Origin: Pontiella sp.
GTDB taxonomy: Bacteria; Verrucomicrobiota; Kiritimatiellia; Kiritimatiellales; Pontiellaceae
Direction: 5' to 3'
NCBI GenBank assembly: GCA_050290185.1
Contig: JBNKHE010000006.1
Span: 192,001-256,000 of the forward strand
Length of the DNA stretch: 64,000 nucleotides
This document shows, one piece after another, positions 1-64,000 of the stretch (position 1 is its first letter; every line of letters starts with the position of its first letter). The notes beneath the pieces are model-generated. The model worked only from the letters and a program-made list of their open reading frames with translations, had not been told where the DNA came from and did not search any database. Both the position numbers and the translations under genes were made by a program.

Positions 1-1043
1 AACAGCAACTTGAGACCCTCCTCCCGGAAGCCGATACCCAGGCAATAGGCAAACTGCCCCATCGGCTCCGGTCCCAGGCCAAGATGGAGCTGATTTTCCT
101 GCAAGAAAATAAACAGGATCGTGGCGTGAGCCGACAGCGCTCCCAGCAACAAGGCAGGGATAGCCAGCCGCACAGGCGCAGAACGGACCGATATCGCCCC
201 GTTGAAACGCAGGACGATCACCGCCCAGATCAACCCCGATACAAGTGCCAGAAATACCATCGCCAGATTGACATCTTCATACGCCGCCGGAATCAGCGTT
301 CGCACAAGCTCCGGCCAGTCCATTCGCGACAGTGCGATTTCCTGTTCGACATAGGCATCGATATACGGGTCGAATGCGGGGTCGCTTTTCAGCGCCCCGA
401 GTTTATCGAACTCTTTGTCGTGCAGATAATAGCCCACCAGCCGCTCCCGCATGTCGTCCTCGTTGAACAGCTCAATCTCGCGTTGCAGCGCAAGTTCGGA
501 GGCTTCGGGATCAAGCGAGCGGAAAGCGAGTGCCCATGCAAGGTTGGCATACTGAACCGGTTGCGCCGCGAGGCTTTCCAGCTGGCCGGCCGCGCGGGAA
601 CTTTTCAGCTCCGAGCCCGTCAGGGTTCTGTTGCCCGCCGCTTCCATCCCCATCTCCCCGAGCGCCGACGCTATCCCGTATTCGTTGCTGGACAGATTGG
701 AAACGACGCCATATTCGGGCACGGCCAGCCCCGTCTGCACCGGCGACAGCTGGATGACACGCCGGAAATCTTCGAGCTTTTCATAAAACGGTTGCTTGCC
801 CGCGAGGCAGTCGCGCAGGATTCCATTGACCGCGTCGGCCATCAGGGTTTCATGCCCCTGCACGAGATCGAACCCCTCCTCCACATACATCAGCTCGTAC
901 ACGCGATCAACCGGGGAAGGTTCATGGTCGTTCAACAGGCTGACCAGCGATCCGGCCGCGACAATAGCCAACCCCAGCATCAGACCGGTTTTCCATAGAA
1001 ATCCGACATTCCGCGTCCTGTAGAAAAGTTTATTCCTGTTCAT
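1..1043 (-). CDS. PrsW-family intramembrane metalloprotease with N-terminal extracytoplasmic domain (3' end runs off window)
   Basis: Not in the ORF track (no stop in window). Read by hand from ATG at 1043 (RBS-like GGAGCAGGA): N-terminal TM, then several TM helices ending AYCLGIGFREEGLKLL, the EExxK motif of PrsW proteases. Confidence 0.7.
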   Translation of the reverse strand, partial: MNRNKLFYRTRNVGFLWKTGLMLGLAIVAAGSLVSLLNDHEPSPVDRVYELMYVEEGFDLVQGHETLMADAVNGILRDCLAGKQPFYEKLEDFRRVIQLSPVQTGLAVPEYGVVSNLSSNEYGIASALGEMGMEAAGNRTLTGSELKSSRAAGQLESLAAQPVQYANLAWALAFRSLDPEASELALQREIELFNEDDMRERLVGYYLHDKEFDKLGALKSDPAFDPYIDAYVEQEIALSRMDWPELVRTLIPAAYEDVNLAMVFLALVSGLIWAVIVLRFNGAISVRSAPVRLAIPALLLGALSAHATILFIFLQENQLHLGLGPEPMGQFAYCLGIGFREEGLKLL

Positions 1044-1166
1044 TGATCCTGCTCCAAGCTGCCATCCCGTTCCTACCCTGTGGACATACCCCCGCTACCC
1101 GAAAAAGACCGAAGCCTCCAACTAAAGCCCATATATAAAAAAGGAATCCCCATTCCCGGAGATGCT

Positions 1167-2039
1167 TTAGGGGCGTTCCTGCCGTATCGGAGACCGGAAT
1201 CGTACCGTAGCCGTCACCGCAAAGTGGTCAGAGATACAACGGCCGGCCGGCATGGAAAAGTCGATGTCCGCCGCCAGCACCTTCGTGCTGGACGTGGTCA
1301 TGATGTAGTCGATCTTTGCTCCGCGTTTATCGCCCTGGAAACGGTTGAACGTGCCGACCTCTTTCGCATCGGGATGCAGTACCCGGAAAGCGTCGACCAT
1401 TACCACCGGCGTTTTACTATCGTGAGCTTTGCCCTTCAGATATTGTATGGGCAGGCTGTCTTCCGCCGTGTTGAAATCTCCGGTCAACACAAATGGAACC
1501 TCCGGCTTGCGGGCTGCGATCCGTTGGGCAATCAACTGAATTCCCTTCAATCGGGCTTCGGCCGACCGGTAATCCAGATGGGTGTTGAAGTGGTAGAAGG
1601 TTTCTCCGGTTGTTTTGCTCTTCAGCAATGCCCAGGTGCAGATGCGAACGCACGCGGCATCCCAGTTCTGCGATCGTTTTTCAGGCGTTTCAGAAAGCCA
1701 GAATGTCCCGGAATCGAGCACCTCGAATTTTCGCGTGTCGTACAGGATGCAGGAATACTCGCCCTTTTCACCACCATCGCGACCGATCCCCACTTCACCG
1801 TAGTGCGGCAATGCCTCCCGGATCTCATCGATCTGGAACCGCAAGGCTTCCTGCAGGCCAAGCATCTCCGGCGCCTGCCGTTGAATTTGGTCGATCACGG
1901 GTTGGCGCCGGTTTTTCCAGTCGTTCTCGCCGTCACCCGCCGTCCCGTAGCGGATATTGTAGCTCATCACCTTCAGATCGAGGGCCTGAACGGACCCCGC
2001 CAGGAAAAGAGTGAGCAGCATGGTATATCTTAATCCCAT
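1167..2039 (-). CDS. secreted endonuclease/exonuclease/phosphatase (EEP) family protein
   Basis: Signal peptide; motifs SYNIRY, GLQE, NTHLD, TGDFN, IDYI, SDH. Confidence 0.9.
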   Translation of the reverse strand: MGLRYTMLLTLFLAGSVQALDLKVMSYNIRYGTAGDGENDWKNRRQPVIDQIQRQAPEMLGLQEALRFQIDEIREALPHYGEVGIGRDGGEKGEYSCILYDTRKFEVLDSGTFWLSETPEKRSQNWDAACVRICTWALLKSKTTGETFYHFNTHLDYRSAEARLKGIQLIAQRIAARKPEVPFVLTGDFNTAEDSLPIQYLKGKAHDSKTPVVMVDAFRVLHPDAKEVGTFNRFQGDKRGAKIDYIMTTSSTKVLAADIDFSMPAGRCISDHFAVTATVRFRSPIRQERP

Positions 2040-2107
2040 GAAAGAAGGCTATCAGGCCGAACCGCTAAGGGCAATCCCGCGGATCGTTCATGCGGAAGAG
2101 AAGGCTT

Positions 2108-2749
2108 TTACCGCTTCACCATGCGCATGGCCAGCAGTCCGACCGGAACGAGGATCAGGACGGGCATATAATGATATTTGAGTGCATGGGCGGGCACATA
2201 CATGCAGGCCAGTTGCATCAGGGCGGCCGGAATGAGGCCGGCAATCAGGCCGTAGAGCAGGCCCAGACGCCAGGAGAAGCGCACCCAACCCCGGCGGATA
2301 AGCACCACAAAGAACAGCAGGCAGACGCCTCCATAGATGACGACTTCATGCCAGCATGCCTCGCGTTTCCCGGCCATGGTGGCTTCGGGGGCCCAATGCG
2401 TAAAACTCGATGCAAAGCCGGCCACGAACAGCGCGCCCAGAATCCAGAGCCCGAACCGTGCGGCACGCGTATTCCGGGCGCCGGGCGTCGAAGCATTCAT
2501 CAGCACATAGGCCCCGAACGCAGCGAACAGGAAGGCCGATGCAATCTCCAGCAGGAAGAGCGGATGGTGAGCCAGCTGACCGGCGAAGCCCGGCCTGAAG
2601 GTTTGAGCGGAGTGCATCCATACGCCGGAGACCCCGGCGGCCACCGCAAACCATAGGAGCGCACGGAAAGACGGCAGCATATGCGGACGCCGGCGGCGAT
2701 GATTCGTCGTCAGATCCTTGATGAAAGCCTGTTTATCCTGATTCGCCAT
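2108..2749 (-). CDS. NrsF-like (DUF1109) membrane anti-sigma factor
   Basis: About six TM segments, Cys/His motif LACMYVPAHALKYH, directly downstream of an ECF sigma. Confidence 0.75.
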   Translation of the reverse strand: MANQDKQAFIKDLTTNHRRRRPHMLPSFRALLWFAVAAGVSGVWMHSAQTFRPGFAGQLAHHPLFLLEIASAFLFAAFGAYVLMNASTPGARNTRAARFGLWILGALFVAGFASSFTHWAPEATMAGKREACWHEVVIYGGVCLLFFVVLIRRGWVRFSWRLGLLYGLIAGLIPAALMQLACMYVPAHALKYHYMPVLILVPVGLLAMRMVKR

Positions 2750-2750
2750 G

Positions 2751-3332
2751 CTATGACTCCAACTCCTTCTCCACCAAAACCGCGAGTCTTTTATAGGCCC
2801 GCGATATCCGCTTCCTCAGTGCGCCGGACGAAACCCCCTCTTTTTTTGCGGCTTCCTCGCACGACATACCATCCAATTTGGTCAACTGTACCGCCGTGGC
2901 CCACTCCGCCGGCAATTGCTTCAACAAGGCTTCGAAATTCAGGCGATCCGCCACATCGTCCTCCTCATCCGCTGAGGCATGGTGGTGCGCCAATTCGATG
3001 ACCTCATCGGTCTGTGTGAACTCCTTTCGGCGGGCCTGGGCCCGGAAATAATCCGCCAGCTTGTAGCGGATGATGGCCTGAACCCACGGTTTCAAGCTGC
3101 GCGAAGGATGATATGAAGGCAACGACCGGTGCATCGCCAACACACAGATTTGCGTCAGGTCATCCAGTTCCGGGGAAAAACCGATCCGGATCCGCAGAAC
3201 CATTTCGACATACGGGTACAAGCCGTTCAAGAGGGATTCATACGCATCGCCATCGCCTTGCTGCGCCTTGGCAGCAAGCGTCCCCATTGTTTCGAAATCC
3301 AGTGTTTCGGCGGTTCCCATAAATTTGATCAT
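2751..3332 (-). CDS. ECF sigma factor (SigF/ECF16-like)
   Basis: Region 2 (AQQGDGDAYESLL...LKPWVQAIIRYKLADYFR) and region 4 (LDGMSCEEAA...ALRKRISRAYKRL). Start more likely 3332 or 3320 than 3485. Confidence 0.85.
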   Translation of the reverse strand: MIKFMGTAETLDFETMGTLAAKAQQGDGDAYESLLNGLYPYVEMVLRIRIGFSPELDDLTQICVLAMHRSLPSYHPSRSLKPWVQAIIRYKLADYFRAQARRKEFTQTDEVIELAHHHASADEEDDVADRLNFEALLKQLPAEWATAVQLTKLDGMSCEEAAKKEGVSSGALRKRISRAYKRLAVLVEKELES

Positions 3333-3457
3333 TCCCGTGCGATACCGTACGGCTCGCTTTAGAACAAAGCCGGAACAATAGCACACGGGAATCATATTGC
3401 AAACGGGGAAGGATGGCTGAATGAACATCCTTCCCCATAGTGTTTTCATCTGGATAC

Positions 3458-3916
3458 CTAACCCTTTACAGGAAGTAGCGGGCATTGGAAATACGGCGGC
3501 GGTCCGCCTTCCGGGGAACCCACTTCCATATCGAGATAACCGTACATGTAGTACGTCAGCAGTTCGGCGTATGAATGAACCACGGGCACGGTCTCAAACA
3601 TGGCAAAACCTTCATCCGTCCACCACGCAGTATAGGTGATCCAACGACCACCGCTGAACGCTACGTTCCCCGGTGCGGCTTCCGCCACCGGAAGCTGTCC
3701 GTCCGGATTGTTGCTGTTAATGATCACGAATATCGGGTCGTAGGACTGGATATTGTGTTCATTCGGAGCCGGCAGCTCGGTAGTCCCCTTCGAGCCGTAG
3801 GTTTCTCCGTCCGCCCAAATACCCGGCGCAAAACTGGGTTTCCCCTTGTTGGCCGTCGCGGTCATGGACAGGGCCACGGATGCGATTGCGAGTAGTGCTA
3901 ATTTTTTGTTCATCAT
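3458..3916 (-). CDS. secreted hypothetical protein
   Basis: Clear signal peptide, AGGTGA RBS, protein-like composition. Confidence 0.8.
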   Translation of the reverse strand: MMNKKLALLAIASVALSMTATANKGKPSFAPGIWADGETYGSKGTTELPAPNEHNIQSYDPIFVIINSNNPDGQLPVAEAAPGNVAFSGGRWITYTAWWTDEGFAMFETVPVVHSYAELLTYYMYGYLDMEVGSPEGGPPPYFQCPLLPVKG

Positions 3917-4028
3917 CTTCTCACCTTTCGTTTAGTGTGCATGTTGCAGTTACCGTTTTGGCACGGAACCTGTTCGTCCTGACGATCACCACCTTGAACA
4001 CCGCAGATTACCTGCCTTCACTTATCTA

Positions 4029-4054
4029 TTCGGCGCGGCAATATGGTTTGTGAC
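4029..4054 (-). promoter_or_regulatory. putative ECF16/SigF-type promoter GTCACA-N16-CGAA
   Basis: Minus strand reads GTCACA-aaccatattgccgcgc-CGAA upstream of 3458-3916. Resembles the GTAACC-N16-CGAA SigF consensus. Confidence 0.55.
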
Positions 4055-4294
4055 GAAAAAACTTGATCGAATTGATCAGGCGCCGGTCAGTCGGCGGTGT
4101 GCGGAAATTCCGGCGGGAGCCGATCGCGACTGTGGAGACGTTATCAATTGCAGGGCCGGAATGGACACAGGCGTATCGGAATTCCCGTGGTAATCAGCGC
4201 CGGGGACCTCAACGCCCTCCGCCCGCATACCGTGCAGATGTCGATTACGACAGTGGTGCGAAGACACGCCTGTGTTGGAAAAAACCGGCTGTTG

Positions 4295-5134
4295 TTAGGC
4301 GGGCCAGTGCTTGTCGATGTGGGCGATGCAGTGGGCAACGGTCTCGGGACTGGATTCCTCCAGCAGGATGCTCATGCCCGGTCCGGCGGCAGAAATCAGG
4401 CTACAGAGGCGGCTGTAGTCCAGCTCGCCGAAACCAGTGGGGATCTGCTTGTACTCACCGTTTTCCATCGAGAAATCCTTGGCGTGGATAATCTTGATGC
4501 GGTCGCCGTAAAGCTGGAATGGCTCCTCGATCATGCGGGCCTGATCGTGCGCGTTATCAGCGTTGATCAGATTCACCGGATCATGGATCACGACAAGATT
4601 CGTTGATTGGATTTCGTCGAGCAGGCGTTTCATTTTTTGCGGTGTTGAAGTCGTATGATGCGTAACCGCTTCGACGGCCACTTTGACGCCGTGCTTTTCC
4701 GCTTCGGCCACCAGCTGTTCCATGGTGCGGAGCATGGCCTGGAAGTTTTCTTCGCTGCCCGTATCGGGATGAGGTGAATAACCGGGTGTCGGTGTTCCGG
4801 TTTCGAGCCCGACCAGTCCACAGCCCATGTCGCGGACATAGCGCACGTGATCCTTGAAAAAATCAATCAGGTTTGCACGAACCGCCTGATCCGGATGGAT
4901 GGGATTGATATAGCATCCGAGCACCGCAATCTGTACGCCGTTGCGCAGAAAGCCCTGGCCCACTTCCCAGGCCAGCCCGGGGTTGAGCTGGCCCGCTTTC
5001 AAGTTAAGCCCTTCAATTGCGACATTCAGCGCAACCTGTGCACAGCAGAGGTTCTTTTCCGCCAGCCGTGCACCCAGAGCGTCTGCTGAACCGGTTCCAA
5101 AATCGTGGGCACGGGCACCAATCCGTTTCATCAT
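4295..5134 (-). CDS. sugar phosphate isomerase/epimerase (AP endonuclease 2 TIM barrel)
   Basis: Motifs GCYINP, ETG, VAVEA, IHDPVN, HAKD. ATGA overlap with the upstream gene at 5131-5134. Confidence 0.85.
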   Translation of the reverse strand: MMKRIGARAHDFGTGSADALGARLAEKNLCCAQVALNVAIEGLNLKAGQLNPGLAWEVGQGFLRNGVQIAVLGCYINPIHPDQAVRANLIDFFKDHVRYVRDMGCGLVGLETGTPTPGYSPHPDTGSEENFQAMLRTMEQLVAEAEKHGVKVAVEAVTHHTTSTPQKMKRLLDEIQSTNLVVIHDPVNLINADNAHDQARMIEEPFQLYGDRIKIIHAKDFSMENGEYKQIPTGFGELDYSRLCSLISAAGPGMSILLEESSPETVAHCIAHIDKHWPA

Positions 5135-7320
5135 ATCTCCTGCAATGCTTTTTCGGCGCAAGCCTGATATTCGTTCAGTTTCTTCACTTCCACGCCGGCG
5201 AGCAGTACAATACCTATGCCGTGGGTGTCGTTGAGCTTCCAGAGCAAATCGTTGATATAGTAGTCCGGTGTGAACGAAAACTCCGAGCCGCGGCAGACGC
5301 CGTGTACGTTGCCCCTGTTATCGATCGCGATGCGGTTAAGCGCCTTCCAGGCCTTGTGTACGGCCTCGGCATAGATATCCGGATGGTCCAGCCAACCGTA
5401 GCGAATACCGCGGGAGAATGCATAGATGAACATCGAGGTGCAGGAGGTTTCCGGATAGGATTCATGATGGGTTAGCACCTGATGCCACATCCCCTCTTCA
5501 TCCTGCAGCGCGCATATGCCTTCGCAGAGGGCCCGGAAGAAGCCAATCAGGTCATCACGCCTTTCATGGTCTTCGGGAAGCACGGCGAGAAGTTCTGAAA
5601 GGGAAAACAACGGCCAGCCGTTGGCCCGCCCCCACGGAATACCGGTAGCCATCCCGCGGCCGATATCATAGACATGCGACATGATCTGCTGCTCCGGAAT
5701 ATAGAGCCGTTTCTTGAATCCGAAGAACTGGTTGGCTGCGTCGTCGATATAGCGGCGATCTCCGGTAAGCTGGTAGTAGCGGCAGAGAAAGGGCACGCTC
5801 ATATAAAGATCATCCGCCCACATGGTGTTGTTGTGAAACGTATGCATCATGTCCCGACGATAGAATGTGCCATCCTCGAAGCGGTCCTGCTTGTTGGCGA
5901 TATGATCGCCCACCAGTTCGGCAATCGGCTCGTACCCTTCGATGTCGCAATGTTTTACCACTTCCAGCATGCAGGAACCGAAGGACCCGCAGTCGTCGAG
6001 GCTGTCGATGCTCGAAAGCAGGTTATGGACATGGGTTGCTCCGCCAAATCTGGCCCGGTCCCACTTGGAATAGGGATAGGTCGTGCAGCAGAACTGTACG
6101 TGGTCGCGGACATAATCCTTAACTTTGTCCGAGCCGAGCTCCATGGACGCATGCAGAAGACCATAAAGGGTAACGCCGAGCGGATAGTTCCATTGACCGA
6201 ACAGCGGGGTTTCGTTGTAGAGCCGCAGATAGGTGTCCGGCGCATCAATCCGCCAGTATCCCTGACCTTCAGCCGTTTCGTGAATGGAGAAAAAGTCCGT
6301 AAGCGACTCCAGCTCAGGCAAGGCAGCCGGATCAAACGGTCCGGCGAAGAGCCAGATTGCATCGCTCCCCTGCAGATCGCACGGGCAGCGGGTTTCAACA
6401 TTCAGCTCGAGTTCAAATCCCCAGCCTTCTTCCGTGCCGGTGCAAAGCACCATCAGGTCATGCGATCCGGACGACAGCTTGAATTGGCCGCTCAATTCTC
6501 CGGAAACATCATTCACTGCAATCTCAGTGCCATCGCATAGTATCCGAATGCCGCCGGTGTGACTCCCCGAAAGCAATGCGTTGACCGGGCTGTCCCCGTG
6601 ATTCTCGATCTTGGTCCAGGCAATGGCCGTCCTTCCCGGTTCCGATCCGTAGATGCGGCCGCAGTTGCCCAGAGCGCGTTCGCTTTCAGACCATTCTGCA
6701 GCCGGATTCCAGACAACGTCCGTATCCCTTTCGTTCTGACCTTCAAGAGGGAGAACCTCTTGATCGGAAGGGAGCGGACTCGAGAAGAGCCACCCTTCCT
6801 GACCCTCCCTTTCGGGTGAAGGCATCATGAAGACATAAGGATGCTTGCCGATCCACGAGCCGAACTTCCATCCGAAGCCGCCACGGGTCTTTTTGGCCCG
6901 GATGACAAAGTGGTTCCAGCCGGCCTTCAGATGCAACGTAATCCGGTTATACTGCTCCGGATCCCGCTCGGAAAAAATGTTGGAGCGCCAGACTTCCTCT
7001 CCGTTTAGGAAAAGCAACATGGGGCCATAGCAGTTGAGATCAAACATGAGCTCACCAGCCGCTTCCGACCACATCTTGGCCCAGGCGTATACGCACTCCT
7101 CATTCTGTGCATCCGGAAAAAAGGTATTGAAGTCGGCCGCGTAGCGGTAGTCGATGGCGCGTTGGATCCCGCGCTCAGAATAGGCCCGGAAGGTTATTGG
7201 ACCACGGGGGTTCAGCTCCATATAGTGGTCAGCAACGACGGAGAGTGTGGTTTCCACCTGATCTCCGGCCTGCCTGGCCATACTCAAATTGTCGTCGAAA
7301 TAAAATCCCATATCATTCAC
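5131..7320 (-). CDS. GH105/GH88-type unsaturated uronyl hydrolase with long N-terminal extension
   Basis: C-terminal half has WNYPLGV, LDDCG, MWADDLYM, WGRANGW, WHQVL, ETSCTSMF. Confidence 0.88.
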   Translation of the reverse strand: MNDMGFYFDDNLSMARQAGDQVETTLSVVADHYMELNPRGPITFRAYSERGIQRAIDYRYAADFNTFFPDAQNEECVYAWAKMWSEAAGELMFDLNCYGPMLLFLNGEEVWRSNIFSERDPEQYNRITLHLKAGWNHFVIRAKKTRGGFGWKFGSWIGKHPYVFMMPSPEREGQEGWLFSSPLPSDQEVLPLEGQNERDTDVVWNPAAEWSESERALGNCGRIYGSEPGRTAIAWTKIENHGDSPVNALLSGSHTGGIRILCDGTEIAVNDVSGELSGQFKLSSGSHDLMVLCTGTEEGWGFELELNVETRCPCDLQGSDAIWLFAGPFDPAALPELESLTDFFSIHETAEGQGYWRIDAPDTYLRLYNETPLFGQWNYPLGVTLYGLLHASMELGSDKVKDYVRDHVQFCCTTYPYSKWDRARFGGATHVHNLLSSIDSLDDCGSFGSCMLEVVKHCDIEGYEPIAELVGDHIANKQDRFEDGTFYRRDMMHTFHNNTMWADDLYMSVPFLCRYYQLTGDRRYIDDAANQFFGFKKRLYIPEQQIMSHVYDIGRGMATGIPWGRANGWPLFSLSELLAVLPEDHERRDDLIGFFRALCEGICALQDEEGMWHQVLTHHESYPETSCTSMFIYAFSRGIRYGWLDHPDIYAEAVHKAWKALNRIAIDNRGNVHGVCRGSEFSFTPDYYINDLLWKLNDTHGIGIVLLAGVEVKKLNEYQACAEKALQEI

Positions 7321-7639
7321 TAAGCCACAACGGGCATTTGTTTGCTGCTATTACATCTGAGCTGCTTCCAACGACTCATCTGGATACATGTCCCCTGTCA
7401 GTCCATAGGTTGACAACCCTTAGAGCTTGCGGCAAGAACAGGAGCCGAACTGGAAATCTACAATTCCAAACATTGCGATTCTCCTGTAATAAGACATCCT
7501 ACTGTAACTCTGTTCCACCTGCCATACTGCCCGGGCGAAGAAACGGGTAATATTTATTCTTGGAATAAATCCCAGAAAGAATCCAAAAACTATTAAATTT
7601 AATCATGAAAAAGATGTCTCCGTCAATGAGGGTAGCGAA

Positions 7640-8284
7640 ATGATCAAGGGATATGTTTTCGACATGGACGGAGTGCTCTGCGACTCCGAAGCCTTTATCG
7701 CAGAGGCGGCCATCCGCATGTTCCGGGAACGGTATGGCCTGGAAGTCCACGAAGAGGATTTCATTCCTTTCGTCGGCGCAGGCGAAGATCGCTACCTGGG
7801 GGGCGTTGCCGAAAAGTACGGCATCCAGTTGACCATGCCGGACGACAAGAACGAGACCTACCGCCTCTATGCCGAATGCGCCAAAGGCAGGTTGCAACCG
7901 CTACCGGGCGTGAAGACATTTATTGCAGCGGCCAAGAACGCAGGCATCAAACTCGCCATCGCCACCAGCGCCGACGCATTCAAGCTGAAGGTCAATCTTC
8001 GTGAAATGGGCCTGGAGGAAAACCGGTTCGATGCGCTCGTCAACGGCCTCGACATCCAGCACAAGAAACCGGCCCCCGATATATTCCTGGAAGCCGCCAA
8101 CCGGCTGGGAATCGATCCCGCCGAATGTATCGTGTTCGAAGATGCGATCAACGGCGTCCAGGCCGCCAAGACCGCCGGGGCCCATTGCGTCGGCATCACC
8201 TCGTCCTTCACCAAACAGGAACTTCTGGAAGCCGATGCCGACGAAACATCTCCCAGCTTCGATAAGATTACGCTGCTCTCCTGA
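7640..8284 (+). CDS. HAD-superfamily phosphatase (beta-PGM/CbbY-like)
   Basis: FDMDGVL, KPAPDIF, FEDAINGVQAA. Confidence 0.92.
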   Translation: MIKGYVFDMDGVLCDSEAFIAEAAIRMFRERYGLEVHEEDFIPFVGAGEDRYLGGVAEKYGIQLTMPDDKNETYRLYAECAKGRLQPLPGVKTFIAAAKNAGIKLAIATSADAFKLKVNLREMGLEENRFDALVNGLDIQHKKPAPDIFLEAANRLGIDPAECIVFEDAINGVQAAKTAGAHCVGITSSFTKQELLEADADETSPSFDKITLLS

Positions 8285-8334
8285 CGCTAACCATGATGGC
8301 TTGCCGAGGATCGCGTTGCCTACGGGCTAGCTCG

Positions 8335-11300
8335 TCATGCCCCTTTTTTATGAAGCAACGGCAATGAAAAATAGAACGTCGCGCCTTTATCAAGCTCCGC
8401 TTCTGCCCAGACATGGCCCCCATGGCGGGTGATGATTCGGTGAACGGTGGCCAGCCCGATGCCGGTTCCTTCGAACTTATCAGGAGAGTGCAAGCGCTGA
8501 AAGACGCCAAAGAGCTTGTCGACATAGCGCATATCAAAACCCACGCCATTGTCCGCAACAAAGAAAACCGTTTCACCGTTTTCCTCCCGGGAGCCGACCT
8601 CTATCCGTGCAGCTTTCCTTGGGCAGGTGTATTTGATGGCATTTTCCAGAAGATTGGTCCAGACCTGACGAAGGAGGGCGTAATCCCCCGTGACGGATGG
8701 AAGATCTCCAACGATCCAGTCAATGTCACGTCCCGTACAACTCTCTCTCAACTCAACCATCACCTCCTGCAGCGCCTGGTTCATATCTACCTTTCCCCGC
8801 TGCATCTCGGCCCGACCGGTCCGGGAGAACTGTAGTAGATCGTCGATCAGAAGTCCCATCCTGCGGGCGGCACCGGCGATTGTATCCACATACTGCAGAC
8901 CTTGCTCGCTCAGACCATCGCGACAGCGCGAGACCAGCAGCCCCACATACCCGTCGATATGGCGCAACGGCGCCCGCAGGTCGTGCGAGACGGAATAGGC
9001 GAAAGCCTCGAGTTCCTTGTTGGCCGTTTCAAGCTGTGAAGTCCGCTCGGCAACTTGCTTTTCAAGCCTCAGGCTGCGTTTGTGCATGCTTCTGATCCGT
9101 AATCCATAGCCGGCGTAGGCCAGGGCCAGCAACGACCCGGCCGCGCCGCCCCTAAACCACCAGGTTTGCCACCATGGTGGAATAACAACGATTCGGATGG
9201 ATGCGCCTTGTTCATTCCACAAACCGTCGTTGTTCGATGCCCGAACCCGGAACGTGTATTCGCCGGGACTTAAGCGGGTGTACGTGGCGGATCGGTCGTT
9301 TGCATCCACATAGCGCCAGTCCTTGTCGAATCCTTCCAGCTTGTAGGCGTACCGGCTCTTCTGCGGCGACGCGTAATTCAGCGCCGCAAACCTCAAACGA
9401 ATAACATTCTGGTCATATTGAAGTGTGATCTGGTCCGCGACAGAAATGGCCTTCTTCAGCGGCGAATTCGTCCCGGGCGTGACCGGCATGTTGAACAATT
9501 CAAACCCGGTCAACATTACTGGCGGCGGATTGGTGTTGTCCGGCATCCGAGCCGGATCGAACACATTCAATCCGCTGACCCCGCCAAACGCCAGCCGTCC
9601 GTCGGGCAGGCGGACGCTGGACCGTTCGCAAAACTGGCTGCCTTGCAGCCCGTCCCCGACATCATAGTTCCGGAAAGTGCCCTTGCGCACATCCAGCTTG
9701 GAAAGGCCGGCGAGCGTGCTGACCCACACGTTGCCCTGAAGGTCAACCTGCACAGCCATCACATGATTGTTCGCCAATCCGTCCTTTTCGGTAAAATGGC
9801 GGAGGTATTTCCTGCGGGCCAGGTCAAAGCAATACAATCCGGAATACGACCCCGCCCAGAGGTTCGTGCCGTCAAAACAACTGATCAACGGGCCCGGGAG
9901 CTGGCTGCGCGGCGATGAGGATTCATAGGCGTAGGCGGTGTATTTTTGCCGGGCCGGTTCAAACTGGTAGAGGCCCGCAGGCGCATTGGCCAGCCACAGG
10001 GATTGCGCGTTCTCGACAAACAGCGAAATCGGATACAGATCGGGCAAACTGTCGGTATCGGCACCGTGGGGTCTGAAATGAGTGAAAGTCCGACCGTCAA
10101 AAAAATCCAGCCCCGCGCCATGGACGGCAATCCAGAGTCCGCCGCCGGGATTCGCTTTGATATCATTCACATGGTTGCCTCCCAGGCTGTGCGGATCACC
10201 GGGATCGTGCTGATAGCGTGTGAAGTTTGTTCCATCGAAACTGCACAAGCCCGCCGAGTAGGTGCCGAGCCACAATTTTCCGTCCGTGCCTTCGGTGATC
10301 GTGTCAATGAGTCCAGGACTTATCGTGCCGGGATCTTCGGGGTCGTTCAGGTAGCGGACAAAGCGGCCCTGCTCGAAACGATTCAATCCCCCGGCGGTGC
10401 CCACCCATAGATCCCCGCCCCGATCACAGTAGAGAGCCGAGACGGTGCTCTGGCTCAGGCTTCCGGGATCGAAAGGATTATTCTGATACGTCATGAATCT
10501 TTCCGGCTCGCCGGACCAGCGATTGACTCCGCCGTTCAATGTGCCAATCCAGAGCGCACCCACGTTATCCTCGTAAAGCGCGCCACTGTTAATCTCGTTA
10601 TCGCTGAGGCTGGCCGGATTGCCAGACTCATGCCGGTAGTGGGTGAACGTTCCGCGCTTCCGGTCCATAAGGTCCAATCCTCCGTCGGTCGCCACCCAAA
10701 AACGTCCCGCCCGATCCTCGTGAACCATGCTGACATAATCATTGCCCAAGCCCTCCGGATCGTTGGGAGCGAAGCGGTAGCGGATGAAATTTCCGGCTTC
10801 CGGGTTCCACCGGTTCAGTCCCGCGCGGGTGGAAATCCACAGCGTGCCCTCGCAGTCCTGAAAGATGTCATTGACCGCATTGTCGCTCAGGCTGTTGGTA
10901 TCGCCGATGACGTTGCTGTAACGCGTAAATCGCCCCGTCACTCGATCCAGCACGCTCACGCCGGCGTGACGCGTACCCACCCAGAGCAGCCCGGTCGTGC
11001 GGTCCAGACACATTGCCCGCACATCGCTGTCGCCCAGACTGGATGGGTTGTCAGGCTCGTGGCGATAGGTGAAGAAAGTTCCATTGCTCCGGTTAAAGCG
11101 GCTTAAACCCTGGATGGTGCCCACCCAAAAAACTCCGGCTTCATCCTCATACAACGCCTTCACACCATCATCCGGCAGACTGTTCGTGTCCCCCTCGCGA
11201 TGCCGGTAGTGAACAAAACTATCCGTGTCGCGATCATACCGATCCAACCCCCTGGCTTGCGCCACCCACAAGGTGTGCTGGCGGTCTTCATACAGTGCCC

Positions 11301-11595
11301 AGACCCCGGCAGAACCGAGACTGCGCTCATCCTGCTCATCATGCCGGTAAACCTTAAAGTTATACCCGTTATAGCGATTCAGCCCGCCCCCCGTGGTGCC
11401 AAACCACATGAAGCCTTGATAATCCCGGATAATGCACCGCACGTCGGCGTGAGACAGTCCTTCCTCAAGCCCCAAACGGGTGAACCACAGATCAGGCTTC
11501 GACGGCACGGCCGCAAACACGACTTGCCCGAGGAAAAACAGGGTAACGGTGGCCAAGATGGGGCCGGATATCGTCATCATCGGCTCTCTCCTCAT
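8335..11595 (-). CDS. sensor histidine kinase: Reg_prop beta-propellers, Y_Y_Y, TM, HisKA, HATPase
   Basis: Repeated LWIGT/GLNR propeller motifs, YKLEGFDKDW, PPWWQTWWF, H-box YSVSHDLRAPL, GTGIGLA. Confidence 0.93.
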   Translation of the reverse strand: MRREPMMTISGPILATVTLFFLGQVVFAAVPSKPDLWFTRLGLEEGLSHADVRCIIRDYQGFMWFGTTGGGLNRYNGYNFKVYRHDEQDERSLGSAGVWALYEDRQHTLWVAQARGLDRYDRDTDSFVHYRHREGDTNSLPDDGVKALYEDEAGVFWVGTIQGLSRFNRSNGTFFTYRHEPDNPSSLGDSDVRAMCLDRTTGLLWVGTRHAGVSVLDRVTGRFTRYSNVIGDTNSLSDNAVNDIFQDCEGTLWISTRAGLNRWNPEAGNFIRYRFAPNDPEGLGNDYVSMVHEDRAGRFWVATDGGLDLMDRKRGTFTHYRHESGNPASLSDNEINSGALYEDNVGALWIGTLNGGVNRWSGEPERFMTYQNNPFDPGSLSQSTVSALYCDRGGDLWVGTAGGLNRFEQGRFVRYLNDPEDPGTISPGLIDTITEGTDGKLWLGTYSAGLCSFDGTNFTRYQHDPGDPHSLGGNHVNDIKANPGGGLWIAVHGAGLDFFDGRTFTHFRPHGADTDSLPDLYPISLFVENAQSLWLANAPAGLYQFEPARQKYTAYAYESSSPRSQLPGPLISCFDGTNLWAGSYSGLYCFDLARRKYLRHFTEKDGLANNHVMAVQVDLQGNVWVSTLAGLSKLDVRKGTFRNYDVGDGLQGSQFCERSSVRLPDGRLAFGGVSGLNVFDPARMPDNTNPPPVMLTGFELFNMPVTPGTNSPLKKAISVADQITLQYDQNVIRLRFAALNYASPQKSRYAYKLEGFDKDWRYVDANDRSATYTRLSPGEYTFRVRASNNDGLWNEQGASIRIVVIPPWWQTWWFRGGAAGSLLALAYAGYGLRIRSMHKRSLRLEKQVAERTSQLETANKELEAFAYSVSHDLRAPLRHIDGYVGLLVSRCRDGLSEQGLQYVDTIAGAARRMGLLIDDLLQFSRTGRAEMQRGKVDMNQALQEVMVELRESCTGRDIDWIVGDLPSVTGDYALLRQVWTNLLENAIKYTCPRKAARIEVGSREENGETVFFVADNGVGFDMRYVDKLFGVFQRLHSPDKFEGTGIGLATVHRIITRHGGHVWAEAELDKGATFYFSLPLLHKKGA

Positions 11596-14500
11596 ACCGG
11601 GGTCTCCTTTCCCGATGCGCTCTGAAGCGTGAAATAAAACGTGGCCCCTTGATCAACTTTCGCTTCCGCCCAGATCCGTCCATCATGACGGGCGATGATG
11701 CGCTGCACCGTGGCCAGCCCGATGCCGGTTCCTTCGAATTCTTCATGGGAGTGCAGACGCTGAAAGACGCCAAAAAGTTTGTCGGCATAGCGCATGTCAA
11801 AACCCACGCCATTGTCCGCAACACGGAAAACAATGTCATCGCCGTCGTTCTTTGCACCAACCTCTATCCGTGCTTCCTGCCTCGGACTGGTGTATTTAAT
11901 GGCATTTCCCAGGAGGTTGGCCCAGACTTGGCGGAGGAGGGTAAAATCTCCATGGACGGAGGGCAGATCCCCGATAACCCATTCGATGGGACGGTCTGCG
12001 CAACTTTCCTTCAATTCGGACAGCACCTCCTGTAGCGCCTGGTTCATATCGACCGTTCCCCGTCGCATCTCGGACCGGCCGGTTCGGGAGAACTGGAGCA
12101 GATCGTCGATCAGAACTCCCATCTTCTGGGCGGAACCGGCGATTGTATCCATATACCGCAGGCCTTGCTCGCTCAGGCTGTCGCGACAGCGCGAGACCAG
12201 TAGCTCCACATAGCCATCGATATGGCGTAACGGCGCCCGCAGGTCGTGCGAGACGGAATAGGCGAAAGCTTCTAGTTCCTTGTTGGCCGCTTCAAGCTGT
12301 GAAGTCCGCTCGGCGACTTGCTTTTCAAGCCTCAGGCTGCGCTTGTGCATCCTTCTGACCCGCAGGCTAAAGCCGGCATAGACCAAGACCAGCAGCGAGC
12401 CAGCAGCGCCTCCTCTAAACCACCAAGTTTGCCACCACGGAGGGATGATGGCGATCCGGATGGATGCACCTTGTTCATTCCACACGCCGTCTTCGCTCGA
12501 TCCCTGGACCCGAAACACATAGTCACCCGCAGCCAGCCTGGTATAGACCGCCAACCGCTCTTTGCTATCCACTTTGCGCCAGTCAGCGTCAAAGCCCTCC
12601 AGTTTGTAGCGATACTGGTTCTCGGCAGGCGCCACATAACTCAAAGCCGCAAACTCAAAGGACAGGCTGTTCTGGTTGTGCGGCAACGTCAGCCGGTCAG
12701 TAACGTTGATGGCCTTGCGCAGCACCGAATCTCCCCCGACGGGCACCGATTTGCCAAATAACCGAAAATCGGTGAGCACGACTGGCGGTTTAAAGGGATT
12801 GTCCACCACCCCGCGGGGATCAAAGACGTTAAAGCCGTTCATGCCGCCGAAATACATCTCACCCGTGCGTGGACTTTTGCAGAACGCTGTAAAGACATGG
12901 AACTCGTTGCTTTGCAGACCATCCGACATGTCATAGTTGCGGAAGGTTCTGGTCTTCGGGTTGAAACGGGAGAGTCCATTGTTGGTGCTGATCCACAGAT
13001 TCCCCTCCTCATCTTCCAGAATGCCCTCGATCGTGTTGTTGGGCAGCCCTTCCTTTTCCGTGAACACCATGCAAGTTCCGTTCGCCCGATCAAACAAACA
13101 CAAGCCCCCGGCGGTACCGACCCAGAACCGGCCGGCACGGTCTTCGTAGAGAACCCGCACGTCGTTGTTGGCCAGACTAGCCAGATTCTGCGGGTCACTC
13201 TGAAACCGCTGGAACGTTTCCGTCGCCGGATCAAACCGGTTCAAGCCGCCGCCTTCGGTAGCTACCCACAAGGTCTTCGCCCGGTCTTCGTAGATATCGC
13301 TAACCGAGCCCGCACTGAGGCTGTTTGGATTGCCAGGAACATGCGGATAGCGCTGGAAGGTTTCGGTCGTCCGATCAAAGCGGTTCAGCCCGTTATTCCA
13401 GCCGCCCACCCACAGGACTCCGTTGGAGTCGCGGTAGAGCGATCGAATAATGTTATCGCTCAGGCTGTGGGGGTCGCTGGCATCGAACAGATAGGCTTTG
13501 AAACGACCGGTATTGGGCTCAAACCGGTTCAGCCCGCCCCTGAAGGTGCCGAACCAGAGCGTGCCGTCCGGGTCTTCCTGGGTGGCCGTCACCGAACCGG
13601 TCGTGATACTGGCCTCGTTGGCAGGGTCATTGCGATAGAACTGCCAGGTGTTTGATCGGCGATCCCAACGGTTGAGGGTGCGCGAGGTGCCAATCCACAC
13701 GATGCCAGCGTGGTCTTCAAAAATGGAAAGGATAAAATTGTCGGCCACGCTGTTGGCGTTGTCGGCCTCGTGCTTGTAGTGAGCGAACTTGGGCGGGCGG
13801 GAGGAAAACATATTCGCCCCGCCGCCCAGGGTGCCAACCCACAGCGTCCCGGAGGGGTCTTCGTGGAAGAAGCTAATAAAATTGTTCCGCAAACTGTGCG
13901 GATTGCCGGGGTCGTTTTTATACTGCACGATCTGTTGCTGCTGCCGGTCAAACTTCAGTATCCCCGCGCCACCGGTGCCCAACCACAGGTTGCCCGCCGC
14001 ATCTTCGTGGATTTGCGAAATCGTTTTGAATCTGGCCACCTCCGGGTGGTCGGGAGCAATGACATAACGGGTGAAACGTCCGGTATGGCAGTCCAACGTC
14101 CCAAAACCATTTTGGGTCGCCACCCAGAATGTCCCGGTACGGTCTTCGCACACCCCATGCACGATCGCATCCGGCAATGCGTGCGGATCAACCGGATTCG
14201 GCAGATACCGGGTAATCTGCCCGGAGACCGGATCGAGCTGGTTCAGCCCCGCATCCGAGGTGCCGATCCATATCATCCCGCCCGAATCCTGGTAGATGCT
14301 CGCGATCCGATCACTGCTCAGGCTGTTGGCATTCAGGGGGTCGTTGCGATAGTGGGTAAACGCCCCCGTCGCCGGATCAAGGCGGTTCAGGCCGCTATCC
14401 CTGGTGCCAATCCATAACGCACCCTGCCGATCCTCGTAGAGGCAGTGGTCGGAAATGCCAAATCCACTCAAACTGTTGGTGTCAGTTGGGTCATGACGGT

Positions 14501-14897
14501 AGTGGGTGAAGGTTTCGGTGACCGTATCAAACCGATCCAGCCCGCCGCTGGTGGTGGCCAGCCACAAGACATTGCTCCGCCCCCGTTCAATTGCCAGCAC
14601 AGAGCTGCTACTCAGACTGTTGGAGTTGCCGCGTTCGAAACGAAAGGTACGGAACGAATAGCCATCGTAACGACTCAAACCATCGCCGGTGGCGAACCAC
14701 AAAAAGCCCTGGGCATTCTGGTCGATATCATACACATTCCCGGACGACAGCCCCTCTTCGCTGGTGAGGACGGTGAACCGGATGTCCTTGCCCGCGACCA
14801 CCGGCAAAACCACCGAGTCGGAAGCATCCTGAGACTGGCCGGGCATGGCCGCCAGTAAAAACATGGCTGGAACAAAGACTGTTTTCAAAAAAACATG
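11592..14897 (-). CDS. sensor histidine kinase: Reg_prop beta-propellers, Y_Y_Y, TM, HisKA, HATPase (paralog 2)
   Basis: Same architecture; ATGA overlap with the downstream paralog. The ORF track gives the start as 14906; the exact start is uncertain. Confidence 0.9.
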   Translation of the reverse strand, partial: HVFLKTVFVPAMFLLAAMPGQSQDASDSVVLPVVAGKDIRFTVLTSEEGLSSGNVYDIDQNAQGFLWFATGDGLSRYDGYSFRTFRFERGNSNSLSSSSVLAIERGRSNVLWLATTSGGLDRFDTVTETFTHYRHDPTDTNSLSGFGISDHCLYEDRQGALWIGTRDSGLNRLDPATGAFTHYRNDPLNANSLSSDRIASIYQDSGGMIWIGTSDAGLNQLDPVSGQITRYLPNPVDPHALPDAIVHGVCEDRTGTFWVATQNGFGTLDCHTGRFTRYVIAPDHPEVARFKTISQIHEDAAGNLWLGTGGAGILKFDRQQQQIVQYKNDPGNPHSLRNNFISFFHEDPSGTLWVGTLGGGANMFSSRPPKFAHYKHEADNANSVADNFILSIFEDHAGIVWIGTSRTLNRWDRRSNTWQFYRNDPANEASITTGSVTATQEDPDGTLWFGTFRGGLNRFEPNTGRFKAYLFDASDPHSLSDNIIRSLYRDSNGVLWVGGWNNGLNRFDRTTETFQRYPHVPGNPNSLSAGSVSDIYEDRAKTLWVATEGGGLNRFDPATETFQRFQSDPQNLASLANNDVRVLYEDRAGRFWVGTAGGLCLFDRANGTCMVFTEKEGLPNNTIEGILEDEEGNLWISTNNGLSRFNPKTRTFRNYDMSDGLQSNEFHVFTAFCKSPRTGEMYFGGMNGFNVFDPRGVVDNPFKPPVVLTDFRLFGKSVPVGGDSVLRKAINVTDRLTLPHNQNSLSFEFAALSYVAPAENQYRYKLEGFDADWRKVDSKERLAVYTRLAAGDYVFRVQGSSEDGVWNEQGASIRIAIIPPWWQTWWFRGGAAGSLLVLVYAGFSLRVRRMHKRSLRLEKQVAERTSQLEAANKELEAFAYSVSHDLRAPLRHIDGYVELLVSRCRDSLSEQGLRYMDTIAGSAQKMGVLIDDLLQFSRTGRSEMRRGTVDMNQALQEVLSELKESCADRPIEWVIGDLPSVHGDFTLLRQVWANLLGNAIKYTSPRQEARIEVGAKNDGDDIVFRVADNGVGFDMRYADKLFGVFQRLHSHEEFEGTGIGLATVQRIIARHDGRIWAEAKVDQGATFYFTLQSASGKETPV

Positions 14898-15054
14898 AAT
14901 CTTCATTTCATCCCTCTGGTGTTTTGCGGAGACCTCTATTTGGGCAGCGTGCAGTCGGACGTGGCTCCCTTAACTGCTCGGCCCGCGATCCACCCCCGGC
15001 CACCCGGTGAATGCTTCCGCTCAATGAAGGTTGAATATCCATGGGGTATTCCTC

Positions 15055-18000
15055 TCATGGGTTGGGTTGGGAAAGCGAAAAGTAAAAGGTTGCGCCGCGA
15101 TCGATCCCGGCTTCCGCCCACACGCGGCCGCCATGGCGTGCAATGATGCGGTGCACGGTGGCCAGCCCGATTCCGGTCCCTTCGAATTCTTCCTGGGAGT
15201 GCAGACGCTGAAAGACGCCAAAAAGTTTGTCGGCATAGCGCATGTCAAAGCCAACGCCATTGTCCACAACACGGAAAACAATTTCACCTCCGCCTTCCTT
15301 GGCATCAATCTGTATCCGTGCCGCCTTCCTTGGGCGGGTATATTTAATGGCATTTCCCAAAATATTGGCCCAAACCTGACGAAGGAGGGAGTGATCCCCC
15401 ATGACGGGAGGAAGGTCTTCAACGATCCATTCGATGGAACGCCCAGCATAACTCTCCTTCAATTCGGACAGCACCTCCTGTAGCGTCTGGTTCATATCGA
15501 CCTTTTCCCGCCGCATCTCGGACCGGCCGGTTCGGGAGAACTGTAGAAGATCGTCGATCAAAAGTCCCATTCTGCGGGCGGCACTGGCAACCGTATCCAG
15601 ATAGTACAGGCCTTGCTCGCTCAGATCACCTCGGCAACGGGAAATCAGCAGCTCCACATAACCGTCAATATGCCGCAACGGCGCCCTCAAGTCGTGCGAG
15701 ACGGAATAGGCAAAAGCTTCGAGTTCCTTGTTCGCAATCTCGAGCCGTACAGTACGGTCCAGTACCCGTTGCTCGAGTTCTTCATTGAGCTGGCGGACGT
15801 TCTCTTCCGCCTGCTTGCGCTCGGTAATGTCGATGGCCATGCCCAGAAAACCATCAATGTTTCCTTGCGAATCGCGCAAGGCCGTTACCGAGAGTAAAAC
15901 CGGAAAACAGTGGCCATCTTTGCGAACGTAGGTCCATTCGTATTCGTTGGGCAGATTCCGCCTAGCCTTGGCAACAAAGACCTCGAAGCCCGGCTCGACC
16001 GTGACGCCCAGTTCGTCCGAAAAAATCCGGGCGCGCTCGACCACTTCATCAGGGTCGTGAAAAACACTCGGGGTTTGTTTGCCGACAAGTTCTTCGGCGG
16101 TGTAGCCGAGGGAGCGCTCGGCCGCCGGGTTGAAGGTTGTGATGATTCCCTCGACGTCGACCGAGATCACCATATAGGCGGCATTCGAGAGAATGGCCTG
16201 CTGCAGATCGGCCAGACGATGGATTTCGGCATCGGCCCGGACGCGCCCGGTGATGTCTCGGGCAATGGCGGAGGCACCGACGATTTGTCCCCGGGCATCC
16301 TTGATGGGCGAAATGGTTAAGGAAACGTGGATAATCGTCCCATCTTTGCGTACACGGGTGGTTTGGTGGTGTTCCACTCTTTCGCCGCGATTCAGTCGCG
16401 CTATAATCTCTGCCAGCTCATCCGTCATGTCGGGCGGGACAAGCATCGAAATGGAATGACCCACGATTTCGGCGGCGGTATAGCCATAGATCTGCTCCGC
16501 ACCCCGGTTCCAGCTGAGAATCGTGCCATTCAGCGCCTTGCCGATGATTGCGTCGTCGGAGAACTCCACGATGGACGCGAGATGGGCGACCCTTTCCTGA
16601 GCCAGCTTGCGTTCGGTGATATCGTGCACCGTGCCAACGGAACGCACCGGCGCGCCGCTCTCATCGTAATAGGTTTCGCATTTCTCGGTGACGTACTTGA
16701 TCCGCCCGTCCGGCATCAGCAAACGATGTTCGATTTCGTAGGGCATTTTGTTCTTTAAGGATTCGGTGTAGGCCTGATTCACCATGTCACGGTCATCGGG
16801 ATGAACCGCATCGAGAAACGCGTCATAGGAAGCTCCGAATTCCTCCTTGTCCATTTCGAAGATACGATAGATCTCGTCGGACCACGTCAGCTCGTTGGTC
16901 TCCAGGTCAAGTTGCCAATTACCCAGATGCGCGATGCGCTGCGCATCATTAAGGCGCGCCACCGCATTTCTCAGCCGTTCCGCAACCTCCTTGAGTTCCG
17001 TGATGTCCACCGCGGTGCATAGATCCTCGAAACCGCCGTCCTCCAGTGCCCGACGCAATCGGGAAAAAGCAACCCAGACAATTTTACCGTCCGGTTGGAT
17101 GTAGCGCTTTTCCTCCATGAAATGGTTAATCTTTCCCCCATCCGTCTCGTACATGAACGCATCCCGCTCATCTAAATTATCGGGATGGTTGATGTGCTTC
17201 CAGGTCTCCGGATTGTCCTGCTCGCGCGTGATCCCGGCGATGCTCAGATGGGCATCGTTGATCATACGGACTTCGTTCCCGTCGGCGTACGTCCGGTTCA
17301 GGCTGACTCCAATGGGAAGCGAATCGAAGATAAACTTGAGCCGCTCTTGCTCCTGGGCGGTCGCTTCCTGCGCCCGCTTTCGTGCGGTGATGTCCATCAG
17401 GTTTCCATAGAGCCGCACGACCTTGCCCTCTTCAATGACGGGCTGGGCAGTCGTACGGATCCACAACGGCTTTCCGGTGTACGTGGTGAATGGCAATTCA
17501 AAATCGTAGGATTCGCCCTGTTCGCAAGCGCGTTGAAATGCCTCGTTGAGCATCGGTCGGTCTTCCGGCCGGAAACAGGCCAGACTCTCCTTTACATGAT
17601 CGATGCCCGGATCGTTGGGTATTTCATGGATTCGATAGAGTTCTTCCGTCCAGAATGACGTCCCCGATTTGACATCGTATTCCCATCCACCCACCTTGCT
17701 GAGTCGTTGCGCAGCATTCAGCAAGGTTTCGTTTTTTTGCAGCGCCTTCTCCGCACGCTTGCGTTCGGCGATCTGCTTTTCAAGCTGCAGGTTGCGCTTG
17801 TGCATGCTTCTGATCCGCAGGCCAAAACCGGCATAGACCAGGGCCAGCAACGACCCAGCCGCGACGCTCCGGAACCACCAGGTTTGCCACCATGGAGGAA
17901 TAACAACGATCCGGATGGATGCACCTTGTTCATTCCACAAACCATCGTTGTTGGAAGCCTTCACCCGAAATGTGTATTCGCCGGGGCTTAAGCGGGTGTA

Positions 18001-20367
18001 CGTGGCGGAGCGGTCGTTTGCTCCCACATAGCGCCAGTCCTTGTCGAATCCCTCGAGCTTGTAGGCGTAGCGGTTCTTGGTCGGGGCCGTGTAGTCCAAC
18101 GCCGCGAACCTTAAGCGGAATACATCCTGCTCATACCGAAGCACGATCCGATCAGCGACATCGATTGCTTTTTGGAGCGGGGACTTTTCACCGATGGAAA
18201 CGGGTTTGTTGAACAGTTGAAACTCGGTCAACGCCACCGGCGGCGGATTCGGGTTGATCCTCATTTTATCGGGATAAAAGGAGGCCAGCCCTTCGGTGCA
18301 CCCAAAGAACATCTGGCCATCGGGCGCCTTGGCGGCGGCTCCGATGAAGAATTTATTTCCCGGCAACCCGTCGGACTTGTCGTAGTTGCGGAACAGGCCC
18401 TGCTCGGGGTCAAAACAGGAGAGTCCCGCGGGCGTGCCCAACCATAACCAGCCATGATTGTCCCGCTGAATGGACTGCACGTTGTCCGAGGGTAACCCAT
18501 CCTTTTTCGTGTAGCGGCGCGTAAACCTGCCCGAAACCGGATCAAACCGGAATAGCCCGAACAGTGTGCCCACCCACATTTCCCCTGGACGGTCCCGGTC
18601 AATATAGACGGACAGCAATGAGCGGTTGACTTCGTCCTCGGGATGCTCTGGATCAATGAGGTAGGTCTTGAAACCCGGATCCTCGGGTCTAAACCGGGTT
18701 AGGCCGCCTTCCCCCGCAAGCCAGATAAATCCGTCGCGGTCCTTGGCGAAACCGTACGACTTGCTGGCAGGCACGGCTTGTGGATCCGCGGGGTCCGCCG
18801 TGTAATGGGTGAAGGTTTTGCCGTCGAAGCGGCCGATTCCATCCGCCCAATAAATAATCCACAAACCGCCCAGGTCATCCGTCTCCAAGGCCCAGATTTG
18901 GTCCGTTGCCGGACTGTTGGGATTGTTCGGATCGTGCGGATAGTGGGTAACGTTGTCTCCATGAATGCGAAATAGTCCCTGAGGAAAGGCCCCGGCCCAA
19001 ATTTGCCCTTGTTTATCCTCGGTAACTGCATGGGCATCAATCAGGATTGAGTGCTTGACCGGGGGACGGCAGTCATCGAGGTAATCGAGACCCGCCAGCG
19101 TGCCAATCCAGGCGCGGTTGTTCCGGTCAATATGAATGGCCTGCACCATGCTATGGCGCAGGCTGTTGGTGTTCTCGGGATTGTGGCAGTAGACCTTGAA
19201 CTTCTCCGGAACACTCGGAAGCCGCACCACACCATGCAAGTGGGAGGTGGCCCAGACGGCTCCCGTGTTGTCCTCACAGACCTGGTTGAGCGAGGCCGCA
19301 CAATAGCTTGTCGGATCGCCTTGGGCAGCAAGAAGCCGCGAGAAAACCCCGCGGCTGCGATCCATAAGATTCAACCCCCGCGGCGTGCAAACCCAGAAAC
19401 GCCCGGCCCGGTCCTCGAAAAGCGCCCAGACATAGTTATCACTAACACTGCCGGGGTCTTCTGGATCATGCCGATAGTGAACAAAGGTCTTCGTCTCCGG
19501 CACGAAACGGTTCAAGCCGCCCCCCATGCCGACCCACAGCACGCCCGCCTTGTCTCGGAGAAAGCACGTCACGTCTGAGCCACCAATACTCCCGGGGATG
19601 TTCGGATCATACCGATAGGCGGTGAATTCGCCGCTTTCCGGATCGAGCACACCGGCGCCCTGATCCACCGTTCCCACCCAGAGCAGCCCGCTTTGCGGGT
19701 CGGCAAAGACCGAACGGATGAAATCGCTGCTCAGGCTGCGGGGGTTCTCCGGGTCGTGCCGGTACCTCGTGAATTTACCCGTCTTGCGATCCAGTCGACA
19801 CACCCCCTTGTCGGTGCCCACCCAGATCGCGCCGGAGGCATCCTCGCATAGCGCGCTGACTAATATATCAGCAAGAGAGGTCTCGTCCCCCGGAACGGGG
19901 CGATAGCAGGTAAAGTCGTCCGTATCGCGATTGTAACGGTTCAGGCCGGCGCCCGTGCCTATCCACAATGTTCCCTGACTATCGAGCAACAAGGTGGTGA
20001 CCCTGTTCAGGCTCAGGCTCCGTTCATTGTCCTCATCGTGCTGATAGACCTTGAACTCGTACCCATCATAGCGGTTCAAGCCGCCCCGTTCCGTACCGAA
20101 CCACATGAATCCCTGCTGGTCCTGCACGACGGAGCTCATGGCCGAGTCGGAGAGACCGTCCTCCACGGTCAGATGGGTGAAACGGAAGTGCGGTGATGCG
20201 GGAGCGGTTTGGGTGACTTCGATGGCGGTTGACGTTTCAAACACCCAGGCTGGTGCGGAATTGCTCCCCTCGCCCCCCGCGGACATGACGGTTCCCTGCC
20301 CGAGGACAAACAGGATAACGGCAGCCAAGGTGCCGCCGGATATCGTCATCTTCGACTGCTTCCTCAT
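15055..20367 (-). CDS. sensor histidine kinase: beta-propellers, Y_Y_Y, TM, about five PAS/PAC domains, HisKA, HATPase (paralog 3)
   Basis: As above, plus repeated PAC ends (MDITARK, VDITELK, HDITERK, RDITGR, IDITERK). Confidence 0.93.
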   Translation of the reverse strand: MRKQSKMTISGGTLAAVILFVLGQGTVMSAGGEGSNSAPAWVFETSTAIEVTQTAPASPHFRFTHLTVEDGLSDSAMSSVVQDQQGFMWFGTERGGLNRYDGYEFKVYQHDEDNERSLSLNRVTTLLLDSQGTLWIGTGAGLNRYNRDTDDFTCYRPVPGDETSLADILVSALCEDASGAIWVGTDKGVCRLDRKTGKFTRYRHDPENPRSLSSDFIRSVFADPQSGLLWVGTVDQGAGVLDPESGEFTAYRYDPNIPGSIGGSDVTCFLRDKAGVLWVGMGGGLNRFVPETKTFVHYRHDPEDPGSVSDNYVWALFEDRAGRFWVCTPRGLNLMDRSRGVFSRLLAAQGDPTSYCAASLNQVCEDNTGAVWATSHLHGVVRLPSVPEKFKVYCHNPENTNSLRHSMVQAIHIDRNNRAWIGTLAGLDYLDDCRPPVKHSILIDAHAVTEDKQGQIWAGAFPQGLFRIHGDNVTHYPHDPNNPNSPATDQIWALETDDLGGLWIIYWADGIGRFDGKTFTHYTADPADPQAVPASKSYGFAKDRDGFIWLAGEGGLTRFRPEDPGFKTYLIDPEHPEDEVNRSLLSVYIDRDRPGEMWVGTLFGLFRFDPVSGRFTRRYTKKDGLPSDNVQSIQRDNHGWLWLGTPAGLSCFDPEQGLFRNYDKSDGLPGNKFFIGAAAKAPDGQMFFGCTEGLASFYPDKMRINPNPPPVALTEFQLFNKPVSIGEKSPLQKAIDVADRIVLRYEQDVFRLRFAALDYTAPTKNRYAYKLEGFDKDWRYVGANDRSATYTRLSPGEYTFRVKASNNDGLWNEQGASIRIVVIPPWWQTWWFRSVAAGSLLALVYAGFGLRIRSMHKRNLQLEKQIAERKRAEKALQKNETLLNAAQRLSKVGGWEYDVKSGTSFWTEELYRIHEIPNDPGIDHVKESLACFRPEDRPMLNEAFQRACEQGESYDFELPFTTYTGKPLWIRTTAQPVIEEGKVVRLYGNLMDITARKRAQEATAQEQERLKFIFDSLPIGVSLNRTYADGNEVRMINDAHLSIAGITREQDNPETWKHINHPDNLDERDAFMYETDGGKINHFMEEKRYIQPDGKIVWVAFSRLRRALEDGGFEDLCTAVDITELKEVAERLRNAVARLNDAQRIAHLGNWQLDLETNELTWSDEIYRIFEMDKEEFGASYDAFLDAVHPDDRDMVNQAYTESLKNKMPYEIEHRLLMPDGRIKYVTEKCETYYDESGAPVRSVGTVHDITERKLAQERVAHLASIVEFSDDAIIGKALNGTILSWNRGAEQIYGYTAAEIVGHSISMLVPPDMTDELAEIIARLNRGERVEHHQTTRVRKDGTIIHVSLTISPIKDARGQIVGASAIARDITGRVRADAEIHRLADLQQAILSNAAYMVISVDVEGIITTFNPAAERSLGYTAEELVGKQTPSVFHDPDEVVERARIFSDELGVTVEPGFEVFVAKARRNLPNEYEWTYVRKDGHCFPVLLSVTALRDSQGNIDGFLGMAIDITERKQAEENVRQLNEELEQRVLDRTVRLEIANKELEAFAYSVSHDLRAPLRHIDGYVELLISRCRGDLSEQGLYYLDTVASAARRMGLLIDDLLQFSRTGRSEMRREKVDMNQTLQEVLSELKESYAGRSIEWIVEDLPPVMGDHSLLRQVWANILGNAIKYTRPRKAARIQIDAKEGGGEIVFRVVDNGVGFDMRYADKLFGVFQRLHSQEEFEGTGIGLATVHRIIARHGGRVWAEAGIDRGATFYFSLSQPNP

Positions 20368-20420
20368 GGGGTTGACTCCTTGTCCGATGCTCGCGGCAGC
20401 AAGAAATAAAACGTGGCGCC
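20364..20420 (-). pseudogene. orphan 3' end of a fourth histidine kinase
   Basis: Translates GATFYFLLPRASDKESTP*, versus GATFYFTLQSASGKETPV* of paralog 2. Retains the ATGA overlap with the next gene. Confidence 0.75.
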
Positions 20421-20502
20421 AGGATGAGGGGATTTTCCCGCCCCTCTCTGTTTATGCTTCATCATTAATACCTATTTAGTCACGAATTCGACCGTCCTCG
20501 AA

Positions 20503-22767
20503 TCAGGAGCTTTCGTGAACCGGAAGGAAAATCTTGAATTCGGCCCCCTCTCCCTCCTTGCTTTCCACATCGATCCATCCCTTGTGCTGCTCCACAATCC
20601 CATAGATGATTGCCAGACCAAGTCCGGTTCCTTTTCCGACCGGCTTGGTTGTAAAAAAAGGCTCGAACAAATGTGCCAGTACTTCCTCATCCATCCCGCT
20701 TCCGGTATCCGCAACCGATATGCAGACAAAACGTCCGGAGCGCTCGGCGGGCACCGGGCTTGAGCTCTCGTACGGGATATCTACATTCAGGGTACGCATC
20801 GAGATCACGCCGCCTTCCGGCATGGCATCGCGCGCATTGACTACCAGGTTCATCACCACCTGCTCAATCTGACTGCGGTCGGCATCGACCTGCCGGAGCT
20901 CGCCTTCCGGATTGAACTCCAGCCGCACTTGTTCACTCAGCAGGCGTTCAAGCATTTTCATTTCCTCTGCAATGATCCCGTTCAAGTCGACCGGCACAAG
21001 CATGGAAGATTGCTTCCGGCTGAAGGTCAGCAGCTGCTGGGTCAGGTCGCTTGCCCGTCTGGCAGCCTGCTGGATCTCGTAAACGTCCGCGTGCAGTTCT
21101 TCCGTCGTCTTGGGGCCCAGGAGCAAAACCGAACTGAAACCGAAGATGGTTTGCAGGATGTTGTTGAGGTCATGGGCCACCCCTCCGGCCAGCCGCCCCA
21201 CGGCATCCATCTTCTGCGACTGGCGAACCATCTCTTCGAGTGCGATCTCTTTCGTGATGTCGCGCTGGACCGCAATATAGTTGACGACGTCACCGGAAGC
21301 ATCCCTCACGGCCGAAATGGTTGCATCCACGGTATAGATTGTCCCGTCCTTTTTCTTGTTGTAGAATCGACCGGACCACCAGCCGTCGTTTAGCAGGCCA
21401 TCCCATAGCTTGCGATAGAATTCCTCATCGTGGCGGTCGCTTTTCCACAAGCGCGGATTCTTGCCAAGCACCTCCTCCCGGGTGTAGCCGGACATGTGCT
21501 CAAACGACGGGTTTACGTATAGAATGTCGCTTGCCGGATCGGTGATAATCACCGCTTCCACAATCTGGCTGATTGCTGCTGACATCCGCAGAAGCTCAAC
21601 CTCTGCCTTCTTTCGTTCGGTGATATCGCGCGCAACACCCTGAGTTGCCACCGGCACGCCCGAGACGGGATCATATCTCACGCGGGTCAAGGCCTCCTGC
21701 CACCTGCGCGAACCGTCTTTGCAGACGACCTCGAAGGTATGTACTCCCCCCGACCGCCCTCCTGCCGTGGCCTGCTGCAATCGTTCGCTGAGAGCACCAT
21801 GGTATTCAGGAGCAACGATTTCCTTAAGATTCATACGGCAAATCTCTTCGGGACGATATCCGCATGCCTTTTCCACGGCGGCGCTGGCAAAGGTGTAGTT
21901 ACCATCCAGATCCAGCGTGAAGACCATATCTTCCATGGTATCCAGAATATATTGAAGCTCCTCCTTGGCTTCCTTCATGGCATCGGTGGCTTTCCTGCGC
22001 CGGGTGACGTCGCGCTCCACCCCCATGACGCCAAACACCTGTCCGTCCGCATCTCGCAGGGGGCTCTTGATTGCCTCGAAATAGCCCACATAACCGTCGG
22101 CGGAAAACGTTAACTGCTCCTCGGTTTTCCAGGGACCGCCTTTTTCAAGGGCAAGGAGGTCGGTTTCCCGAAAAAGGTCGGCTTGTGCCCGGTCCACGAT
22201 GTCGACATCGCTTTTCCCGATTAAATCCATTTCGGACATTCCGCAAAACCGTTCGAAAGCGCTGTTACACCCGAGGTAGTTTCCGTCAAGGTCCTTCATG
22301 TAGATCAGGTCGGGAACCGTGTTGAACAAGGTGAGCAGACGCCGTTGGCTTTTGTCCAGCTCCCGCTGAGCCTGTCGCCGGGCCTGTTGTTCTGCGTATT
22401 CCCTGAGCGCACGCTCAACCACGGGAACCAACCGGGACAATTTATTCTTAAGCACATAATCGGTGGCTCCCGACCGGAGGCTTTCTATCGCAGCATCCTC
22501 CCCCAGGGTTCCCGACACCAGAATGAACGGAATATCCGTATTCCTTTCCCGAACCAGTTTGAGGGCCTCCAGTCCGGTGAACCCCGGAAGAGCATAATCC
22601 GAAAGTATCAGGTCGTATCCGCCCGCATCAAGATGGGACAAGAAGGCGGCGCGGGTATCCACCCGCGTCCACTCGCACTGGATTCCGGCCGTTTCCAAGC
22701 GACTGATTTCGAGCTCGGCATCAAGGGGCGCGTCTTCCAGAATCAGAATTTGAAGCTTGGTCTCCAT
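20503..22767 (-). CDS. hybrid kinase REC-PAS x3-HisKA-HATPase
   Basis: N-terminal receiver (ILEDA, LSDYALP), PAS/PAC domains, LAGGVAHDLNN, FEPFFTTK, GTGLGL. Confidence 0.93.
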   Translation of the reverse strand: METKLQILILEDAPLDAELEISRLETAGIQCEWTRVDTRAAFLSHLDAGGYDLILSDYALPGFTGLEALKLVRERNTDIPFILVSGTLGEDAAIESLRSGATDYVLKNKLSRLVPVVERALREYAEQQARRQAQRELDKSQRRLLTLFNTVPDLIYMKDLDGNYLGCNSAFERFCGMSEMDLIGKSDVDIVDRAQADLFRETDLLALEKGGPWKTEEQLTFSADGYVGYFEAIKSPLRDADGQVFGVMGVERDVTRRRKATDAMKEAKEELQYILDTMEDMVFTLDLDGNYTFASAAVEKACGYRPEEICRMNLKEIVAPEYHGALSERLQQATAGGRSGGVHTFEVVCKDGSRRWQEALTRVRYDPVSGVPVATQGVARDITERKKAEVELLRMSAAISQIVEAVIITDPASDILYVNPSFEHMSGYTREEVLGKNPRLWKSDRHDEEFYRKLWDGLLNDGWWSGRFYNKKKDGTIYTVDATISAVRDASGDVVNYIAVQRDITKEIALEEMVRQSQKMDAVGRLAGGVAHDLNNILQTIFGFSSVLLLGPKTTEELHADVYEIQQAARRASDLTQQLLTFSRKQSSMLVPVDLNGIIAEEMKMLERLLSEQVRLEFNPEGELRQVDADRSQIEQVVMNLVVNARDAMPEGGVISMRTLNVDIPYESSSPVPAERSGRFVCISVADTGSGMDEEVLAHLFEPFFTTKPVGKGTGLGLAIIYGIVEQHKGWIDVESKEGEGAEFKIFLPVHESS

Positions 22768-22806
22768 TTTTTCTCCTTGTCCCTTTCCGCGCCATGCCGG
22801 AAATCC

Positions 22807-23244
22807 TCATCCGCGTGAAGGAACCTCGTTGGTCAACACCCAAAACAGGCCCAGTTGCTTGACCACGTCAATAAACGAACTGAAAATAACCGGCTTGGTC
22901 ACATAGGCGTTTGCGCAGAGGTCGTAGCTCTTGATCATGTCCTCCTCCTCGCGGGAGGAAGTCAGGACCACGATGGGAATACGCTTGAGCTCGGGATCCC
23001 CCTTGACTTGGCGCAACACCTCCAAACCATCTATCTTCGGCATTTTAAGATCGAGAAAGACCACCTCCGGGAGCTCTTCGGGCCGCTCGGCAAAGTTTCC
23101 GCGCCGGAAGAGATAGTCCAGCGCCTCCTCGCCGTCGTGCACGACCACAACCTCGTTGGCCAGGTTTTTCTCCTCCAGCGCCACAAGCATCAGCTCAACA
23201 TCCTGCCGGGAATCGTCCACCACGAGAATCTTTTTCGCCTTCAT
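22807..23244 (-). CDS. single-domain response regulator (Rcp1-like)
   Basis: VVDDS, LDLKMP, LTSS, ANAYVTKP. Start MKAKK after GGAAGGAGAGGGAG. Confidence 0.92.
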   Translation of the reverse strand: MKAKKILVVDDSRQDVELMLVALEEKNLANEVVVVHDGEEALDYLFRRGNFAERPEELPEVVFLDLKMPKIDGLEVLRQVKGDPELKRIPIVVLTSSREEEDMIKSYDLCANAYVTKPVIFSSFIDVVKQLGLFWVLTNEVPSRG

Positions 23245-23334
23245 CTCCCTCTCCTTCCGGTTCAATCGAAACCCCCAATCGCTTGGCAAGTCCTTGTCCG
23301 TCCGGCGATCGCCAAGCCTCTCACCCCCGTTTCG

Positions 23335-23814
23335 CTACTCTATTTCAGACTCCAGCAATTCAACAATGTCATGGAAGACCTCGGCGTTCCGTGCATTCAT
23401 ATGGTACAGATTCCGATGCGCCTTGAGCAAAAGCGCCGAACCAGAGGTGGTTTTTTCCGTGATATCGTGCGGGACATCCTCAACCGCCTGTGGTTTCCCG
23501 GTAATGCTGAACACCTGATCGAACCCCATGCAATTCAGGATTTCGTTGACTTCCTTTTTGCACGAAAACAGTGGTGCGGGTTGCTTGAAGCGTTCCATGG
23601 AAAGCGACGCAATCCTCGCAAGCAGGCCAAGGTTGGTGCTGTCGAGATAGTCCGCCTCGGTGAGGTCCACGGCAATGCTGCGAACGTCGGAATCCGAAGC
23701 AATGCGCTCAATCAACCGGTCAAGCCCCTGGCTCATGGTATAACGCACCTGGCCCTGCATCTGGATGGTGTAGTGTCCGTCATGTTCCGCATACAGAATT
23801 CTACCCTCGCTCAT
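23335..23814 (-). CDS. STAS-domain anti-sigma antagonist (RssC-like)
   Basis: VDLTEADYLDSTNLGLLA; C-terminal AHRNL..N..F.DIV. Confidence 0.85.
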   Translation of the reverse strand: MSEGRILYAEHDGHYTIQMQGQVRYTMSQGLDRLIERIASDSDVRSIAVDLTEADYLDSTNLGLLARIASLSMERFKQPAPLFSCKKEVNEILNCMGFDQVFSITGKPQAVEDVPHDITEKTTSGSALLLKAHRNLYHMNARNAEVFHDIVELLESEIE

Positions 23815-24986
23815 GACAGCCCCCAGTCTCGTTCCACGGAGAGCACGGAAATATCGTCCGGAAGATCGTCGATTTCCCGGGCCCGCTCCAAGAAGGCCTG
23901 TACGGCCTCTTCCGAGCCCAGCGAAGCCAGGTATTGCATTTTTTTATCCAGCCCGTCCTGCTCAACCAGATCCAGTGCGCCATCCGAAAAAACCGTGAGC
24001 CGGAAGGAAGGCGGAAGCTCGATCCGGGCATTCTGGTATTCGGCAAAATCGAATAGGCCTACCGCCATGCTTTTCTCCTCAAGCAGCCGGGTGCCATCCG
24101 CAGTAGTGAGAACCGGATAGGGATAGTGGCCGCAACTGGAATAGATCAAGGTATTCTTGGTACGGTCCAGAACACCGAAAAACAGCGTCAAATGCTTATC
24201 GAGCCGCTCGCGTAGCAGTTCGGTGTTCAGCGTCTTCACCAATGCTGCCGGATCGAGCACGGTGTCATCCTTCTCGGAAACATAGTTGTCGCGGAACTTC
24301 ACCATGAAACTTTTGATCAGCACGGTAATCAGCGCGGAAGAAACCCCATGCCCGGCCACATCGGCGGAATAGAAGGCAACATGGTTGTCACCGATGCTGA
24401 AATAGTCCAGAAAATCGCCACTGAGGGTCATGGAAGGCAAGACGCTCTGCCGCATGGTGTAGGCGCCATATGGTTTTAACGGGGGCGGGAGCAGCCGGTT
24501 CTGGATCTTGCGCCCGGCCTCCTCGTCCTCATAAATTTCCTTCAGCTGGGACTCCAGCTTTTTCCGGAAGCGTTCGTTCTGTTTGATCAGCGTAGCGCGC
24601 TCCAGGTTCCTCTCCAAGGTATGGAAGAGGATCGAAGGTTCGTTGACCGGCTTGAGCAGGTAGTCCGAGGCCCCGAGACGGATCGCCTGAATGGCGTCGT
24701 CGATGCGCTCGGAACCGGAAACAACAATAACCGGCGTCGAGGTCTGCTTCTGCGAGATTTTGTCGAGCACCTCCAGGCCATCCATGCCCGGCATGCGCAA
24801 ATCGATCACGACGAGATCCGGATGATGCTCCCCAAACAACCGCAACCCCTCCGGCCCATCCGGAGCTTCGATCACCTCGTAATCCCCGTCATTGAGCAAG
24901 ACCTTCAGCAAATGCCTGTCATTTGCATCATCGTCGATGATCAGTACACGTTTTCTCTCTCCAACCATGACTTCAGCACCCTTCAT
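23811..24986 (-). CDS. REC plus SpoIIE/PP2C phosphatase (Pseudomonas RssB-like)
   Basis: Receiver domain followed by SGDFLD, ADVAGHG, FSDG, DDIS. Confidence 0.9.
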   Translation of the reverse strand: MKGAEVMVGERKRVLIIDDDANDRHLLKVLLNDGDYEVIEAPDGPEGLRLFGEHHPDLVVIDLRMPGMDGLEVLDKISQKQTSTPVIVVSGSERIDDAIQAIRLGASDYLLKPVNEPSILFHTLERNLERATLIKQNERFRKKLESQLKEIYEDEEAGRKIQNRLLPPPLKPYGAYTMRQSVLPSMTLSGDFLDYFSIGDNHVAFYSADVAGHGVSSALITVLIKSFMVKFRDNYVSEKDDTVLDPAALVKTLNTELLRERLDKHLTLFFGVLDRTKNTLIYSSCGHYPYPVLTTADGTRLLEEKSMAVGLFDFAEYQNARIELPPSFRLTVFSDGALDLVEQDGLDKKMQYLASLGSEEAVQAFLERAREIDDLPDDISVLSVERDWGLS

Positions 24987-25103
24987 ATAACGGTAAAAGT
25001 ATAATGTTGTCTATCAGGAGATGTCAATCATGCATGGTGAGCTCCACTGGGCAATAGCCATAAAGCTACGTTGATTTGCTCGCGCGGGTTTAGTTCAAAA
25101 ACC

Positions 25104-25163
25104 CGGTCTCTTGGATCAGGATTACCGTTCCATCTTCATTGACCATCTCGAAGGGGTTCCCCC
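25104..25163 (-). pseudogene. degenerate partial copy of the adjacent gene 25375-26088
   Basis: 40 of 48 nt match 25758-25805 by manual alignment; GNPFEMVNEDGTVILIQET versus GNPVMIDVVNEDGTVTQVQKT. Confidence 0.6.
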
Positions 25164-25305
25164 TGTCCGGCTTCATCATTCGTACGGTCGTCGAATGATA
25201 CCGTTTATGGCCCTCTCACCACCATGAAACCTGATGGAACGTACGGTACAGACGCAACCTTCTCCGATCTCGAAAACTTGGCCGTGCTTCACGGTGTTGC
25301 CATAG

Positions 25306-25333
25306 AAAAAGCGCGGCTGTTTCCAGTCCGCGC
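25306..25333 (-). terminator. putative intrinsic terminator
   Basis: GC stem gcgcgg(a)ctg / cagccgcgc followed by a T-run on the minus strand. Confidence 0.55.
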
Positions 25334-25374
25334 TATCCACACACAGGCTTATACCTGCGACTGAATTGTAAAAG

Positions 25375-26088
25375 CTACTTTATCTTTTCTGGCTTGGCCG
25401 GTTTCTCGGGCTTGGCCGGCTTTTCCGGTTTCGCAGGCTTTTCTGGCTTGGCCGGCTTTTCCGGTTTCTCCGGTTTCGTGGGTTTTTCCAGCTTGTCTGG
25501 ACGCGATGAATGGATTGCGCTCATGACATCTCCGACCTTGAGATCGTAAGATTGATAGATCTGCCCCCAGCCCATCTTGGCAGCACGCATATCAAGAATG
25601 CCTTTGCCTGTTTCGGCATCGAACAGAGCCTTTACGATATCCTCGTAAGAGGCCCCTTCGGGGAGCGTAGCTTGCGCCAATCCCAAGGCCAGCACCACGC
25701 CACCATATCCCAATTTCCCGGTCGTGTTTTCGACAACGATCGTTTGGTCCACGAGCTCGGTCTTTTGGACCTGGGTTACGGTTCCATCTTCATTGACGAC
25801 ATCGATCATAACAGGATTCCCCTCTTCGTCGACGACAGGGGTTTCAACCTGGATCACATAGCTTAACGAATCGCCCATGCGCAATGAATCAACCAGTGTT
25901 TTGGTATTCTCGCCGGCAAAATCCGTGAATTTTGCCTCGATCTTGGCGGGGGCCTTTCCTTCGCTACCGCTGAGGATCGTTTGTTCCGCGTCCTGCTCCA
26001 TGGCGGCATCATCTGCATAAATGGCCGGAATAAGCATCGCGAGAGCGGCCACACCTGTCAGTACTCGTGTATATGCCTTCGTAATCAT
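25375..26088 (-). CDS. secreted protein with C-terminal (KPEKPA)n tail
   Basis: Signal peptide, AGGAGG RBS, MGWGQI motif, low-complexity tail. Confidence 0.8.
   Translation of the reverse strand: MITKAYTRVLTGVAALAMLIPAIYADDAAMEQDAEQTILSGSEGKAPAKIEAKFTDFAGENTKTLVDSLRMGDSLSYVIQVETPVVDEEGNPVMIDVVNEDGTVTQVQKTELVDQTIVVENTTGKLGYGGVVLALGLAQATLPEGASYEDIVKALFDAETGKGILDMRAAKMGWGQIYQSYDLKVGDVMSAIHSSRPDKLEKPTKPEKPEKPAKPEKPAKPEKPAKPEKPAKPEKIK
25382..25490 (-). repeat. coding tandem repeat (9/18 bp units; KPE/KPA)
   Basis: KLEKPTKPEKPEKPAKPEKPAKPEKPAKPEKPAKPEK. Confidence 0.85.
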
Positions 26089-26101
26089 TACTACCTCCTG
26101 A

Positions 26102-26950
26102 TTAGGGTTTTAAGGTCAATTGAAGACCCCCTCCTATATCGGAGCTACCCCTGCTTAAACCGATATAAATATAGGGTGTTATGCTCAACAACCTGGTTGC
26201 TTTATAGTTCAAATAGGAAAAAATATCAAGCGGATCTTCCATGCCACCGATGGAGGCCTGCTGATAGTCCAGAGATGTCCCGATATGAATACTGCGCGAT
26301 TGTCGCCAATCGGCGCCGACCGAACAAGAGATGGAGTTATTTAAATCAACTCCTGGAGGATCGCCCCTCACTTTATAAGCCAAGGTCGCCATAGGGGTAA
26401 GCCGACCCAACGGATACATGTAATCGAACTGCAGCACTTCATCGAATTCCCCAGTGCCCAACCCCTTGTTTTCATCCGCCGTGGGTATTTTCAGCTTTCC
26501 AGTAACGTCGAGAAAGCCGAGTTCGTAAGGAAAGACATCAATCCCGTAGGTCATCGAGACCCATGTATCACCGATCCCGGATTCTCTTTGTGACACCCCC
26601 GCCACACCGCCATTAACCACCGTTCCGGGCCCATCGATGCTGATCCAGGAAACAGAAATCTGTCCGCTGTAACTGCCCTTTTCGTATCCCAGCCGGTATG
26701 GAACATACAGGATGGTGGTTTCTTCGTTATCGTTGTACTCACCGGAGCTGTAATCGAATCCGCTCGAATACTTAAACTGGCCATCTTCCGCGGCAACGGA
26801 TCCACAAAAAACGACCGGCAAAAGCAAAAACAGCAGCAGGCGAGAACGATAAAAACCGCTCCGGCTTTTTGACCAAAAAGAAACCACAAACCATGTGGTG
26901 GTTTTAAATATTGTTTTCACCAGGAAAAATATAGGCCGAATCAAGAACAT
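26102..26950 (-). CDS. putative outer-membrane beta-barrel protein
   Basis: Signal-like segment then alternating strands; GIGDT, KIPTADENKGLGTGE. The true start is probably downstream of 26950. Confidence 0.65.
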   Translation of the reverse strand: MFLIRPIFFLVKTIFKTTTWFVVSFWSKSRSGFYRSRLLLFLLLPVVFCGSVAAEDGQFKYSSGFDYSSGEYNDNEETTILYVPYRLGYEKGSYSGQISVSWISIDGPGTVVNGGVAGVSQRESGIGDTWVSMTYGIDVFPYELGFLDVTGKLKIPTADENKGLGTGEFDEVLQFDYMYPLGRLTPMATLAYKVRGDPPGVDLNNSISCSVGADWRQSRSIHIGTSLDYQQASIGGMEDPLDIFSYLNYKATRLLSITPYIYIGLSRGSSDIGGGLQLTLKP

Positions 26951-26960
26951 AGTCCGCTCC

Positions 26961-27998
26961 CTATGCAGTTCCGTTCTTCGGGCCGGCGAGCGCCTTGGTG
27001 GAAAGCAGGCCGCAGGCGGCGTAGATATCCTGTCCGCGCGAGGCGCGGATGGTGGTGAGCAGGCCTTTGTTGTTCAGCTCGTCCTTGAACCATTGCAAGG
27101 TTTTCTCGTCGGTTGCCTTCAGCGGGGTGCCGGGCACGGGATGGAAGCGGATGAGGTTAATGCGGCAGCGGATGCCGTTCAACAGGCGGCAAAGTTCCTT
27201 GACGTGCCGGGCCGTATCGTTGAGTCCGTGGAATACGATATATTCGAACGAGACGCGGCGCTGGCCGCCGAAATCCCATTTCCGGATCACGTCGATGACC
27301 TCTTCCAGCGGATAGGCGATCTGCACGGGCATCAGCTGCTGACGCTCCTCATGGAAGGGCGTGTGCATGCTGATGGCCAGGTGCGCTTCGCTTTCGTTGA
27401 GGAAGCGAACCAGCCCCGGCGTGATCCCGATGGAAGAAACGGTGATCCGGCGCGGACTCATGGCGAAGCCCCAGTCGGACGTGAGGATCTCAATGCTTTT
27501 GAGCACTTCGTCAAGATTGTCGAACGGCTCGCCCATGCCCATGTAGACAATGTTGGTGACTTCGTGACGCTCGGGAATGCTGCGGATCTGGTTGACGATG
27601 TCGCCGGCGGAAAGCTGCCCCTGAAAGCCCTGCTTTCCGGTCATGCAAAAGAGGCATCCCATCTTGCATCCGACCTGCGAGGAGACGCAGACGGTCCGGC
27701 GCTCCTTGAAGGGTATCATGGCGGTTTCGATAAAGTTTTCCGTCGCGGTCTCGAAGAGATATTTTTTGGTGCCGTCGACACTCTCCTGCACCTTGGCCGG
27801 CGCATGCAACCCGAAACAGTAGTGTTCCTCCAGCAGATCACGTGCTTTTTTCGACAGGTTGCTCATGTCGGCAATGGCGTCGATATCCTTGTGATACAGC
27901 CAATCAGCGAGTTGCTTGCCGGTAAACTTTGGAAGGCCGAGGCCGACGGCCAGCTCGGTGAGTTCGCTAAGTGTTTTTCCAAATAATGCGGGTTTCAT
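26961..27998 (-). CDS. rlmN: 23S rRNA/tRNA methyltransferase RlmN
   Basis: CVSSQVGCKMGCLFC, MGMGEP, RGQDIYAACGLL. Confidence 0.95.
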   Translation of the reverse strand: MKPALFGKTLSELTELAVGLGLPKFTGKQLADWLYHKDIDAIADMSNLSKKARDLLEEHYCFGLHAPAKVQESVDGTKKYLFETATENFIETAMIPFKERRTVCVSSQVGCKMGCLFCMTGKQGFQGQLSAGDIVNQIRSIPERHEVTNIVYMGMGEPFDNLDEVLKSIEILTSDWGFAMSPRRITVSSIGITPGLVRFLNESEAHLAISMHTPFHEERQQLMPVQIAYPLEEVIDVIRKWDFGGQRRVSFEYIVFHGLNDTARHVKELCRLLNGIRCRINLIRFHPVPGTPLKATDEKTLQWFKDELNNKGLLTTIRASRGQDIYAACGLLSTKALAGPKNGTA

Positions 27999-28035
27999 GA
28001 CGTTGACCTTGCGATGGTGCAGCGGCGGAATCGAG

Positions 28036-28671
28036 TTAAAAATAGATTTCGACAACAATGTTCGTGAAGGGAATCCCCTTGGAAATCAACAGGTCGCGCA
28101 CCTCGACGCACATGGTCGCCTGCCCGCAGATATAGTATTTCCGGTCCTTCGGCAGTTCGTGCAGTTCGAGGTACTGGTTGATGCGCCCGCGGGGAATGCC
28201 GTCGACGTCCTCTCCGGAGCAAAAGCGGTGATACTCTTCGCCCAGTGCGGCTTTCCACTCCTCGCTAAAATAGAATTGATTCGCATGTCGGACGCCGTGG
28301 AGCAGAATCTGGTTTTCGCCCATTCCGGAGCGAAGCATGCTGTAGAACGGCGCGATGCCGGTGCCGGTGGCAATCCAGACGGCGGGATCGGATGTCCCGA
28401 TAAAACTGCCTCCCGGCTCGGAAACCCACACCTCGTCACCCGGCTTGAGTTGGGCGAGCCGTGGCGTCAGCGCCCCGTTCTCCTTGATATTGAAGAGGAT
28501 CCGAAGCTCGTTTTCCTTGTTTCCGCTGCAAATACTGTAAATGCGCGGCGGCAAATCGTCGCCCAACCCGACCTTGACGGTCTGGCCGGGATTGAAGTCG
28601 TGCCGTCGTTCGACCGCCAGCCAAAAAACACCGGGTGCGATTTCATCGTTTCGTAGAATGATCTGCTTCAT
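28036..28671 (-). CDS. ferredoxin-NADP reductase-like FAD/NAD-binding oxidoreductase
   Basis: RIYSICS, ATGTGIAPF, YICG, C-terminal EIYF. Confidence 0.88.
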   Translation of the reverse strand: MKQIILRNDEIAPGVFWLAVERRHDFNPGQTVKVGLGDDLPPRIYSICSGNKENELRILFNIKENGALTPRLAQLKPGDEVWVSEPGGSFIGTSDPAVWIATGTGIAPFYSMLRSGMGENQILLHGVRHANQFYFSEEWKAALGEEYHRFCSGEDVDGIPRGRINQYLELHELPKDRKYYICGQATMCVEVRDLLISKGIPFTNIVVEIYF

Positions 28672-28802
28672 GAATTTATCGATATTCGTTCAGGGATTCG
28701 AAGGGGCAGACCATCGGGGTTTCGTCCCGTCCCCGTCAACCCCATTAGACCTGAAAAGGCCAACGGAAGATTTTACCTGACCGGTGGTATGGCGGTTTCA
28801 TT

Positions 28803-29807
28803 CTATCTGCTCGCGGCAACGTCCACCAGCACCCGCCGCGTCAACTGCGCCTTGAGCATTCCCGCAATCTTCTCTTCCAGACCATTGAGCCCAACCTCAT
28901 CGACCATTTCCTCCAGCCGGTCCGGCTTCCAGGCATTGGCCATTCGCTGCCAGGCCGCGGTCCGCCTGGTCATCGCGCATTCCGCCGAATCGATCCCGAT
29001 CAGGCGTACGCCACGCAGAATGAAGGGAAATACATTGACCGGCAGGTCCGATGAACCCACCAATCCGCAGCAGGTCACGACCCCGCCGTAATTCGTTGCC
29101 TTGATAGCTGCGGCGAGGGTTTCGCCGCCTACACAGTCGACCACGCCGGTCCAGCGCGGTTTCATCATTGGCCGTTCGCTTCCTTCGAGTACGCTGGCCC
29201 GCTCGATTACCTCAGTGGCGCCGAGCCCTTTCAGGTAATCGGTTTCCGAAAGCTTGCCCGTCGCAGCCGTCACCTGAAAGCCGGCCTTTGCCAGCATGGC
29301 CACCGCCAGACTTCCGACGCCGCCGGTCGCACCGGTGACCAGCACCGGCCCCTGCTCCGGGGTCAGACCGCTTTCAACCAGTTCCTGAACCGACAGCGCC
29401 GCGGTCAGGCCGGCGGTGCCCAGCATCATACTCTCCTTGATGCTCAAGCCTTCCGGCAAGGGGACGGCCCAAGCAGACGGAACCCGGATCATCTGCCCAA
29501 ACCCCCCATCGGTCTCCATTCCCAGATCATAGCTGGTAACAATCACCTTGTCTCCGGGCTGAAAGCGGTCGTCTTCGCACGAGACCACCACACCTGCGGC
29601 ATCGATCCCCGGCGTATGGGGAAAATTGCGGGTCACCCCCGGATTTCCGGTGGCGGACAGGGCATCCTTGAAGTTCAGCGATGAATAATGAACCTCAACC
29701 AGCAACTCGCCCGCGGGCAGTTCTTCCACGGTACGCGTAACGATTTCCCGGGTATACGTCTTCTTATCAACCTGCTTGACCTGCAGGGCCTTGAAATTCT
29801 GATTCAT
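28803..29807 (-). CDS. YhdH/YhfP (AcuI-like) MDR oxidoreductase
   Basis: YSSLNFKDAL, PGIDAAG, TGATGGVGS, PFILRGV. Confidence 0.92.
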   Translation of the reverse strand: MNQNFKALQVKQVDKKTYTREIVTRTVEELPAGELLVEVHYSSLNFKDALSATGNPGVTRNFPHTPGIDAAGVVVSCEDDRFQPGDKVIVTSYDLGMETDGGFGQMIRVPSAWAVPLPEGLSIKESMMLGTAGLTAALSVQELVESGLTPEQGPVLVTGATGGVGSLAVAMLAKAGFQVTAATGKLSETDYLKGLGATEVIERASVLEGSERPMMKPRWTGVVDCVGGETLAAAIKATNYGGVVTCCGLVGSSDLPVNVFPFILRGVRLIGIDSAECAMTRRTAAWQRMANAWKPDRLEEMVDEVGLNGLEEKIAGMLKAQLTRRVLVDVAASR

Positions 29808-29859
29808 ATCATCCCCTTTCCTTAGGATTTTCCATCGTAGCGTAAGCGGGGTATTATGT

Positions 29860-29880
29860 CTACGCAGCCGCGATGTTGAC
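29860..29880 (-). repeat. vestigial leuS 3'-end copy (VNIAAA*)
   Basis: 17 of 21 nt identical to 42537-42557. Confidence 0.4.
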
Positions 29881-29893
29881 TCGTGTTGCAGCC

Positions 29894-31891
29894 TCAGTCA
29901 ACCCAGGGACGGGCCTGTTTAAAGACGAGGGTACCATCGGCCAAAAACTTGAATTCCACCTCCATCGCAAAATCAGGCCGGCCTTCGGCACCGTATGCCC
30001 GCTGGAAATGATCGTGCACCCGCTCCAACTCATCAGCCAGCTGAACCGCCTGGGTCTGCGACAGCACATGACTGCCTTTTGGTATCAGATTGGAATGGCG
30101 AATATACTGGATCTCGTATTCGCTCTGACCGCTAAGTTCGGAAATCAGGAATTCATCCGGAACAACCCCATCATCCGGATTGGTCACCAGCGATTCGCCC
30201 ACCTGTACGTTGACATAGTATCCCCGCCAGTCGGAATCATACAGGTTCCGGGTTACGGCCACCCCGTTGGCCGATTCGTCGCGATAGCTTGGATGGCACA
30301 GGACCCCCATGGCGGAGCGGAGGTGATCAATCCGGTAGAATTCGCGCTCCTCAAACGCCCGGAAACTCCAATTCCCGGCCCAGATCTGCTTGATCGTATG
30401 GCTCAGATGCCCTTCATCGGGCTTGTGCGTTTTTGAATCATAGAGCCCGGCCCCGCTGAAGCCCTCAAGATCTTCCACATTCGCACTCGAGCGGCATCGG
30501 ATCCGCGTATCCGGCGCAAACCGATGTTGCAGCGCCCCCAGTGCTTCCATCATGTCGGGCGGCAGGGTTCCGGCCCGGATCTGTCTGCGAAACTTTTTCA
30601 GGGCATCTTCCCGCACCACCTCATTGGTCTTGAAAGCCGGATCGGCCATCATGGTTTCAGCCACGGCATAGAATCCGTTGGACTGCATGAAACGGTCGTA
30701 CATCGAAAACGGCACCGCATAGCCCTCCGGCGCCATGCCACCGGGCATGATATGCCGAAGCTCGGCGACATTGGCCGACTTGGAACCATAGGCATCGTAG
30801 GCCGACCGCCCGATATCAGCCAGGGCCGCAATCGCCGATACGGAAAGATTGCGCACAGGGACCTGCGGTTTGGCGGGCCGGATCGATGCCTGGAACGTAT
30901 CAACCTCCACCTGAGATGCGGGCTTAATGGTATAGCCATCGGGCGTGAGTTCAAAACGCACATTCCGCCCGATCAGCGGCTGGATCTCCGGCCGGGTGGA
31001 GGCATTCCGGATATACGCATTGGGAATACCGTCCTGCCGGGCCTTCAGGTTGACGTGGGAGAGCGGCGTCTGCGGATCTTCCGTAATGAGACCGGCAACA
31101 CAGGCAAGATCATTTGGCACCGACCGGAAAATCACGATATCGCGCGGCGTCAAGCGGATCCCCGGTTCTGCCACCATCAATCGACCATAGGCACAACCTA
31201 AATGGAGAGGACATTCCTGCCGGCTCCCCAAAAGCTGATCCGTCGAGATGGTCCGCACGCAAGAGTTGCTGTAAGCCGCCCGTTCCTCCTCGAGCAGGAT
31301 TCGTTGCGTCTCCCCGCTGGGATGATACAACAGGCGATCCCCGGCAAACGGCATGGCTTCGGCAATGAGTCTGTAAGCGGTTTCCACGAACGGAAAACCC
31401 ACGGGATCGGAAGGCCAGAACTCGAGGGTGTAGACGCCGGCCGTCTCCCGGTCGTCTGTCGGAACCGAAACGCGGTCATGCGCAATGATGCTTCCCGCCA
31501 GATTTTTCCGGTTCCGGTCCCGAAAGTAGGTGACGGCTTCAAATGCATCGCTTCCGTCGCTGTATCCAAGAATCTCGCGGGCGAAGCAGTAATGATACAC
31601 ATGCTTTTTCGAATTCATGAAATAGAGCCTGGGCCGATCCGAACCAGCATCCATGATGACAAACTTGAGTTCAAACACCCCGTAGGCGCCCGGAACATCA
31701 TCGCGACTGGCCAGCATCTCAAAACTCAGCCGGTCCGGGACCTCCAGCGCCCCGTCCGACGGAAGCAATGGCTTTCCGTTAATCAGCGGGCGTGACGACG
31801 CCTGCGGGACCGGATCAGCGTCCGCAGCCCGCGCGGTGATTGAAGCCAGCACACAGCAAAGAATCAACCACGCTGTTTTCAGTTTTGGCAT
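29894..31891 (-). CDS. signal-peptide-bearing PEP/pyruvate-binding (PPDK nucleotide-binding) domain protein
   Basis: YGSKSAN, RSSANVEDLEGFSGAGLYDS, EVEFK..KQARP. Confidence 0.82.
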   Translation of the reverse strand: MPKLKTAWLILCCVLASITARAADADPVPQASSRPLINGKPLLPSDGALEVPDRLSFEMLASRDDVPGAYGVFELKFVIMDAGSDRPRLYFMNSKKHVYHYCFAREILGYSDGSDAFEAVTYFRDRNRKNLAGSIIAHDRVSVPTDDRETAGVYTLEFWPSDPVGFPFVETAYRLIAEAMPFAGDRLLYHPSGETQRILLEEERAAYSNSCVRTISTDQLLGSRQECPLHLGCAYGRLMVAEPGIRLTPRDIVIFRSVPNDLACVAGLITEDPQTPLSHVNLKARQDGIPNAYIRNASTRPEIQPLIGRNVRFELTPDGYTIKPASQVEVDTFQASIRPAKPQVPVRNLSVSAIAALADIGRSAYDAYGSKSANVAELRHIMPGGMAPEGYAVPFSMYDRFMQSNGFYAVAETMMADPAFKTNEVVREDALKKFRRQIRAGTLPPDMMEALGALQHRFAPDTRIRCRSSANVEDLEGFSGAGLYDSKTHKPDEGHLSHTIKQIWAGNWSFRAFEEREFYRIDHLRSAMGVLCHPSYRDESANGVAVTRNLYDSDWRGYYVNVQVGESLVTNPDDGVVPDEFLISELSGQSEYEIQYIRHSNLIPKGSHVLSQTQAVQLADELERVHDHFQRAYGAEGRPDFAMEVEFKFLADGTLVFKQARPWVD

Positions 31892-31928
31892 TCAGTACCC
31901 TTGTCCTCTTTATCGACACCCCGGCCAA

Positions 31929-33191
31929 TCATTCCTGCGCGTTGGAGTCAACAAACCAACCGCTGTAGTTGACGTCATGGCGATCCGCGATTGCCCTCAT
32001 GTATTTCGAGTTCTTGAAGACAGCATTCAGATTGGAAAGCGTTACCTTGCCGCGCAGCACAAGCAGGTAGTATCGGCTTCCATCCCGAGCCTTTTCCTCG
32101 GATATCTCGCCAACCTTGAAGGCCGTTTCCCCTATTTTTGAAACCAGGGCCTCCAGCGGTGGCTTTTCATCCGACCACAAGTAATACGAAACCACCTGCT
32201 CGCGGCAAATATCCGTTCCGCGGGAGCGAACGGTTGCGAGGGTTTCCAAATCCTCCGACTCATGCTGGGCAGCCCAAAAGCGGTCATAGGTTTGCTGTAG
32301 CTGTTCCTGTGTGACCTGAACGGTTTCCGCGCCGGCGCAATTCGCGATCTGTTCCGCCAAAAACTCATTCAAAGGATACAACGCATCAAAGTGCGAGGCG
32401 CCTTTAATAGCAAAGCAGTGTAGTTTTGGATTCTTGTTCGCCGCCGCCATCTGTTCCAACTGCCCGATGTTCCCGCCGCTTCCTTCGATCAGATAGGTGG
32501 GCGATGAAATCGCGTTGATATAGACGGCCGGAGACCGAAGCGCATCCTCCTTCTTGTTCGCCGGATCATAGTTCACCGAATCCGGCCCATAGGCCGACGG
32601 CGCCGATACGGCACCAAATGCAAATACGGCCTTGAACTCCTTCGTGGCCTCGGCCGTCAGCAGCGCCAACGTTCCGCCTGTGCTGTGGCCGCCCAGATAA
32701 ATCTGCTTTGGGTCGACATAAGGTACTTTTTGAAGATATTTCAGTGCAGCCAAAACATCGTCTACTTCCCCCAGAAACGATTCCTGTTTCCCCGGATTTC
32801 CGCAGCTTCCCCGGAAGCTGGGATACATCATCACCACGCCGGCTTCATGATATGCCAGCGCGGATTGATCATTGTCATAGGAGGAGGGCTCCCAGATCCA
32901 TTCGCCTATACCACCCGGAGGGAAACCGCCCGTTATCCAGATGATCGCCGGATATTTTTTATTCACGTTCTCGGGCCTACTTAGATAGGCCTGCATATCA
33001 CCGATCGCTGTTGGATACTTTACGATGGAAAACGCACTATCCGGCGGCTTGGCCAAGGCGCTCTTGTCGCTGATTGTGCGAACCAGCTCCGTCTTAAAGC
33101 CCTTGCGCGCCTCAAGAAGCGCAGTTTCTGCAGTTCCGCCATATACCAGGGAGAAGAAGAATGTGAACGTTGCGATCAGTTTGAATTTCAT
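31929..33191 (-). CDS. secreted alpha/beta hydrolase (S9-like) with extra C-terminal domain
   Basis: Signal peptide, GGHSTGG nucleophile motif, GASHF. Confidence 0.85.
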   Translation of the reverse strand: MKFKLIATFTFFFSLVYGGTAETALLEARKGFKTELVRTISDKSALAKPPDSAFSIVKYPTAIGDMQAYLSRPENVNKKYPAIIWITGGFPPGGIGEWIWEPSSYDNDQSALAYHEAGVVMMYPSFRGSCGNPGKQESFLGEVDDVLAALKYLQKVPYVDPKQIYLGGHSTGGTLALLTAEATKEFKAVFAFGAVSAPSAYGPDSVNYDPANKKEDALRSPAVYINAISSPTYLIEGSGGNIGQLEQMAAANKNPKLHCFAIKGASHFDALYPLNEFLAEQIANCAGAETVQVTQEQLQQTYDRFWAAQHESEDLETLATVRSRGTDICREQVVSYYLWSDEKPPLEALVSKIGETAFKVGEISEEKARDGSRYYLLVLRGKVTLSNLNAVFKNSKYMRAIADRHDVNYSGWFVDSNAQE

Positions 33192-33323
33192 GGTTCTCCT
33201 TTTATATAATATCGCGTACAGGACGCATGCATATGCGATCCGTTAGCCCGTTGTACCATTCATGGATTCGTGACAAAATACGAAACGTTTAAGATCAACA
33301 TCAAGGGATGGAGCGGAAGGCGA

Positions 33324-33389
33324 TGAAACTGCAATGTTCACCAAACACCCCGAAACCACAATCACCTTGCGGATGATTTTTCCATCGGG
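33324..33389 (-). repeat. degenerate leuS 3'-end copy (PDGKIIRKVIVVSGCLVNIAVS)
   Basis: In-frame translation matches the LeuS C-terminus; the stop codon is lost. Confidence 0.85.
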
Positions 33390-33947
33390 AAAACCGTACC
33401 TTTTGGCGGGTTTGACGGCAGCTTCACTTTTGTCGTTGGAGGCTCAGGCAGGACTCATTGATGCTGCGGCCAACTAATGTGATTTTTGCCACGAAAAGGC
33501 ACAAGGATTCACAAAAAGAAAGCACGCAGTTTTGTACTCCCCGTTAGCTTTGCATTTTCCTGCCAGCTTATCTTTACCAAAAGATGCACAAGAGACTCAT
33601 AACCATGAGAAGCATAAAGGATTCAATGCGTTCCTTTTTGCGTATTGGAAGCGTTCACTACGTTCCTTATCTGCTTCGCAGATTATCGGCGCGTTGTTTC
33701 GCGAGGGTTAAAATCCATTGGGTTTGGACTTTGCCGCGCCAGGTCGTTTGTGACTATTCGCTCGTAACTTTTCATTCACAATATTTAATCGCCGGAGCAA
33801 TAGTTACTGACCCAATCCGCATCGCACATCAACCCATTCAACTTCCCGTCTAATCTCACAACAAAATATTGAGCTTTCATTTTGAATATATAATTATGCT
33901 CTCTTAAACACATCTCATGTGTATTAAATCATAGAAAGGTTGTTTCC

Positions 33948-34484
33948 ATGAAAATCGCTCGTCTCATCAAGTTTAGTCTCATGTCCGTTGCGACCATCAC
34001 CCTCCTTACCGGATGCGGTACAATTTCCGGCATTAACGCTTCTAAAGGACAAACTATAAGGAATGCATCCAAGTACGATCAGATTGCCGTAATGGATTTC
34101 TCCAATAAAACAGCGAAGAAAAACGCAGGCGTCATTTTTGCCGATCGTATTGCTGACAAACTGGAAGCTAAAGGCGGATTTAAAAACGTTACGCGTAATA
34201 AGCCGGAGGGTAATGCGCTGGTCATATCCGGCACGATCACGCGTTGTGAAGATGGTAATGCAACTGCACGTATGTGGATTGGATTGGGCGCGGGAAGCTC
34301 ATACTTTGACGCCGATGTAAAGTTTAGCGGGAATTTGGAATCCAGTGAATGGGGCACCATAACGGTTGATAAAAACAGCTGGGTGCTGGGTGGTGCAGTG
34401 GCGGCATCTCAGGATGTAGATTATTTCATGAATGAAGCTGCAGATAAAATATGCGAAGAGCTTGAGAAGACAACCACATTATAA
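33948..34484 (+). CDS. DUF4410-like lipoprotein
   Basis: Lipobox LLTGC; G..T.R.WIGLGAGSS motif. Confidence 0.75.
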   Translation: MKIARLIKFSLMSVATITLLTGCGTISGINASKGQTIRNASKYDQIAVMDFSNKTAKKNAGVIFADRIADKLEAKGGFKNVTRNKPEGNALVISGTITRCEDGNATARMWIGLGAGSSYFDADVKFSGNLESSEWGTITVDKNSWVLGGAVAASQDVDYFMNEAADKICEELEKTTTL

Positions 34485-34516
34485 TCACGCTGACCACAAG
34501 ATCGGAAACAACAAAC

Positions 34517-35176
34517 ATGAAGAAGAAACAACTACTCATCCTCCCGCTCTTAGCCCTTGTATTTCTTGAAACAGGTTGTACGTCCTATAGCTTCCGAGGC
34601 GCTCATGCCACACCCGCCCCGACAAATCCCGTTAGTCTGGATAAAAAATACAAACTGACAAGCTACAACAATAGTTTCAAGGCATCTGCAACTCCCTGGT
34701 CCATAACCGGCTACGGAGCAATCAAGCTCTCCAAAAGAGATATTGAAAGACAACTCGTCGATCAATATCCCAATTACTTCACCCGCGATGAACAGGGGAT
34801 TCCAATCAAAGTATCTGTTGATCTCGAAAACACGAAGCGACACATGTGGGGCCTCGTGCCCTATTTGGCAACCCTCGGAATCTATCCCGCGAGGATTATA
34901 AATTTTGAGGACGACTGCGCGGTTACCGTCAGCGTTCTCAACGCAAAAAAAACGGGAAATGTACGTTTCCGAAGCAACTCATGGCTCAGTGTCTGGACAC
35001 CGTTCGGTTTAACAAGAAAAGATAAACCGGATAACTTTACAGGCGAACACCGACACGGCAGTGGTGTTATGATCGCGCCACACCTAAGCTCCAAATGCGC
35101 AACCGACCAGAAGGAAACCTATTTGGTCGAAGTATGCGATGAAGTGGCCGCAATAATTATGTCTTGGCCCAACTGA
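34517..35176 (+). CDS. hypothetical lipoprotein
   Basis: Signal peptide ending ETGC; co-oriented with the preceding lipoprotein. Confidence 0.75.
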   Translation: MKKKQLLILPLLALVFLETGCTSYSFRGAHATPAPTNPVSLDKKYKLTSYNNSFKASATPWSITGYGAIKLSKRDIERQLVDQYPNYFTRDEQGIPIKVSVDLENTKRHMWGLVPYLATLGIYPARIINFEDDCAVTVSVLNAKKTGNVRFRSNSWLSVWTPFGLTRKDKPDNFTGEHRHGSGVMIAPHLSSKCATDQKETYLVEVCDEVAAIIMSWPN

Positions 35177-35202
35177 CCGTCGACACTCGCTGGTTAAGAC
35201 GG

Positions 35203-35238
35203 AAAGAATGACTGGGTTTCATATTCCAGTCATTTTTT
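35203..35238 (+). terminator. intrinsic terminator
   Basis: aatgactgg...ccagtcatt stem followed by a T-run. Confidence 0.7.
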
Positions 35239-35241
35239 GCG

Positions 35242-35310
35242 TTACGAAACCGCGATGTTCACAAGCCGGCCGGAAACGACGATGACTTTGCGAATGGTTT
35301 TTTCTTCCGA
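35242..35310 (-). repeat. leuS 3'-end copy ([22 protein letters not shown])
   Basis: 69 bp in frame, including the stop codon. Confidence 0.92.
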
Positions 35311-35437
35311 ATGAGGCCTCGTTGCCGAGTCCAACCCGGCTCATGGGGCGAGCCCCTATTGGACTTTACCGGAGACCATGTTGCACGAAAACAGCGTTGA
35401 GTTAGCCCCCGCTGTGGATTCTAATGGGTGAAACATT

Positions 35438-37219
35438 ATGAAGATTCTACTGATCACACCTCCGTTGCTTCAACCCAACACGCCTTATGCCGCCACGCCG
35501 CTGCTCACGGCGTGGCTGCGGAATAACGGACATGATGCGGTTCAGGCTGATCTTTCGCTGGAACTGTTGCTTAAACTTTTTTCCAGGGAGGGGGTGGCGG
35601 CGCTCTGCCGAACGCTGGAAGCGTACCCGGAGGCGGAGGCTTTTCTGGAAGCAGAGCCGGATTATCTTGAGACCATTGATGAGGTGATGGCCTTTTTGCA
35701 GGATCAAAATCCGGCGGCTTCCAAACAGATTGCGCGGCGCGGCTGGCTTCCTGAAGGCCCGCATCTCTACCATGCCTACGAGCAGGAGGAGCAGTTCGGA
35801 TGGGACTTTCGCGGCCTCGACGAGGCGGATCGCGCACGGCATCTGGCCAGTTTGTATCTCGACGACCTCGCCGAAGCCGCCAAACTGGCCGATCCGAATT
35901 TTGGTTTTTCCCGCTATGCGGAAAAGCTCGGCGCCAGCCTTCCCCGGTTCGGAAAACTACAGGAAACGCTGGAGGCGCCCCCGTCCCTGTTTTCTTCTTG
36001 GCTGGTCGATCTGACAGACAGGCAACTGCAAAAACATGCGCCGGACATGGTGGCTCTGACGGTTCCATTTCCGGGATGTCTCTTAGGGGCGCTAACCATT
36101 GCCCGCCGAATCAAACAAACCGTTCCCGATATGCACGTCACCATCGGCGGCGGTTATGTGAATACGGAGCTACCCGAACTGCGCGATCCCTCCATTTTCG
36201 ATTATGTCGATTCCATCACCCTCGATAGCGGCATGCTTCCGTTGCTGCAGCTGGCCAATCAAGCCACACCCATCCGAACCTTTGTCCGCGAGGGCGGAGC
36301 GGTTCGGTATTATGAAGACGCCGCAACACCCATTGCCCACAACGCCTTGCCCGCCCCCGTATATGACGGTCTTGAGCTGAACCGCTATTTCGGCCTCTTT
36401 GAAATGCTCAATCCGGTTACACGGCTCTGGTCGGACGGGCGCTGGAACAAGCTTATGCTGGCGCACGGCTGCTGCTGGCGCCGCTGTGAATTCTGCGATA
36501 CGTCGATCGATTATATCCGCCGCTACGACCCCGCCGAACCGTCCGTGATCTGCGACTGGATCGAAGCCATGATTGCGCAGAGCGGTTTTAACGGATTCCA
36601 TTTTGTGGATGAATCCCTGCCGCACGATCTACTGGACGGATTATGCGATGAAATCCTGCGCCGCGGGCTGGAGATTGAGTGGTGGGGCAACATTCGTTTT
36701 GAAAACCGCTTTTCAAATGCGCTGATTCAAAAAATGGCCGCCTCAGGCTGTATTGCCGTAACCGGCGGCTTGGAAACCTGCAACGACCGGACCTTAAAGC
36801 TGATGCGCAAAGGTATTACGGTAAACGGCGCAACTCAGGTGCTTGAAAATCTGGCCGATGCGGGAATCCTGACCCACGCCTACCTGATGTATGGGTTTCC
36901 AACCCAGACCGAACAGGAAACGCTTCAGGCGCTGGAAACCATTCGCCGCCTGTTTGATGAAGGCATCCTGCACTCCGCCTTCTGGCACTGTTTTGCCCTG
37001 ACCGCACACAGCCCGATCGCATGTGATCCCGAGAAATATTCCATCGCGCTGAAAGAGCCGCCGCCTGCCGACTTTGCCCGCAATGAAATTCCGTTCGATG
37101 GACACTTCGACCACGATCCAAAAATTATCGGCGAGGCCCTGCGCGTTGCCACCTACAACTATATGCACGGCATTGGCTTCGACCGCCCCGTTGATCAGTG
37201 GTTGGACGCTAACCCCTGA
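35438..37219 (+). CDS. B12-binding-type radical SAM protein
   Basis: AHGCCWRRCEFC, FHFVDE, WWGNIRFE, YLMYGFP. Confidence 0.9.
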   Translation: MKILLITPPLLQPNTPYAATPLLTAWLRNNGHDAVQADLSLELLLKLFSREGVAALCRTLEAYPEAEAFLEAEPDYLETIDEVMAFLQDQNPAASKQIARRGWLPEGPHLYHAYEQEEQFGWDFRGLDEADRARHLASLYLDDLAEAAKLADPNFGFSRYAEKLGASLPRFGKLQETLEAPPSLFSSWLVDLTDRQLQKHAPDMVALTVPFPGCLLGALTIARRIKQTVPDMHVTIGGGYVNTELPELRDPSIFDYVDSITLDSGMLPLLQLANQATPIRTFVREGGAVRYYEDAATPIAHNALPAPVYDGLELNRYFGLFEMLNPVTRLWSDGRWNKLMLAHGCCWRRCEFCDTSIDYIRRYDPAEPSVICDWIEAMIAQSGFNGFHFVDESLPHDLLDGLCDEILRRGLEIEWWGNIRFENRFSNALIQKMAASGCIAVTGGLETCNDRTLKLMRKGITVNGATQVLENLADAGILTHAYLMYGFPTQTEQETLQALETIRRLFDEGILHSAFWHCFALTAHSPIACDPEKYSIALKEPPPADFARNEIPFDGHFDHDPKIIGEALRVATYNYMHGIGFDRPVDQWLDANP

Positions 37220-38795
37220 GAATAAACTGCTCGGCGGCCTTCATTCCGTCGAGCGCGGAACTGACGATTCCGCCGGCATAGCCCGAACCCTCACCGCACG
37301 GATACAATCCCTTGGCGGAGCAGGATTCGCCGTTTGGATCGCGCAGCATCCGGACCGGGGCCGAACTGCGGGTTTCGGCGGCATAGAGTGTCGCCTCCTC
37401 CAGCCGGGTGTCGTTCAGCTCGCGCAACATCCTGGGGATAGCCGACTGCAGCGTTTCGGAAACAAAGTCCGGTAGCATATTCTGAAGCAGCGCCGGAACC
37501 GCTCGGGTACAGGAACGTTCCCCGGGAAGGTCGCCGACGCTTCCTTCCAGAAAATCAATGAGCCGTGCAGCGGGCACTCCGTAATCGGAACCACCCGCTT
37601 CAAAGGCCGCGCGTTCCATCTTTTTCTGGAACTCGACTCCCGCCAGTGCAGGATTTCCCGCTTCATGCCCAAAATCCGCCATATCCACCGGAACCAGAAA
37701 GGCCGCATTGCCAAACGGCTTGTCTCGCGCCGATAGACTCATCCCGTTGGTGGTCAACATTCCTTCCGAAGAGGCGCAGGAAATAACCAGGCCACCGGGA
37801 CACATACAGAAGCTGTAGCAGCGGCGGGCATTCCCCTCTTCCTTCCGGGTCAACCGGAAACTGGCGCTACCAAGGTTCGGAAGCTTTGCCCAGCGGCCAT
37901 ACTGTGCCGTATCAATCCGGTGCTGCGGAATTTCGAGCCGTACGCCAACCGCGAAAGGCTTGGCTTCGATCGCTACATTGCTTTCGGCCAGCATGGAATA
38001 GATGTCGCGCGCACTATGGCCTGTCGCGAGGAAGCAGGCATCGGTGCGGATTTCCTTGCCGGAAACCACCACCCCTCTCAGTGCGCCGTTTTCAATCTGG
38101 ATCTTCTCCAGTCTGGAATTAAACGCACAAGCTCCGCCCAATTCCCAGATCCGGTTGCGGACGGCGGGAATAATCTGCGTCAAATCGTCGCTTCCGATAT
38201 GCGGGGCGGAATCAATCAGGATGTCGGGAGACGCACCGCAGGCGACCAGTGTTTCAAAAAAGCGGCGGATGCGGGCGCGGTCTTTTGAGCGCGCCGTCAG
38301 CTTCCCGTCGGAAAAGAGCCCTGCACCACCCTCGCCATAAAGGACGTTGCTTTCCGTATTGAGCTCCCCGCTTTTCCAGAATGCTTCAACCTGCTCCGAG
38401 CGAGCATCAGTTTCCGCACCACGCTCAATCAGCAAGGGTTTATACCCCGCCTCCGCCAGCGTCAGCGCCGCCATCAGCCCGGCCGGCCCGGCACCGATCA
38501 CAACCGGCGGATGTTCGCCCTTAACATGGTCCGGGAAAACGAGTGCAGGCTCCGGCTTCGGGGTCTTTTCAATCTGATTGGGTTGCAAGCGCGGCGGTTT
38601 ACCCCGGTAGTCGACGTCCACCGAAAGAATGTAGCGCGGCTCTTGATCCTTTTTTCGGGCGTCCAGCGAACGTCGGATAATTTCAAGGTTATCAAGCTGC
38701 TCTTTTCCGCATCGAAGCTTCCGGCAGATCGCCTTAAGCACATCGCTCTCGCCGTAGGCCAGTCGCACAGATAGTTGGTTGATTCGTAGTTTCAC
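37209..38795 (-). CDS. FAD-dependent oxidoreductase (COG2509-like)
   Basis: IGAGPAG, GEGGAGLFSDGKL, FCMCPGG, GEGSGYAGGI. Confidence 0.9.
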   Translation of the reverse strand: MKLRINQLSVRLAYGESDVLKAICRKLRCGKEQLDNLEIIRRSLDARKKDQEPRYILSVDVDYRGKPPRLQPNQIEKTPKPEPALVFPDHVKGEHPPVVIGAGPAGLMAALTLAEAGYKPLLIERGAETDARSEQVEAFWKSGELNTESNVLYGEGGAGLFSDGKLTARSKDRARIRRFFETLVACGASPDILIDSAPHIGSDDLTQIIPAVRNRIWELGGACAFNSRLEKIQIENGALRGVVVSGKEIRTDACFLATGHSARDIYSMLAESNVAIEAKPFAVGVRLEIPQHRIDTAQYGRWAKLPNLGSASFRLTRKEEGNARRCYSFCMCPGGLVISCASSEGMLTTNGMSLSARDKPFGNAAFLVPVDMADFGHEAGNPALAGVEFQKKMERAAFEAGGSDYGVPAARLIDFLEGSVGDLPGERSCTRAVPALLQNMLPDFVSETLQSAIPRMLRELNDTRLEEATLYAAETRSSAPVRMLRDPNGESCSAKGLYPCGEGSGYAGGIVSSALDGMKAAEQFILRG

Positions 38796-38918
38796 GCCGA
38801 TCCCTTAAATAATTTTCAGCAATCTATTCTCAAAATTTCAGCCGTGCAAGACGGGACGGGTTAATACAGAAAGGCCCCTTTGTGGACAAGGATGCGGGGC
38901 TTTCGAGTTCTTGAGGTG

Positions 38919-38942
38919 GTTCGACTACGAAAGCGCGATGTT
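38919..38942 (-). repeat. vestigial leuS 3'-end copy (NIALS* plus tcgaac)
   Basis: gttcgactacgaaagcgcgatgtt versus gttcgactacgaaacggcgatgtt at 42531-42554; includes 6 nt downstream of the stop. Confidence 0.7.
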
Positions 38943-39061
38943 GCCAGGTTCGATAGCGCAGGGTAATAGCAAAATCATTATTTGGCACTTCGTTGCCCCG
39001 CATGCGCGGAGCCTCTTTCGCCCTACAGGCTCAGGTCATAGGACCGATCCCTGCCCGCTTA

Positions 39062-40114
39062 TTAAATCTCCTGTGAGGGTTTGCCGAAGTCCTTGATCGT
39101 CGCTTCAAGCGGTGTGCCACTGTATTTCTTCAGAAGTCTGGCGGCATCTCTTTCCTGACTAGAAGTGCAAGGGTTGTTGCGATAGTCCATGACATCGGTG
39201 TTGAAGTACTCGTCGGCAAAATCTTCCATATCATCCAGCCCATCGATATAGGTTTTTACCTTCGGATCCATCTTGAGCTTGGCGAGAAGTTCTTTTGCCT
39301 GTGCGGCGTGTGGCGCCTTTCTAACCTCCGCAAGCACCGATGCGTTTTCATAGGCAAAGTAGGGATCGGTTTCATATTTGGCCTCGATTTCGCCGAAGAG
39401 CATTTCGGAAAATTCGTCTAGCTCGGCTTTACTGCCCTTCTTTGCGAGGTATTTCCCATTCAGCCAGGTAATGGCATCAAAAATCAGGTCTTCGCCGGCC
39501 CAGACGTGTCCGCCTGGGAAATAGCGAAGACGACCGTCCTTTTTAATGCGCTTTTGGAATGTGATGGTCATGTCCCAGCGGTTGAAGCAATAGCCTCCGC
39601 ACAGCCCGTAGGCCAGCGCATCGTTTTGATAGTTATTCCCAGAATCTCCGGCCCCGCATGGAATAATTCCGATGATGTTGCTCTTCATCTTATTCGCCAA
39701 CCAGAAAGCCTCGCGGCCACCGCCGGAAAAGCCGGAGGCGTAGCAACGTTTTTCATTCACATGAAAGTGGTCAAATACATCCTCGACCATGGCTTTGATG
39801 GCTTGTTGCGATTTATCGTTGCGGTTGCTCGACTCCCTGGACATTACCAGAATCCAGTTGTTCTTCTCTGCGCCGCGAACATAGCGCTGAATTCCGCTAC
39901 CTTTCCCGCCGCCCGGATGCATGACGAAGAGAACCGGATATTTATCAGCTCGGTTGGTGTCATAGCTGGTCGGGAGGTATAGAAGGTAGGAGAAGTCCCG
40001 ATCGTCCTCGCACTTGATCCCCTCAATAATCTGACCGGTCTTGTGTTCCTGGGCAAACAGTGAAGATGAAAGAGCAATAAGCAGAGCGGATGCGGCAAGA
40101 CATTTTTTAATCAT
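39062..40114 (-). CDS. secreted alpha/beta-hydrolase/esterase-like protein
   Basis: Signal peptide, YLLYLP, YPVLFVMHP, GFSGG, GGHVW. Confidence 0.8.
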   Translation of the reverse strand: MIKKCLAASALLIALSSSLFAQEHKTGQIIEGIKCEDDRDFSYLLYLPTSYDTNRADKYPVLFVMHPGGGKGSGIQRYVRGAEKNNWILVMSRESSNRNDKSQQAIKAMVEDVFDHFHVNEKRCYASGFSGGGREAFWLANKMKSNIIGIIPCGAGDSGNNYQNDALAYGLCGGYCFNRWDMTITFQKRIKKDGRLRYFPGGHVWAGEDLIFDAITWLNGKYLAKKGSKAELDEFSEMLFGEIEAKYETDPYFAYENASVLAEVRKAPHAAQAKELLAKLKMDPKVKTYIDGLDDMEDFADEYFNTDVMDYRNNPCTSSQERDAARLLKKYSGTPLEATIKDFGKPSQEI

Positions 40115-40233
40115 AACTTTTCCTTCGGCATAAGATTGGTTAATCCCTGAAAAGACAATGACACTCCTAAGGAGGAGGACGCAAATCAAAAGCGATACCT
40201 CTCCGCCAGCAAGATGTAACCGAGATCCCCGAT

Positions 40234-40284
40234 CACCAGCCGCCCGGGGACGACGATGACTTTGCGGATGGTTTTTCCTTCGAG
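40234..40284 (-). repeat. truncated leuS 3'-end copy ([17 protein letters not shown])
   Basis: 17 codons in frame. Confidence 0.9.
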
Positions 40285-40297
40285 TCAGAGATGTATG

Positions 40298-41029
40298 TTA
40301 AACCTCGACTACGCCCTTGCAATCGGGATAGGCGGAACAGCCCCAGAATGAGTTGCCGGCGTTCTGGCCGGAACGGGCCGTGCGGAGCACCATCGGCTTG
40401 TTGCATTTCGGGCAGGCGGGAACCGGGTCGTTCGTCTTTTGTTTCTGGCGCTCCTTCAAGCGTTCGGCGGCTAGCAACTCGCTATAACCGCCCTCGGAAA
40501 CAAACTGCTCCTCCAACGCCGCGATCTGCTGATCGAGTAGAAAGTTGGTCTGGTGGATCAGGCAGATCAGCGCGTTGGCCCGAACCGCCGGGTTTTCATG
40601 CTCCAGCCATTCGGCATAGAGCATGGAGCGCTCCTGATCCGTCAAATCAGCCAGATTGGACCGATCCTCCCGATCTTTCTTGAACTTCCTCGGCACATTC
40701 CGCACCGCAAGAGCTTCCGCCGAGTTCAGCTCCCACATTTCCAGCCGCCGATGCCGCAGGAAATCCTCGTAGTCGAGCAGGAGTTCTTCAAGGCTGGCCC
40801 GCGCAACATTCACCAGCCGCAGTTCCGTCTGGCTGGAGGTGGCGGAAGCCCGGCTTCCCTCCGCAATGTTCTGCCGCCCGCTCCGCGCGGCCTGCACCAT
40901 CTGGTCGATGGTTCGCGAACGGGAATCGACAAACTTTTCACAGAACCAAACCGTGGCATCATAGATGATCGTCGCCGTCTGGAACGTCGCCAACTTCCGG
41001 TATCCCCCGCTCTTCCGTATTTTTCCCAT
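40298..41029 (-). CDS. four-helix-bundle (23S IVP/Avd-like) protein with suffix domain and topoisomerase-type C4 zinc finger
   Basis: GGYRKL, DQMVQAARSGRQNIAEGS, ARASLEELLLDYED, CPKC...FWGCSAYPDC. Confidence 0.85.
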   Translation of the reverse strand: MGKIRKSGGYRKLATFQTATIIYDATVWFCEKFVDSRSRTIDQMVQAARSGRQNIAEGSRASATSSQTELRLVNVARASLEELLLDYEDFLRHRRLEMWELNSAEALAVRNVPRKFKKDREDRSNLADLTDQERSMLYAEWLEHENPAVRANALICLIHQTNFLLDQQIAALEEQFVSEGGYSELLAAERLKERQKQKTNDPVPACPKCNKPMVLRTARSGQNAGNSFWGCSAYPDCKGVVEV

Positions 41030-41104
41030 GCCTTCCTCCAGTAATTCGTCCGATTTGTCAGATCCGACTGATTACCAGAGAAAGATATTCTTTAAAAGAA
41101 CGGT

Positions 41105-41173
41105 CTACGAAACCGCAATATTCACCAACCGGCCGGGGACGACGATGACTTTGCGGATGGTTTTGCCTTCCGA
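41105..41173 (-). repeat. leuS 3'-end copy ([22 protein letters not shown])
   Basis: 69 bp in frame with stop; 15 nt differences from leuS over the last 66 nt but only one amino-acid change (V/I). Confidence 0.95.
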
Positions 41174-41331
41174 GTGAGAACTCGTTGCCGCGACCAACTC
41201 AGCTCATGAGCGAGCTAGGACTAGTCTTTTTTTCAGAAGCGAAGTCTGAAAACATTATTTCATAGGATCGCCCCCGGTTCGGCGGCGGAAAAAAGGAGCC
41301 GAGACAACACTCGGCTCCGCGCTTCATAATC

Positions 41332-41553
41332 CTATCCCTTGGGAGGATAGGGATCTTTTCGGTAGGTTCGTTCTTCCCGAATTCTACCATCAGGACGGTG
41401 AACAAACACCTGACCTTTCCGCGGTATCGCGAGATCACGCGCCTGATCAAGTGCTTCGGATTGAGTTCCTGCGACTGAAGAACAGCGTGATGCGCCTTCG
41501 CGCTTAACACCCCATTGATCACCGTTTTTCACTACATGATACTTTTCTTTCAT
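41332..41553 (-). CDS. DUF2188-family small protein
   Basis: YHVV..W.VKREGASR....TQ.EA...AR...VHRPDGRIRE..TY..DPYPPKG; AAGGAG RBS; downstream hairpin at 41295-41318 plus T-run. Confidence 0.88.
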   Translation of the reverse strand: MKEKYHVVKNGDQWGVKREGASRCSSVAGTQSEALDQARDLAIPRKGQVFVHRPDGRIREERTYRKDPYPPKG

Positions 41554-41612
41554 TATCTAGCTCCTTGTTAGTTTAGAGCTGGGAGGAGGCTTCCTCCTCC
41601 CAGCAGTTTGCC

Positions 41613-41717
41613 TTATACGTAGAAGCAGAACGGTTTCCCGTCGCGTCTGTACACTCGGCGCTTAGTGATGTAGTGCACGAAATATTTGCAATACACCTTG
41701 CGTCGTGGTTTGCCCAT
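41613..41717 (-). CDS. 34-aa basic small protein MGKPRRKVYCKYFVHYITKRRVYRRDGKPFCFYV
   Basis: Below the ORF-track cut-off; AAGGAGG 6 nt before ATG; followed by a perfect 12-bp hairpin at 41578-41604. Confidence 0.65.
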   Translation of the reverse strand: MGKPRRKVYCKYFVHYITKRRVYRRDGKPFCFYV

Positions 41718-41892
41718 TTCGGGCCTCCTTACGGCATTGCCGCTTAAGAGTTTCCTTCTTGACGCATTAGGCAGGAGCTGAGATAAACAAGCTTTGAAAC
41801 GGAGCTACTGCCTAGTGCATCGGCTCTTGTCATCGGTACTGGTAATACCTATGACACCGACAGCTGTTAACCCTCGAGGTTAGCAGCTTTTT

Positions 41893-42342
41893 TTATACTT
41901 CGTCATGCATAGCATCCTCCCTTTCATTATCTTCATTCGAATCAGCATCTAAACGCACGATGACAATCATCTTTTCGGCATAGACCTCTGGATCGTATGA
42001 AATTGTTTTTTTTGAATAGTTTATTCCACAATAATCGAGGAAAGCCTTTGCCGCTACATGAGCCGTTAGATTGTCAGTATCGTTAGGGTTAGAAGGCCGT
42101 AATTGTAGCTTTGCAACGTCCTCTATTTTTTCTTGGGTAAATCCCAAAGCGATTGCATTGCGGTTACGATCATAATAAAGCTCCACGAACCAGTCCCCGT
42201 CTTTTATCCCAAGGCGTTTCAGTAATCCTTGCGATAAGCCTATATGGCCTTGTTTTCGAATACTAACCTTCGATACGTAGCTTCCTTTAACATTTCTGAA
42301 TCGCTCGAATTCGAACCCCTCAATTGTTCTTCTCGTTCTCAT
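41893..42342 (-). CDS. hypothetical protein, AT-rich (possible AbrB-like beta fold)
   Basis: Open frame with atypical codon usage; start uncertain (42342 ATG or 42408 GTG). Confidence 0.65.
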   Translation of the reverse strand: MRTRRTIEGFEFERFRNVKGSYVSKVSIRKQGHIGLSQGLLKRLGIKDGDWFVELYYDRNRNAIALGFTQEKIEDVAKLQLRPSNPNDTDNLTAHVAAKAFLDYCGINYSKKTISYDPEVYAEKMIVIVRLDADSNEDNEREDAMHDEV

Positions 42343-42418
42343 ACCAGCACCTGAACAAATTCTTTTATCCGTGTCAATTAACAAATTGTGCCTTTCTGCG
42401 ACCACCAAGCGGCTTGCA

Positions 42419-42434
42419 CCACAATATATTGTGG
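42419..42434. promoter_or_regulatory. perfect 16-bp palindrome CCACAATATATTGTGG (NrdR-box-like)
   Basis: Fits the acaCwAtATaTwGtgt pattern; lies upstream of 41893-42342. Confidence 0.5.
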
Positions 42435-42480
42435 TTATTCCATGTTTTTAAATTAACCAGATGTTCTATGAGATGTTTAT

Positions 42481-42509
42481 AAAAAAAGCCCCGAAAATAC
42501 GGGGCTTTT
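42481..42509 (-). terminator. leuS intrinsic terminator
   Basis: aaaagccccg-aaaata-cggggctttt with a long T-run on the minus strand. Confidence 0.85.
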
Positions 42510-42536
42510 GTGCATTAGACATATGATTGAGTTCGA

Positions 42537-45059
42537 CTACGAAACGGCGATGTTCACGAGGCGGCCGGGGACGACGATTACCTTTCTAACCGTCTTTCCT
42601 TCTAACCAGGATTGGACCTTTTCGGCGGCGAGGGCGATGGCTTCGATCTCTTCCTTAGTGGCGGAGGTGGAAACCTTGATCTGATCGCGGACCTTTCCGT
42701 TGACCTGGACGGCCATGCCGATTTCATCGCGCTTGAGGGCTTCTTCATTCACGACGGGCCAGTCGGCATTCATGATGCCGGCGGCGTGGCCGAGTTCAAC
42801 CCACAGCTCTTCGGCGATGTGCGGCGCGAAGGGCGAGATGAGCAGGATGACGTTTTCAATGGCATCGCGGAAAACTACCTTAGCGGATTCGGAACTGTCG
42901 TCCGAAATCTTGAGGGCGTCGATGGCGTTCATCAGTTCCATGATCGCGGCAATGGCGGTGTTGAAGGTGAAGGCGCCGTCGAGTCCGCGGGTGATCTGCA
43001 GGATCGTTTCGTTGGTCTTGCGGTAGAGGTCGCGTTCGGCGTCGGCCATGTCGGCGATAACCGGCTTTTTGCCTTCAACCGACTTCAGCAACTCGAGGTT
43101 GTCGGCGACGCGGCGCCAGATGCGTTTGAGGAAGCGGGATGCGCCTTCCACACCGGAGTCCTGCCACTCGGCTTCCTTTTCGGGTGGACCGATGAAGAGC
43201 GTGTAGAGGCGGACGGTGTCGGCGCCGTATTTCTTCAGCAGTTCTTCGGGACTAACCACATTTCCCTTGGATTTGGACATCTTGTAGAGGTTTCCGTCGG
43301 GGCCCTTTTTACAGATCATACCCTGCGTAAAGAGGTGTTTGAACGGCTCGTCAAAGTCGATCAGGCCGAGATCCTTGATGGCTTTGGTGAAGAAGCGGGC
43401 ATAGAGCAGATGCAGAATGGCGTGCTCGATGCCGCCGATATATTGGTCGACCGGCATCCATTTGTTGGAAATTGCGGAATCGATCGCCTGCGAAGCATCC
43501 TGTGCACTGAGATAGCGTAGGAAATACCAGGAGGAATCGACGAAGGTGTCCATGGTGTCGGATTCGCGCGTGGCTGCCCCGCCGCATTTCGGGCAGGTGC
43601 AGTTCATGAAGGATTCCGAGCCCTTGAGCGGCGATTCGCCTTCGGCCTTGAATTCAACATCGGTCGGCAACAGGATCGGAAGGTTTTCTTCCTTTTCCGG
43701 AACCACACCGCAGTCGGTGCAGTAAACCATCGGAATCGGTGCGCCCCAGTAGCGCTGACGGGAAATGAGCCAGTCGCGCAGGCGGAAGTTAATCTTTCCG
43801 GTGCCAAATCCTTTTTCTTCGGCGAGGGCGATCATCTGCTTGATCGCTTCGCGGTTGTCCACGCCGGAAAAGTCACCGGAATCAACGCAGGTGCCGTCTT
43901 CGGTATAGGCGTCTTCCATTTCGTCAAGAACGAGCGAGCCTTCCGGATTCTGGATGGAAAGCTTGATCGGCAGGTCATATTTCTTGGCGAAGGCAAAGTC
44001 GCGGGTGTCGTGCGCCGGAACCGCCATGACCGCGCCGGTGCCGTACATGAGGACATAGTTTCCGACCCACAGCTCGATTTTTTCGCCGTTGTAGGGGTTG
44101 ATCAGGTAGCGCCCGGTAAAGCGGCCTTCCTTCTCCACTTCGTCGGCTTCGCGGTCGAGGTTGGTGAGCTTGGAGCTGGCCTTGATAAATTCGAGCACCT
44201 CTTCTTCCTGCGGCAGGCCGGCGATGAGGTTTTTCAGCTCAGGATGTTCGGGAGCCAACGCCATATAGGTGCAGCCGTAGATGGTATCGACGCGGGTTGT
44301 GTAGCAGGCGATTTTATCAACATTGTCCCCTGCCCCGTCTTCGCGCGGCACGATCGGGAAGTCGATTTCCGCGCCTTCGGAGCGGCCGATCCAGTTTTTC
44401 TGCATGGTCTTCACGCGGGTCGGCCAGCCGTCGAGCGTGTCGAGATCATCGAGCAGGCGCTGGGCATAGTCGGTGATTTTGAAGAACCACTGGTCCATCG
44501 ATTTTTGGTCGACTTCGGAGTCGCAGCGCTCGCAAGCGCCGTCGACCACCTGCTCGTTGGCCAGTACGGTCGCGCACGACGGGCACCAGTTGACGTTGGA
44601 ATTCTTTTTATAGGCGAGGCCCTGTTTGTAGAACTGGATGAAAAGCCACTGCGTCCATTTATAGTAGTCGGGCATGCAGGAGGTGACTTCCTTGTCCCAG
44701 TCATACATGCAGCCCCAGGCGCGGAGCTGTTCTTTCATGGTGGCAATGTTGGCGGTGGTATATTCCGCCGGCGGTGTGCCGGTCTTGATAGCGGCATTTT
44801 CGGCGGGCAAACCAAACGAGTCCCAGCCCATCGGAGTCAGCACATCGAAACCCTGCATCTTCTTATAGCGCGCAACGGCATCGCCAATGATGTAGTTGCG
44901 GCCATGACCCACATGGAGCTTGCCCGACGGATACGGGAACATCATCAGGCAGTAGTACGGGTTTTCCGCCGCCGCCAGATCGGTATTAAAATCGCCGTTC
45001 TCGTCCCAGAAGTTCTGCCACTTCTGTTCAATCTCGTTGTAGGGATAATCGTTGTTCAT
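42537..45059 (-). CDS. leuS: leucine--tRNA ligase
   Basis: [41 protein letters not shown]. Confidence 0.98.
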
Positions 45060-45326
45060 TGCCGGACTCCGTTCAAATTCCTAAAGAGCGGGCATATTAG
45101 GGATTTAGCTATACATTTCCACCTTCAAAGGGCGGAAAATTCGCGGACTTACGGAAATAGATTGATGCGGGACTCATTTAAATATGCAGCTTTGCTCGCG
45201 TAATCCACCATGCTTGCATGAGTGGACGGGATTGGAACCTTGCGACAGCAAGGGTGCGTCCTCCAATGCCTTATTGATTGAAGCAAAGCTTGAAACATTC
45301 ACTGAATGCGGAGAGAAATTGAAGAA

Positions 45327-45731
45327 TCAATCCAAGGTCTTATCAACCCGACAGGCAGTTGGTTCGCTGGGGCGGAACGGGCGGATGAAGGCTTCGGAAA
45401 AGTCGTACCCGCCCATGAAGTCCTCGATGGAATCCTCGTCGGTTTTGCCGAGAAGCCCCTGATTGATCAGGTTGAAGACTATATTGCCGAAGTCAATGCA
45501 TTCGTTGATCCCCCACTCGGAGAGCACCAGCTTGGAAACAGGACCGTATTCCTTTATCGCATACTCACGCATGCCTTCAAGCAACTCCTGACCGCTAACG
45601 TGGCGGGGTTTGTCCAGCTGGCTCACGGTATGGTCGAGTCCTTCACGGACAAACAGATAGGCTTCTGCGGTATATCGTCTATCCGATTCGAGGATCGGAG
45701 CCAGTAAATCATCTATGGTTTTGTACGTCAT
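45327..45731 (-). CDS. PVC-restricted conserved protein (Minf_1886-like)
   Basis: DRRY..EAY.FVREGL, RHVSGQELL, WGI....DFG.IVFNL, DSIEDF. Confidence 0.75.
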   Translation of the reverse strand: MTYKTIDDLLAPILESDRRYTAEAYLFVREGLDHTVSQLDKPRHVSGQELLEGMREYAIKEYGPVSKLVLSEWGINECIDFGNIVFNLINQGLLGKTDEDSIEDFMGGYDFSEAFIRPFRPSEPTACRVDKTLD

Positions 45732-45736
45732 GGTTT

Positions 45737-46150
45737 CTATAAATTGTTTTGCAATTTCTCGGCCAACTCGGCCATTTCATCGAAATCGTTGTATTTTTTT
45801 GGGTTCCAGTTCCAGTGGTGGCCATCGCCGTTAAACCGTGGAATAACGTGCACGTGAATATGGGCGACTTCCTGCCCTGCCGCTGTTCCGTTGTTTTGCA
45901 TAATATTGACTCCATCGGCACCAAGTCCGTTCATTTGAGCCTGGGCCACCCGTTTGGCGATACTATGCAGCTTGGCCAGTACATCGTCAGGCGTTTCGGT
46001 CACCGGATCGTAGTGCTTTTTGGGAACAACCAAAGCGTGCCCCTTGATGATCGGGGCTATATCCATGAATACCAGCACATCGTCGTCCTCATAAACGACG
46101 GTCGATGGAATTTCCTGAGCTATGATTTTGCAGAAAATGCAGTCATTCAT
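45737..46150 (-). CDS. HIT family protein
   Basis: CIFCKII, GHALVVPK, HIHVHVIPR. Confidence 0.95.
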   Translation of the reverse strand: MNDCIFCKIIAQEIPSTVVYEDDDVLVFMDIAPIIKGHALVVPKKHYDPVTETPDDVLAKLHSIAKRVAQAQMNGLGADGVNIMQNNGTAAGQEVAHIHVHVIPRFNGDGHHWNWNPKKYNDFDEMAELAEKLQNNL

Positions 46151-46343
46151 GGTTTTTCTCAACTTTTTCCAAGCCGGCAGGTGAATATGTTTCCGGCGTG
46201 TCGTGTTTCAGATACCAGTAACGTGCAATGAGACCCAACAGAAAAATGGCACAGATTACGAGGATGTATTGTTTTTCCTGATCCGAAAGCCAGAAACCGG
46301 CCTGCAGGGGACTGGGTTTGTTTTTCGCCATGTCGGTAAACAT
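46143..46343 (-). CDS. small membrane protein
   Basis: Single TM helix; stop overlaps the HIT start. Confidence 0.6.
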   Translation of the reverse strand: MFTDMAKNKPSPLQAGFWLSDQEKQYILVICAIFLLGLIARYWYLKHDTPETYSPAGLEKVEKNHE

Positions 46344-46445
46344 AGCATTTATTCTTATTAATTTAAGATCAATGTTTTCCGTTGATTAATATTCATTAAA
46401 AACCATGGGTATTGGTTTCCGGCTCATCACACTCCCTTGGATCGA

Positions 46446-47150
46446 TCAAGCCGTCGGAGGCGTTGGAGGCGCTGTCACATCTGCAGAACCGGACGATGGA
46501 GGTGCTGAGGGCGTTGTTGCATCTGCAGAACCGGACGGTGGAGGTGCTGAGGGCGTTGTTGCATCTGCAGAACCGGACGGTGGAAGTGGCGGTGTATTGG
46601 TCGGTTGGCTGCTCCCTGGGATTGGCGGCATTCCTGCACCAGGTCGGCGACCGTGCTTACGGAAGAATTCCCGCGCTTTCTTCATCAAGAGATCGTTTTT
46701 TTCCTTCCCGAGAATCCGCTCCATTTCCATTCGGTTGCGCACGAGGATTTGCAATTGTTCGGTCTGGGCATCCGAGATCTCCTGGATTGCAAGATCCAAC
46801 TCTTCCATGGAAGCTCCACTTTCCTGTAGTTTTGAAAGCTCGCGACGCGCTTTGTTTATGCGCTTCCAATTGGCCTTCATTTTTTCCATGTGGGCTTCCT
46901 GCAGGACTATAATCTGCTGGCGCTGTTCTTCGGTTACCCCGATTTCCTTAAGTGCTTTTTCCATGAGCTTCAGATGCCGCTTCTTGAATTCCCGACGTTT
47001 TTCTTCCGTGGGTTTCTGGCGCTTCTGGCCATCTGCAGCGGCAGCTCCTGAAACGGGTACAGATTCAGGTTGGCTGATCTGGTTGGTTTCCTGCGCCAGG
47101 ACCGGCAGGGCCAAAGCCGTTACTACCAGCATGATCATTTCGTTTTTCAT
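46446..47150 (-). CDS. Spy/CpxP-like periplasmic helical protein with Pro-rich tail
   Basis: Signal peptide, IGVTEEQRQQI, MERILGKE; helical charged core. Confidence 0.7.
   Translation of the reverse strand: MKNEMIMLVVTALALPVLAQETNQISQPESVPVSGAAAADGQKRQKPTEEKRREFKKRHLKLMEKALKEIGVTEEQRQQIIVLQEAHMEKMKANWKRINKARRELSKLQESGASMEELDLAIQEISDAQTEQLQILVRNRMEMERILGKEKNDLLMKKAREFFRKHGRRPGAGMPPIPGSSQPTNTPPLPPSGSADATTPSAPPPSGSADATTPSAPPSSGSADVTAPPTPPTA
46478..46583 (-). repeat. 42-bp coding tandem repeat, about 2.5 copies (PPSGSADATTPSAP)
   Basis: catctgcagaaccggacg at 46478, 46520 and 46562. Confidence 0.9.
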
Positions 47151-47624
47151 ATCTCTTTCTCCCGAGCGTACGAGTGTATAACGCATCTTCCATACCTCTA
47201 TTGTCTACAAAAGCCTAAACTTTTTTTACCCGCTATACGCATTCCAACCTTTCTTCATACCAACATCTTCCAAGAGATCCCGCCCGTTTAAAGAAATCGA
47301 GGACGTTCCCAAGAGAAACATAGTAAAATCCATGTTTTTTCCCATTTGGATAGCTTCAGTACAGTGAATTGGCTGTTGTTAATCGATTAACCCGGGCACA
47401 ACATATTTAAATTCCATGTGTTACGATGACCACAGACTTTGATCTGACATTTTTGTGCTCATAATATCTGAACATGCAGGGGCTCATCTTGTGCCTCTAT
47501 CAATTTTTATAACAACATTTAGTGGTATCAGTTTTTTAGGGTGCTTTTTTTTTCTAATCCCTTGAGGGATCCAATGACATTCTTTACCTTCCAACCTCGC
47601 ATTACAAATCAGGAAACCACTGCC

Positions 47625-47644
47625 TGTTAATAACTTGTCAATAA
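47625..47644. promoter_or_regulatory. two degenerate DnaA boxes upstream of dnaA
   Basis: TGTTAATAA (47625) and TGTCAATAA (47636). Confidence 0.5.
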
Positions 47645-47682
47645 CTATGGTATGCCTGTTAAGGGGAAAGTTTTAGGTACAA

Positions 47683-49068
47683 ATGGAGAAGAATTGCCCT
47701 AGCGTCTGGGAGGACGCCTGCAAACAGCTTAAGGGAATCCTTTCAAGCGATATTTATGAACGGTGGATTGCCGTCATTCAATGTATTCGCGAAACGGAGA
47801 AGTCTTTGCAACTGGCTGTTGCCAACGATTTCTACAAGGATTGGCTCGAAGAAAACTATTTTCCAATGATCCGCAAGGCCGTCATGGTGGTCAGTGGAAA
47901 GGAAATGGATATTTCCCTGGAGGTCGATTCCAGTTGCTTTGATGTTGTCAGGGAGGAAACGGAGGCGGAAAGCCAATCTCCTATTTCGATTCCGACGCTT
48001 GGTTTTGGAAAATCCAAGCCAACTCATAATCTGAATCCCAACTATACCTTCGATTCGTTCGTGGTGGGTGCTTCGAACCAGTTTGCGCATGCAGCAGCCC
48101 TCGCAGCGGCTAATTCCCCGTCCAGAACCTATAATCCGCTTTTTCTCTATGGCGGCGTTGGATTGGGGAAAACCCATTTGATGCAGGCTATCGGAAACCA
48201 TATTGCCGCGAAGAAGCCCCGCGCCAAGATTTGCTATACGACCTGCGAATCCTTCACCAACGAATATATTGATGCCATTCAGAACAGCGGTGTTTCTGCG
48301 TTCCGCAAGAAATACCGTAAAATCGATATGTTGCTGATCGACGATATTCAGTTTCTCGATGGAAAAGCCGGCCTTCAGGAAGAGTTTTTCCACACCTTCA
48401 ACGCCCTATTTGAAAGCCATAAGCAAGTTGTACTGACCTCGGACCGTACACCGAGCGAAATGGCCGGGCTTGCCCCGCGCCTGATTTCCCGGTTCGAGTG
48501 GGGCCTGGTAACGGAACTGGGTAAACCGGATGTCGAGACCCGCTCTGCCATTCTACGGAAGAAGGCCGAACTCCTTAACCTTAATATCGACCACGCGTTG
48601 CTTGATTATCTCGCCGAACGCGTATCATCGAATATCAGGAGTCTGGAAGGCGCACTAATCCGCGTAGCCACCTTTATATCGCTGACCAACCAGCATGTGA
48701 ACATTCAGAAAATCGACGAGTTGCTGCACGACCTGCTGGATAAGGAATCAAAAGCCGCCGTCAACGTAGAAATCATTCAGCGCACGGTAGCCGAGCATTT
48801 TGACCTCCGTCCCTCGGATATAACGGGAAAGAAGCGCTCAAAGGATATTTCCTGGCCGCGTCAGATTGCGATGCATCTTTCCAGAAACATGACTTCACAG
48901 TCGTTTCCGGTTATCGGTGAAGCATTCAACCGCAACCACGCCACGATCTTATATGCAAACGAACAAGTGTCATCGAGAGCAAAGGAAGACCAGGCATTGC
49001 AGCAAACCATTGCTATTCTAAAAGACAAGGTAAACAAAAACTGCGCCAAGGCATCATGTCAAGGATGA
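47683..49068 (+). CDS. dnaA: chromosomal replication initiator DnaA
   Basis: YNPLFLYGGVGLGKTHL, LLIDDIQF, QEEFFHTFN, PRQIAM, RNHATI. Confidence 0.98.
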   Translation: MEKNCPSVWEDACKQLKGILSSDIYERWIAVIQCIRETEKSLQLAVANDFYKDWLEENYFPMIRKAVMVVSGKEMDISLEVDSSCFDVVREETEAESQSPISIPTLGFGKSKPTHNLNPNYTFDSFVVGASNQFAHAAALAAANSPSRTYNPLFLYGGVGLGKTHLMQAIGNHIAAKKPRAKICYTTCESFTNEYIDAIQNSGVSAFRKKYRKIDMLLIDDIQFLDGKAGLQEEFFHTFNALFESHKQVVLTSDRTPSEMAGLAPRLISRFEWGLVTELGKPDVETRSAILRKKAELLNLNIDHALLDYLAERVSSNIRSLEGALIRVATFISLTNQHVNIQKIDELLHDLLDKESKAAVNVEIIQRTVAEHFDLRPSDITGKKRSKDISWPRQIAMHLSRNMTSQSFPVIGEAFNRNHATILYANEQVSSRAKEDQALQQTIAILKDKVNKNCAKASCQG

Positions 49069-49189
49069 GACCGCAGTATGGAACCCATGATCTGAACCGT
49101 CACTTCGCTGGCGGTTTTTTCATATTTAGAGTGCGTTCGTTCATCCATTTGTTTGACACCATGAAAGCGTCATTCATAATCCATGGCTC

Positions 49190-49410
49190 TGTTAATAGTT
49201 CAGGGATAACCTGTGGGTATATTCTTAATAAATCTAATAACCGGTAGTTCTGAACAGATGAGGGTATTTATCCACTTTTTATCAACAGGGTTATCCACCT
49301 TTTCAAACTTTTACGGGTGACTGGGTTACGTAAAATTGGTACGTTCTGAAGCGGTTATTTACAGACTAATAATAATAGTGAATTTATAAATAGGTTATAT
49401 ATATATAACG
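49190..49410. other. oriC: replication origin oriC (DnaA boxes, DnaA-trios, AT-rich DUE)
   Basis: TTATCCACT 49268, TTATCAACA 49279, TTATCCACC 49291, TTATTTACA 49355, TAATAATAATAG 49367-49378, then an AT-rich tract; located between dnaA and dnaN. Confidence 0.85.
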
Positions 49411-49422
49411 GGAGGCTTGTTA

Positions 49423-50517
49423 ATGAAGTTCAGCATCGAGAAGGATCAGATTCTTGAAGCACTGCAAAAAGTGCAGTCCATTGTCGGTCAACGTACCACC
49501 TTGCCCATTCTTTCGAATGTTCTGCTCGAAGTGAGAAATGGAAGATTGACGCTAACAACAACCGATATGGAAGTCAGTGTTCGTACAAGCATAGAAGCTG
49601 ATATCCAGCGCGATGGTGCAACCACCCTTCCAGCTCGTCGGTTCTTCAGTATTTGCCGCGACCTGCCAAACCATCAGGTTGAAATCGATATCAGCAATGA
49701 TGATGTGGCTGAAATCATATCCGGTTCCTACAACTGCAAACTTGAAGGGCTTTCAAATGACGATTTTCCGCCTATGCCTACATTCGAAGAGAGTTCGTCC
49801 TATAAGCTGAAGCAGGGTACACTGAAGGATATCCTCCAGAAAACCTCCTACGCAGCCTCTACGGACGAATCCAGGGCTATTCTTAATGGGTCCCTGATGG
49901 CCTTCCGCGATAACAAACTTACTGTGGTGTGCACCGATGGTCGCCGGCTTGCGTTGGTTGAGCAGGAAATTGATATTTCCGACGCTGCGGAATTGGATAT
50001 CGTTGTTCCCTCTAAGACCGTCAACGAATTGATCAAAACGCTCGATGAAGACGGCGATGCTGTAATAAAGACCTCGGCCACGCAGGTAGCTTTTGAATTC
50101 GGAAACATCTTCGTTATTTCAAAGTTGATTGATGGGACCTATCCCAACTACCGCCAGGTTATTCCATCGCAGTGCGAAGAACGGATTGCGGTTGATCGCG
50201 AAATGCTTCAAAGCGCAGTACGCCGTGTTTCTCTCATGCTTGATGATCAGGCGGCATCGGTAAAGATTCAGATTACGGAAAACCGGATGGAGCTGATTAC
50301 TTCATCCCCGGAAGTCGGTGAATCTCATGAAAGTGTTCCGGTAAAGTATTCCGGGAAGGATATCACGATCGCCTTTAATCCTGCGTTCCTGATGGCTCCG
50401 CTGAAGCATCTTGACAGCGATGAAATCTACCTGGAACTCTCGGATGAACTAAGTCCAGGGGTCATAAAGACCAACGTACCTTTCCTCTATGTGATCATGC
50501 CGATCCGCGTGAGTTAG
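49423..50517 (+). CDS. dnaN: DNA polymerase III beta clamp
   Basis: TLPILSNVLL, TDGRRLA, LIDGTYPNY, YVIMPIR; GGAGG RBS. Confidence 0.98.
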   Translation: MKFSIEKDQILEALQKVQSIVGQRTTLPILSNVLLEVRNGRLTLTTTDMEVSVRTSIEADIQRDGATTLPARRFFSICRDLPNHQVEIDISNDDVAEIISGSYNCKLEGLSNDDFPPMPTFEESSSYKLKQGTLKDILQKTSYAASTDESRAILNGSLMAFRDNKLTVVCTDGRRLALVEQEIDISDAAELDIVVPSKTVNELIKTLDEDGDAVIKTSATQVAFEFGNIFVISKLIDGTYPNYRQVIPSQCEERIAVDREMLQSAVRRVSLMLDDQAASVKIQITENRMELITSSPEVGESHESVPVKYSGKDITIAFNPAFLMAPLKHLDSDEIYLELSDELSPGVIKTNVPFLYVIMPIRVS

Positions 50518-50545
50518 AGAAAAGTTTTGCGTGGGAGCAGAGGAA

Positions 50546-50620
50546 TGGTTGCCGAACAAGGACTCGAACCTTGACTAAGCGAGTCAGAGTCGCTTGTGCT
50601 GCCAATTACACCATTCGGCA
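50546..50620 (-). tRNA. tRNA-Gln (CTG)
   Basis: Cloverleaf TGCCGAA...AGCGA-CTCTGAC-TCGCT...GGTTCGAGTCC...CCA. Confidence 0.95.
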
Positions 50621-50681
50621 TGGATGAGTGCGGAAAAGTAGCCATTAACACCGCTGTGATCAAGCAGGTTTCATAAAAAAA

Positions 50682-50921
50682 ATGTCTTCGGGAACCCAAA
50701 AGAAAATCATCCGTTTGCTAGGCGTTGGATTCGATGCCGATGATGGGCATATCCGCGTAACAAACGCGGATAAATATGATGTTCTGATGGGATCGGATGA
50801 AAGCCATGAGTACATAACTCAACTGATCGGCAAGATAGAAGCGGAACTCGAAAAACGCGGCTTGAACTTAGATGATCTAAATCCGGATGAGCTAAGTGAA
50901 ATTGTAAAATCACTCATCTAA
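50682..50921 (+). CDS. small hypothetical protein
   Basis: Protein-like acidic ORF (LLGVGFD.DDGH.RVT...GS.ESHE). Confidence 0.75.
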   Translation: MSSGTQKKIIRLLGVGFDADDGHIRVTNADKYDVLMGSDESHEYITQLIGKIEAELEKRGLNLDDLNPDELSEIVKSLI

Positions 50922-50950
50922 GGATTAAAACTCTGGCGGCAAGGTCCCGA

Positions 50951-51928
50951 TTATTCCCAGACGCCATAAATCGGCATGGAGCAATCCGGGCAGGTTCCAT
51001 TCTTTATCACGTTTTTCATTACGTGGTAGCCATGCCGCTCGATCAGGATCTTCTCGCAATTTGGACACCAGGTCTGCTCCCCTGCCCCATCAGACATATT
51101 GCCGACATAGACAAACTTCAGTCCGCATTCGATAGCGATCTGCCGTGCGCGCAGAATTATTTCCGTGGGCGTTGGCGGGAGATGCTTTAATTGGTTTTGA
51201 GGAAAAAACCTCGAAAAATGAAGGGGTGTCGATTCTCCAAGATGTTCCACGACCCAATCGCAAAGCTGCGTTGTTTCATCTTTCGAGTCATTCAATGTTG
51301 GAATCAGTAGATTGGTTATCTCAAGCATCACGCCACATTCCTTCATCACTTCCAGTGCTTTAAGCACGGGTTTAAGTCTCGCATCGCAAATATCCCGGTA
51401 GAAATCGTCGGAGAATGACTTTAGATCGACGTTGGCGGCATCCACATATTGGCAGATATGACGCAATGGTTCGGGATTGATGAATGCAGCGGTAACCAGA
51501 ACATTCTTGATTCCAAGTTCTGATGAGGCCTTACAACAATCATACGTATATTCGTACGAAACCAGGGGTTCGGTATAGGTATAAGCTATGGACGGACAAT
51601 CCCGTTTTTTTGCCATTTCTACGACATTTTCCGGGTAAACGTCCGATCCGCCTGCACCATATTGAGCGCTTTGTGAAATTGTCCAGTTTTGACATTGCTT
51701 GCAATGGAGATTACATCCGGCCGTCGCGAGGGAGAGAATTTTCGATCCAGGAAGAAAATGGTACAGAGGCTTCTTTTCAACGGGATCTATGTTTAGCGAG
51801 CAAGGGTGCGCATAGGTCGTGCACTGTATCCTTCCACCTTTGTTCTCACGAACCCGGCAATCACCGATTTCACCCGGTGCTAAATCACATCCTTTTGGGC
51901 AAATCGTGCATCTAATTCTCGTCTTCAT
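50951..51928 (-). CDS. amrS: AmmeMemoRadiSam system radical SAM enzyme
   Basis: DPVEKKPLYHF, GCNLHCKQCQNW, AYTYTEP, PLHFSRF. Confidence 0.92.
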   Translation of the reverse strand: MKTRIRCTICPKGCDLAPGEIGDCRVRENKGGRIQCTTYAHPCSLNIDPVEKKPLYHFLPGSKILSLATAGCNLHCKQCQNWTISQSAQYGAGGSDVYPENVVEMAKKRDCPSIAYTYTEPLVSYEYTYDCCKASSELGIKNVLVTAAFINPEPLRHICQYVDAANVDLKSFSDDFYRDICDARLKPVLKALEVMKECGVMLEITNLLIPTLNDSKDETTQLCDWVVEHLGESTPLHFSRFFPQNQLKHLPPTPTEIILRARQIAIECGLKFVYVGNMSDGAGEQTWCPNCEKILIERHGYHVMKNVIKNGTCPDCSMPIYGVWE

Positions 51929-52274
51929 CCTTTGTGCTTTCAGTGAAGAGGCTATCCAAGCCTTCAAAAGCTGAAAAGCCCCCGAGTTTTATAGCGCTTT
52001 CCGCCGAACTTCCATACCCCTTCATTTTGTGTTTTTCATGTTCGTGATCATGACAATAAACACATAGGAGTTCCCAGTTGCTGCCATCAGGAGGATTATT
52101 CTGATGGTTGTGATCTTTATGGTGAACGGTCAGCTCTTTCAATTTAGCCCCGGAAAACTCTCGGCTGCAGCTTCCACATACATGTGGAAAGAGCTTCAGG
52201 GCCTGGGCGCGATACCCCTTCTCCCTTTCAGCCATTTCCTGTTGAATTCGTTCAAATTTACTGGGATTTTTCAT
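51912..52274 (-). CDS. YajD-family HNH nuclease
   Basis: YRAQALKLFP.VC..C.REF, LTVHH.DHNH.NNP.DGSNWELLC.YCHD.EH. Confidence 0.9.
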   Translation of the reverse strand: MKNPSKFERIQQEMAEREKGYRAQALKLFPHVCGSCSREFSGAKLKELTVHHKDHNHQNNPPDGSNWELLCVYCHDHEHEKHKMKGYGSSAESAIKLGGFSAFEGLDSLFTESTKDEDEN

Positions 52275-53119
52275 GAGAGAATACTCCGTAATGCAGGTTG
52301 CAGACTGGCATACTTGAACTCGTAGCCAGATTTAATCAGTTTTTCAGGGTACACCTTTGCACTGGATAGCAAAAGCGCATCAGCCATTTCTCCAAAAAGC
52401 AGGTGTGCCGCAAACGACGGCATGGGTAAAATAGTCGGTCGCTTGAGTATTTTACCAAGTGTTTTTGTAAATTCCATATTGGTAACAGGTTCTGGTGAAA
52501 CCAGATTAACCGGTCCATGTATGCGTGGGTTATCAATCAGGTACCGAATAACAGCCACTTCATCGTCCAAACTAATCCAGCTCATAAACTGTTTACCCGT
52601 TCCAAGTATACCTCCCCCACCCAACTTGAAAGGAGTAAGCATTTTATTAAGTGCCCCACCTTTTGAGCTCAGTACTATACCGGTTCTGATCTGGACAGTC
52701 CGCACTCCCGCATCTTCAGCCGATTGGGTTGAATCTTCCCATTTTTTGCAAACCTCAGGAAGAAAACCGATCCCTGGCTGACTCGATTCGTTGAGTATTT
52801 CTCTTCCTCTATCCCCATAATATCCTATGGCTGAAGCACAAATAAAAACGGAAGGTTTCGATTCGCTATCGGAAATCTGGTTAGCCAGCTGCGTCGTTCC
52901 TTGAACACGGCTTTCTTCAATTCTCCTTTTTTTTCGGGGAGTCCAGCGACCGCTGGCTATATTTTCGCCAGCTAAATGAACTACGGCGTCCACACCTTTG
53001 AAATCAATGGTTTCCTCATAGCTTCGCGGCAGGGCTATTACCTCATGTCCATCCTTCTCTAGATCAGCTGTAAGTGCTGCCCCAACCAAGCCAGATGATC
53101 CAGAAATAAAAATTTTCAT
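52271..53119 (-). CDS. TIGR01777-family NAD-dependent epimerase
   Basis: SGSSGLVG, HLAGENI, SAIGYYG, SWISLDD. Confidence 0.92.
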   Translation of the reverse strand: MKIFISGSSGLVGAALTADLEKDGHEVIALPRSYEETIDFKGVDAVVHLAGENIASGRWTPRKKRRIEESRVQGTTQLANQISDSESKPSVFICASAIGYYGDRGREILNESSQPGIGFLPEVCKKWEDSTQSAEDAGVRTVQIRTGIVLSSKGGALNKMLTPFKLGGGGILGTGKQFMSWISLDDEVAVIRYLIDNPRIHGPVNLVSPEPVTNMEFTKTLGKILKRPTILPMPSFAAHLLFGEMADALLLSSAKVYPEKLIKSGYEFKYASLQPALRSILS

Positions 53120-53470
53120 CTCGTTGTTCCTTCGTTTCTTACACGTAGAATACATTTCCAAACTGATTTTTACAATGATTCATCCATCTGCGCCTGATCT
53201 CTTCCCGTTAACTAAATAGATTCAGATTATGAAAAATGTAAAAAAGGTCGATATGGAGGGACGATGTCCTCATCGTCTGTTCTTCGGCATAGCTCGGAAC
53301 AGCCGGTCAACACGATCGCTGGACGCGCTGGCACCCAGTCACTAAAAAAAAATAAATTCGGCCTCATCTTTATGGAAGTCGATTCTAAATATTTTACGGC
53401 TGGAACAATAGGTCGATTAGTTCTTTCATTTACATACATCTCGGTTGCTTTAATTGTCGGCTGAACACTA

Positions 53471-53479
53471 TTATTCACA
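53471..53479. promoter_or_regulatory. DnaA box upstream of mnmG
   Basis: TTATTCACA. Confidence 0.4.
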
Positions 53480-53549
53480 ACTCGTTGTTGACCACTGGAT
53501 TATCTACTGCAACTATCCGTCCCTTTCCAAAGGGATTGTAGGTTAATAT

Positions 53550-55439
53550 ATGAATAAGTCTTTATATAATGTAATAGTCGTGGGAGGTGGCCATGCCGGT
53601 TATGAAGCTGCGCTCGCATCCGCACGTTTAGGTGCCAAAACATTACTGGTAACGCTGAATAAATCTTTGATTGGAAGACTTCCATGTAATCCATCTATCG
53701 GCGGGATTGCCAAGTCACATATCGTGTCTGAACTGGACGCCTTGGGCGGTGAGTTGGGAAGGAATGCTGACTATACTGGAATACAATATCGAATGCTGAA
53801 CACCCGTAAGGGTCCAGCAGTGCAATCCAACCGACTTCAGTGTGATAAGGATTTATTCCCTATTCGGATTCAAGCTGTTTTGGGCATGCAGGAAAATCTT
53901 GATATTCTGGATGATGCAGTCACATCCATTCGGGCTAAAAATGGAAAAATCATAGGAATTACCACGCGTTCAGCGGGTGATATTGATGCTGATTCTGTCG
54001 TTATATGTACAGGTACTTTCCTGCGGGGAAGAGTATTGATTGGTATGAAAAGTATCAATCAGGGCCGTATGGGCGAGGAATCTTCCGAAGAGCTGTCGGC
54101 TTCATTCAGCCGATTTGGATTTGAACTCGGACGATTAAAAACGGGAACTCCGCCGCGGATTCATAAGGACTCCGTCGACTATTCGAAAATGGAAGTACAG
54201 TTTGGAGATGATCCCCCACCCTTCTTTTCACGAATGGCCCGCAAGGAATGGAAAATGTTCCACGTGGAACAGGCGGGATGTACTGATGAGGAAATTAAAC
54301 GTATGTTCCACGTGGAACAACGGGATCTTCACCCCTGGATGCCCGGAAAGGACCAGATTCCTTGCTACTTGACCCATACGAATGAAAAAACGCATCAGAT
54401 TATCGCGGATAACCTCGAAAAAAGCGCGATGTATGGTGGAATGGTAGAAGGAACGGGGGTTCGTTACTGTCCGTCCATCGAGGATAAGATCGTCAAATTT
54501 TCCGGTCGGGATTCGCATCACGTCTTTGTTGAGCCTGAAGGGCGAAATAATATCCGCCTGTATCCGAATGGAACTTCAAATAGTCTGCCGGAAGACGTAC
54601 AAGAAGAAATGATTCATTCTATCGTGGGATTGGAAAATGCAGAGATTCTCCGTCCTGGATATGCGATCGAGTATGATTATGCTGATCCAACCCAGCTTTT
54701 CCACACATTGGAGACAAAACGCGTCGAAAACCTCTATTTTGCAGGCCAATTGAATGGAACTACCGGTTATGAGGAGGCTGCTGGACAAGGATTTGTTGCT
54801 GGAACGAATGCAGCTCTGAAGTCACTGGGTCGCGAACCCTTCACATTGAGCCGGAACGAGGGCTACATCGGAGTATTAATAGATGACCTGGTAACAAAGG
54901 GAACCGATGAACCGTATCGCATGTTTACTTCACGCTCGGAACACCGTCTAACGCTTCGGCAGGATAATGTTTATTACCGGCTCCTTGAAAAAACAAAACA
55001 GATAGGGATCGTTGATAACATGGATATTAACGAAATATCACAGCAATGGAATGAGATCAATATTGAAAAAATCCGCCTGGAAAAGGTCTTTTTCGAGGGA
55101 AATTCGCTAGCTCAGATCTTACGCCGTCCGGAACTGTCCTATGATGAATTGCCACAGGAAAAATCTTCCCTGGATCCCGATGTTAAAAAGCAGGTAGAAA
55201 TAGAAGTAAAGTATGCTGGTTATATTAAACGCGAGCAGGAACGTATTGATTCGTCTAAAAAGCAGGAAACCCGATTGATACCTGCTGACTTTGATTACGA
55301 TACCGTAAAAAGTATGAGATATGAACCGCGTGAAAAGCTGAAGAAGATTCGGCCTGAAAATTTAGGTCAGGCGGCTCGTATATCAGGGGTTAATCCATCC
55401 GACATCACAATTTTAGGAATGTGGTTAAGCAAGCAATAG
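53550..55439 (+). CDS. mnmG: tRNA uridine 5-carboxymethylaminomethyl modification enzyme MnmG (GidA)
   Basis: [48 protein letters not shown]. Confidence 0.98.
54256..54271. promoter_or_regulatory. parS: parS site 1
   Basis: Perfect palindrome TGTTCCACGTGGAACA. Confidence 0.9.
54304..54319. promoter_or_regulatory. parS: parS site 2
   Basis: Perfect palindrome TGTTCCACGTGGAACA, 48 bp after site 1. Confidence 0.9.
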
Positions 55440-56757
55440 AAATAGTATAATTGTATGCAGATGAATAAAAACCCCGAGAATTTTTGGAGGAAGTAATAAA
55501 ACGTACCGGAAAATCCGGTCTTTTAAGCTCGGGATGAATGGCTCCAAGTTTATTGCCTGTAGGCCGGAACATGATCGAACTCCCTGTTTAGGTATATTTT
55601 CTTAGATAGCTTAATACCAGTGTATTATTACGGTTCGTTGTTCCTACATTCGTGACAAGGTATAATCGGCCGTTGCATTTGGCCGCTTTAGATTGCAGGA
55701 AGTGACTGGTCGAAGACCATCCTGCCGGGACTCTTAAAGTAAAATCATAGCGAAATATAAAATATTAGCCGCTCGACAAAGGCTACAAGGTCTCTCGGAC
55801 TCAATCATTCCAGCCTTGTAAACCTTATTTTAGTAGCATTCAGTTATAACCATATTTTCCCCAATCAGGCAGTTTTTACCCCTACGATGAAGTATTCGCA
55901 AAGGGTAGGGGGGGCGTCACTCGATTAAAACTGGCGGCGAGAGAGTCACGTTCACGTTGCGGATTTCAACGCTGTGATAGAATTACAGAGGTCCGATTCG
56001 GCTCACATTAACGAGCGTGGCGAAACCGAAAAAATCCGGATAAACATACAGAATTAAAATCAGTTCCTGAGACGGGGAGGATGATTTGTATAATCGTCAA
56101 TTCCTTAATGTCATTCCATTCGGATAAAACCCTTTACCGCTCTAAATTGTTCAGCTCATACCCATATTTAGAGTGAGGAAAAATAGTGAATTGACTCCTT
56201 TCAGCCAAACAATCTGGATATTGTGCCAAGCTAGCGCACTGGCAGGCTGCAATCTACAACCGAAAAATACCGCTAGTGATCGTGAGCATTACGTTAACCT
56301 TATATTTTAGTAGTACATACATAAATAACTGGTAATAAAGGATAAATACAAGTTATGAATCAAAACGATCTATTCCTAATACGAAGGAAAAACCCTATGC
56401 AAGTCGCACGATAATCCAGACATCGCTACGATCTATGAAGATTGTCTCGGTGGGCCACTCGGCTATCTATCGCACAAGCTTCTCCACACAAAATACATCG
56501 AAAAGGAGCTAATATAAGAAGAGGGCGCATCGGTAAGCACATCATCGTCGGGGTGCATAGAGTAGATCGCAAAAAATATGCTGCACAAGTGCAGGAAATT
56601 TTCACGCGGTACCGTTCGCTGAGCCGTACGCGCTTGGGGCTGTGCGCGATAATTATTTTGTCCCTGATCATTTTGTCGATGTTTTCCCTTCAAGATTCGT
56701 TTAATTTTGGGGTTGCGTTCACAAAGTTGAATCATTAGTTTTCGCCTCTTCTCGAAT

Positions 56758-56833
<76 letters not shown>

Positions 56834-56838
56834 TTTTC

Positions 56839-56866
56839 AAGGCCCTGTTTTTCAGGGCCTTTTTTA
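56839..56866 (+). terminator. intrinsic terminator after tRNA-Lys
   Basis: aaggccctg-ttttt-cagggcctt plus T-run. Confidence 0.85.
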
Positions 56867-56996
56867 TTTGGAATCGTCCCTCCGTCTTTACTGATAATAT
56901 CGTTGATGTTCAAAGGAGAAGGGGATGCAAACAGTGCTTGAACTGTTAATCCATGGCCTGCACTATCTGCGCTTACCTGATTTCCTAGGAGTAAAA

Positions 56997-57536
56997 ATGA
57001 GTTTGCAATGGATTGCCATTCTACTGGGTGTTTTAGCCACTGCTGGTGGACTGATCGGAATATTTAAGCCGGAGATGATCAATCGCTTTGCTGAGTTGTT
57101 TCCACGGAGCATTGTTCCTGCATGGGTCCTTACTGCACTTTGTTGCTTTCTGGGTGCCAGAGAAGCATTAGCCATGAATATGGGATTCCTGGATTCCTAT
57201 AAAATTTACATCTACCTGCTTGCGCCCGTTGTCTTTGTTGCAAGCATAACGTATTTGAAGGAATTGCTGGCCCCGCGGGCACTGGGTGGTTTTTTACTGT
57301 TGATCGCGGTTCCCATTGTACGAACAGCCTCATTGTCGGGGAAACCTATGTTCCAGATTATAGTTGCACTGGTGTACTTATGGATTATCTATGGATTGAT
57401 TCTTCTTCTTTCGCCGTGGTGGTTCCGGAAATTCTATAAACCATTTCTGGGAAACAGTGGTCTGTTCAAGGCAACGGCAATAACGAAGACCGCAGTTGGT
57501 CTCGCATTAATTCTTCTTGGCGTCATTGTGTATTAG
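56997..57536 (+). CDS. multi-pass membrane protein
   Basis: About six hydrophobic segments; AGGAG RBS before ATG 56997. Confidence 0.8.
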   Translation: MSLQWIAILLGVLATAGGLIGIFKPEMINRFAELFPRSIVPAWVLTALCCFLGAREALAMNMGFLDSYKIYIYLLAPVVFVASITYLKELLAPRALGGFLLLIAVPIVRTASLSGKPMFQIIVALVYLWIIYGLILLLSPWWFRKFYKPFLGNSGLFKATAITKTAVGLALILLGVIVY

Positions 57537-57553
57537 ACATCACGAGGCTTCTA

Positions 57554-58294
57554 TTACTGGTCAGAAGTGTCCAAAACCGGCTGATCGGTTTCTTCGTCGA
57601 GGGATTTTCCGGCTGACTCATCTTCTCCTTTGAGGGCCTTTTCAGATTCCCATGCCCGCTGACACTTTTGAATCTGTTCCGTATACTCATCGACCATTTC
57701 CTCGGTGATACCCTGTCCGTATCTGGTTGCGATCCGGGCCATCTGTTCAATGGCTCTCAATGCCTTTTCATATTGACCGGTCACATAATAGGCTTCGGAA
57801 AGCGTACTCCAAACATGGTGGTCGTTCGGAGCAATCGCCATGGCCTCCTGGGCGAGTTTAATCGCGGCTTCTCCGTCCCGGAATGAAGGGTCCTCAGCGG
57901 TTGAGTAGAGCCAGGCAAGATTGTTTTTCAGTTGAAAGTCGTCGGGATATTCCGCAATCAGCTTTTTAAGTGAGGTTTCCGCCTTGGCGTATTGCTTTGC
58001 ACTAATGTAGACGTGGGCAATAATAAAACGCGCATTCTTGTTCAAAGGATCAATTTCCAGGATACGTTCATATACCCCTATTGCGGATGTATAGTCTTCT
58101 TCATCGAAGTACACCGATGCGACTTGCAGTAAAAAATCGATGCGCTCTTGATCGGTACGACTATCGATTTGCAAGCCACCGCTAAGGGCCGATGTTGCAG
58201 CATTGGTTACCTCCGGTTCATTTTGTTCCTGCGCAAAACCGGCAGGCGTAAACATGATGCTTAACAAGATGATGGCGCGGGTGGCTGGCTTCAT
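57554..58294 (-). CDS. secreted TPR protein
   Basis: Signal peptide; TPR motifs, NNLAWLYST. Confidence 0.88.
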   Translation of the reverse strand: MKPATRAIILLSIMFTPAGFAQEQNEPEVTNAATSALSGGLQIDSRTDQERIDFLLQVASVYFDEEDYTSAIGVYERILEIDPLNKNARFIIAHVYISAKQYAKAETSLKKLIAEYPDDFQLKNNLAWLYSTAEDPSFRDGEAAIKLAQEAMAIAPNDHHVWSTLSEAYYVTGQYEKALRAIEQMARIATRYGQGITEEMVDEYTEQIQKCQRAWESEKALKGEDESAGKSLDEETDQPVLDTSDQ

Positions 58295-58302
58295 TAAAAC
58301 TC

Positions 58303-59256
58303 CTAATTTGCATTGCCGATTTCGACATGTATTGCTGCGGGCTCGGTTTTGACAAGCTGGAGCCCGCTGGGAAGGTCTACGATTACCGGCAGATCATAGC
58401 CGGTATTTTCGGCCAGTCCAGTACAGCTTACATAAGCGAAAAGTTCAGCGGACCGCAGTTGATCAACCCGTTGCTGCTGCCCGATGACGGTCACATTGAT
58501 CGCCAGGGGCTGGATATCGAAACGGCGGCGTTCTCCCGGATTGCATAGAATCCGTACCGGGACTTTCTCGAAAACCGCCGTGCTGTTGTGGGCATCGAGC
58601 GTGAACTCAACGGATACCCGTTCAGGTTCCGTTTGCAGCCGTCCACCCTGGGGCAGGGCGATCCGTACATTCTCTTTGAAGGAAGACTGCCGGTTTTTGA
58701 GATCGATGGGCTCGGTACGGATATTATCCATCTTTTCAAGCTGCTGCTGTGCACCTTTCACCAGTACGGTTGCCGGCTTGCAGACTATACTCGCAATTTC
58801 AAAACCCTCCGGGAGAGACCCATTGAGTGCCGCTTTGACGGGAAGTGGTTTTTCCATCTCCCGATCGAGTTTTATTTCGATTTCCGCGGGATTGAACCGG
58901 AGTACGCGTGCGCCCGTGGGATTATTCTTCAGAAATATCGGATGAAGTTGAATGACCATGGCCTTTCCCTGTTCCGGATCGCTTACCGGAATCACGATGC
59001 GCAGTTGCTCGCGGTTGAGATCTCGAATGTCTTCCCGGGATCCTAAAAACCGGATATCTATGGTATCCAGTGATTTATCCAATACTGCCCAGCCTTCGGG
59101 AGCATCCACTTCAACCGCTATATTGGAAACCGGAAGCTCAAACCCAATGTTGCGCCTGATCGCCTGCCACGCAAAGAATGACAGCAAGAAACACAGTAAC
59201 AGAAGCCATTTTTCCTTCCGCAGTTGGTTCCAGAATCTGGAAAATCGATCATTCAT
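58303..59256 (-). CDS. cdaR: CdaR/YbbR-domain protein
   Basis: N-terminal TM plus about three YbbR-like beta repeats; follows cdaA. Confidence 0.82.
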   Translation of the reverse strand: MNDRFSRFWNQLRKEKWLLLLCFLLSFFAWQAIRRNIGFELPVSNIAVEVDAPEGWAVLDKSLDTIDIRFLGSREDIRDLNREQLRIVIPVSDPEQGKAMVIQLHPIFLKNNPTGARVLRFNPAEIEIKLDREMEKPLPVKAALNGSLPEGFEIASIVCKPATVLVKGAQQQLEKMDNIRTEPIDLKNRQSSFKENVRIALPQGGRLQTEPERVSVEFTLDAHNSTAVFEKVPVRILCNPGERRRFDIQPLAINVTVIGQQQRVDQLRSAELFAYVSCTGLAENTGYDLPVIVDLPSGLQLVKTEPAAIHVEIGNAN

Positions 59257-60103
59257 CCGACGTCTCTTTCACGGTCATTAAGGCGGTATCGGACAGCGCG
59301 GCCTCGCCCTTCTGGATTTTTTCGCGGAAGCGGGCCAGACCTGTACGTTCCCGCCGCAACATGGAGGAAAGCATGCGCCGCAGGCGTTCTTCTTCCAGGC
59401 CCCGGCGAATCTTTCCGTTGTAGGCAATGGAAATGGCTCCCGTTTCCTCGGATACAACGACGACGATGGCGTCGGTTTCCTCGGTAATCCCTATAGCGGC
59501 CCGGTGGCGTGTGCCGAGCTTGCTTTGATCTTCCTTTTGAGAAAGGGGAAACAGGCAACCGGCGGCGCATATACTATCGCCGGAAATAATTACACCCCCG
59601 TCGTGGAGCGGCGTGTGCGGAAAAAAGATGGTGGCCAGCAGCTCGGTGCTCACGGTGCTGTGCATTTTAGTTCCCGTATCCTGAATGGCACGCGTTCCGA
59701 TTTCCCGTTCGATGGCAATCAACGCACCGATCTTGCGGTTGGAAAGAATCATCACGGCCTGCATGATCGGCTCCACCAGACTCATTTGCGATGACATGCC
59801 GCTTGACCGCCAGGGCTGGCGACCCAGCCGGGCCAATGCACGCCGGATTTCGGGCTGGAAAATCACTACGACGGCCAGACTGATGTAGAGCATCAGCTTG
59901 GAAAGCAACCAGTTCAACACATCCAGATGGCTCAGGCTGGTGATGGCGAAGAGGATCACGAAAAGCATGATCAATCCAGACAGAATCGCCGAGCCACGCG
60001 TACCCTTGAAGAGCCGGAAAACAAAATACATCATAGTGGCCAGGATGAGAATTTCGATCCATCCCGTCCAGTCCGGCAGTTCAAGAGCTTTTATCCATTG
60101 CAT
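59249..60103 (-). CDS. cdaA: diadenylate cyclase CdaA
   Basis: Three TM, IFQPEIRRAL, PLHDGG, GTRHRAA, VSEETG. Confidence 0.95.
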   Translation of the reverse strand: MQWIKALELPDWTGWIEILILATMMYFVFRLFKGTRGSAILSGLIMLFVILFAITSLSHLDVLNWLLSKLMLYISLAVVVIFQPEIRRALARLGRQPWRSSGMSSQMSLVEPIMQAVMILSNRKIGALIAIEREIGTRAIQDTGTKMHSTVSTELLATIFFPHTPLHDGGVIISGDSICAAGCLFPLSQKEDQSKLGTRHRAAIGITEETDAIVVVVSEETGAISIAYNGKIRRGLEEERLRRMLSSMLRRERTGLARFREKIQKGEAALSDTALMTVKETSDE

Positions 60104-60960
60104 TACAGATCACCGAAAGAAAGTGTATCCAACATACGGCAAACATCGCAAGTGTCTAATACATCATGCACGCGCAAAATATGTGATCCATGGGTCACGG
60201 CCCATGCTGCAACTCCAAGGCTGCCTGCCAGACGGTCTTCTGGCCGTGGGCGTCCCGTAAGCTGTCCGATGAAGCTTTTGCGCGATGCGCCAACCAGAAC
60301 AGGGCAACCGCATAACGTCAGTTGCGGCAGGTTGCGCAGCAGTTCGAGATTGTGTTCGACGGTCTTGCCGAAGCCGATCCCCGGATCGATTGCGATCCGG
60401 TTGGGGGGCACCCCATGTTGATCGGCAAAATCAATGCGCGACTTGAGATAAGCGCATACTTCGGCCGTCACATCTTTGTAGACCGGGTTTTCCTGCATGG
60501 TGCGCGGTGTGCCCTTCATGTGCATCAAAACCACACCGGCTCCTGATTCGGCGGCAATTCTGGCCATGTCGGGGTCGGCTTCGAACGCGGAAACATCGTT
60601 GATAATATCGGCACCGGCCGCGATCGCTGCGGTCGCAACGCTGGCCTTCGTTGTGTCGATCGATAGGGGAATATCAGACTGCGCCCGGATTCCACTAATG
60701 ACCGGAACCGTTCGCTGGATTTCCTCATCTTCGGATACGGAACCGGCACCGGGGCGGGTCGATTCCCCGCCAATGTCGATGATATCAGCGCCTTGTTTCA
60801 CCATTTCAAGCGCATGCTGCACAGCAGCCGTTGGATCGATAAATTCGCCGCCATCGGAAAATGAATCGGGCGTTACGTTCAGAATGCCCATAACGAGCGT
60901 ACGTTCGCCTAGCTTGATGACGCGGTCGCGGCAAATCCAATTGAAGTGTTTGCGGTTCAT
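60103..60960 (-). CDS. folP: dihydropteroate synthase
   Basis: MGILNVTPDSFSDGG, GGESTRPG, DPGIGFGK, SRKSF, LRVHDV. Confidence 0.97.
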   Translation of the reverse strand: MNRKHFNWICRDRVIKLGERTLVMGILNVTPDSFSDGGEFIDPTAAVQHALEMVKQGADIIDIGGESTRPGAGSVSEDEEIQRTVPVISGIRAQSDIPLSIDTTKASVATAAIAAGADIINDVSAFEADPDMARIAAESGAGVVLMHMKGTPRTMQENPVYKDVTAEVCAYLKSRIDFADQHGVPPNRIAIDPGIGFGKTVEHNLELLRNLPQLTLCGCPVLVGASRKSFIGQLTGRPRPEDRLAGSLGVAAWAVTHGSHILRVHDVLDTCDVCRMLDTLSFGDL

Positions 60961-60970
60961 GATGGACTAC

Positions 60971-61741
60971 TTATAACACGACTTTCAGGCCGTCCCAAGG
61001 CACGGTTACGGTATCGCCCAGCCGGGCTTGGAGATCGTGGTGCTCGGAGCAGTGGGTGAGGTGGGTGATGAACGATTGCCGGGCTCCAATATGAGCGAGT
61101 TGTTCGATGCATTGATCGATATTAAAGTGGGTAGGGTGCTCCTGCGGACGCAGGCCGTCGAGAATCATGGCGTCCAAATCGCCAAGCAGGAGCATCGTTT
61201 CTTCAGGAATGCGGTTGCAGTCGGGAATATAACCCAGCCGTTTGTCATCGCCCTCAATGAGGAAGCCGTAAATCATTTCCTGGCCATGCCAGACGGGTAG
61301 GGGGGTAATCCGCACATCGCCTACAGCAACCGGTTCGGTCTGTTCGGTGAACTGCACACGCGGTACGCTCTCAAAGCTGTAGCTCGGTTTGTCGACATAG
61401 TCGAATTTCTTGCGCATCAGCTGGATTGTTTCGGCCGATCCGTAGACCGGGATATGCTGTTCCTGCAGGGTGCTGAAGCGCCGGACGTCGTCGAATCCGA
61501 AGATATGGTCTGCATGGGGATGAGTGAGAAACACCGCATCCACGCGCTCGACGCCGAAGGTTAGCACCTGGTCTCGGAAATCCGGCGGTGTATCAAACAC
61601 CAGATATTGGCCGTCGGTTACGACGTAAAGACTGCAACGCCGCCGCTTGTTCTTGATGTCGCCGGACATGCAGACCGGACATGAACACCCGATCATGGGG
61701 ATGCCGTGCGAGGTTCCGGTTCCTAGGAAAGTGAACTCCAT
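60971..61741 (-). CDS. PhnP-like MBL-fold metallohydrolase
   Basis: FLGTGTSHG.P..GC.C.VC, THPHADH; start at ATG 61741. Confidence 0.92.
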   Translation of the reverse strand: MEFTFLGTGTSHGIPMIGCSCPVCMSGDIKNKRRRCSLYVVTDGQYLVFDTPPDFRDQVLTFGVERVDAVFLTHPHADHIFGFDDVRRFSTLQEQHIPVYGSAETIQLMRKKFDYVDKPSYSFESVPRVQFTEQTEPVAVGDVRITPLPVWHGQEMIYGFLIEGDDKRLGYIPDCNRIPEETMLLLGDLDAMILDGLRPQEHPTHFNIDQCIEQLAHIGARQSFITHLTHCSEHHDLQARLGDTVTVPWDGLKVVL

Positions 61742-61742
61742 A

Positions 61743-62507
61743 TCAGGCCACCGTACAATGCCGCACCAGCGCCTTGCTGCGCGGGAAGATGATATCGAAC
61801 CGGTCGGGCAGGGGGGCGCCAATGTTGATATCGGGCTGGAACGCAACATTGCGCAAGAGGAGATACTTGCCGGAATACTCCTGCAGCAGGCCCGCAAATT
61901 CGATCACCTGGCCGTCTTCGAGCATTTCAACGATCACCTGTTTGCTCAGATATTTTTCCAGCACCGGTTCATAGGCGTTGGGAACCGTTCCCAGCAGGGT
62001 ATTGCCGATCTCCCCGGCGCGCTTGTCCGCTCCGGCCACCTTGCCGATCGGCGTGCTCTTTTTCATGCTGCCGATCAGCATTCCCATGGATTGCGAAACG
62101 GCATCGCGCAACGTATTGAAGACGTTCCATAGCCAACGCTTAAACCGGCGCAGCAGCGAGGGGTTGGCGATGCGCCGGATCTCCTTCTGCCATTTTTCGT
62201 ATTCCGCGGTTCCGGCAAGCGGCGGTGGCTGGAGGATTTTTTTGATGCCGTCGACCTCCGGTGAATAGAGCACGTAGCTGGCTTTCTTGAAGCCCGATTC
62301 GTCCGCTTCCGGATGCTCGAACACCAGCTCCATGGCTTTCGGATAGGCAATAAAACGACCCCACATCCATTTTCCTGATTCCATCCGGATCATAACCGGA
62401 TGCCGGTTGAAATATTTCAGACAGCGGTCGCGTTTGCGCCGGGTGGCGATTGCGGTAATCGTTGCCGCCACGAACAACAGAATCATGGGGATCCAAAAAT
62501 CGAGCAT
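61743..62507 (-). CDS. hypothetical membrane-anchored protein
   Basis: N-terminal TM; operon-like spacing; AAGGA RBS. Confidence 0.75.
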   Translation of the reverse strand: MLDFWIPMILLFVAATITAIATRRKRDRCLKYFNRHPVMIRMESGKWMWGRFIAYPKAMELVFEHPEADESGFKKASYVLYSPEVDGIKKILQPPPLAGTAEYEKWQKEIRRIANPSLLRRFKRWLWNVFNTLRDAVSQSMGMLIGSMKKSTPIGKVAGADKRAGEIGNTLLGTVPNAYEPVLEKYLSKQVIVEMLEDGQVIEFAGLLQEYSGKYLLLRNVAFQPDINIGAPLPDRFDIIFPRSKALVRHCTVA

Positions 62508-62625
62508 CTGTATTTCCTTCCGTGTAACTGGTCGTCTTTACGTTGATAAAGAAAGTGGTGTCCTGTTGGACACCACGCAATACACGGAAGCGACTGGAAT
62601 TAAAAGCCTCTTTCCGGTTCTTTAC

Positions 62626-62844
62626 CTAACCCGCGGTGTGTTCGCGGTAGTGGCTGTCGCGCCAGCAACGGGGAAGCTGTTCGCCCGAGGGGAAAAGCAG
62701 ATCCGACTTCTCGTACTTTCCTACATCCATCGTATCTTCCCCGGCTTGTGTACGGGCGGACACCCGCTCGACGAACGGGTCGAAGATTTCCTGCAGATCG
62801 AGTGCTTCAACAAGATCTTTCGTTGGTGCATGTCTTAAAAACAT
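62626..62844 (-). CDS. small conserved hypothetical protein (paralog A)
   Basis: MFLRH..T.DLVE..DL...FPSGE.LP.CW.DSHY; GGAAGG RBS. Confidence 0.8.
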   Translation of the reverse strand: MFLRHAPTKDLVEALDLQEIFDPFVERVSARTQAGEDTMDVGKYEKSDLLFPSGEQLPRCWRDSHYREHTAG

Positions 62845-62867
62845 ATCGAACCTTCCTCTCTTCAGCG

Positions 62868-63086
62868 CTATGCGGCCGCATGTTCGTTATAATGGCTATC
62901 CAGCCAGCACAACGGCAATGATTCCCCCGAAGGGAAGATCAGCTCTGTTTTCAGGAAGTTTTCGGGTCGGTTAACAACCTCTCCGGCATAGGACCGGGCC
63001 CGAATAGTGGGTGATGCGGAGTTGATGACATCCGTAAGGTCAACGACCTCGACCATATCTCCCGTAGGAACATGTTTTAGATACAT
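62868..63086 (-). CDS. small conserved hypothetical protein (paralog B)
   Basis: Same motif set and same length (72 aa); GGAGGT RBS. Confidence 0.8.
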   Translation of the reverse strand: MYLKHVPTGDMVEVVDLTDVINSASPTIRARSYAGEVVNRPENFLKTELIFPSGESLPLCWLDSHYNEHAAA

Positions 63087-63169
63087 GACTTACCTCCATC
63101 GCTTTATTTCCCTTTTTGACCCAGATGGAACAATAAAGGTTCAAACCGCGGATGAATGGGCCATGACGG

Positions 63170-64000
63170 CTATGCGTTGGCAACCTGTTCGTTGCCGGCT
63201 TTGCGCAGCATAAACCATTTCATCGGAAGTCCCAGCCAGGCCGTTATCATGCCGCGACCGACAAAAAACATGCAAATGACGCCGACGGTCAACGAAGCCA
63301 CAATCAGCCGGCCCACGCTACGGTAGCCAAATCCCGTCATAAAACCGGCCACAATGGCGGAAACAACCATGCCGCAGGTCAGGAGCAGGTTGACGATGGT
63401 ATCGTAAAAGAAGGTACCCACGGTGTAGGAAGAGGATTGCACGGAGGACTGATCGATCCCCAGCATGCCCGAAACCATATTCAGCATCCCCAGGGTAAAG
63501 GTAATCAACAACAGGGTAATCATGACGTAGCCGCTGCCGAATACAAATGCAGCGAACTTGGTCCGTTTCTGAATGGTGCGCGAGAGAAACAGTTTTTTAC
63601 CATGGGTCATGAATGCGCGCATTACGCCATAGGCCCAGCGCATTTGCTGGCGGAACAGATCGCCGGGGGTGTAGGGCACTTCGCAACGTATACGCAGGTC
63701 GTCCACGTAGGCGATTTTCTTGCCGGCGGTGATCATGCGCAGCGAATAGTCGACATCCTCAGTCAATGCGCCGGCGGTCCAGCCTCCCTGTTCCACAAGA
63801 TAGCTCTTCTTGACCAGCTCGCCCGAGCCGCAGAAGACGCAGCTTTTCGTGATGGCTTTCAGGAAAGGCAGGATGACGATGTGGATAATATTGACGATGC
63901 CGGTTCCCATCAGCGTGCTGTGGTTGTCGTGCACGTTGATGATCCGCCACGCGGCCTGTGCGCCGGCCAGTGAAGGATCCTTGATCACCGGAACGACCAG
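63170..64000 (-). CDS. glycosyltransferase family 2, membrane-bound (5' part outside window)
   Basis: FCGSG, LTEDVD, QQMRW (QxxRW), C-terminal TM helices. Confidence 0.88.
   Translation of the reverse strand: MVVPVIKDPSLAGAQAAWRIINVHDNHSTLMGTGIVNIIHIVILPFLKAITKSCVFCGSGELVKKSYLVEQGGWTAGALTEDVDYSLRMITAGKKIAYVDDLRIRCEVPYTPGDLFRQQMRWAYGVMRAFMTHGKKLFLSRTIQKRTKFAAFVFGSGYVMITLLLITFTLGMLNMVSGMLGIDQSSVQSSSYTVGTFFYDTIVNLLLTCGMVVSAIVAGFMTGFGYRSVGRLIVASLTVGVICMFFVGRGMITAWLGLPMKWFMLRKAGNEQVANA

What the first reader, a model, noticed from the sequence alone, without database searches (positions are those of the whole stretch)
29860..42605. Integrase-less cassette array anchored on repeated copies of the leuS 3' end
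Seen: the last ~22 codons of leuS (42537-42605) recur as direct repeats at 41105-41173, 40234-40284 (truncated), 35242-35310 and 33324-33389, with short vestiges at 38919-38942 and 29860-29880. They separate blocks of unrelated genes: 1.4 kb (hypothetical, peptide, DUF2188), 0.8 kb (four-helix bundle), 1.3 kb (esterase), 3.6 kb (FAD oxidoreductase plus radical SAM), 1.9 kb (two lipoproteins) and 3.4 kb (hydrolase plus PPDK-like). The full-length copies decay with distance from leuS. Established: islands integrating into tRNA or CDS 3' ends restore the gene and displace a duplicate, but they normally carry an integrase. Inference: small cargo cassettes repeatedly insert at leuS, each bringing a fresh gene end and pushing older ones away, like an integron whose att site is an essential gene's C-terminus. 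No recombinase or transposase is seen in the window, so it would act in trans or via host recombination.
Basis: partly seen in the sequence, partly recalled or inferred. Interest (0 to 1): 0.9.

Follow-up and report, generated by a model that had tools for sequence, protein, structure and literature searches.

The report
Stacked gene insertions behind leuS
Behind the essential leuS gene of a Pontiella (Kiritimatiellota) bacterium, leftover copies of the gene's last 20-45 codons mark where blocks of accessory and resident genes were stacked with no integrase nearby, most likely by ordinary homologous recombination; at least seven other genes of this genome carry the same scar.

Summary
Four extra copies and two short vestiges of the leuS 3' end lie in direct order downstream of leuS, and nowhere else in the genome.

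The same kind of array occurs behind leuS in 10 of 18 Pontiella loci examined. One is the cultured type strain P. sulfatireligans F21. Close relatives carry a different cassette, or none, in the same slot.

No tyrosine or serine recombinase lies near leuS in 37 loci from 31 genomes.

The "integron with a gene end as att site" reading is only partly supported:
- The left ends of the copies vary from about 16 to 127 codons before the stop.
- Some duplications run into the neighbouring gene (420 nt in one relative).
- Two of the six blocks are resident, normal-GC genes.
- Seven other loci in this genome show the same tail duplication around inserted genes such as Fic and AbiE.
- At mfd the displaced copy is a chimera, foreign at its 5' part and native at its 3' part and flank.

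This fits single-crossover (Campbell-type) homologous integration, followed by exchange and deletion between copies.

A true integron with at least 166 attC sites exists elsewhere in the genome but not here.

A trans-acting site-specific recombinase is not excluded. Earlier notes of this scan report similar gene-tail arrays in other lineages.

The parts
42537..45059 (-). leuS (leucyl-tRNA synthetase, 840 aa). Its last ~134 nt (42538-42670) are the live copy of the repeat.
   Evidence: Pfam tRNA-synt_1, editing and anticodon-binding domains. nhmmer E 2.7e-35.
41250..42536 (-). Block A, the newest insertion, low GC (44-49%). It holds the leuS terminator hairpin, a 171-aa unknown gene (41893-42408) and a DUF2188 gene (41332-41553).
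   Evidence: Pfam DUF2188. PADLOC candidate defence family PDC-S16, E 1.5e-25. GC profile. 76% identical to genes directly behind leuS in G042. Absent from this slot in G011, G021, G063 and G062.
41105..41249 (-). Displaced tail copy c1. It is leuS-like from about codon 803 to the stop, with the peptide [21 protein letters not shown] intact, and is interrupted by a 41-nt insert at about 41170-41210.
   Evidence: It is 91-94% identical to the live leuS ends of five congeners but 77% to this genome's own live end. Insert coordinates were counted by hand from the alignment.
40298..41029 (-). Block B: four-helix-bundle protein with suffix domain and Top1-type zinc ribbon. This is the usual downstream neighbour of leuS in the genus.
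   Evidence: Pfam and NCBIfam TIGR04258/TIGR02436. c1 plus this gene is 82-90% identical to G011, G063 and G062, and the gene alone 79% to G021.
40233..40298 (-). c2: the 5' part of a tail copy (profile positions 53-118 of 135). It ends about 17 nt before the stop codon position.
   Evidence: nhmmer E 1.3e-15. Translation [17 protein letters not shown].
38943..40232 (-). Block C: a 1.29-kb insertion that splits one tail copy into c2 and v1. It holds one 375-aa gene (39062-40189), weakly esterase-like.
   Evidence: c2 and v1 are complementary parts of the profile. NCBIfam sub-threshold PHA-depolymerase-type hit. Homologues at 66-69% in G057, G056, G022 and G059; the fetched G057 and G056 loci (L053, L054) carry no leuS tails.
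38919..38942 (-). v1: the last 18 nt of leuS plus 6 nt of the same downstream sequence as the live end.
   Evidence: 92% identical to 42531-42554. 1 mismatch to the 18-nt tail.
35386..38918 (.). Block D: B12-binding radical SAM protein (35438-37219, +) and FAD-dependent protein (37209-38795, -). Normal GC, single copy, resident-type genes.
   Evidence: Pfam and NCBIfam. Single copy in G000. Homologues at 66-83% in most genomes of the order; an adjacent pair in G010 and G056 at 80% and 78% with no leuS tail beside it. GC 56-59%.
35242..35385 (-). c3: tail copy ([22 protein letters not shown]) with the same 42-nt insert, at about 35307-35348.
33452..35241 (+). Block E, low GC (43-47%): three small genes on the + strand (33584-33853; DUF4410 33948-34484; 34517-35176).
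   Evidence: Pfam DUF4410. GC profile. No homologue in the fetched loci.
33323..33451 (-). c4: a 129-nt tail copy with the stop codon lost and several amino-acid changes.
   Evidence: nhmmer E 1.1e-18, profile positions 2-133. Translation.
29881..33322 (-). Block F: an alpha/beta hydrolase-RraB fusion (31929-33191) and a PPDK_N/PEP-synthase-like protein (29894-31891). Normal GC.
   Evidence: Pfam and NCBIfam. A 69% homologue of the PPDK-like gene lies beside the rlmN block in G006.
29860..29880 (-). v2: a vestige of the last ~18-21 nt of leuS and the distal end of the array. It is followed by an acrylyl-CoA-reductase-family gene (28803-29807), a flavin reductase and rlmN.
   Evidence: 2 mismatches in 18. 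NCBIfam TIGR02823 and TIGR00048. The same reductase gene lies 13 kb behind leuS in G042.

Best explanation
The region behind leuS is a recombination hot spot. DNA is added there by homology-anchored, duplicative (Campbell-type, single-crossover) integration.

The proposed steps are:
1. A small circular DNA carries a piece of a relative's leuS 3' end together with whatever lay behind it.
2. It recombines with the resident leuS tail.
3. leuS stays intact, the cargo lands directly behind it, and a partial tail copy is left on the far side.
4. Repetition stacks blocks outward.
5. Afterwards the tail copies serve as portable homology for cassette replacement, deletion and gene conversion by the host's RecA pathway.

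No dedicated integrase or att site is needed. leuS is favoured because its tail is strongly conserved across the genus, it is essential, and it lies 2.6 kb from dnaA.

Shown:
- the repeats and the variable content of the slots;
- the absence of recombinases in cis;
- the variable and long duplications;
- the genome-wide occurrence;
- one chimeric displaced copy.

Inferred:
- the circular intermediate;
- dependence on RecA;
- the route of DNA entry.
For: 1. Left ends of tail copies are heterogeneous. By tblastn and profile coordinates they fall at codons about 714, 733, 744, 797, 801-809, 812-814, 818-821 and 824.

2. Duplications are long and not confined to leuS.
- G054 has a 420-nt repeat at 91% identity. 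It covers the leuS tail, the spacer and 4HB codons 1-105, and it flanks a STAND-ATPase gene 82% identical to the cassette behind leuS in G004.
- G011 has a 202-nt repeat of the 4HB gene's 3' end flanking 2.8 kb.
- G030, G013 and G026 carry copies of 97, 108 and 127 codons.

3. The signature is genome-wide. Seven further loci in G000 have a gene tail of 76-388 nt repeated 1-9 kb downstream around inserted genes, with no recombinase between. They are mfd|Fic, GH127|AbiEii plus two more genes, UvrD|giant RCC1 protein, and four others.

4. At mfd the closest relative G063 has the empty site.
- G000's live tail is 95.7% identical to G063's.
- The displaced copy is 82% identical overall. It diverges in its 5' half, is near-identical in its 3' half, and is followed by the native downstream flank.
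- This is the chimera expected from a single crossover with a foreign tail fragment.

5. Live leuS tails are mosaics. In 31 close pairs identity falls from 0.869 (gene body) to 0.833 (-120 to -31) and 0.808 (last 30 nt). G062 differs from G000 and G063 over the last ~120 nt.

6. No recombinase lies in cis.
- 0 of 233 ORFs from 37 loci of 31 genomes carry a tyrosine or serine recombinase domain.
- None occurs among 53 window ORFs.
- G000 has no serine recombinase.
- G030 and G042 have only three tyrosine recombinase matches each, none near leuS.

7. The blocks are a mix of low-GC imports (A, E) and normal-GC resident modules (B, D, F).

8. recA, dprA and a comEC-like gene are present. This shows feasibility only, because the same families are found in most control genomes.
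Against: - Breakpoints cluster. Seven independent copies stop at profile positions 101-118 of 135, v1 and v2 start at about 113-117, and the G000/G063 live tails diverge only in the last ~30 nt. That looks more like a preferred site than like random crossovers.
- v1 and v2 (18-21 nt) are shorter than RecA normally needs (this figure is recalled, not tested).
- Blocks A and D share both ends: the 24 nt at the leuS stop, and the copy with the 42-nt insert.
- The first tail-bearing circle needs an illegitimate event. The Fic gene beside mfd has no mfd-adjacent homologue in 52 other genomes of the genus.
- No circle or excision junction was seen. Only assembled contigs, not reads, were available.
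- Only one displaced copy (mfd) was tested for chimerism.
Confidence: 0.5

Rival explanations
1. Site-specific recombination by a recombinase encoded elsewhere, in trans. The blocks would be non-autonomous integrative elements, comparable to CIMEs, pseudo-SCC cassettes or integrase-less remnants in tycheposon islands. Their attachment site would lie in the last ~20-30 nt of leuS.
For: - Truncated copies and orphan tails cluster around one point about 20 nt before the stop.
- Block C is a clean insertion into a copy at that point.
- Blocks A and D share 22 of 24 nt at their leuS-proximal end.
- Divergence between G000 and its closest relative is confined to the last ~30 nt.
- G000 has nine tyrosine recombinase ORFs elsewhere in the genome.
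Against: - No member with an integrase was found in 37 loci from 31 genomes.
- The tail pattern is in 0 viral contigs.
- Copy left ends and lengths vary, up to 420 nt and into the next gene.
- Eight unrelated gene tails would need eight specificities.
- G030 carries a 97-codon copy but only three tyrosine recombinase matches (two about 300-330 aa, one 482 aa), none on the leuS contig.
- No leuS-like site lies beside any recombinase in G000.
Confidence: 0.25
2. Decayed remains of ordinary integrase-carrying genomic islands that integrated serially at the leuS 3' end and later lost their integrase genes.
For: Serial integration that pushes older elements outward, and scattered partial target copies, are described for tycheposons at tRNA genes (passages of the preprint 10.1101/2020.12.28.424599). 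Copies farther from leuS are less intact.
Against: No integrase fragment was found in any of the 233 ORFs scanned, including in slots that differ between very close relatives (G000 and G063, leuS 94% identical), where loss would have to be recent and complete. The blocks are only 0.8-3.6 kb.
Confidence: 0.08
3. Purely internal rearrangement. Tandem duplications and deletions of the leuS-downstream region would account for the array without horizontal input.
For: Blocks B, D and F have host-like GC and homologues throughout the order. G054 shows a local 420-nt duplication.
Against: - Blocks A and E are low-GC.
- A and the STAND cassette recur in other genomes in other arrangements.
- No block is duplicated within the array.
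- The displaced mfd copy has a foreign 5' half.
Confidence: 0.07
4. Activity of the genome's integron integrase on a secondary site in the leuS tail.
For: G000 has at least 166 attC sites on 47 contigs, and an IntI-like gene at C5:3149-4540 with attC sites directly beside it.
Against: - The genome's own attC profile finds nothing in the window (best E 0.64) or in the relatives' loci then held, L001-L055.
- The junction regions do not fold better than shuffled sequence (z from -0.14 to 0.56 for the window junctions).
- Integron insertion does not duplicate 70-420 nt of target (recalled).
Confidence: 0.04

Closest known systems
Tandem accretion of integrative elements at one target, leaving partial target copies (tycheposons at tRNA genes of Prochlorococcus)
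   Same: New arrivals integrate next to the intact target and push older ones outward. Partial target copies are scattered through the island. Cargo includes defence and niche genes. (Passages read in preprint 10.1101/2020.12.28.424599.)
   Different: Tycheposons carry tyrosine recombinases (937 integrase-carrying elements are reported there) and use tRNA genes with defined att sites. Here no element with an integrase was found, the target is a protein-gene tail, and the repeat boundaries vary.
CIMEs and ICE/IME accretion at the 3' end of housekeeping genes in streptococci; SCCmec and pseudo-SCC composite islands at the rlmH (orfX) 3' end in staphylococci
   Same: Integrase-less cassettes are bounded by direct repeats of a housekeeping gene's 3' end, stacked in tandem and mobilised in trans.
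   Different: Those repeats are short, fixed att cores recognised by known integrases or Ccr recombinases carried by sister elements at the same site. No such sister element or fixed core was found here. These systems are recalled from memory. Only search listings mentioning CIME and accretion were seen; the papers were not read.
Integron cassette arrays and CALINs
   Same: An ordered array of small, mostly single- to two-gene units that grows at one end; no recombinase inside the array.
   Different: The units are not bounded by attC sites and the repeats are copies of a coding sequence. The true integron of this genome is elsewhere.
Insertion-duplication (Campbell) integration of a circular DNA through one cloned homologous fragment, as used with suicide plasmids
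   Same: The duplication equals the homologous fragment. The gene stays intact if the fragment contains its 3' end. The displaced copy is a donor/recipient chimera, and its length is arbitrary. All of these are seen here.
   Different: This is a laboratory technique (recalled). A natural, recurrent version that builds arrays behind an essential gene was not found in the held literature.
Chromosomal hot spots of gene gain and loss flanked by core genes, turned over by homologous recombination
   Same: Variable content lies between conserved anchors, often without mobility genes, and is enriched in defence genes.
   Different: Ordinary hot spots exchange by double crossover in two flanking core genes and leave no duplicated gene ends.

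Membership tests
Integron / CALIN | Cassettes bounded by attC sites (imperfect palindromes with R''/R' cores) | tested here: not met
   A profile of 20 of this genome's own attC sites finds 166 sites genome-wide but none in the window (best E 0.64) or in the relatives' loci then held, L001-L055. Junction folds are no better than shuffles. No structure-aware attC model was available.
Integron / CALIN | Integron integrase next to the array (integron), or attC cluster without it (CALIN) | tested here: not met
   No PF00589 match on contig C6. The IntI-like genes are at C5:3149-4540 and C3:254423-255805; they were called IntI-like by eye from the sequence.
Site-specific integrative islands at a gene 3' end (tycheposon / CIME / SCC type) | Direct repeats of the target's 3' end flank each unit | tested here: met
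Site-specific integrative islands at a gene 3' end (tycheposon / CIME / SCC type) | An integrase or recombinase in the element, or in sister elements at the same site | tested here: not met
   0 of 233 ORFs in 37 loci of 31 genomes. The nearest PF00589 match is 94-614 kb away in G007, G069 and G042. There is no serine recombinase in G000.
Site-specific integrative islands at a gene 3' end (tycheposon / CIME / SCC type) | A fixed crossover core, and hence constant repeat boundaries | tested here: inconclusive
   Left ends vary from codon 714 to 824, and duplications reach 420 nt. However, truncations and orphan tails cluster about 20 nt before the stop.
Xer-dependent elements (IMEX, dif modules) | A dif-like XerC/XerD site at each junction | not tested
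   Only an inspection by eye against a recalled dif consensus was made. The dif site of this genus was not determined.
Campbell-type homologous (insertion-duplication) integration | The duplicated segment has arbitrary extent, long enough for RecA, and can span gene borders | tested here: met
   Repeats of 66-420 nt, including leuS tail plus 4HB head (G054) and the 4HB tail (G011). In other loci 76-388 nt. Exceptions: v1 and v2 are 18-21 nt.
Campbell-type homologous (insertion-duplication) integration | The displaced copy is a chimera: donor 5' part, recipient 3' part and recipient flank | tested here: met
   Shown for the mfd|Fic locus against the empty site of G063. Not testable at leuS, for lack of an empty site in a close relative.
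Campbell-type homologous (insertion-duplication) integration | A circular intermediate and dependence on RecA | not testable with these tools
   Only assembled contigs of four runs were available and they showed no clean excision joint. recA is present.

The most novel reading that the evidence does not exclude
Pontiella, and perhaps many uncultured lineages, may possess a second gene-capture system independent of integrons. In it, 'tail-anchored cassettes' would be small circles that each carry a copy of a housekeeping gene's last codons. They would travel between genomes and integrate at that gene through a preferred crossover about 20 nt before the stop codon. The catalyst would be a still unidentified host-encoded or trans-acting enzyme, or an unusually efficient short-homology pathway. 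leuS would be the main platform, with mfd, uvrD and other genes as minor ones.
Probability: 0.2. Interest if true: 0.8.

Novelty: new variant of a known kind. Interest (0 to 1): 0.55.

Why it matters
If gene tails of essential genes act as portable homology, gene gain at such hot spots needs no mobile-element machinery. That would help explain integrase-free defence and accessory islands in many uncultured bacteria.

The array is present in a cultured type strain, Pontiella sulfatireligans F21, which has three exact-pattern tails on one contig. Excision, circles and recA dependence can therefore be tested directly.

It also warns annotators that repeated gene ends without an integrase need not be degraded islands or assembly errors.

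Tried and rejected
- Rfam search of 29000-46000: four sub-threshold hits, none at the repeats.
- tRNA scan: no tRNA in the array.
- Folding of the junctions as single-stranded DNA: z from -0.14 to 0.56 for the window junctions, and -1.5 and -1.9 for two relatives. There is no attC-like hairpin.
- Laying public runs: only assembled contigs were available. The two joints near the repeats (41170 to 42952; 40284 to 42613 with 7 extra letters) have short sides or low depth, and they are best read as leuS of co-occurring relatives whose tails resemble c1 or c2. They are not excision products.
- Viral contigs: 0 matches to the degenerate tail pattern.
- Search for a conserved element end: a motif upstream of c1 (TCCTATGAAAYRATGTTTTC) has 8 copies in the genome against 0 for the control. 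It lies in unrelated contexts and was not pursued.
- A ~180-nt repeat on C10 only superficially resembles the v1 flank and was not detected in the window.
- Integron secondary-site reading of block C: the junction letters do not fit a G/TT crossover without assuming a mutation (inspection output).
- A second empty-site test (GH127|AbiE locus): relatives match only the GH127 gene, so the test was uninformative.
- G056 places the D gene pair beside the 219+395-aa gene pair that follows leuS in other genomes, but no tail remnant is recognisable between them.
- Literature searches for leuS-anchored arrays, CIME/tycheposon terms, Kiritimatiellota integrons and homologous-recombination cassettes returned nothing specific.
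- Exact coordinates of the 41-42-nt insert were to be located by a script. That step was stopped, so the coordinates given are counted from the alignment.

Full report
OBSERVATION

leuS occupies window 42537-45059 on the minus strand (Pfam). Its last codons recur downstream in the same orientation.

A profile built from 30 live leuS ends finds five hits in the window:
- the live end at 42538-42670 (E 2.7e-35);
- c1 at 41106-41172 (1.6e-19);
- c2 at 40233-40298 (1.3e-15);
- c3 at 35242-35308 (1.1e-16);
- c4 at 33323-33451 (1.1e-18).

The repeat finder and six-frame translation agree. c1 still reads [21 protein letters not shown].

Two orphan 18-nt tails, v1 (38925-38942, 1 mismatch) and v2 (29860-29877, 2 mismatches), are the only convincing orphans in 762 kb of window plus fetched loci. 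There was one further hit with 3 mismatches, and one hit for a reversed-pattern control.

In the 3.58-Mb genome (163 contigs, 95.5% complete) the repeat exists only here.

Contigs from four public runs of one study reproduce the region. Single contigs bridge c4, c3, v1, v2 and the live tail, while the contigs break at c1 and c2.

CORRECTED ANATOMY

- c4 is about 129 nt long.
- c1 and c3 start near codon 803. Each is interrupted, after GGCTCG, by the same 41-42-nt insert.
- c2 holds only profile positions 53-118, and v1 holds the remaining tail. Together they look like one copy split by the 1.29-kb block C.
- Identity to the live end is c1 77%, c2 78% and c3 80%. Decay is therefore not monotonic, although intactness does fall with distance.
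- GC content separates the blocks. A and E are low-GC (43-49%), C is intermediate, and B, D and F are at 54-59%, like the flanks.

RELATIVES

Record titles place the relatives in Pontiella and Kiritimatiellales. One handle, G069, is P. sulfatireligans F21(T), which carries three exact-pattern tails on one contig.

Of 29 relatives' loci holding a live leuS end, 11 carry at least one further tail copy in the fetched stretch. That is 10 of 18 in the genus and 1 of 11 in the other families. More copies sit on contigs that break at the repeat.

The slot directly behind leuS differs between genomes:
- G011 and G021 have leuS followed directly by the four-helix-bundle (4HB) gene.
- G000 has block A and a displaced tail between them.
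- G063 (leuS 94% identical to G000) and G062 share a different ~1-kb cassette there.
- G069 has two cassettes.
- G042 has A-like genes behind leuS with no extra tail.

c1 is 91-94% identical to the live leuS ends of five congeners, but only 77% identical to G000's own live end.

NO RECOMBINASE IN CIS

- None of 233 ORFs from 37 loci of 31 genomes has a tyrosine or serine recombinase domain. The only mobility-type hits are an IS30-type rve domain, an IS66 transposase and a DDE_3 fragment. In calls with more than 30 proteins only the best five families per protein are printed.
- None of 53 window ORFs has such a domain.
- G000 has no serine recombinase. Its ten PF00589 matches, in nine ORFs, all lie on other contigs.
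- In near-closed genomes the nearest tyrosine recombinase is 94 kb (G007), 206 kb (G069) and 614 kb (G042) from leuS.
- G030 holds a 97-codon copy but has only three tyrosine recombinase matches, none on the leuS contig.

NOT AN INTEGRON

A self-comparison of the genome uncovered arrays of an ~85-nt repeat with R''/R' cores (...AAC ... GTTRRS). A profile of 20 of them finds 166 sites on 47 contigs. Some lie directly beside an IntI-like gene at C5:3149-4540. That profile finds nothing in the window (best E 0.64) or in the relatives' leuS loci then held, L001-L055. The leuS junctions do not fold better than shuffled sequence.

WHY HOMOLOGOUS RECOMBINATION IS THE BEST READING

(a) The left ends of the copies are spread from about codon 714 to 824.

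(b) Some duplications are long and cross gene borders.
- In G054, 420 nt at 91% identity flank a STAND-ATPase gene. The segment covers the leuS tail, the spacer and the first 105 codons of the 4HB gene. The STAND gene is 82% identical to the cassette behind leuS in G004.
- In G011, 202 nt of the 4HB gene's own 3' end flank a 2.8-kb insert.

(c) The signature is not leuS-specific. A genome-wide screen looked for direct repeats of 60-600 nt, at least 75% identical and 0.3-15 kb apart, away from attC sites, with one copy in a long ORF and the other not. It gave 14 candidate pairs out of 89 pairs. I read seven of these as the tail of a long gene repeated downstream of inserted genes:
- mfd | Fic;
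- GH127 | AbiEii plus two genes;
- a lipoamide-dehydrogenase-like gene | a glycosyltransferase;
- an Orn/DAP-decarboxylase-like gene | an unknown gene;
- a 1199-aa gene | FG-GAP and DUF11 proteins;
- a multihaem cytochrome | an S8-LRR protease;
- UvrD | a 2098-aa RCC1-repeat protein.
None of these contains a PF00589 match.

(d) At mfd the closest relative G063 shows the empty site.
- G000's live tail is 95.7% identical to G063's.
- The displaced copy is 82% identical overall.
- It diverges in its 5' half, is nearly identical in its 3' half, and runs into the native downstream flank.
- This is the chimera expected when a circle carrying a foreign tail fragment crosses over once with the resident tail.

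(e) Live leuS tails are mosaics. In 31 close pairs identity falls from 0.869 in the gene body to 0.833 and 0.808 in the last 120 and 30 nt.

(f) Blocks B, D and F look resident.
- The 4HB gene is the common neighbour of leuS.
- The D gene pair is single-copy in G000 and has homologues in most genomes of the order. It forms an adjacent pair in G010 and G056 without tails.

recA, dprA and a comEC-like gene are present, which shows feasibility only.

WHAT ARGUES FOR A SPECIFIC SITE

- Seven independent copies stop at profile positions 101-118, and v1 and v2 begin at about 113-117.
- G000 and G063 tails diverge only in the last ~30 nt.
- Blocks A and D share 22 of 24 nt around the stop codon.
- They also share the insert-bearing copy at their far ends.
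- An 18-21-nt vestige is short for RecA (recalled).

I therefore keep a trans-acting site-specific recombinase as the main rival, at 0.25. It is weakened by the lack of any integrase-bearing sister element, by 0 hits of the tail pattern in viral contigs, and by the need for eight specificities.

CARGO

Cassettes behind leuS in relatives include the following:
- Fic (3 loci);
- a Dam-type methylase with a DpnII-like nuclease;
- a C5 methylase with a HEPN protein;
- AbiEii;
- STAND ATPases (2 loci);
- HepT;
- a Tle1-like lipase.

In G000, block A's DUF2188 gene matches the PADLOC candidate family PDC-S16. The Fic gene beside mfd in G000 has its best homologue (84%) 7.6 kb behind leuS in G054. 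It has no mfd-adjacent homologue in the 52 other genomes of the genus. How a tail first becomes joined to a cargo gene is therefore unexplained.

COMPARISON WITH KNOWN SYSTEMS

The locus works like the tandem accretion of integrative elements at one target (tycheposon passages; CIME and SCC systems recalled). It fails two of that kind's defining tests here: there is no recombinase in any member, and no constant boundary.

It is not an integron or CALIN.

Mechanistically it matches laboratory insertion-duplication. I found no paper in the held library describing leuS-anchored or tail-anchored arrays (searches; listings and abstracts only, plus passages of one preprint and the abstract of PMC12595487).

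Earlier notes of this scan describe similar tail-bounded, integrase-less arrays in other lineages, behind leuS, actin, sufBD and tRNA genes. Two of them also favour ordinary recombination. They are leads, not evidence.

LIMITS

- Most genomes are MAGs.
- ORFs were called mechanically.
- Chimerism was tested at one locus only.
- No reads were available.
- The coordinates of the 41-42-nt insert were counted from an alignment, because the script step meant to locate them was stopped.

Noticed in passing
G000 contigs C5:1-4540, C15, C16, C20, C1:1-12000, C3:1-5500, C4:245000-258000, C7:245000-248000 and about 40 small contigs (outside the window): A very large chromosomal integron. At least 166 attC-like sites of ~85 nt, spaced 300-1500 nt, lie on 47 contigs, with an IntI-like tyrosine recombinase (~460 aa) at C5:3149-4540 and a second at C3:254423-255805. 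The held literature search returned no paper on integrons in Kiritimatiellota.
   Followed up: partly
window about 41170-41210 and about 35307-35348; L043:2148-2209; L009:1451-1511; L021:9288-9347: A 41-42-nt insert (…CATGAGCC…GGCAACGAGGCCTCACTCGG) sits at the identical position inside five leuS-tail copies of four genomes. Variants of it lie at non-leuS sites. The pattern matches 10 of 89 genomes of the order, including four copies in G041. It could be a tiny target-specific repeat or a marker of shared descent and gene conversion.
   Followed up: partly
L141-L147 (G000 C1:231000-237000, C1:790000-794500, C4:25000-35000, C9:178000-189000, C3:329500-334728, C8:161500-169000, C2:309000-321500): Seven more loci where the 3' end (76-388 nt) of a long gene is repeated 1-9 kb downstream around inserted genes with no recombinase. 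They include mfd|Fic and GH127|AbiEii.
   Followed up: partly
G000 C10:17947-27049 and C4:307144-307328: Four to five copies of a ~180-nt direct repeat spaced 2.3-3.8 kb, plus one on another contig. There is no tRNA nearby and the nature of the repeat is unknown.
   Followed up: partly
window 41248-41267 (G000 C6:233248-233267) and seven other genome sites: The motif TCCTATGAAAYRATGTTTTC occurs 8 times against 0 for the control. Three copies head a shared ~140-nt non-coding element. One copy lies just upstream of an ORF whose start looks, by eye only, like an IS200/RAYT-type transposase; this was not tested.
   Followed up: no
window 47683-50517: dnaA and dnaN lie 2.6 kb from leuS, so the array is origin-proximal. 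This synteny is kept in G011, G019 and G010.
   Followed up: no
window 50951-52274: A radical SAM gene overlaps a small HNH-endonuclease-domain gene next to tRNA-Gln. Its meaning is unknown.
   Followed up: no

Follow-up and report, generated by a model that had tools for sequence, protein, structure and literature searches.

Why should an essential housekeeping gene be followed by a string of its own displaced 3′ ends, and how did the genes lying between these ends get there? The question is raised by the leuS locus of a Pontiella genome (3.58 Mb in 163 contigs), and it touches a wider one. Hotspots of horizontal transfer beside core genes often lack any mobile element, leaving the question of how a single gene can be inserted there when no second flank is available. 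At leuS, the best reading is that what varies is the cargo, while the leuS protein stays unchanged.

The leuS locus and its displaced tails

The window, i.e., the whole stretch of 64,000 nucleotides that was analysed, carries an array in which five tail copies separate five cargo blocks of 0.8–3.5 kb. Its parts, starting from leuS, are as follows.

42537–45059, minus strand: intact leuS, 840 aa (TIGR00396, 1058 bits), whose 3′ end is the landing site
42562–42617, minus strand: rare-codon patch in the working leuS end, 56 nt identical to G063
41248–42536, minus strand: cargo 1, GC 0.45, with a 149-aa ORF, a DUF2188 gene and hairpins
41893–42342, minus strand: the 149-aa ORF of cargo 1, of no family
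41332–41553, minus strand: the DUF2188 gene of cargo 1
41213–41247, minus strand: decayed 5′ arm of the first copy, out of frame and interrupted by stops, with its start at about −101 nt from the leuS end
41171–41212, minus strand: 42-nt insert that splits the W-L-E codons after Leu
41105–41170, minus strand: displaced leuS tail, the subject of this study, 21 codons and the stop
40298–41029, minus strand: cargo 2, a four-helix-bundle protein with a suffix domain and a C4 zinc ribbon
40233–40296, minus strand: second displaced tail, beginning right after the cargo-2 stop codon and cut 6 codons before its own stop
39062–40189, minus strand: cargo 3, a 375-aa ORF with a weak esterase-like match below the cut-off
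38919–38942, minus strand: 24-nt remnant of the leuS end and the first downstream bases, 22/24 identical
35438–38795: cargo 4, an FAD-dependent protein (37209–38795, minus strand) and a radical SAM protein (35438–37219, plus strand)
35242–35385, minus strand: third long copy, consisting of a tail (35242–35307, three amino-acid changes), the insert (35308–35349) and a decayed arm beyond
33948–35176, plus strand: cargo 5, GC 0.45, a DUF4410 gene and a 219-aa ORF of no family
33322–33386, minus strand: the most distant and most decayed tail, with five amino-acid changes and the stop lost

LeuS sequences place the window in Pontiella (Kiritimatiellales): those of two genomes of the genus are identical to proteins labelled Pontiella desulfatans and P. 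sulfatireligans, and that of another genome of the order to one labelled Tichowtungia aerotolerans. The leuS gene lies 2.6 kb from dnaA, and in many relatives it is found on the dnaA contig. Two of the cargo blocks have a GC content of 0.45 vs 0.57 for leuS, and the decay of the copies rises roughly with distance from the gene. Elsewhere in the window, three large paralogous genes on the minus strand (8335–20367), probably hybrid sensor kinases, bear β-propeller-like repeats and shared 300-nt blocks (76–88%), and an ORF of no Pfam family (25375–26088) has a terminal run of a 9-nt Pro-Glu-Lys repeat. A small HNH-domain gene (51912–52274) stands between genes for a radical SAM protein and an epimerase, near the origin region.

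An assembly artefact has been ruled out, since the copies differ by 20–35% and contigs from public runs bridge most junctions, with breaks at 28–30 nt common to two copies. The array depth is even in contigs of the four public runs, which come from one study possibly including the source sample, and single contigs span 31000–39043, 41133–42648 and 41230–43184 without any difference. No circle back-joint or empty site of this strain was found in the contigs of the four runs, which drop rare forms; such joints as were seen belong to more distant relatives, or one of their sides is short. A 319-nt contig of run X1 has a leuS end with the codons of the 41105 copy joined to the start of the four-helix-bundle gene, and a contig of run X2 from the same study carries a G062-type junction; thus, relatives with other alleles share the samples. 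A structured RNA or an attC site was rejected as a candidate: there is no Rfam match at the gathering level, and shuffled sequences fold as well as the flanks do (z −1.0 to 0.3). Promoter and terminator counts in the array are near the shuffle level.

An earlier note on this DNA took positions 41105–41173 for a displaced leuS end that differs from the gene almost only at synonymous sites. The tail proper ends at 41170, and the last three nucleotides belong to the 42-nt insert. A recount agrees exactly with the figures given there: against the last 66 nt of leuS, the tail has 15 differences in 12 codons and a single amino-acid change, V to I (pS 0.68, pN 0.06). The further Leu variants were also described correctly, the common codon being CTC in leuS, TTG in the 41105 copy, CTT in the 35242 copy and CTG in the 40234 copy, and the synonymous bias is present in all four long copies of the window. 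However, the 35242 copy is less conserved, with its three amino-acid changes, and the 40234 tail ends six codons short of the stop.

It had also been claimed that the neutral decay of a local duplication would not give such a bias, and simulations bear this out. When 15 substitutions are placed at random, so few amino-acid changes as in the 41105 copy are obtained in 0 of 100,000 trials. Under a model of an old local duplicate, in which the gene receives synonymous changes only and the copy evolves neutrally, the count is 0 of 19,785 trials for the 41105 copy and 115 of 19,745 for the 35242 copy.

The copies turn out to be mosaics of a decayed 5′ arm and an intact 3′ tail, which refines the earlier reading. 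In the window copies with the insert, the arm before it has stops and a shifted frame, and the tail after it is intact; hence, such a copy combines an old travelling arm with a freshly displaced end. The same 42-nt insert is present at the same site at 41171–41212 and 35308–35349 and in G064, G001 and G021, marking five arms with different cargo in four genomes; in G064, the tail is intact on both sides of it. Elements related to the insert occur free in five more genomes. A small inverted-repeat element that is dispersed in the genus (L070–L077) is likewise akin to the insert. A conserved attP-like arm upstream of the copies was considered and rejected, the shared hairpin being the insert inside a longer tail.

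The left edges of 46 copies range from −39 to −514 nt from the leuS end, and 35 of the 46 copies reach the last residue. These edges cluster at the Glu-Gly-Lys codons (7/46 at column 39), and arms begin near a cargo stop codon (−30 to +41 nt) in 19 of the 40 rows with an upstream ORF, one G063 copy being counted twice. The arm of the first copy starts about 101 nt before the leuS end, as do those in G062, G063 and G023. Five arms share a short junction word at about −101, and a contig that encodes a Y1 transposase has this word too; descent from a single junction or an enzyme could explain this sharing equally well. The junction word abutting the arm start at 41248–41268 of the window recurs in accessory regions (C4:37505, C4:48560 and C58 of the same genome, G000; L037 and L097). 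Tail codons are weakly tied to the cargo behind them (permutation 5/300 for the first 11 codons and 22/300 for the last 11), with no sharp linkage edge. The idea that the last 30 nt of the tail travel with the cargo was dropped, as a cleaned linkage test gave it no support.

Working ends, shared cargo and spread among relatives

According to the earlier note, each copy once served as a functional leuS end, here or in a donor lineage, so that the array would record successive 3′-end replacements. Comparison with relatives supports this view through the Ile majority, the nearness to relatives' working ends and the sharing of cargo. The 41105 tail has Ile, as have 30 of 39 relatives' working LeuS ends; it is closer to 31 of the 39 than to its own leuS, and only 4 differences separate it from the working ends of G004 and G007 vs 15 from its own gene. 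The proposed match of single copies to specific relatives was not obtained: no relative matches a copy exactly, so that donors cannot be named. The odd member is the resident leuS end and not the 41105 copy. Its rare-codon patch, the 33-nt core of which has at least 7 differences from the other 38 working ends (G063 excepted), was likely imported and is shared with G063 by transfer or descent.

In G021, a single contig has the four-helix-bundle gene directly behind the working leuS; the same arrangement is seen for part of the gene in G054 and, by contig overlap, in G011. In G000, G062, G063 and G069, the gene follows a displaced tail. The tail and this gene form one 875-bp alignment block (81.7%) with the G011 contig, whose start overlaps a working leuS end, and in G021 a tail remnant follows the four-helix-bundle gene. 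Similarly, a 219-aa gene lies behind the working leuS in G014, G019 and G053 and behind a copy in G002 and G004, and G042 has 1 kb of cargo 1 behind leuS at 76%.

One recent transfer is seen between two species: G062 and G063 differ at 8 positions from −24 to +1067 nt, a 1.09-kb block with 99.5% identity, vs 93% in the leuS body and 83–89% in the next gene, which encodes the four-helix-bundle protein. Both edges of the block fall within tail or arm homology, the right one 26–49 nt before the arm end. The stretch from −213 to −74 is slightly more alike than the remaining leuS, but no clear long anchor is seen for this transfer, and the array joints are too old for microhomology to be read.

In the closest pairs (18 genomes), codons for shared residues differ at 0.49–0.51 in the last 26 codons of leuS vs 0.14–0.33 in 12 of 13 other windows of the gene; the one internal exception also reaches a synonymous divergence of 0.48, and the dnaA control for this comparison is saturated. 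Relaxed codon bias at the gene end may be part of the signal. Copy edges extend from −39 to −514, but the divergence is confined to the last 26 codons, which argues against one fixed crossover at −514. Pooling 23 copies of relatives, with G063 omitted because of a 3-nt deletion, gives pS 0.59 and pN 0.12, and some copies are near their own gene (pS 0.08 in G001; 95% over 277 nt in G030).

In the order, 88 genomes were searched, 68 had a leuS-tail match and 25 of these had at least two, one second match being weak (E 0.045) and several lying on other contigs. By genus, extra tails are found in 19/40, 1/1, 5/26 and 0/1 genomes. A copy lies 0.7–5.3 kb downstream on the leuS contig, on the same strand, in 14 genomes, and G010 has one truncated copy 5.1 kb upstream of leuS. 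The same 3′-truncated leuS arm is seen at the ends of the G010 contigs C68, C169 and C214 (L033–L035), which may reflect a mobile repeat or an assembly effect. On contig C105 of G041 (L095, L096), an array of 20 kb has four long tails, the longest reaching 514 nt, around glycoside hydrolase, sulfatase and YcaO genes. Outside the order, the pattern was rare among the genomes examined. At the class level, a second, weak leuS-tail match occurs in 14 of 251 genomes, and the 6 of these 14 candidates that were fetched show no copy in the stretch taken. Across phyla, where the profile is less sensitive, an array was found at 1 of 79 loci, in an Akkermansia MAG in which two displaced tails surround PEP-CTERM and nucleotidyltransferase genes (L229:7329–12800). 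The 50 nt behind the two Akkermansia copies are nearly identical.

Such scars are not confined to leuS, and this also refines the earlier reading. An orphan downstream C-terminal copy (last 20 residues, within 12 kb, same strand) was found for 14 of 2,137 genes of the genome; the same search gave 0 C-terminal copies upstream and 0 on the opposite strand, and mid-gene segments gave 0 downstream and 1 upstream. For N-terminal segments, for which the filter is not symmetrical, there are 18 hits, mostly starts of paralogues, two of which resemble short displaced heads upstream. Targets include uvrD, nspC, a PfkB kinase gene, arsA, cytochrome and glycoside hydrolase genes, as well as mfd from a separate earlier pass. 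The pooled copies have pS 0.46 and pN 0.18, and several of the 14 genes are doubtful (repeated domains, an 88-aa copy, a 252-bp spacing). A short-frame second copy lies beside uvrD in G000, G063 and G007 among 50 genomes with a match, and the nspC scar is found in G000 only, among 27 genomes. Since the uvrD scar occurs in few genomes and the nspC scar in no other, leuS is the hotspot. On contig C4 (39334–70163) of G000, short tail-like copies lie 17 and 29 kb downstream of a carboxylesterase gene, and a kinase gene there has a near paralogue; together they may form a long array. Short copies of gene starts upstream of the gene (C10:89328–91600 and C10:18015–23622) might be displaced 5′ ends in mirror image.

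Proposed routes of capture

The array is most readily understood as a set of accessory blocks, each with a leftover leuS end, built by repeated homologous recombination within the last 25–100 nt of leuS; the probability of this reading is estimated at about 0.6. In its favour are the synonymous bias, the mosaic arms, cargo common to several genomes, the G062/G063 transfer, the varying arm lengths, scanned cargo free of recombinases, the scars at other genes, and comEC and dprA in the genome. According to this model, DNA of a relative, comprising a 3′ piece of leuS and the genes behind it, would enter the cell, be trimmed and be closed into a circle. A single crossover in the leuS homology would then give the gene the donor's end with the protein kept, place the cargo behind leuS and push the old end, together with the donor's 5′ arm, behind the cargo. 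New blocks would thus enter next to leuS, and older ones would be shifted away. A block with tails on both sides could loop out as a circle; it could also pair as a linear strand with the leuS end of any relative, whatever lies behind it, and so spread. The data fit a circle and a linear strand alike. Homology covers 40–150 nt in most copies, and the tails are 75–85% alike, which is little for RecA.

There are precedents for separate steps. When E. coli received linear DNA that was homologous at one end, 56 of 60 clones carried partial duplications of 109–950 bp, which the authors ascribe to trimming followed by circularisation and a single crossover (PMC3240628). Partial duplications at the homologous end, likewise differing in length, are found here as well, but the E. 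coli system is a laboratory plasmid with identical homology and a very low frequency (PMC3240628), whereas the leuS events are natural, repeated and between species. A circle has likewise been proposed for rhs tips (PMC2935791), and unequal pairing of repeats during transformation has been documented in pneumococcus (PMC3784515).

A broader version of this recombination model is more tentative and falls short of even odds. It holds that the 3′ ends of conserved genes serve as a general means of gene capture without an integrase, that tail-bracketed blocks are self-templating and pass between species through less than 100 nt of diverged homology, and that the Kiritimatiellales share a pool of such blocks (defence, restriction, Fic, Schlafen, hydrolases) at an origin-proximal leuS hotspot, possibly with a dedicated short-homology recombinase acting in trans.

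A rather unlikely account is homology-facilitated illegitimate recombination alone: a strand would anchor in the leuS body, its far end would join illegitimately inside the recipient's leuS end, and the rest of the old tail would come to lie behind the cargo, with neither a circle nor reuse of arms. The variable left edges agree with it, as do the arms starting at a cargo stop codon (the 19 of 40 rows above) and the presence of comEC and dprA in the genome, and the same process has been proposed for the Vibrio effector-immunity arrays (PMC5361080). However, it predicts a wholly fresh copy, while the 5′ arms seen here are decayed and share an insert. It also predicts that a long patch of leuS is co-transferred, while the block common to G062 and G063 begins just 24 nt ahead of the leuS end. 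Illegitimate recombination may still be the origin of some first captures.

Site-specific elements are an unlikely source too, in the form of remnants of islands or prophages that carried a replacement leuS end and later lost the integrase, or of small elements moved by a recombinase in trans. Such islands and prophages typically leave a displaced 3′ fragment as their scar, and e14 carries a replacement end on its attachment site at icd. The clustering of left edges at Glu-Gly-Lys and the junction word common to five arms at −101 would suit a site-specific enzyme, but the former is partly due to the 42-nt insert and to the start of the most conserved motif. The genome has 10 tyrosine-recombinase matches, all off the 281-kb leuS contig (0 PF00589 matches on this contig, C6), and 4 Y1-transposase matches; no serine recombinase was found in it. 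Around the relatives' tails, Pfam revealed no integrase, resolvase, transposase or homing-endonuclease family (89/167 ORFs at E 1e-8; 89/194 at E 1e-12), and none of these families was found in the window cargo or in 31 ORFs at the other scarred loci. The families found in the scanned cargo are Fic, Schlafen, AbiEii, methyltransferase, DpnII, AAA ATPase, peptidases, sulfatases and glycoside hydrolases. Viral contigs (3 hits) and, among the matches listed (25/45), plasmids have no lone leuS tail next to an integrase and contain whole leuS genes or host flanks instead. Also against such elements, the blocks are mostly only 0.7–5 kb long, the edges vary over 475 nt (erosion could, however, have blurred one fixed crossover site), and each of about 14 unrelated target genes would need a lost integrase of its own.

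Decayed local tandem duplications of the leuS end, or short peptides under their own selection, are very improbable: the former would suit the relatives' copies that are near their own gene (G001, G030), and two copies have a TTG within the insert from which a frame of 31 codons could start, but for the 41105 copy local duplication is contradicted by the simulations, by its greater nearness to foreign ends and by the foreign cargo between copies. As to the presumed peptide, 4 of the 9 residues in its insert part are not the same in these two copies, and the other copies are without a start, a stop or both.

Relation to known systems

The elements e14 and phage 21 integrate at icd of E. coli and restore the 3′ end of a protein gene; they encode an integrase and use one crossover site. 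Like the leuS blocks, they bring a replacement 3′ end with synonymous differences and displace the old end to the far side, but neither an integrase nor a single crossover site has been found at the leuS array. Of the features of an integrase-driven island, the displaced 3′ fragment at the distal end is present, while an integrase in the element is absent from the part of the relatives' ORFs that was scanned. A homing endonuclease with a carried C-terminal duplication would have an endonuclease gene as the inserted unit, but no homing-endonuclease family of Pfam was found in the scanned cargo.

The C-terminal displacement of rhs genes (Jackson et al. 2009) is similar in layout: behind an intact gene stands a row of displaced 3′ pieces that differ in length and have other genes between them (PMC2935791). 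As here, the newest piece is nearest the gene, and homologous recombination with a circular intermediate and no integrase is proposed (PMC2935791). However, the incoming rhs tip changes the protein, bringing a new toxin, and the sequence held in common is a long core (PMC2935791), while the leuS array belongs to an essential housekeeping gene, encodes the same peptide and gains unrelated cargo. Displaced 3′ fragments on the same strand, their variable length and a once-attached end displaced in another genome are all seen at leuS; a polymorphic-toxin host gene with a non-homologous tip is not, the host being leuS with its peptide kept.

In V. cholerae, effector-immunity modules of the T6SS are displaced sequentially (PMC5361080). 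They too are inserted at a conserved anchor, with old parts moved downstream and no integrase known, but insertion there removes the old effector and leaves the immunity gene in place (PMC5361080), while the leuS array keeps the old gene end and has mixed cargo (Fic, Schlafen, AbiEii, restriction-modification, hydrolases).

The leuS array works like rhs displacement and its scar resembles integrase-driven 3′-end replacement, yet it is a member of neither class, since the host gene is not rhs, the protein is unchanged, and neither an integrase nor a fixed site was found. No account of tail-bounded cassette arrays at housekeeping genes was met in the literature searched, mostly outside the subscription journals.

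The scar is of use in several ways. It records the route of entry, and the synonymous marks place crossovers within tens of bases. The mechanism is testable, since the array is present in a Pontiella species that has been cultured (G069). Core genes can end in codons of foreign origin, by which phylogenetic trees and codon-bias work are misled, and orphan tails provide a cheap marker for accessory and defence genes.

Finally, the array shares with integrons mostly one- or two-gene blocks, trimmed near the stop codon and added at one end. It differs from them by the absence of intI at the locus and of palindromic attC sites, its repeat being the coding tail of the host gene itself. The true integron repeats of this genome lie on other contigs. 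An integron-integrase-like tyrosine recombinase and numerous copies of a single intergenic repeat family are found on C5 (3158–4540), C15, C20, C31, C32 and many small contigs of G000, which is consistent with a large integron array.
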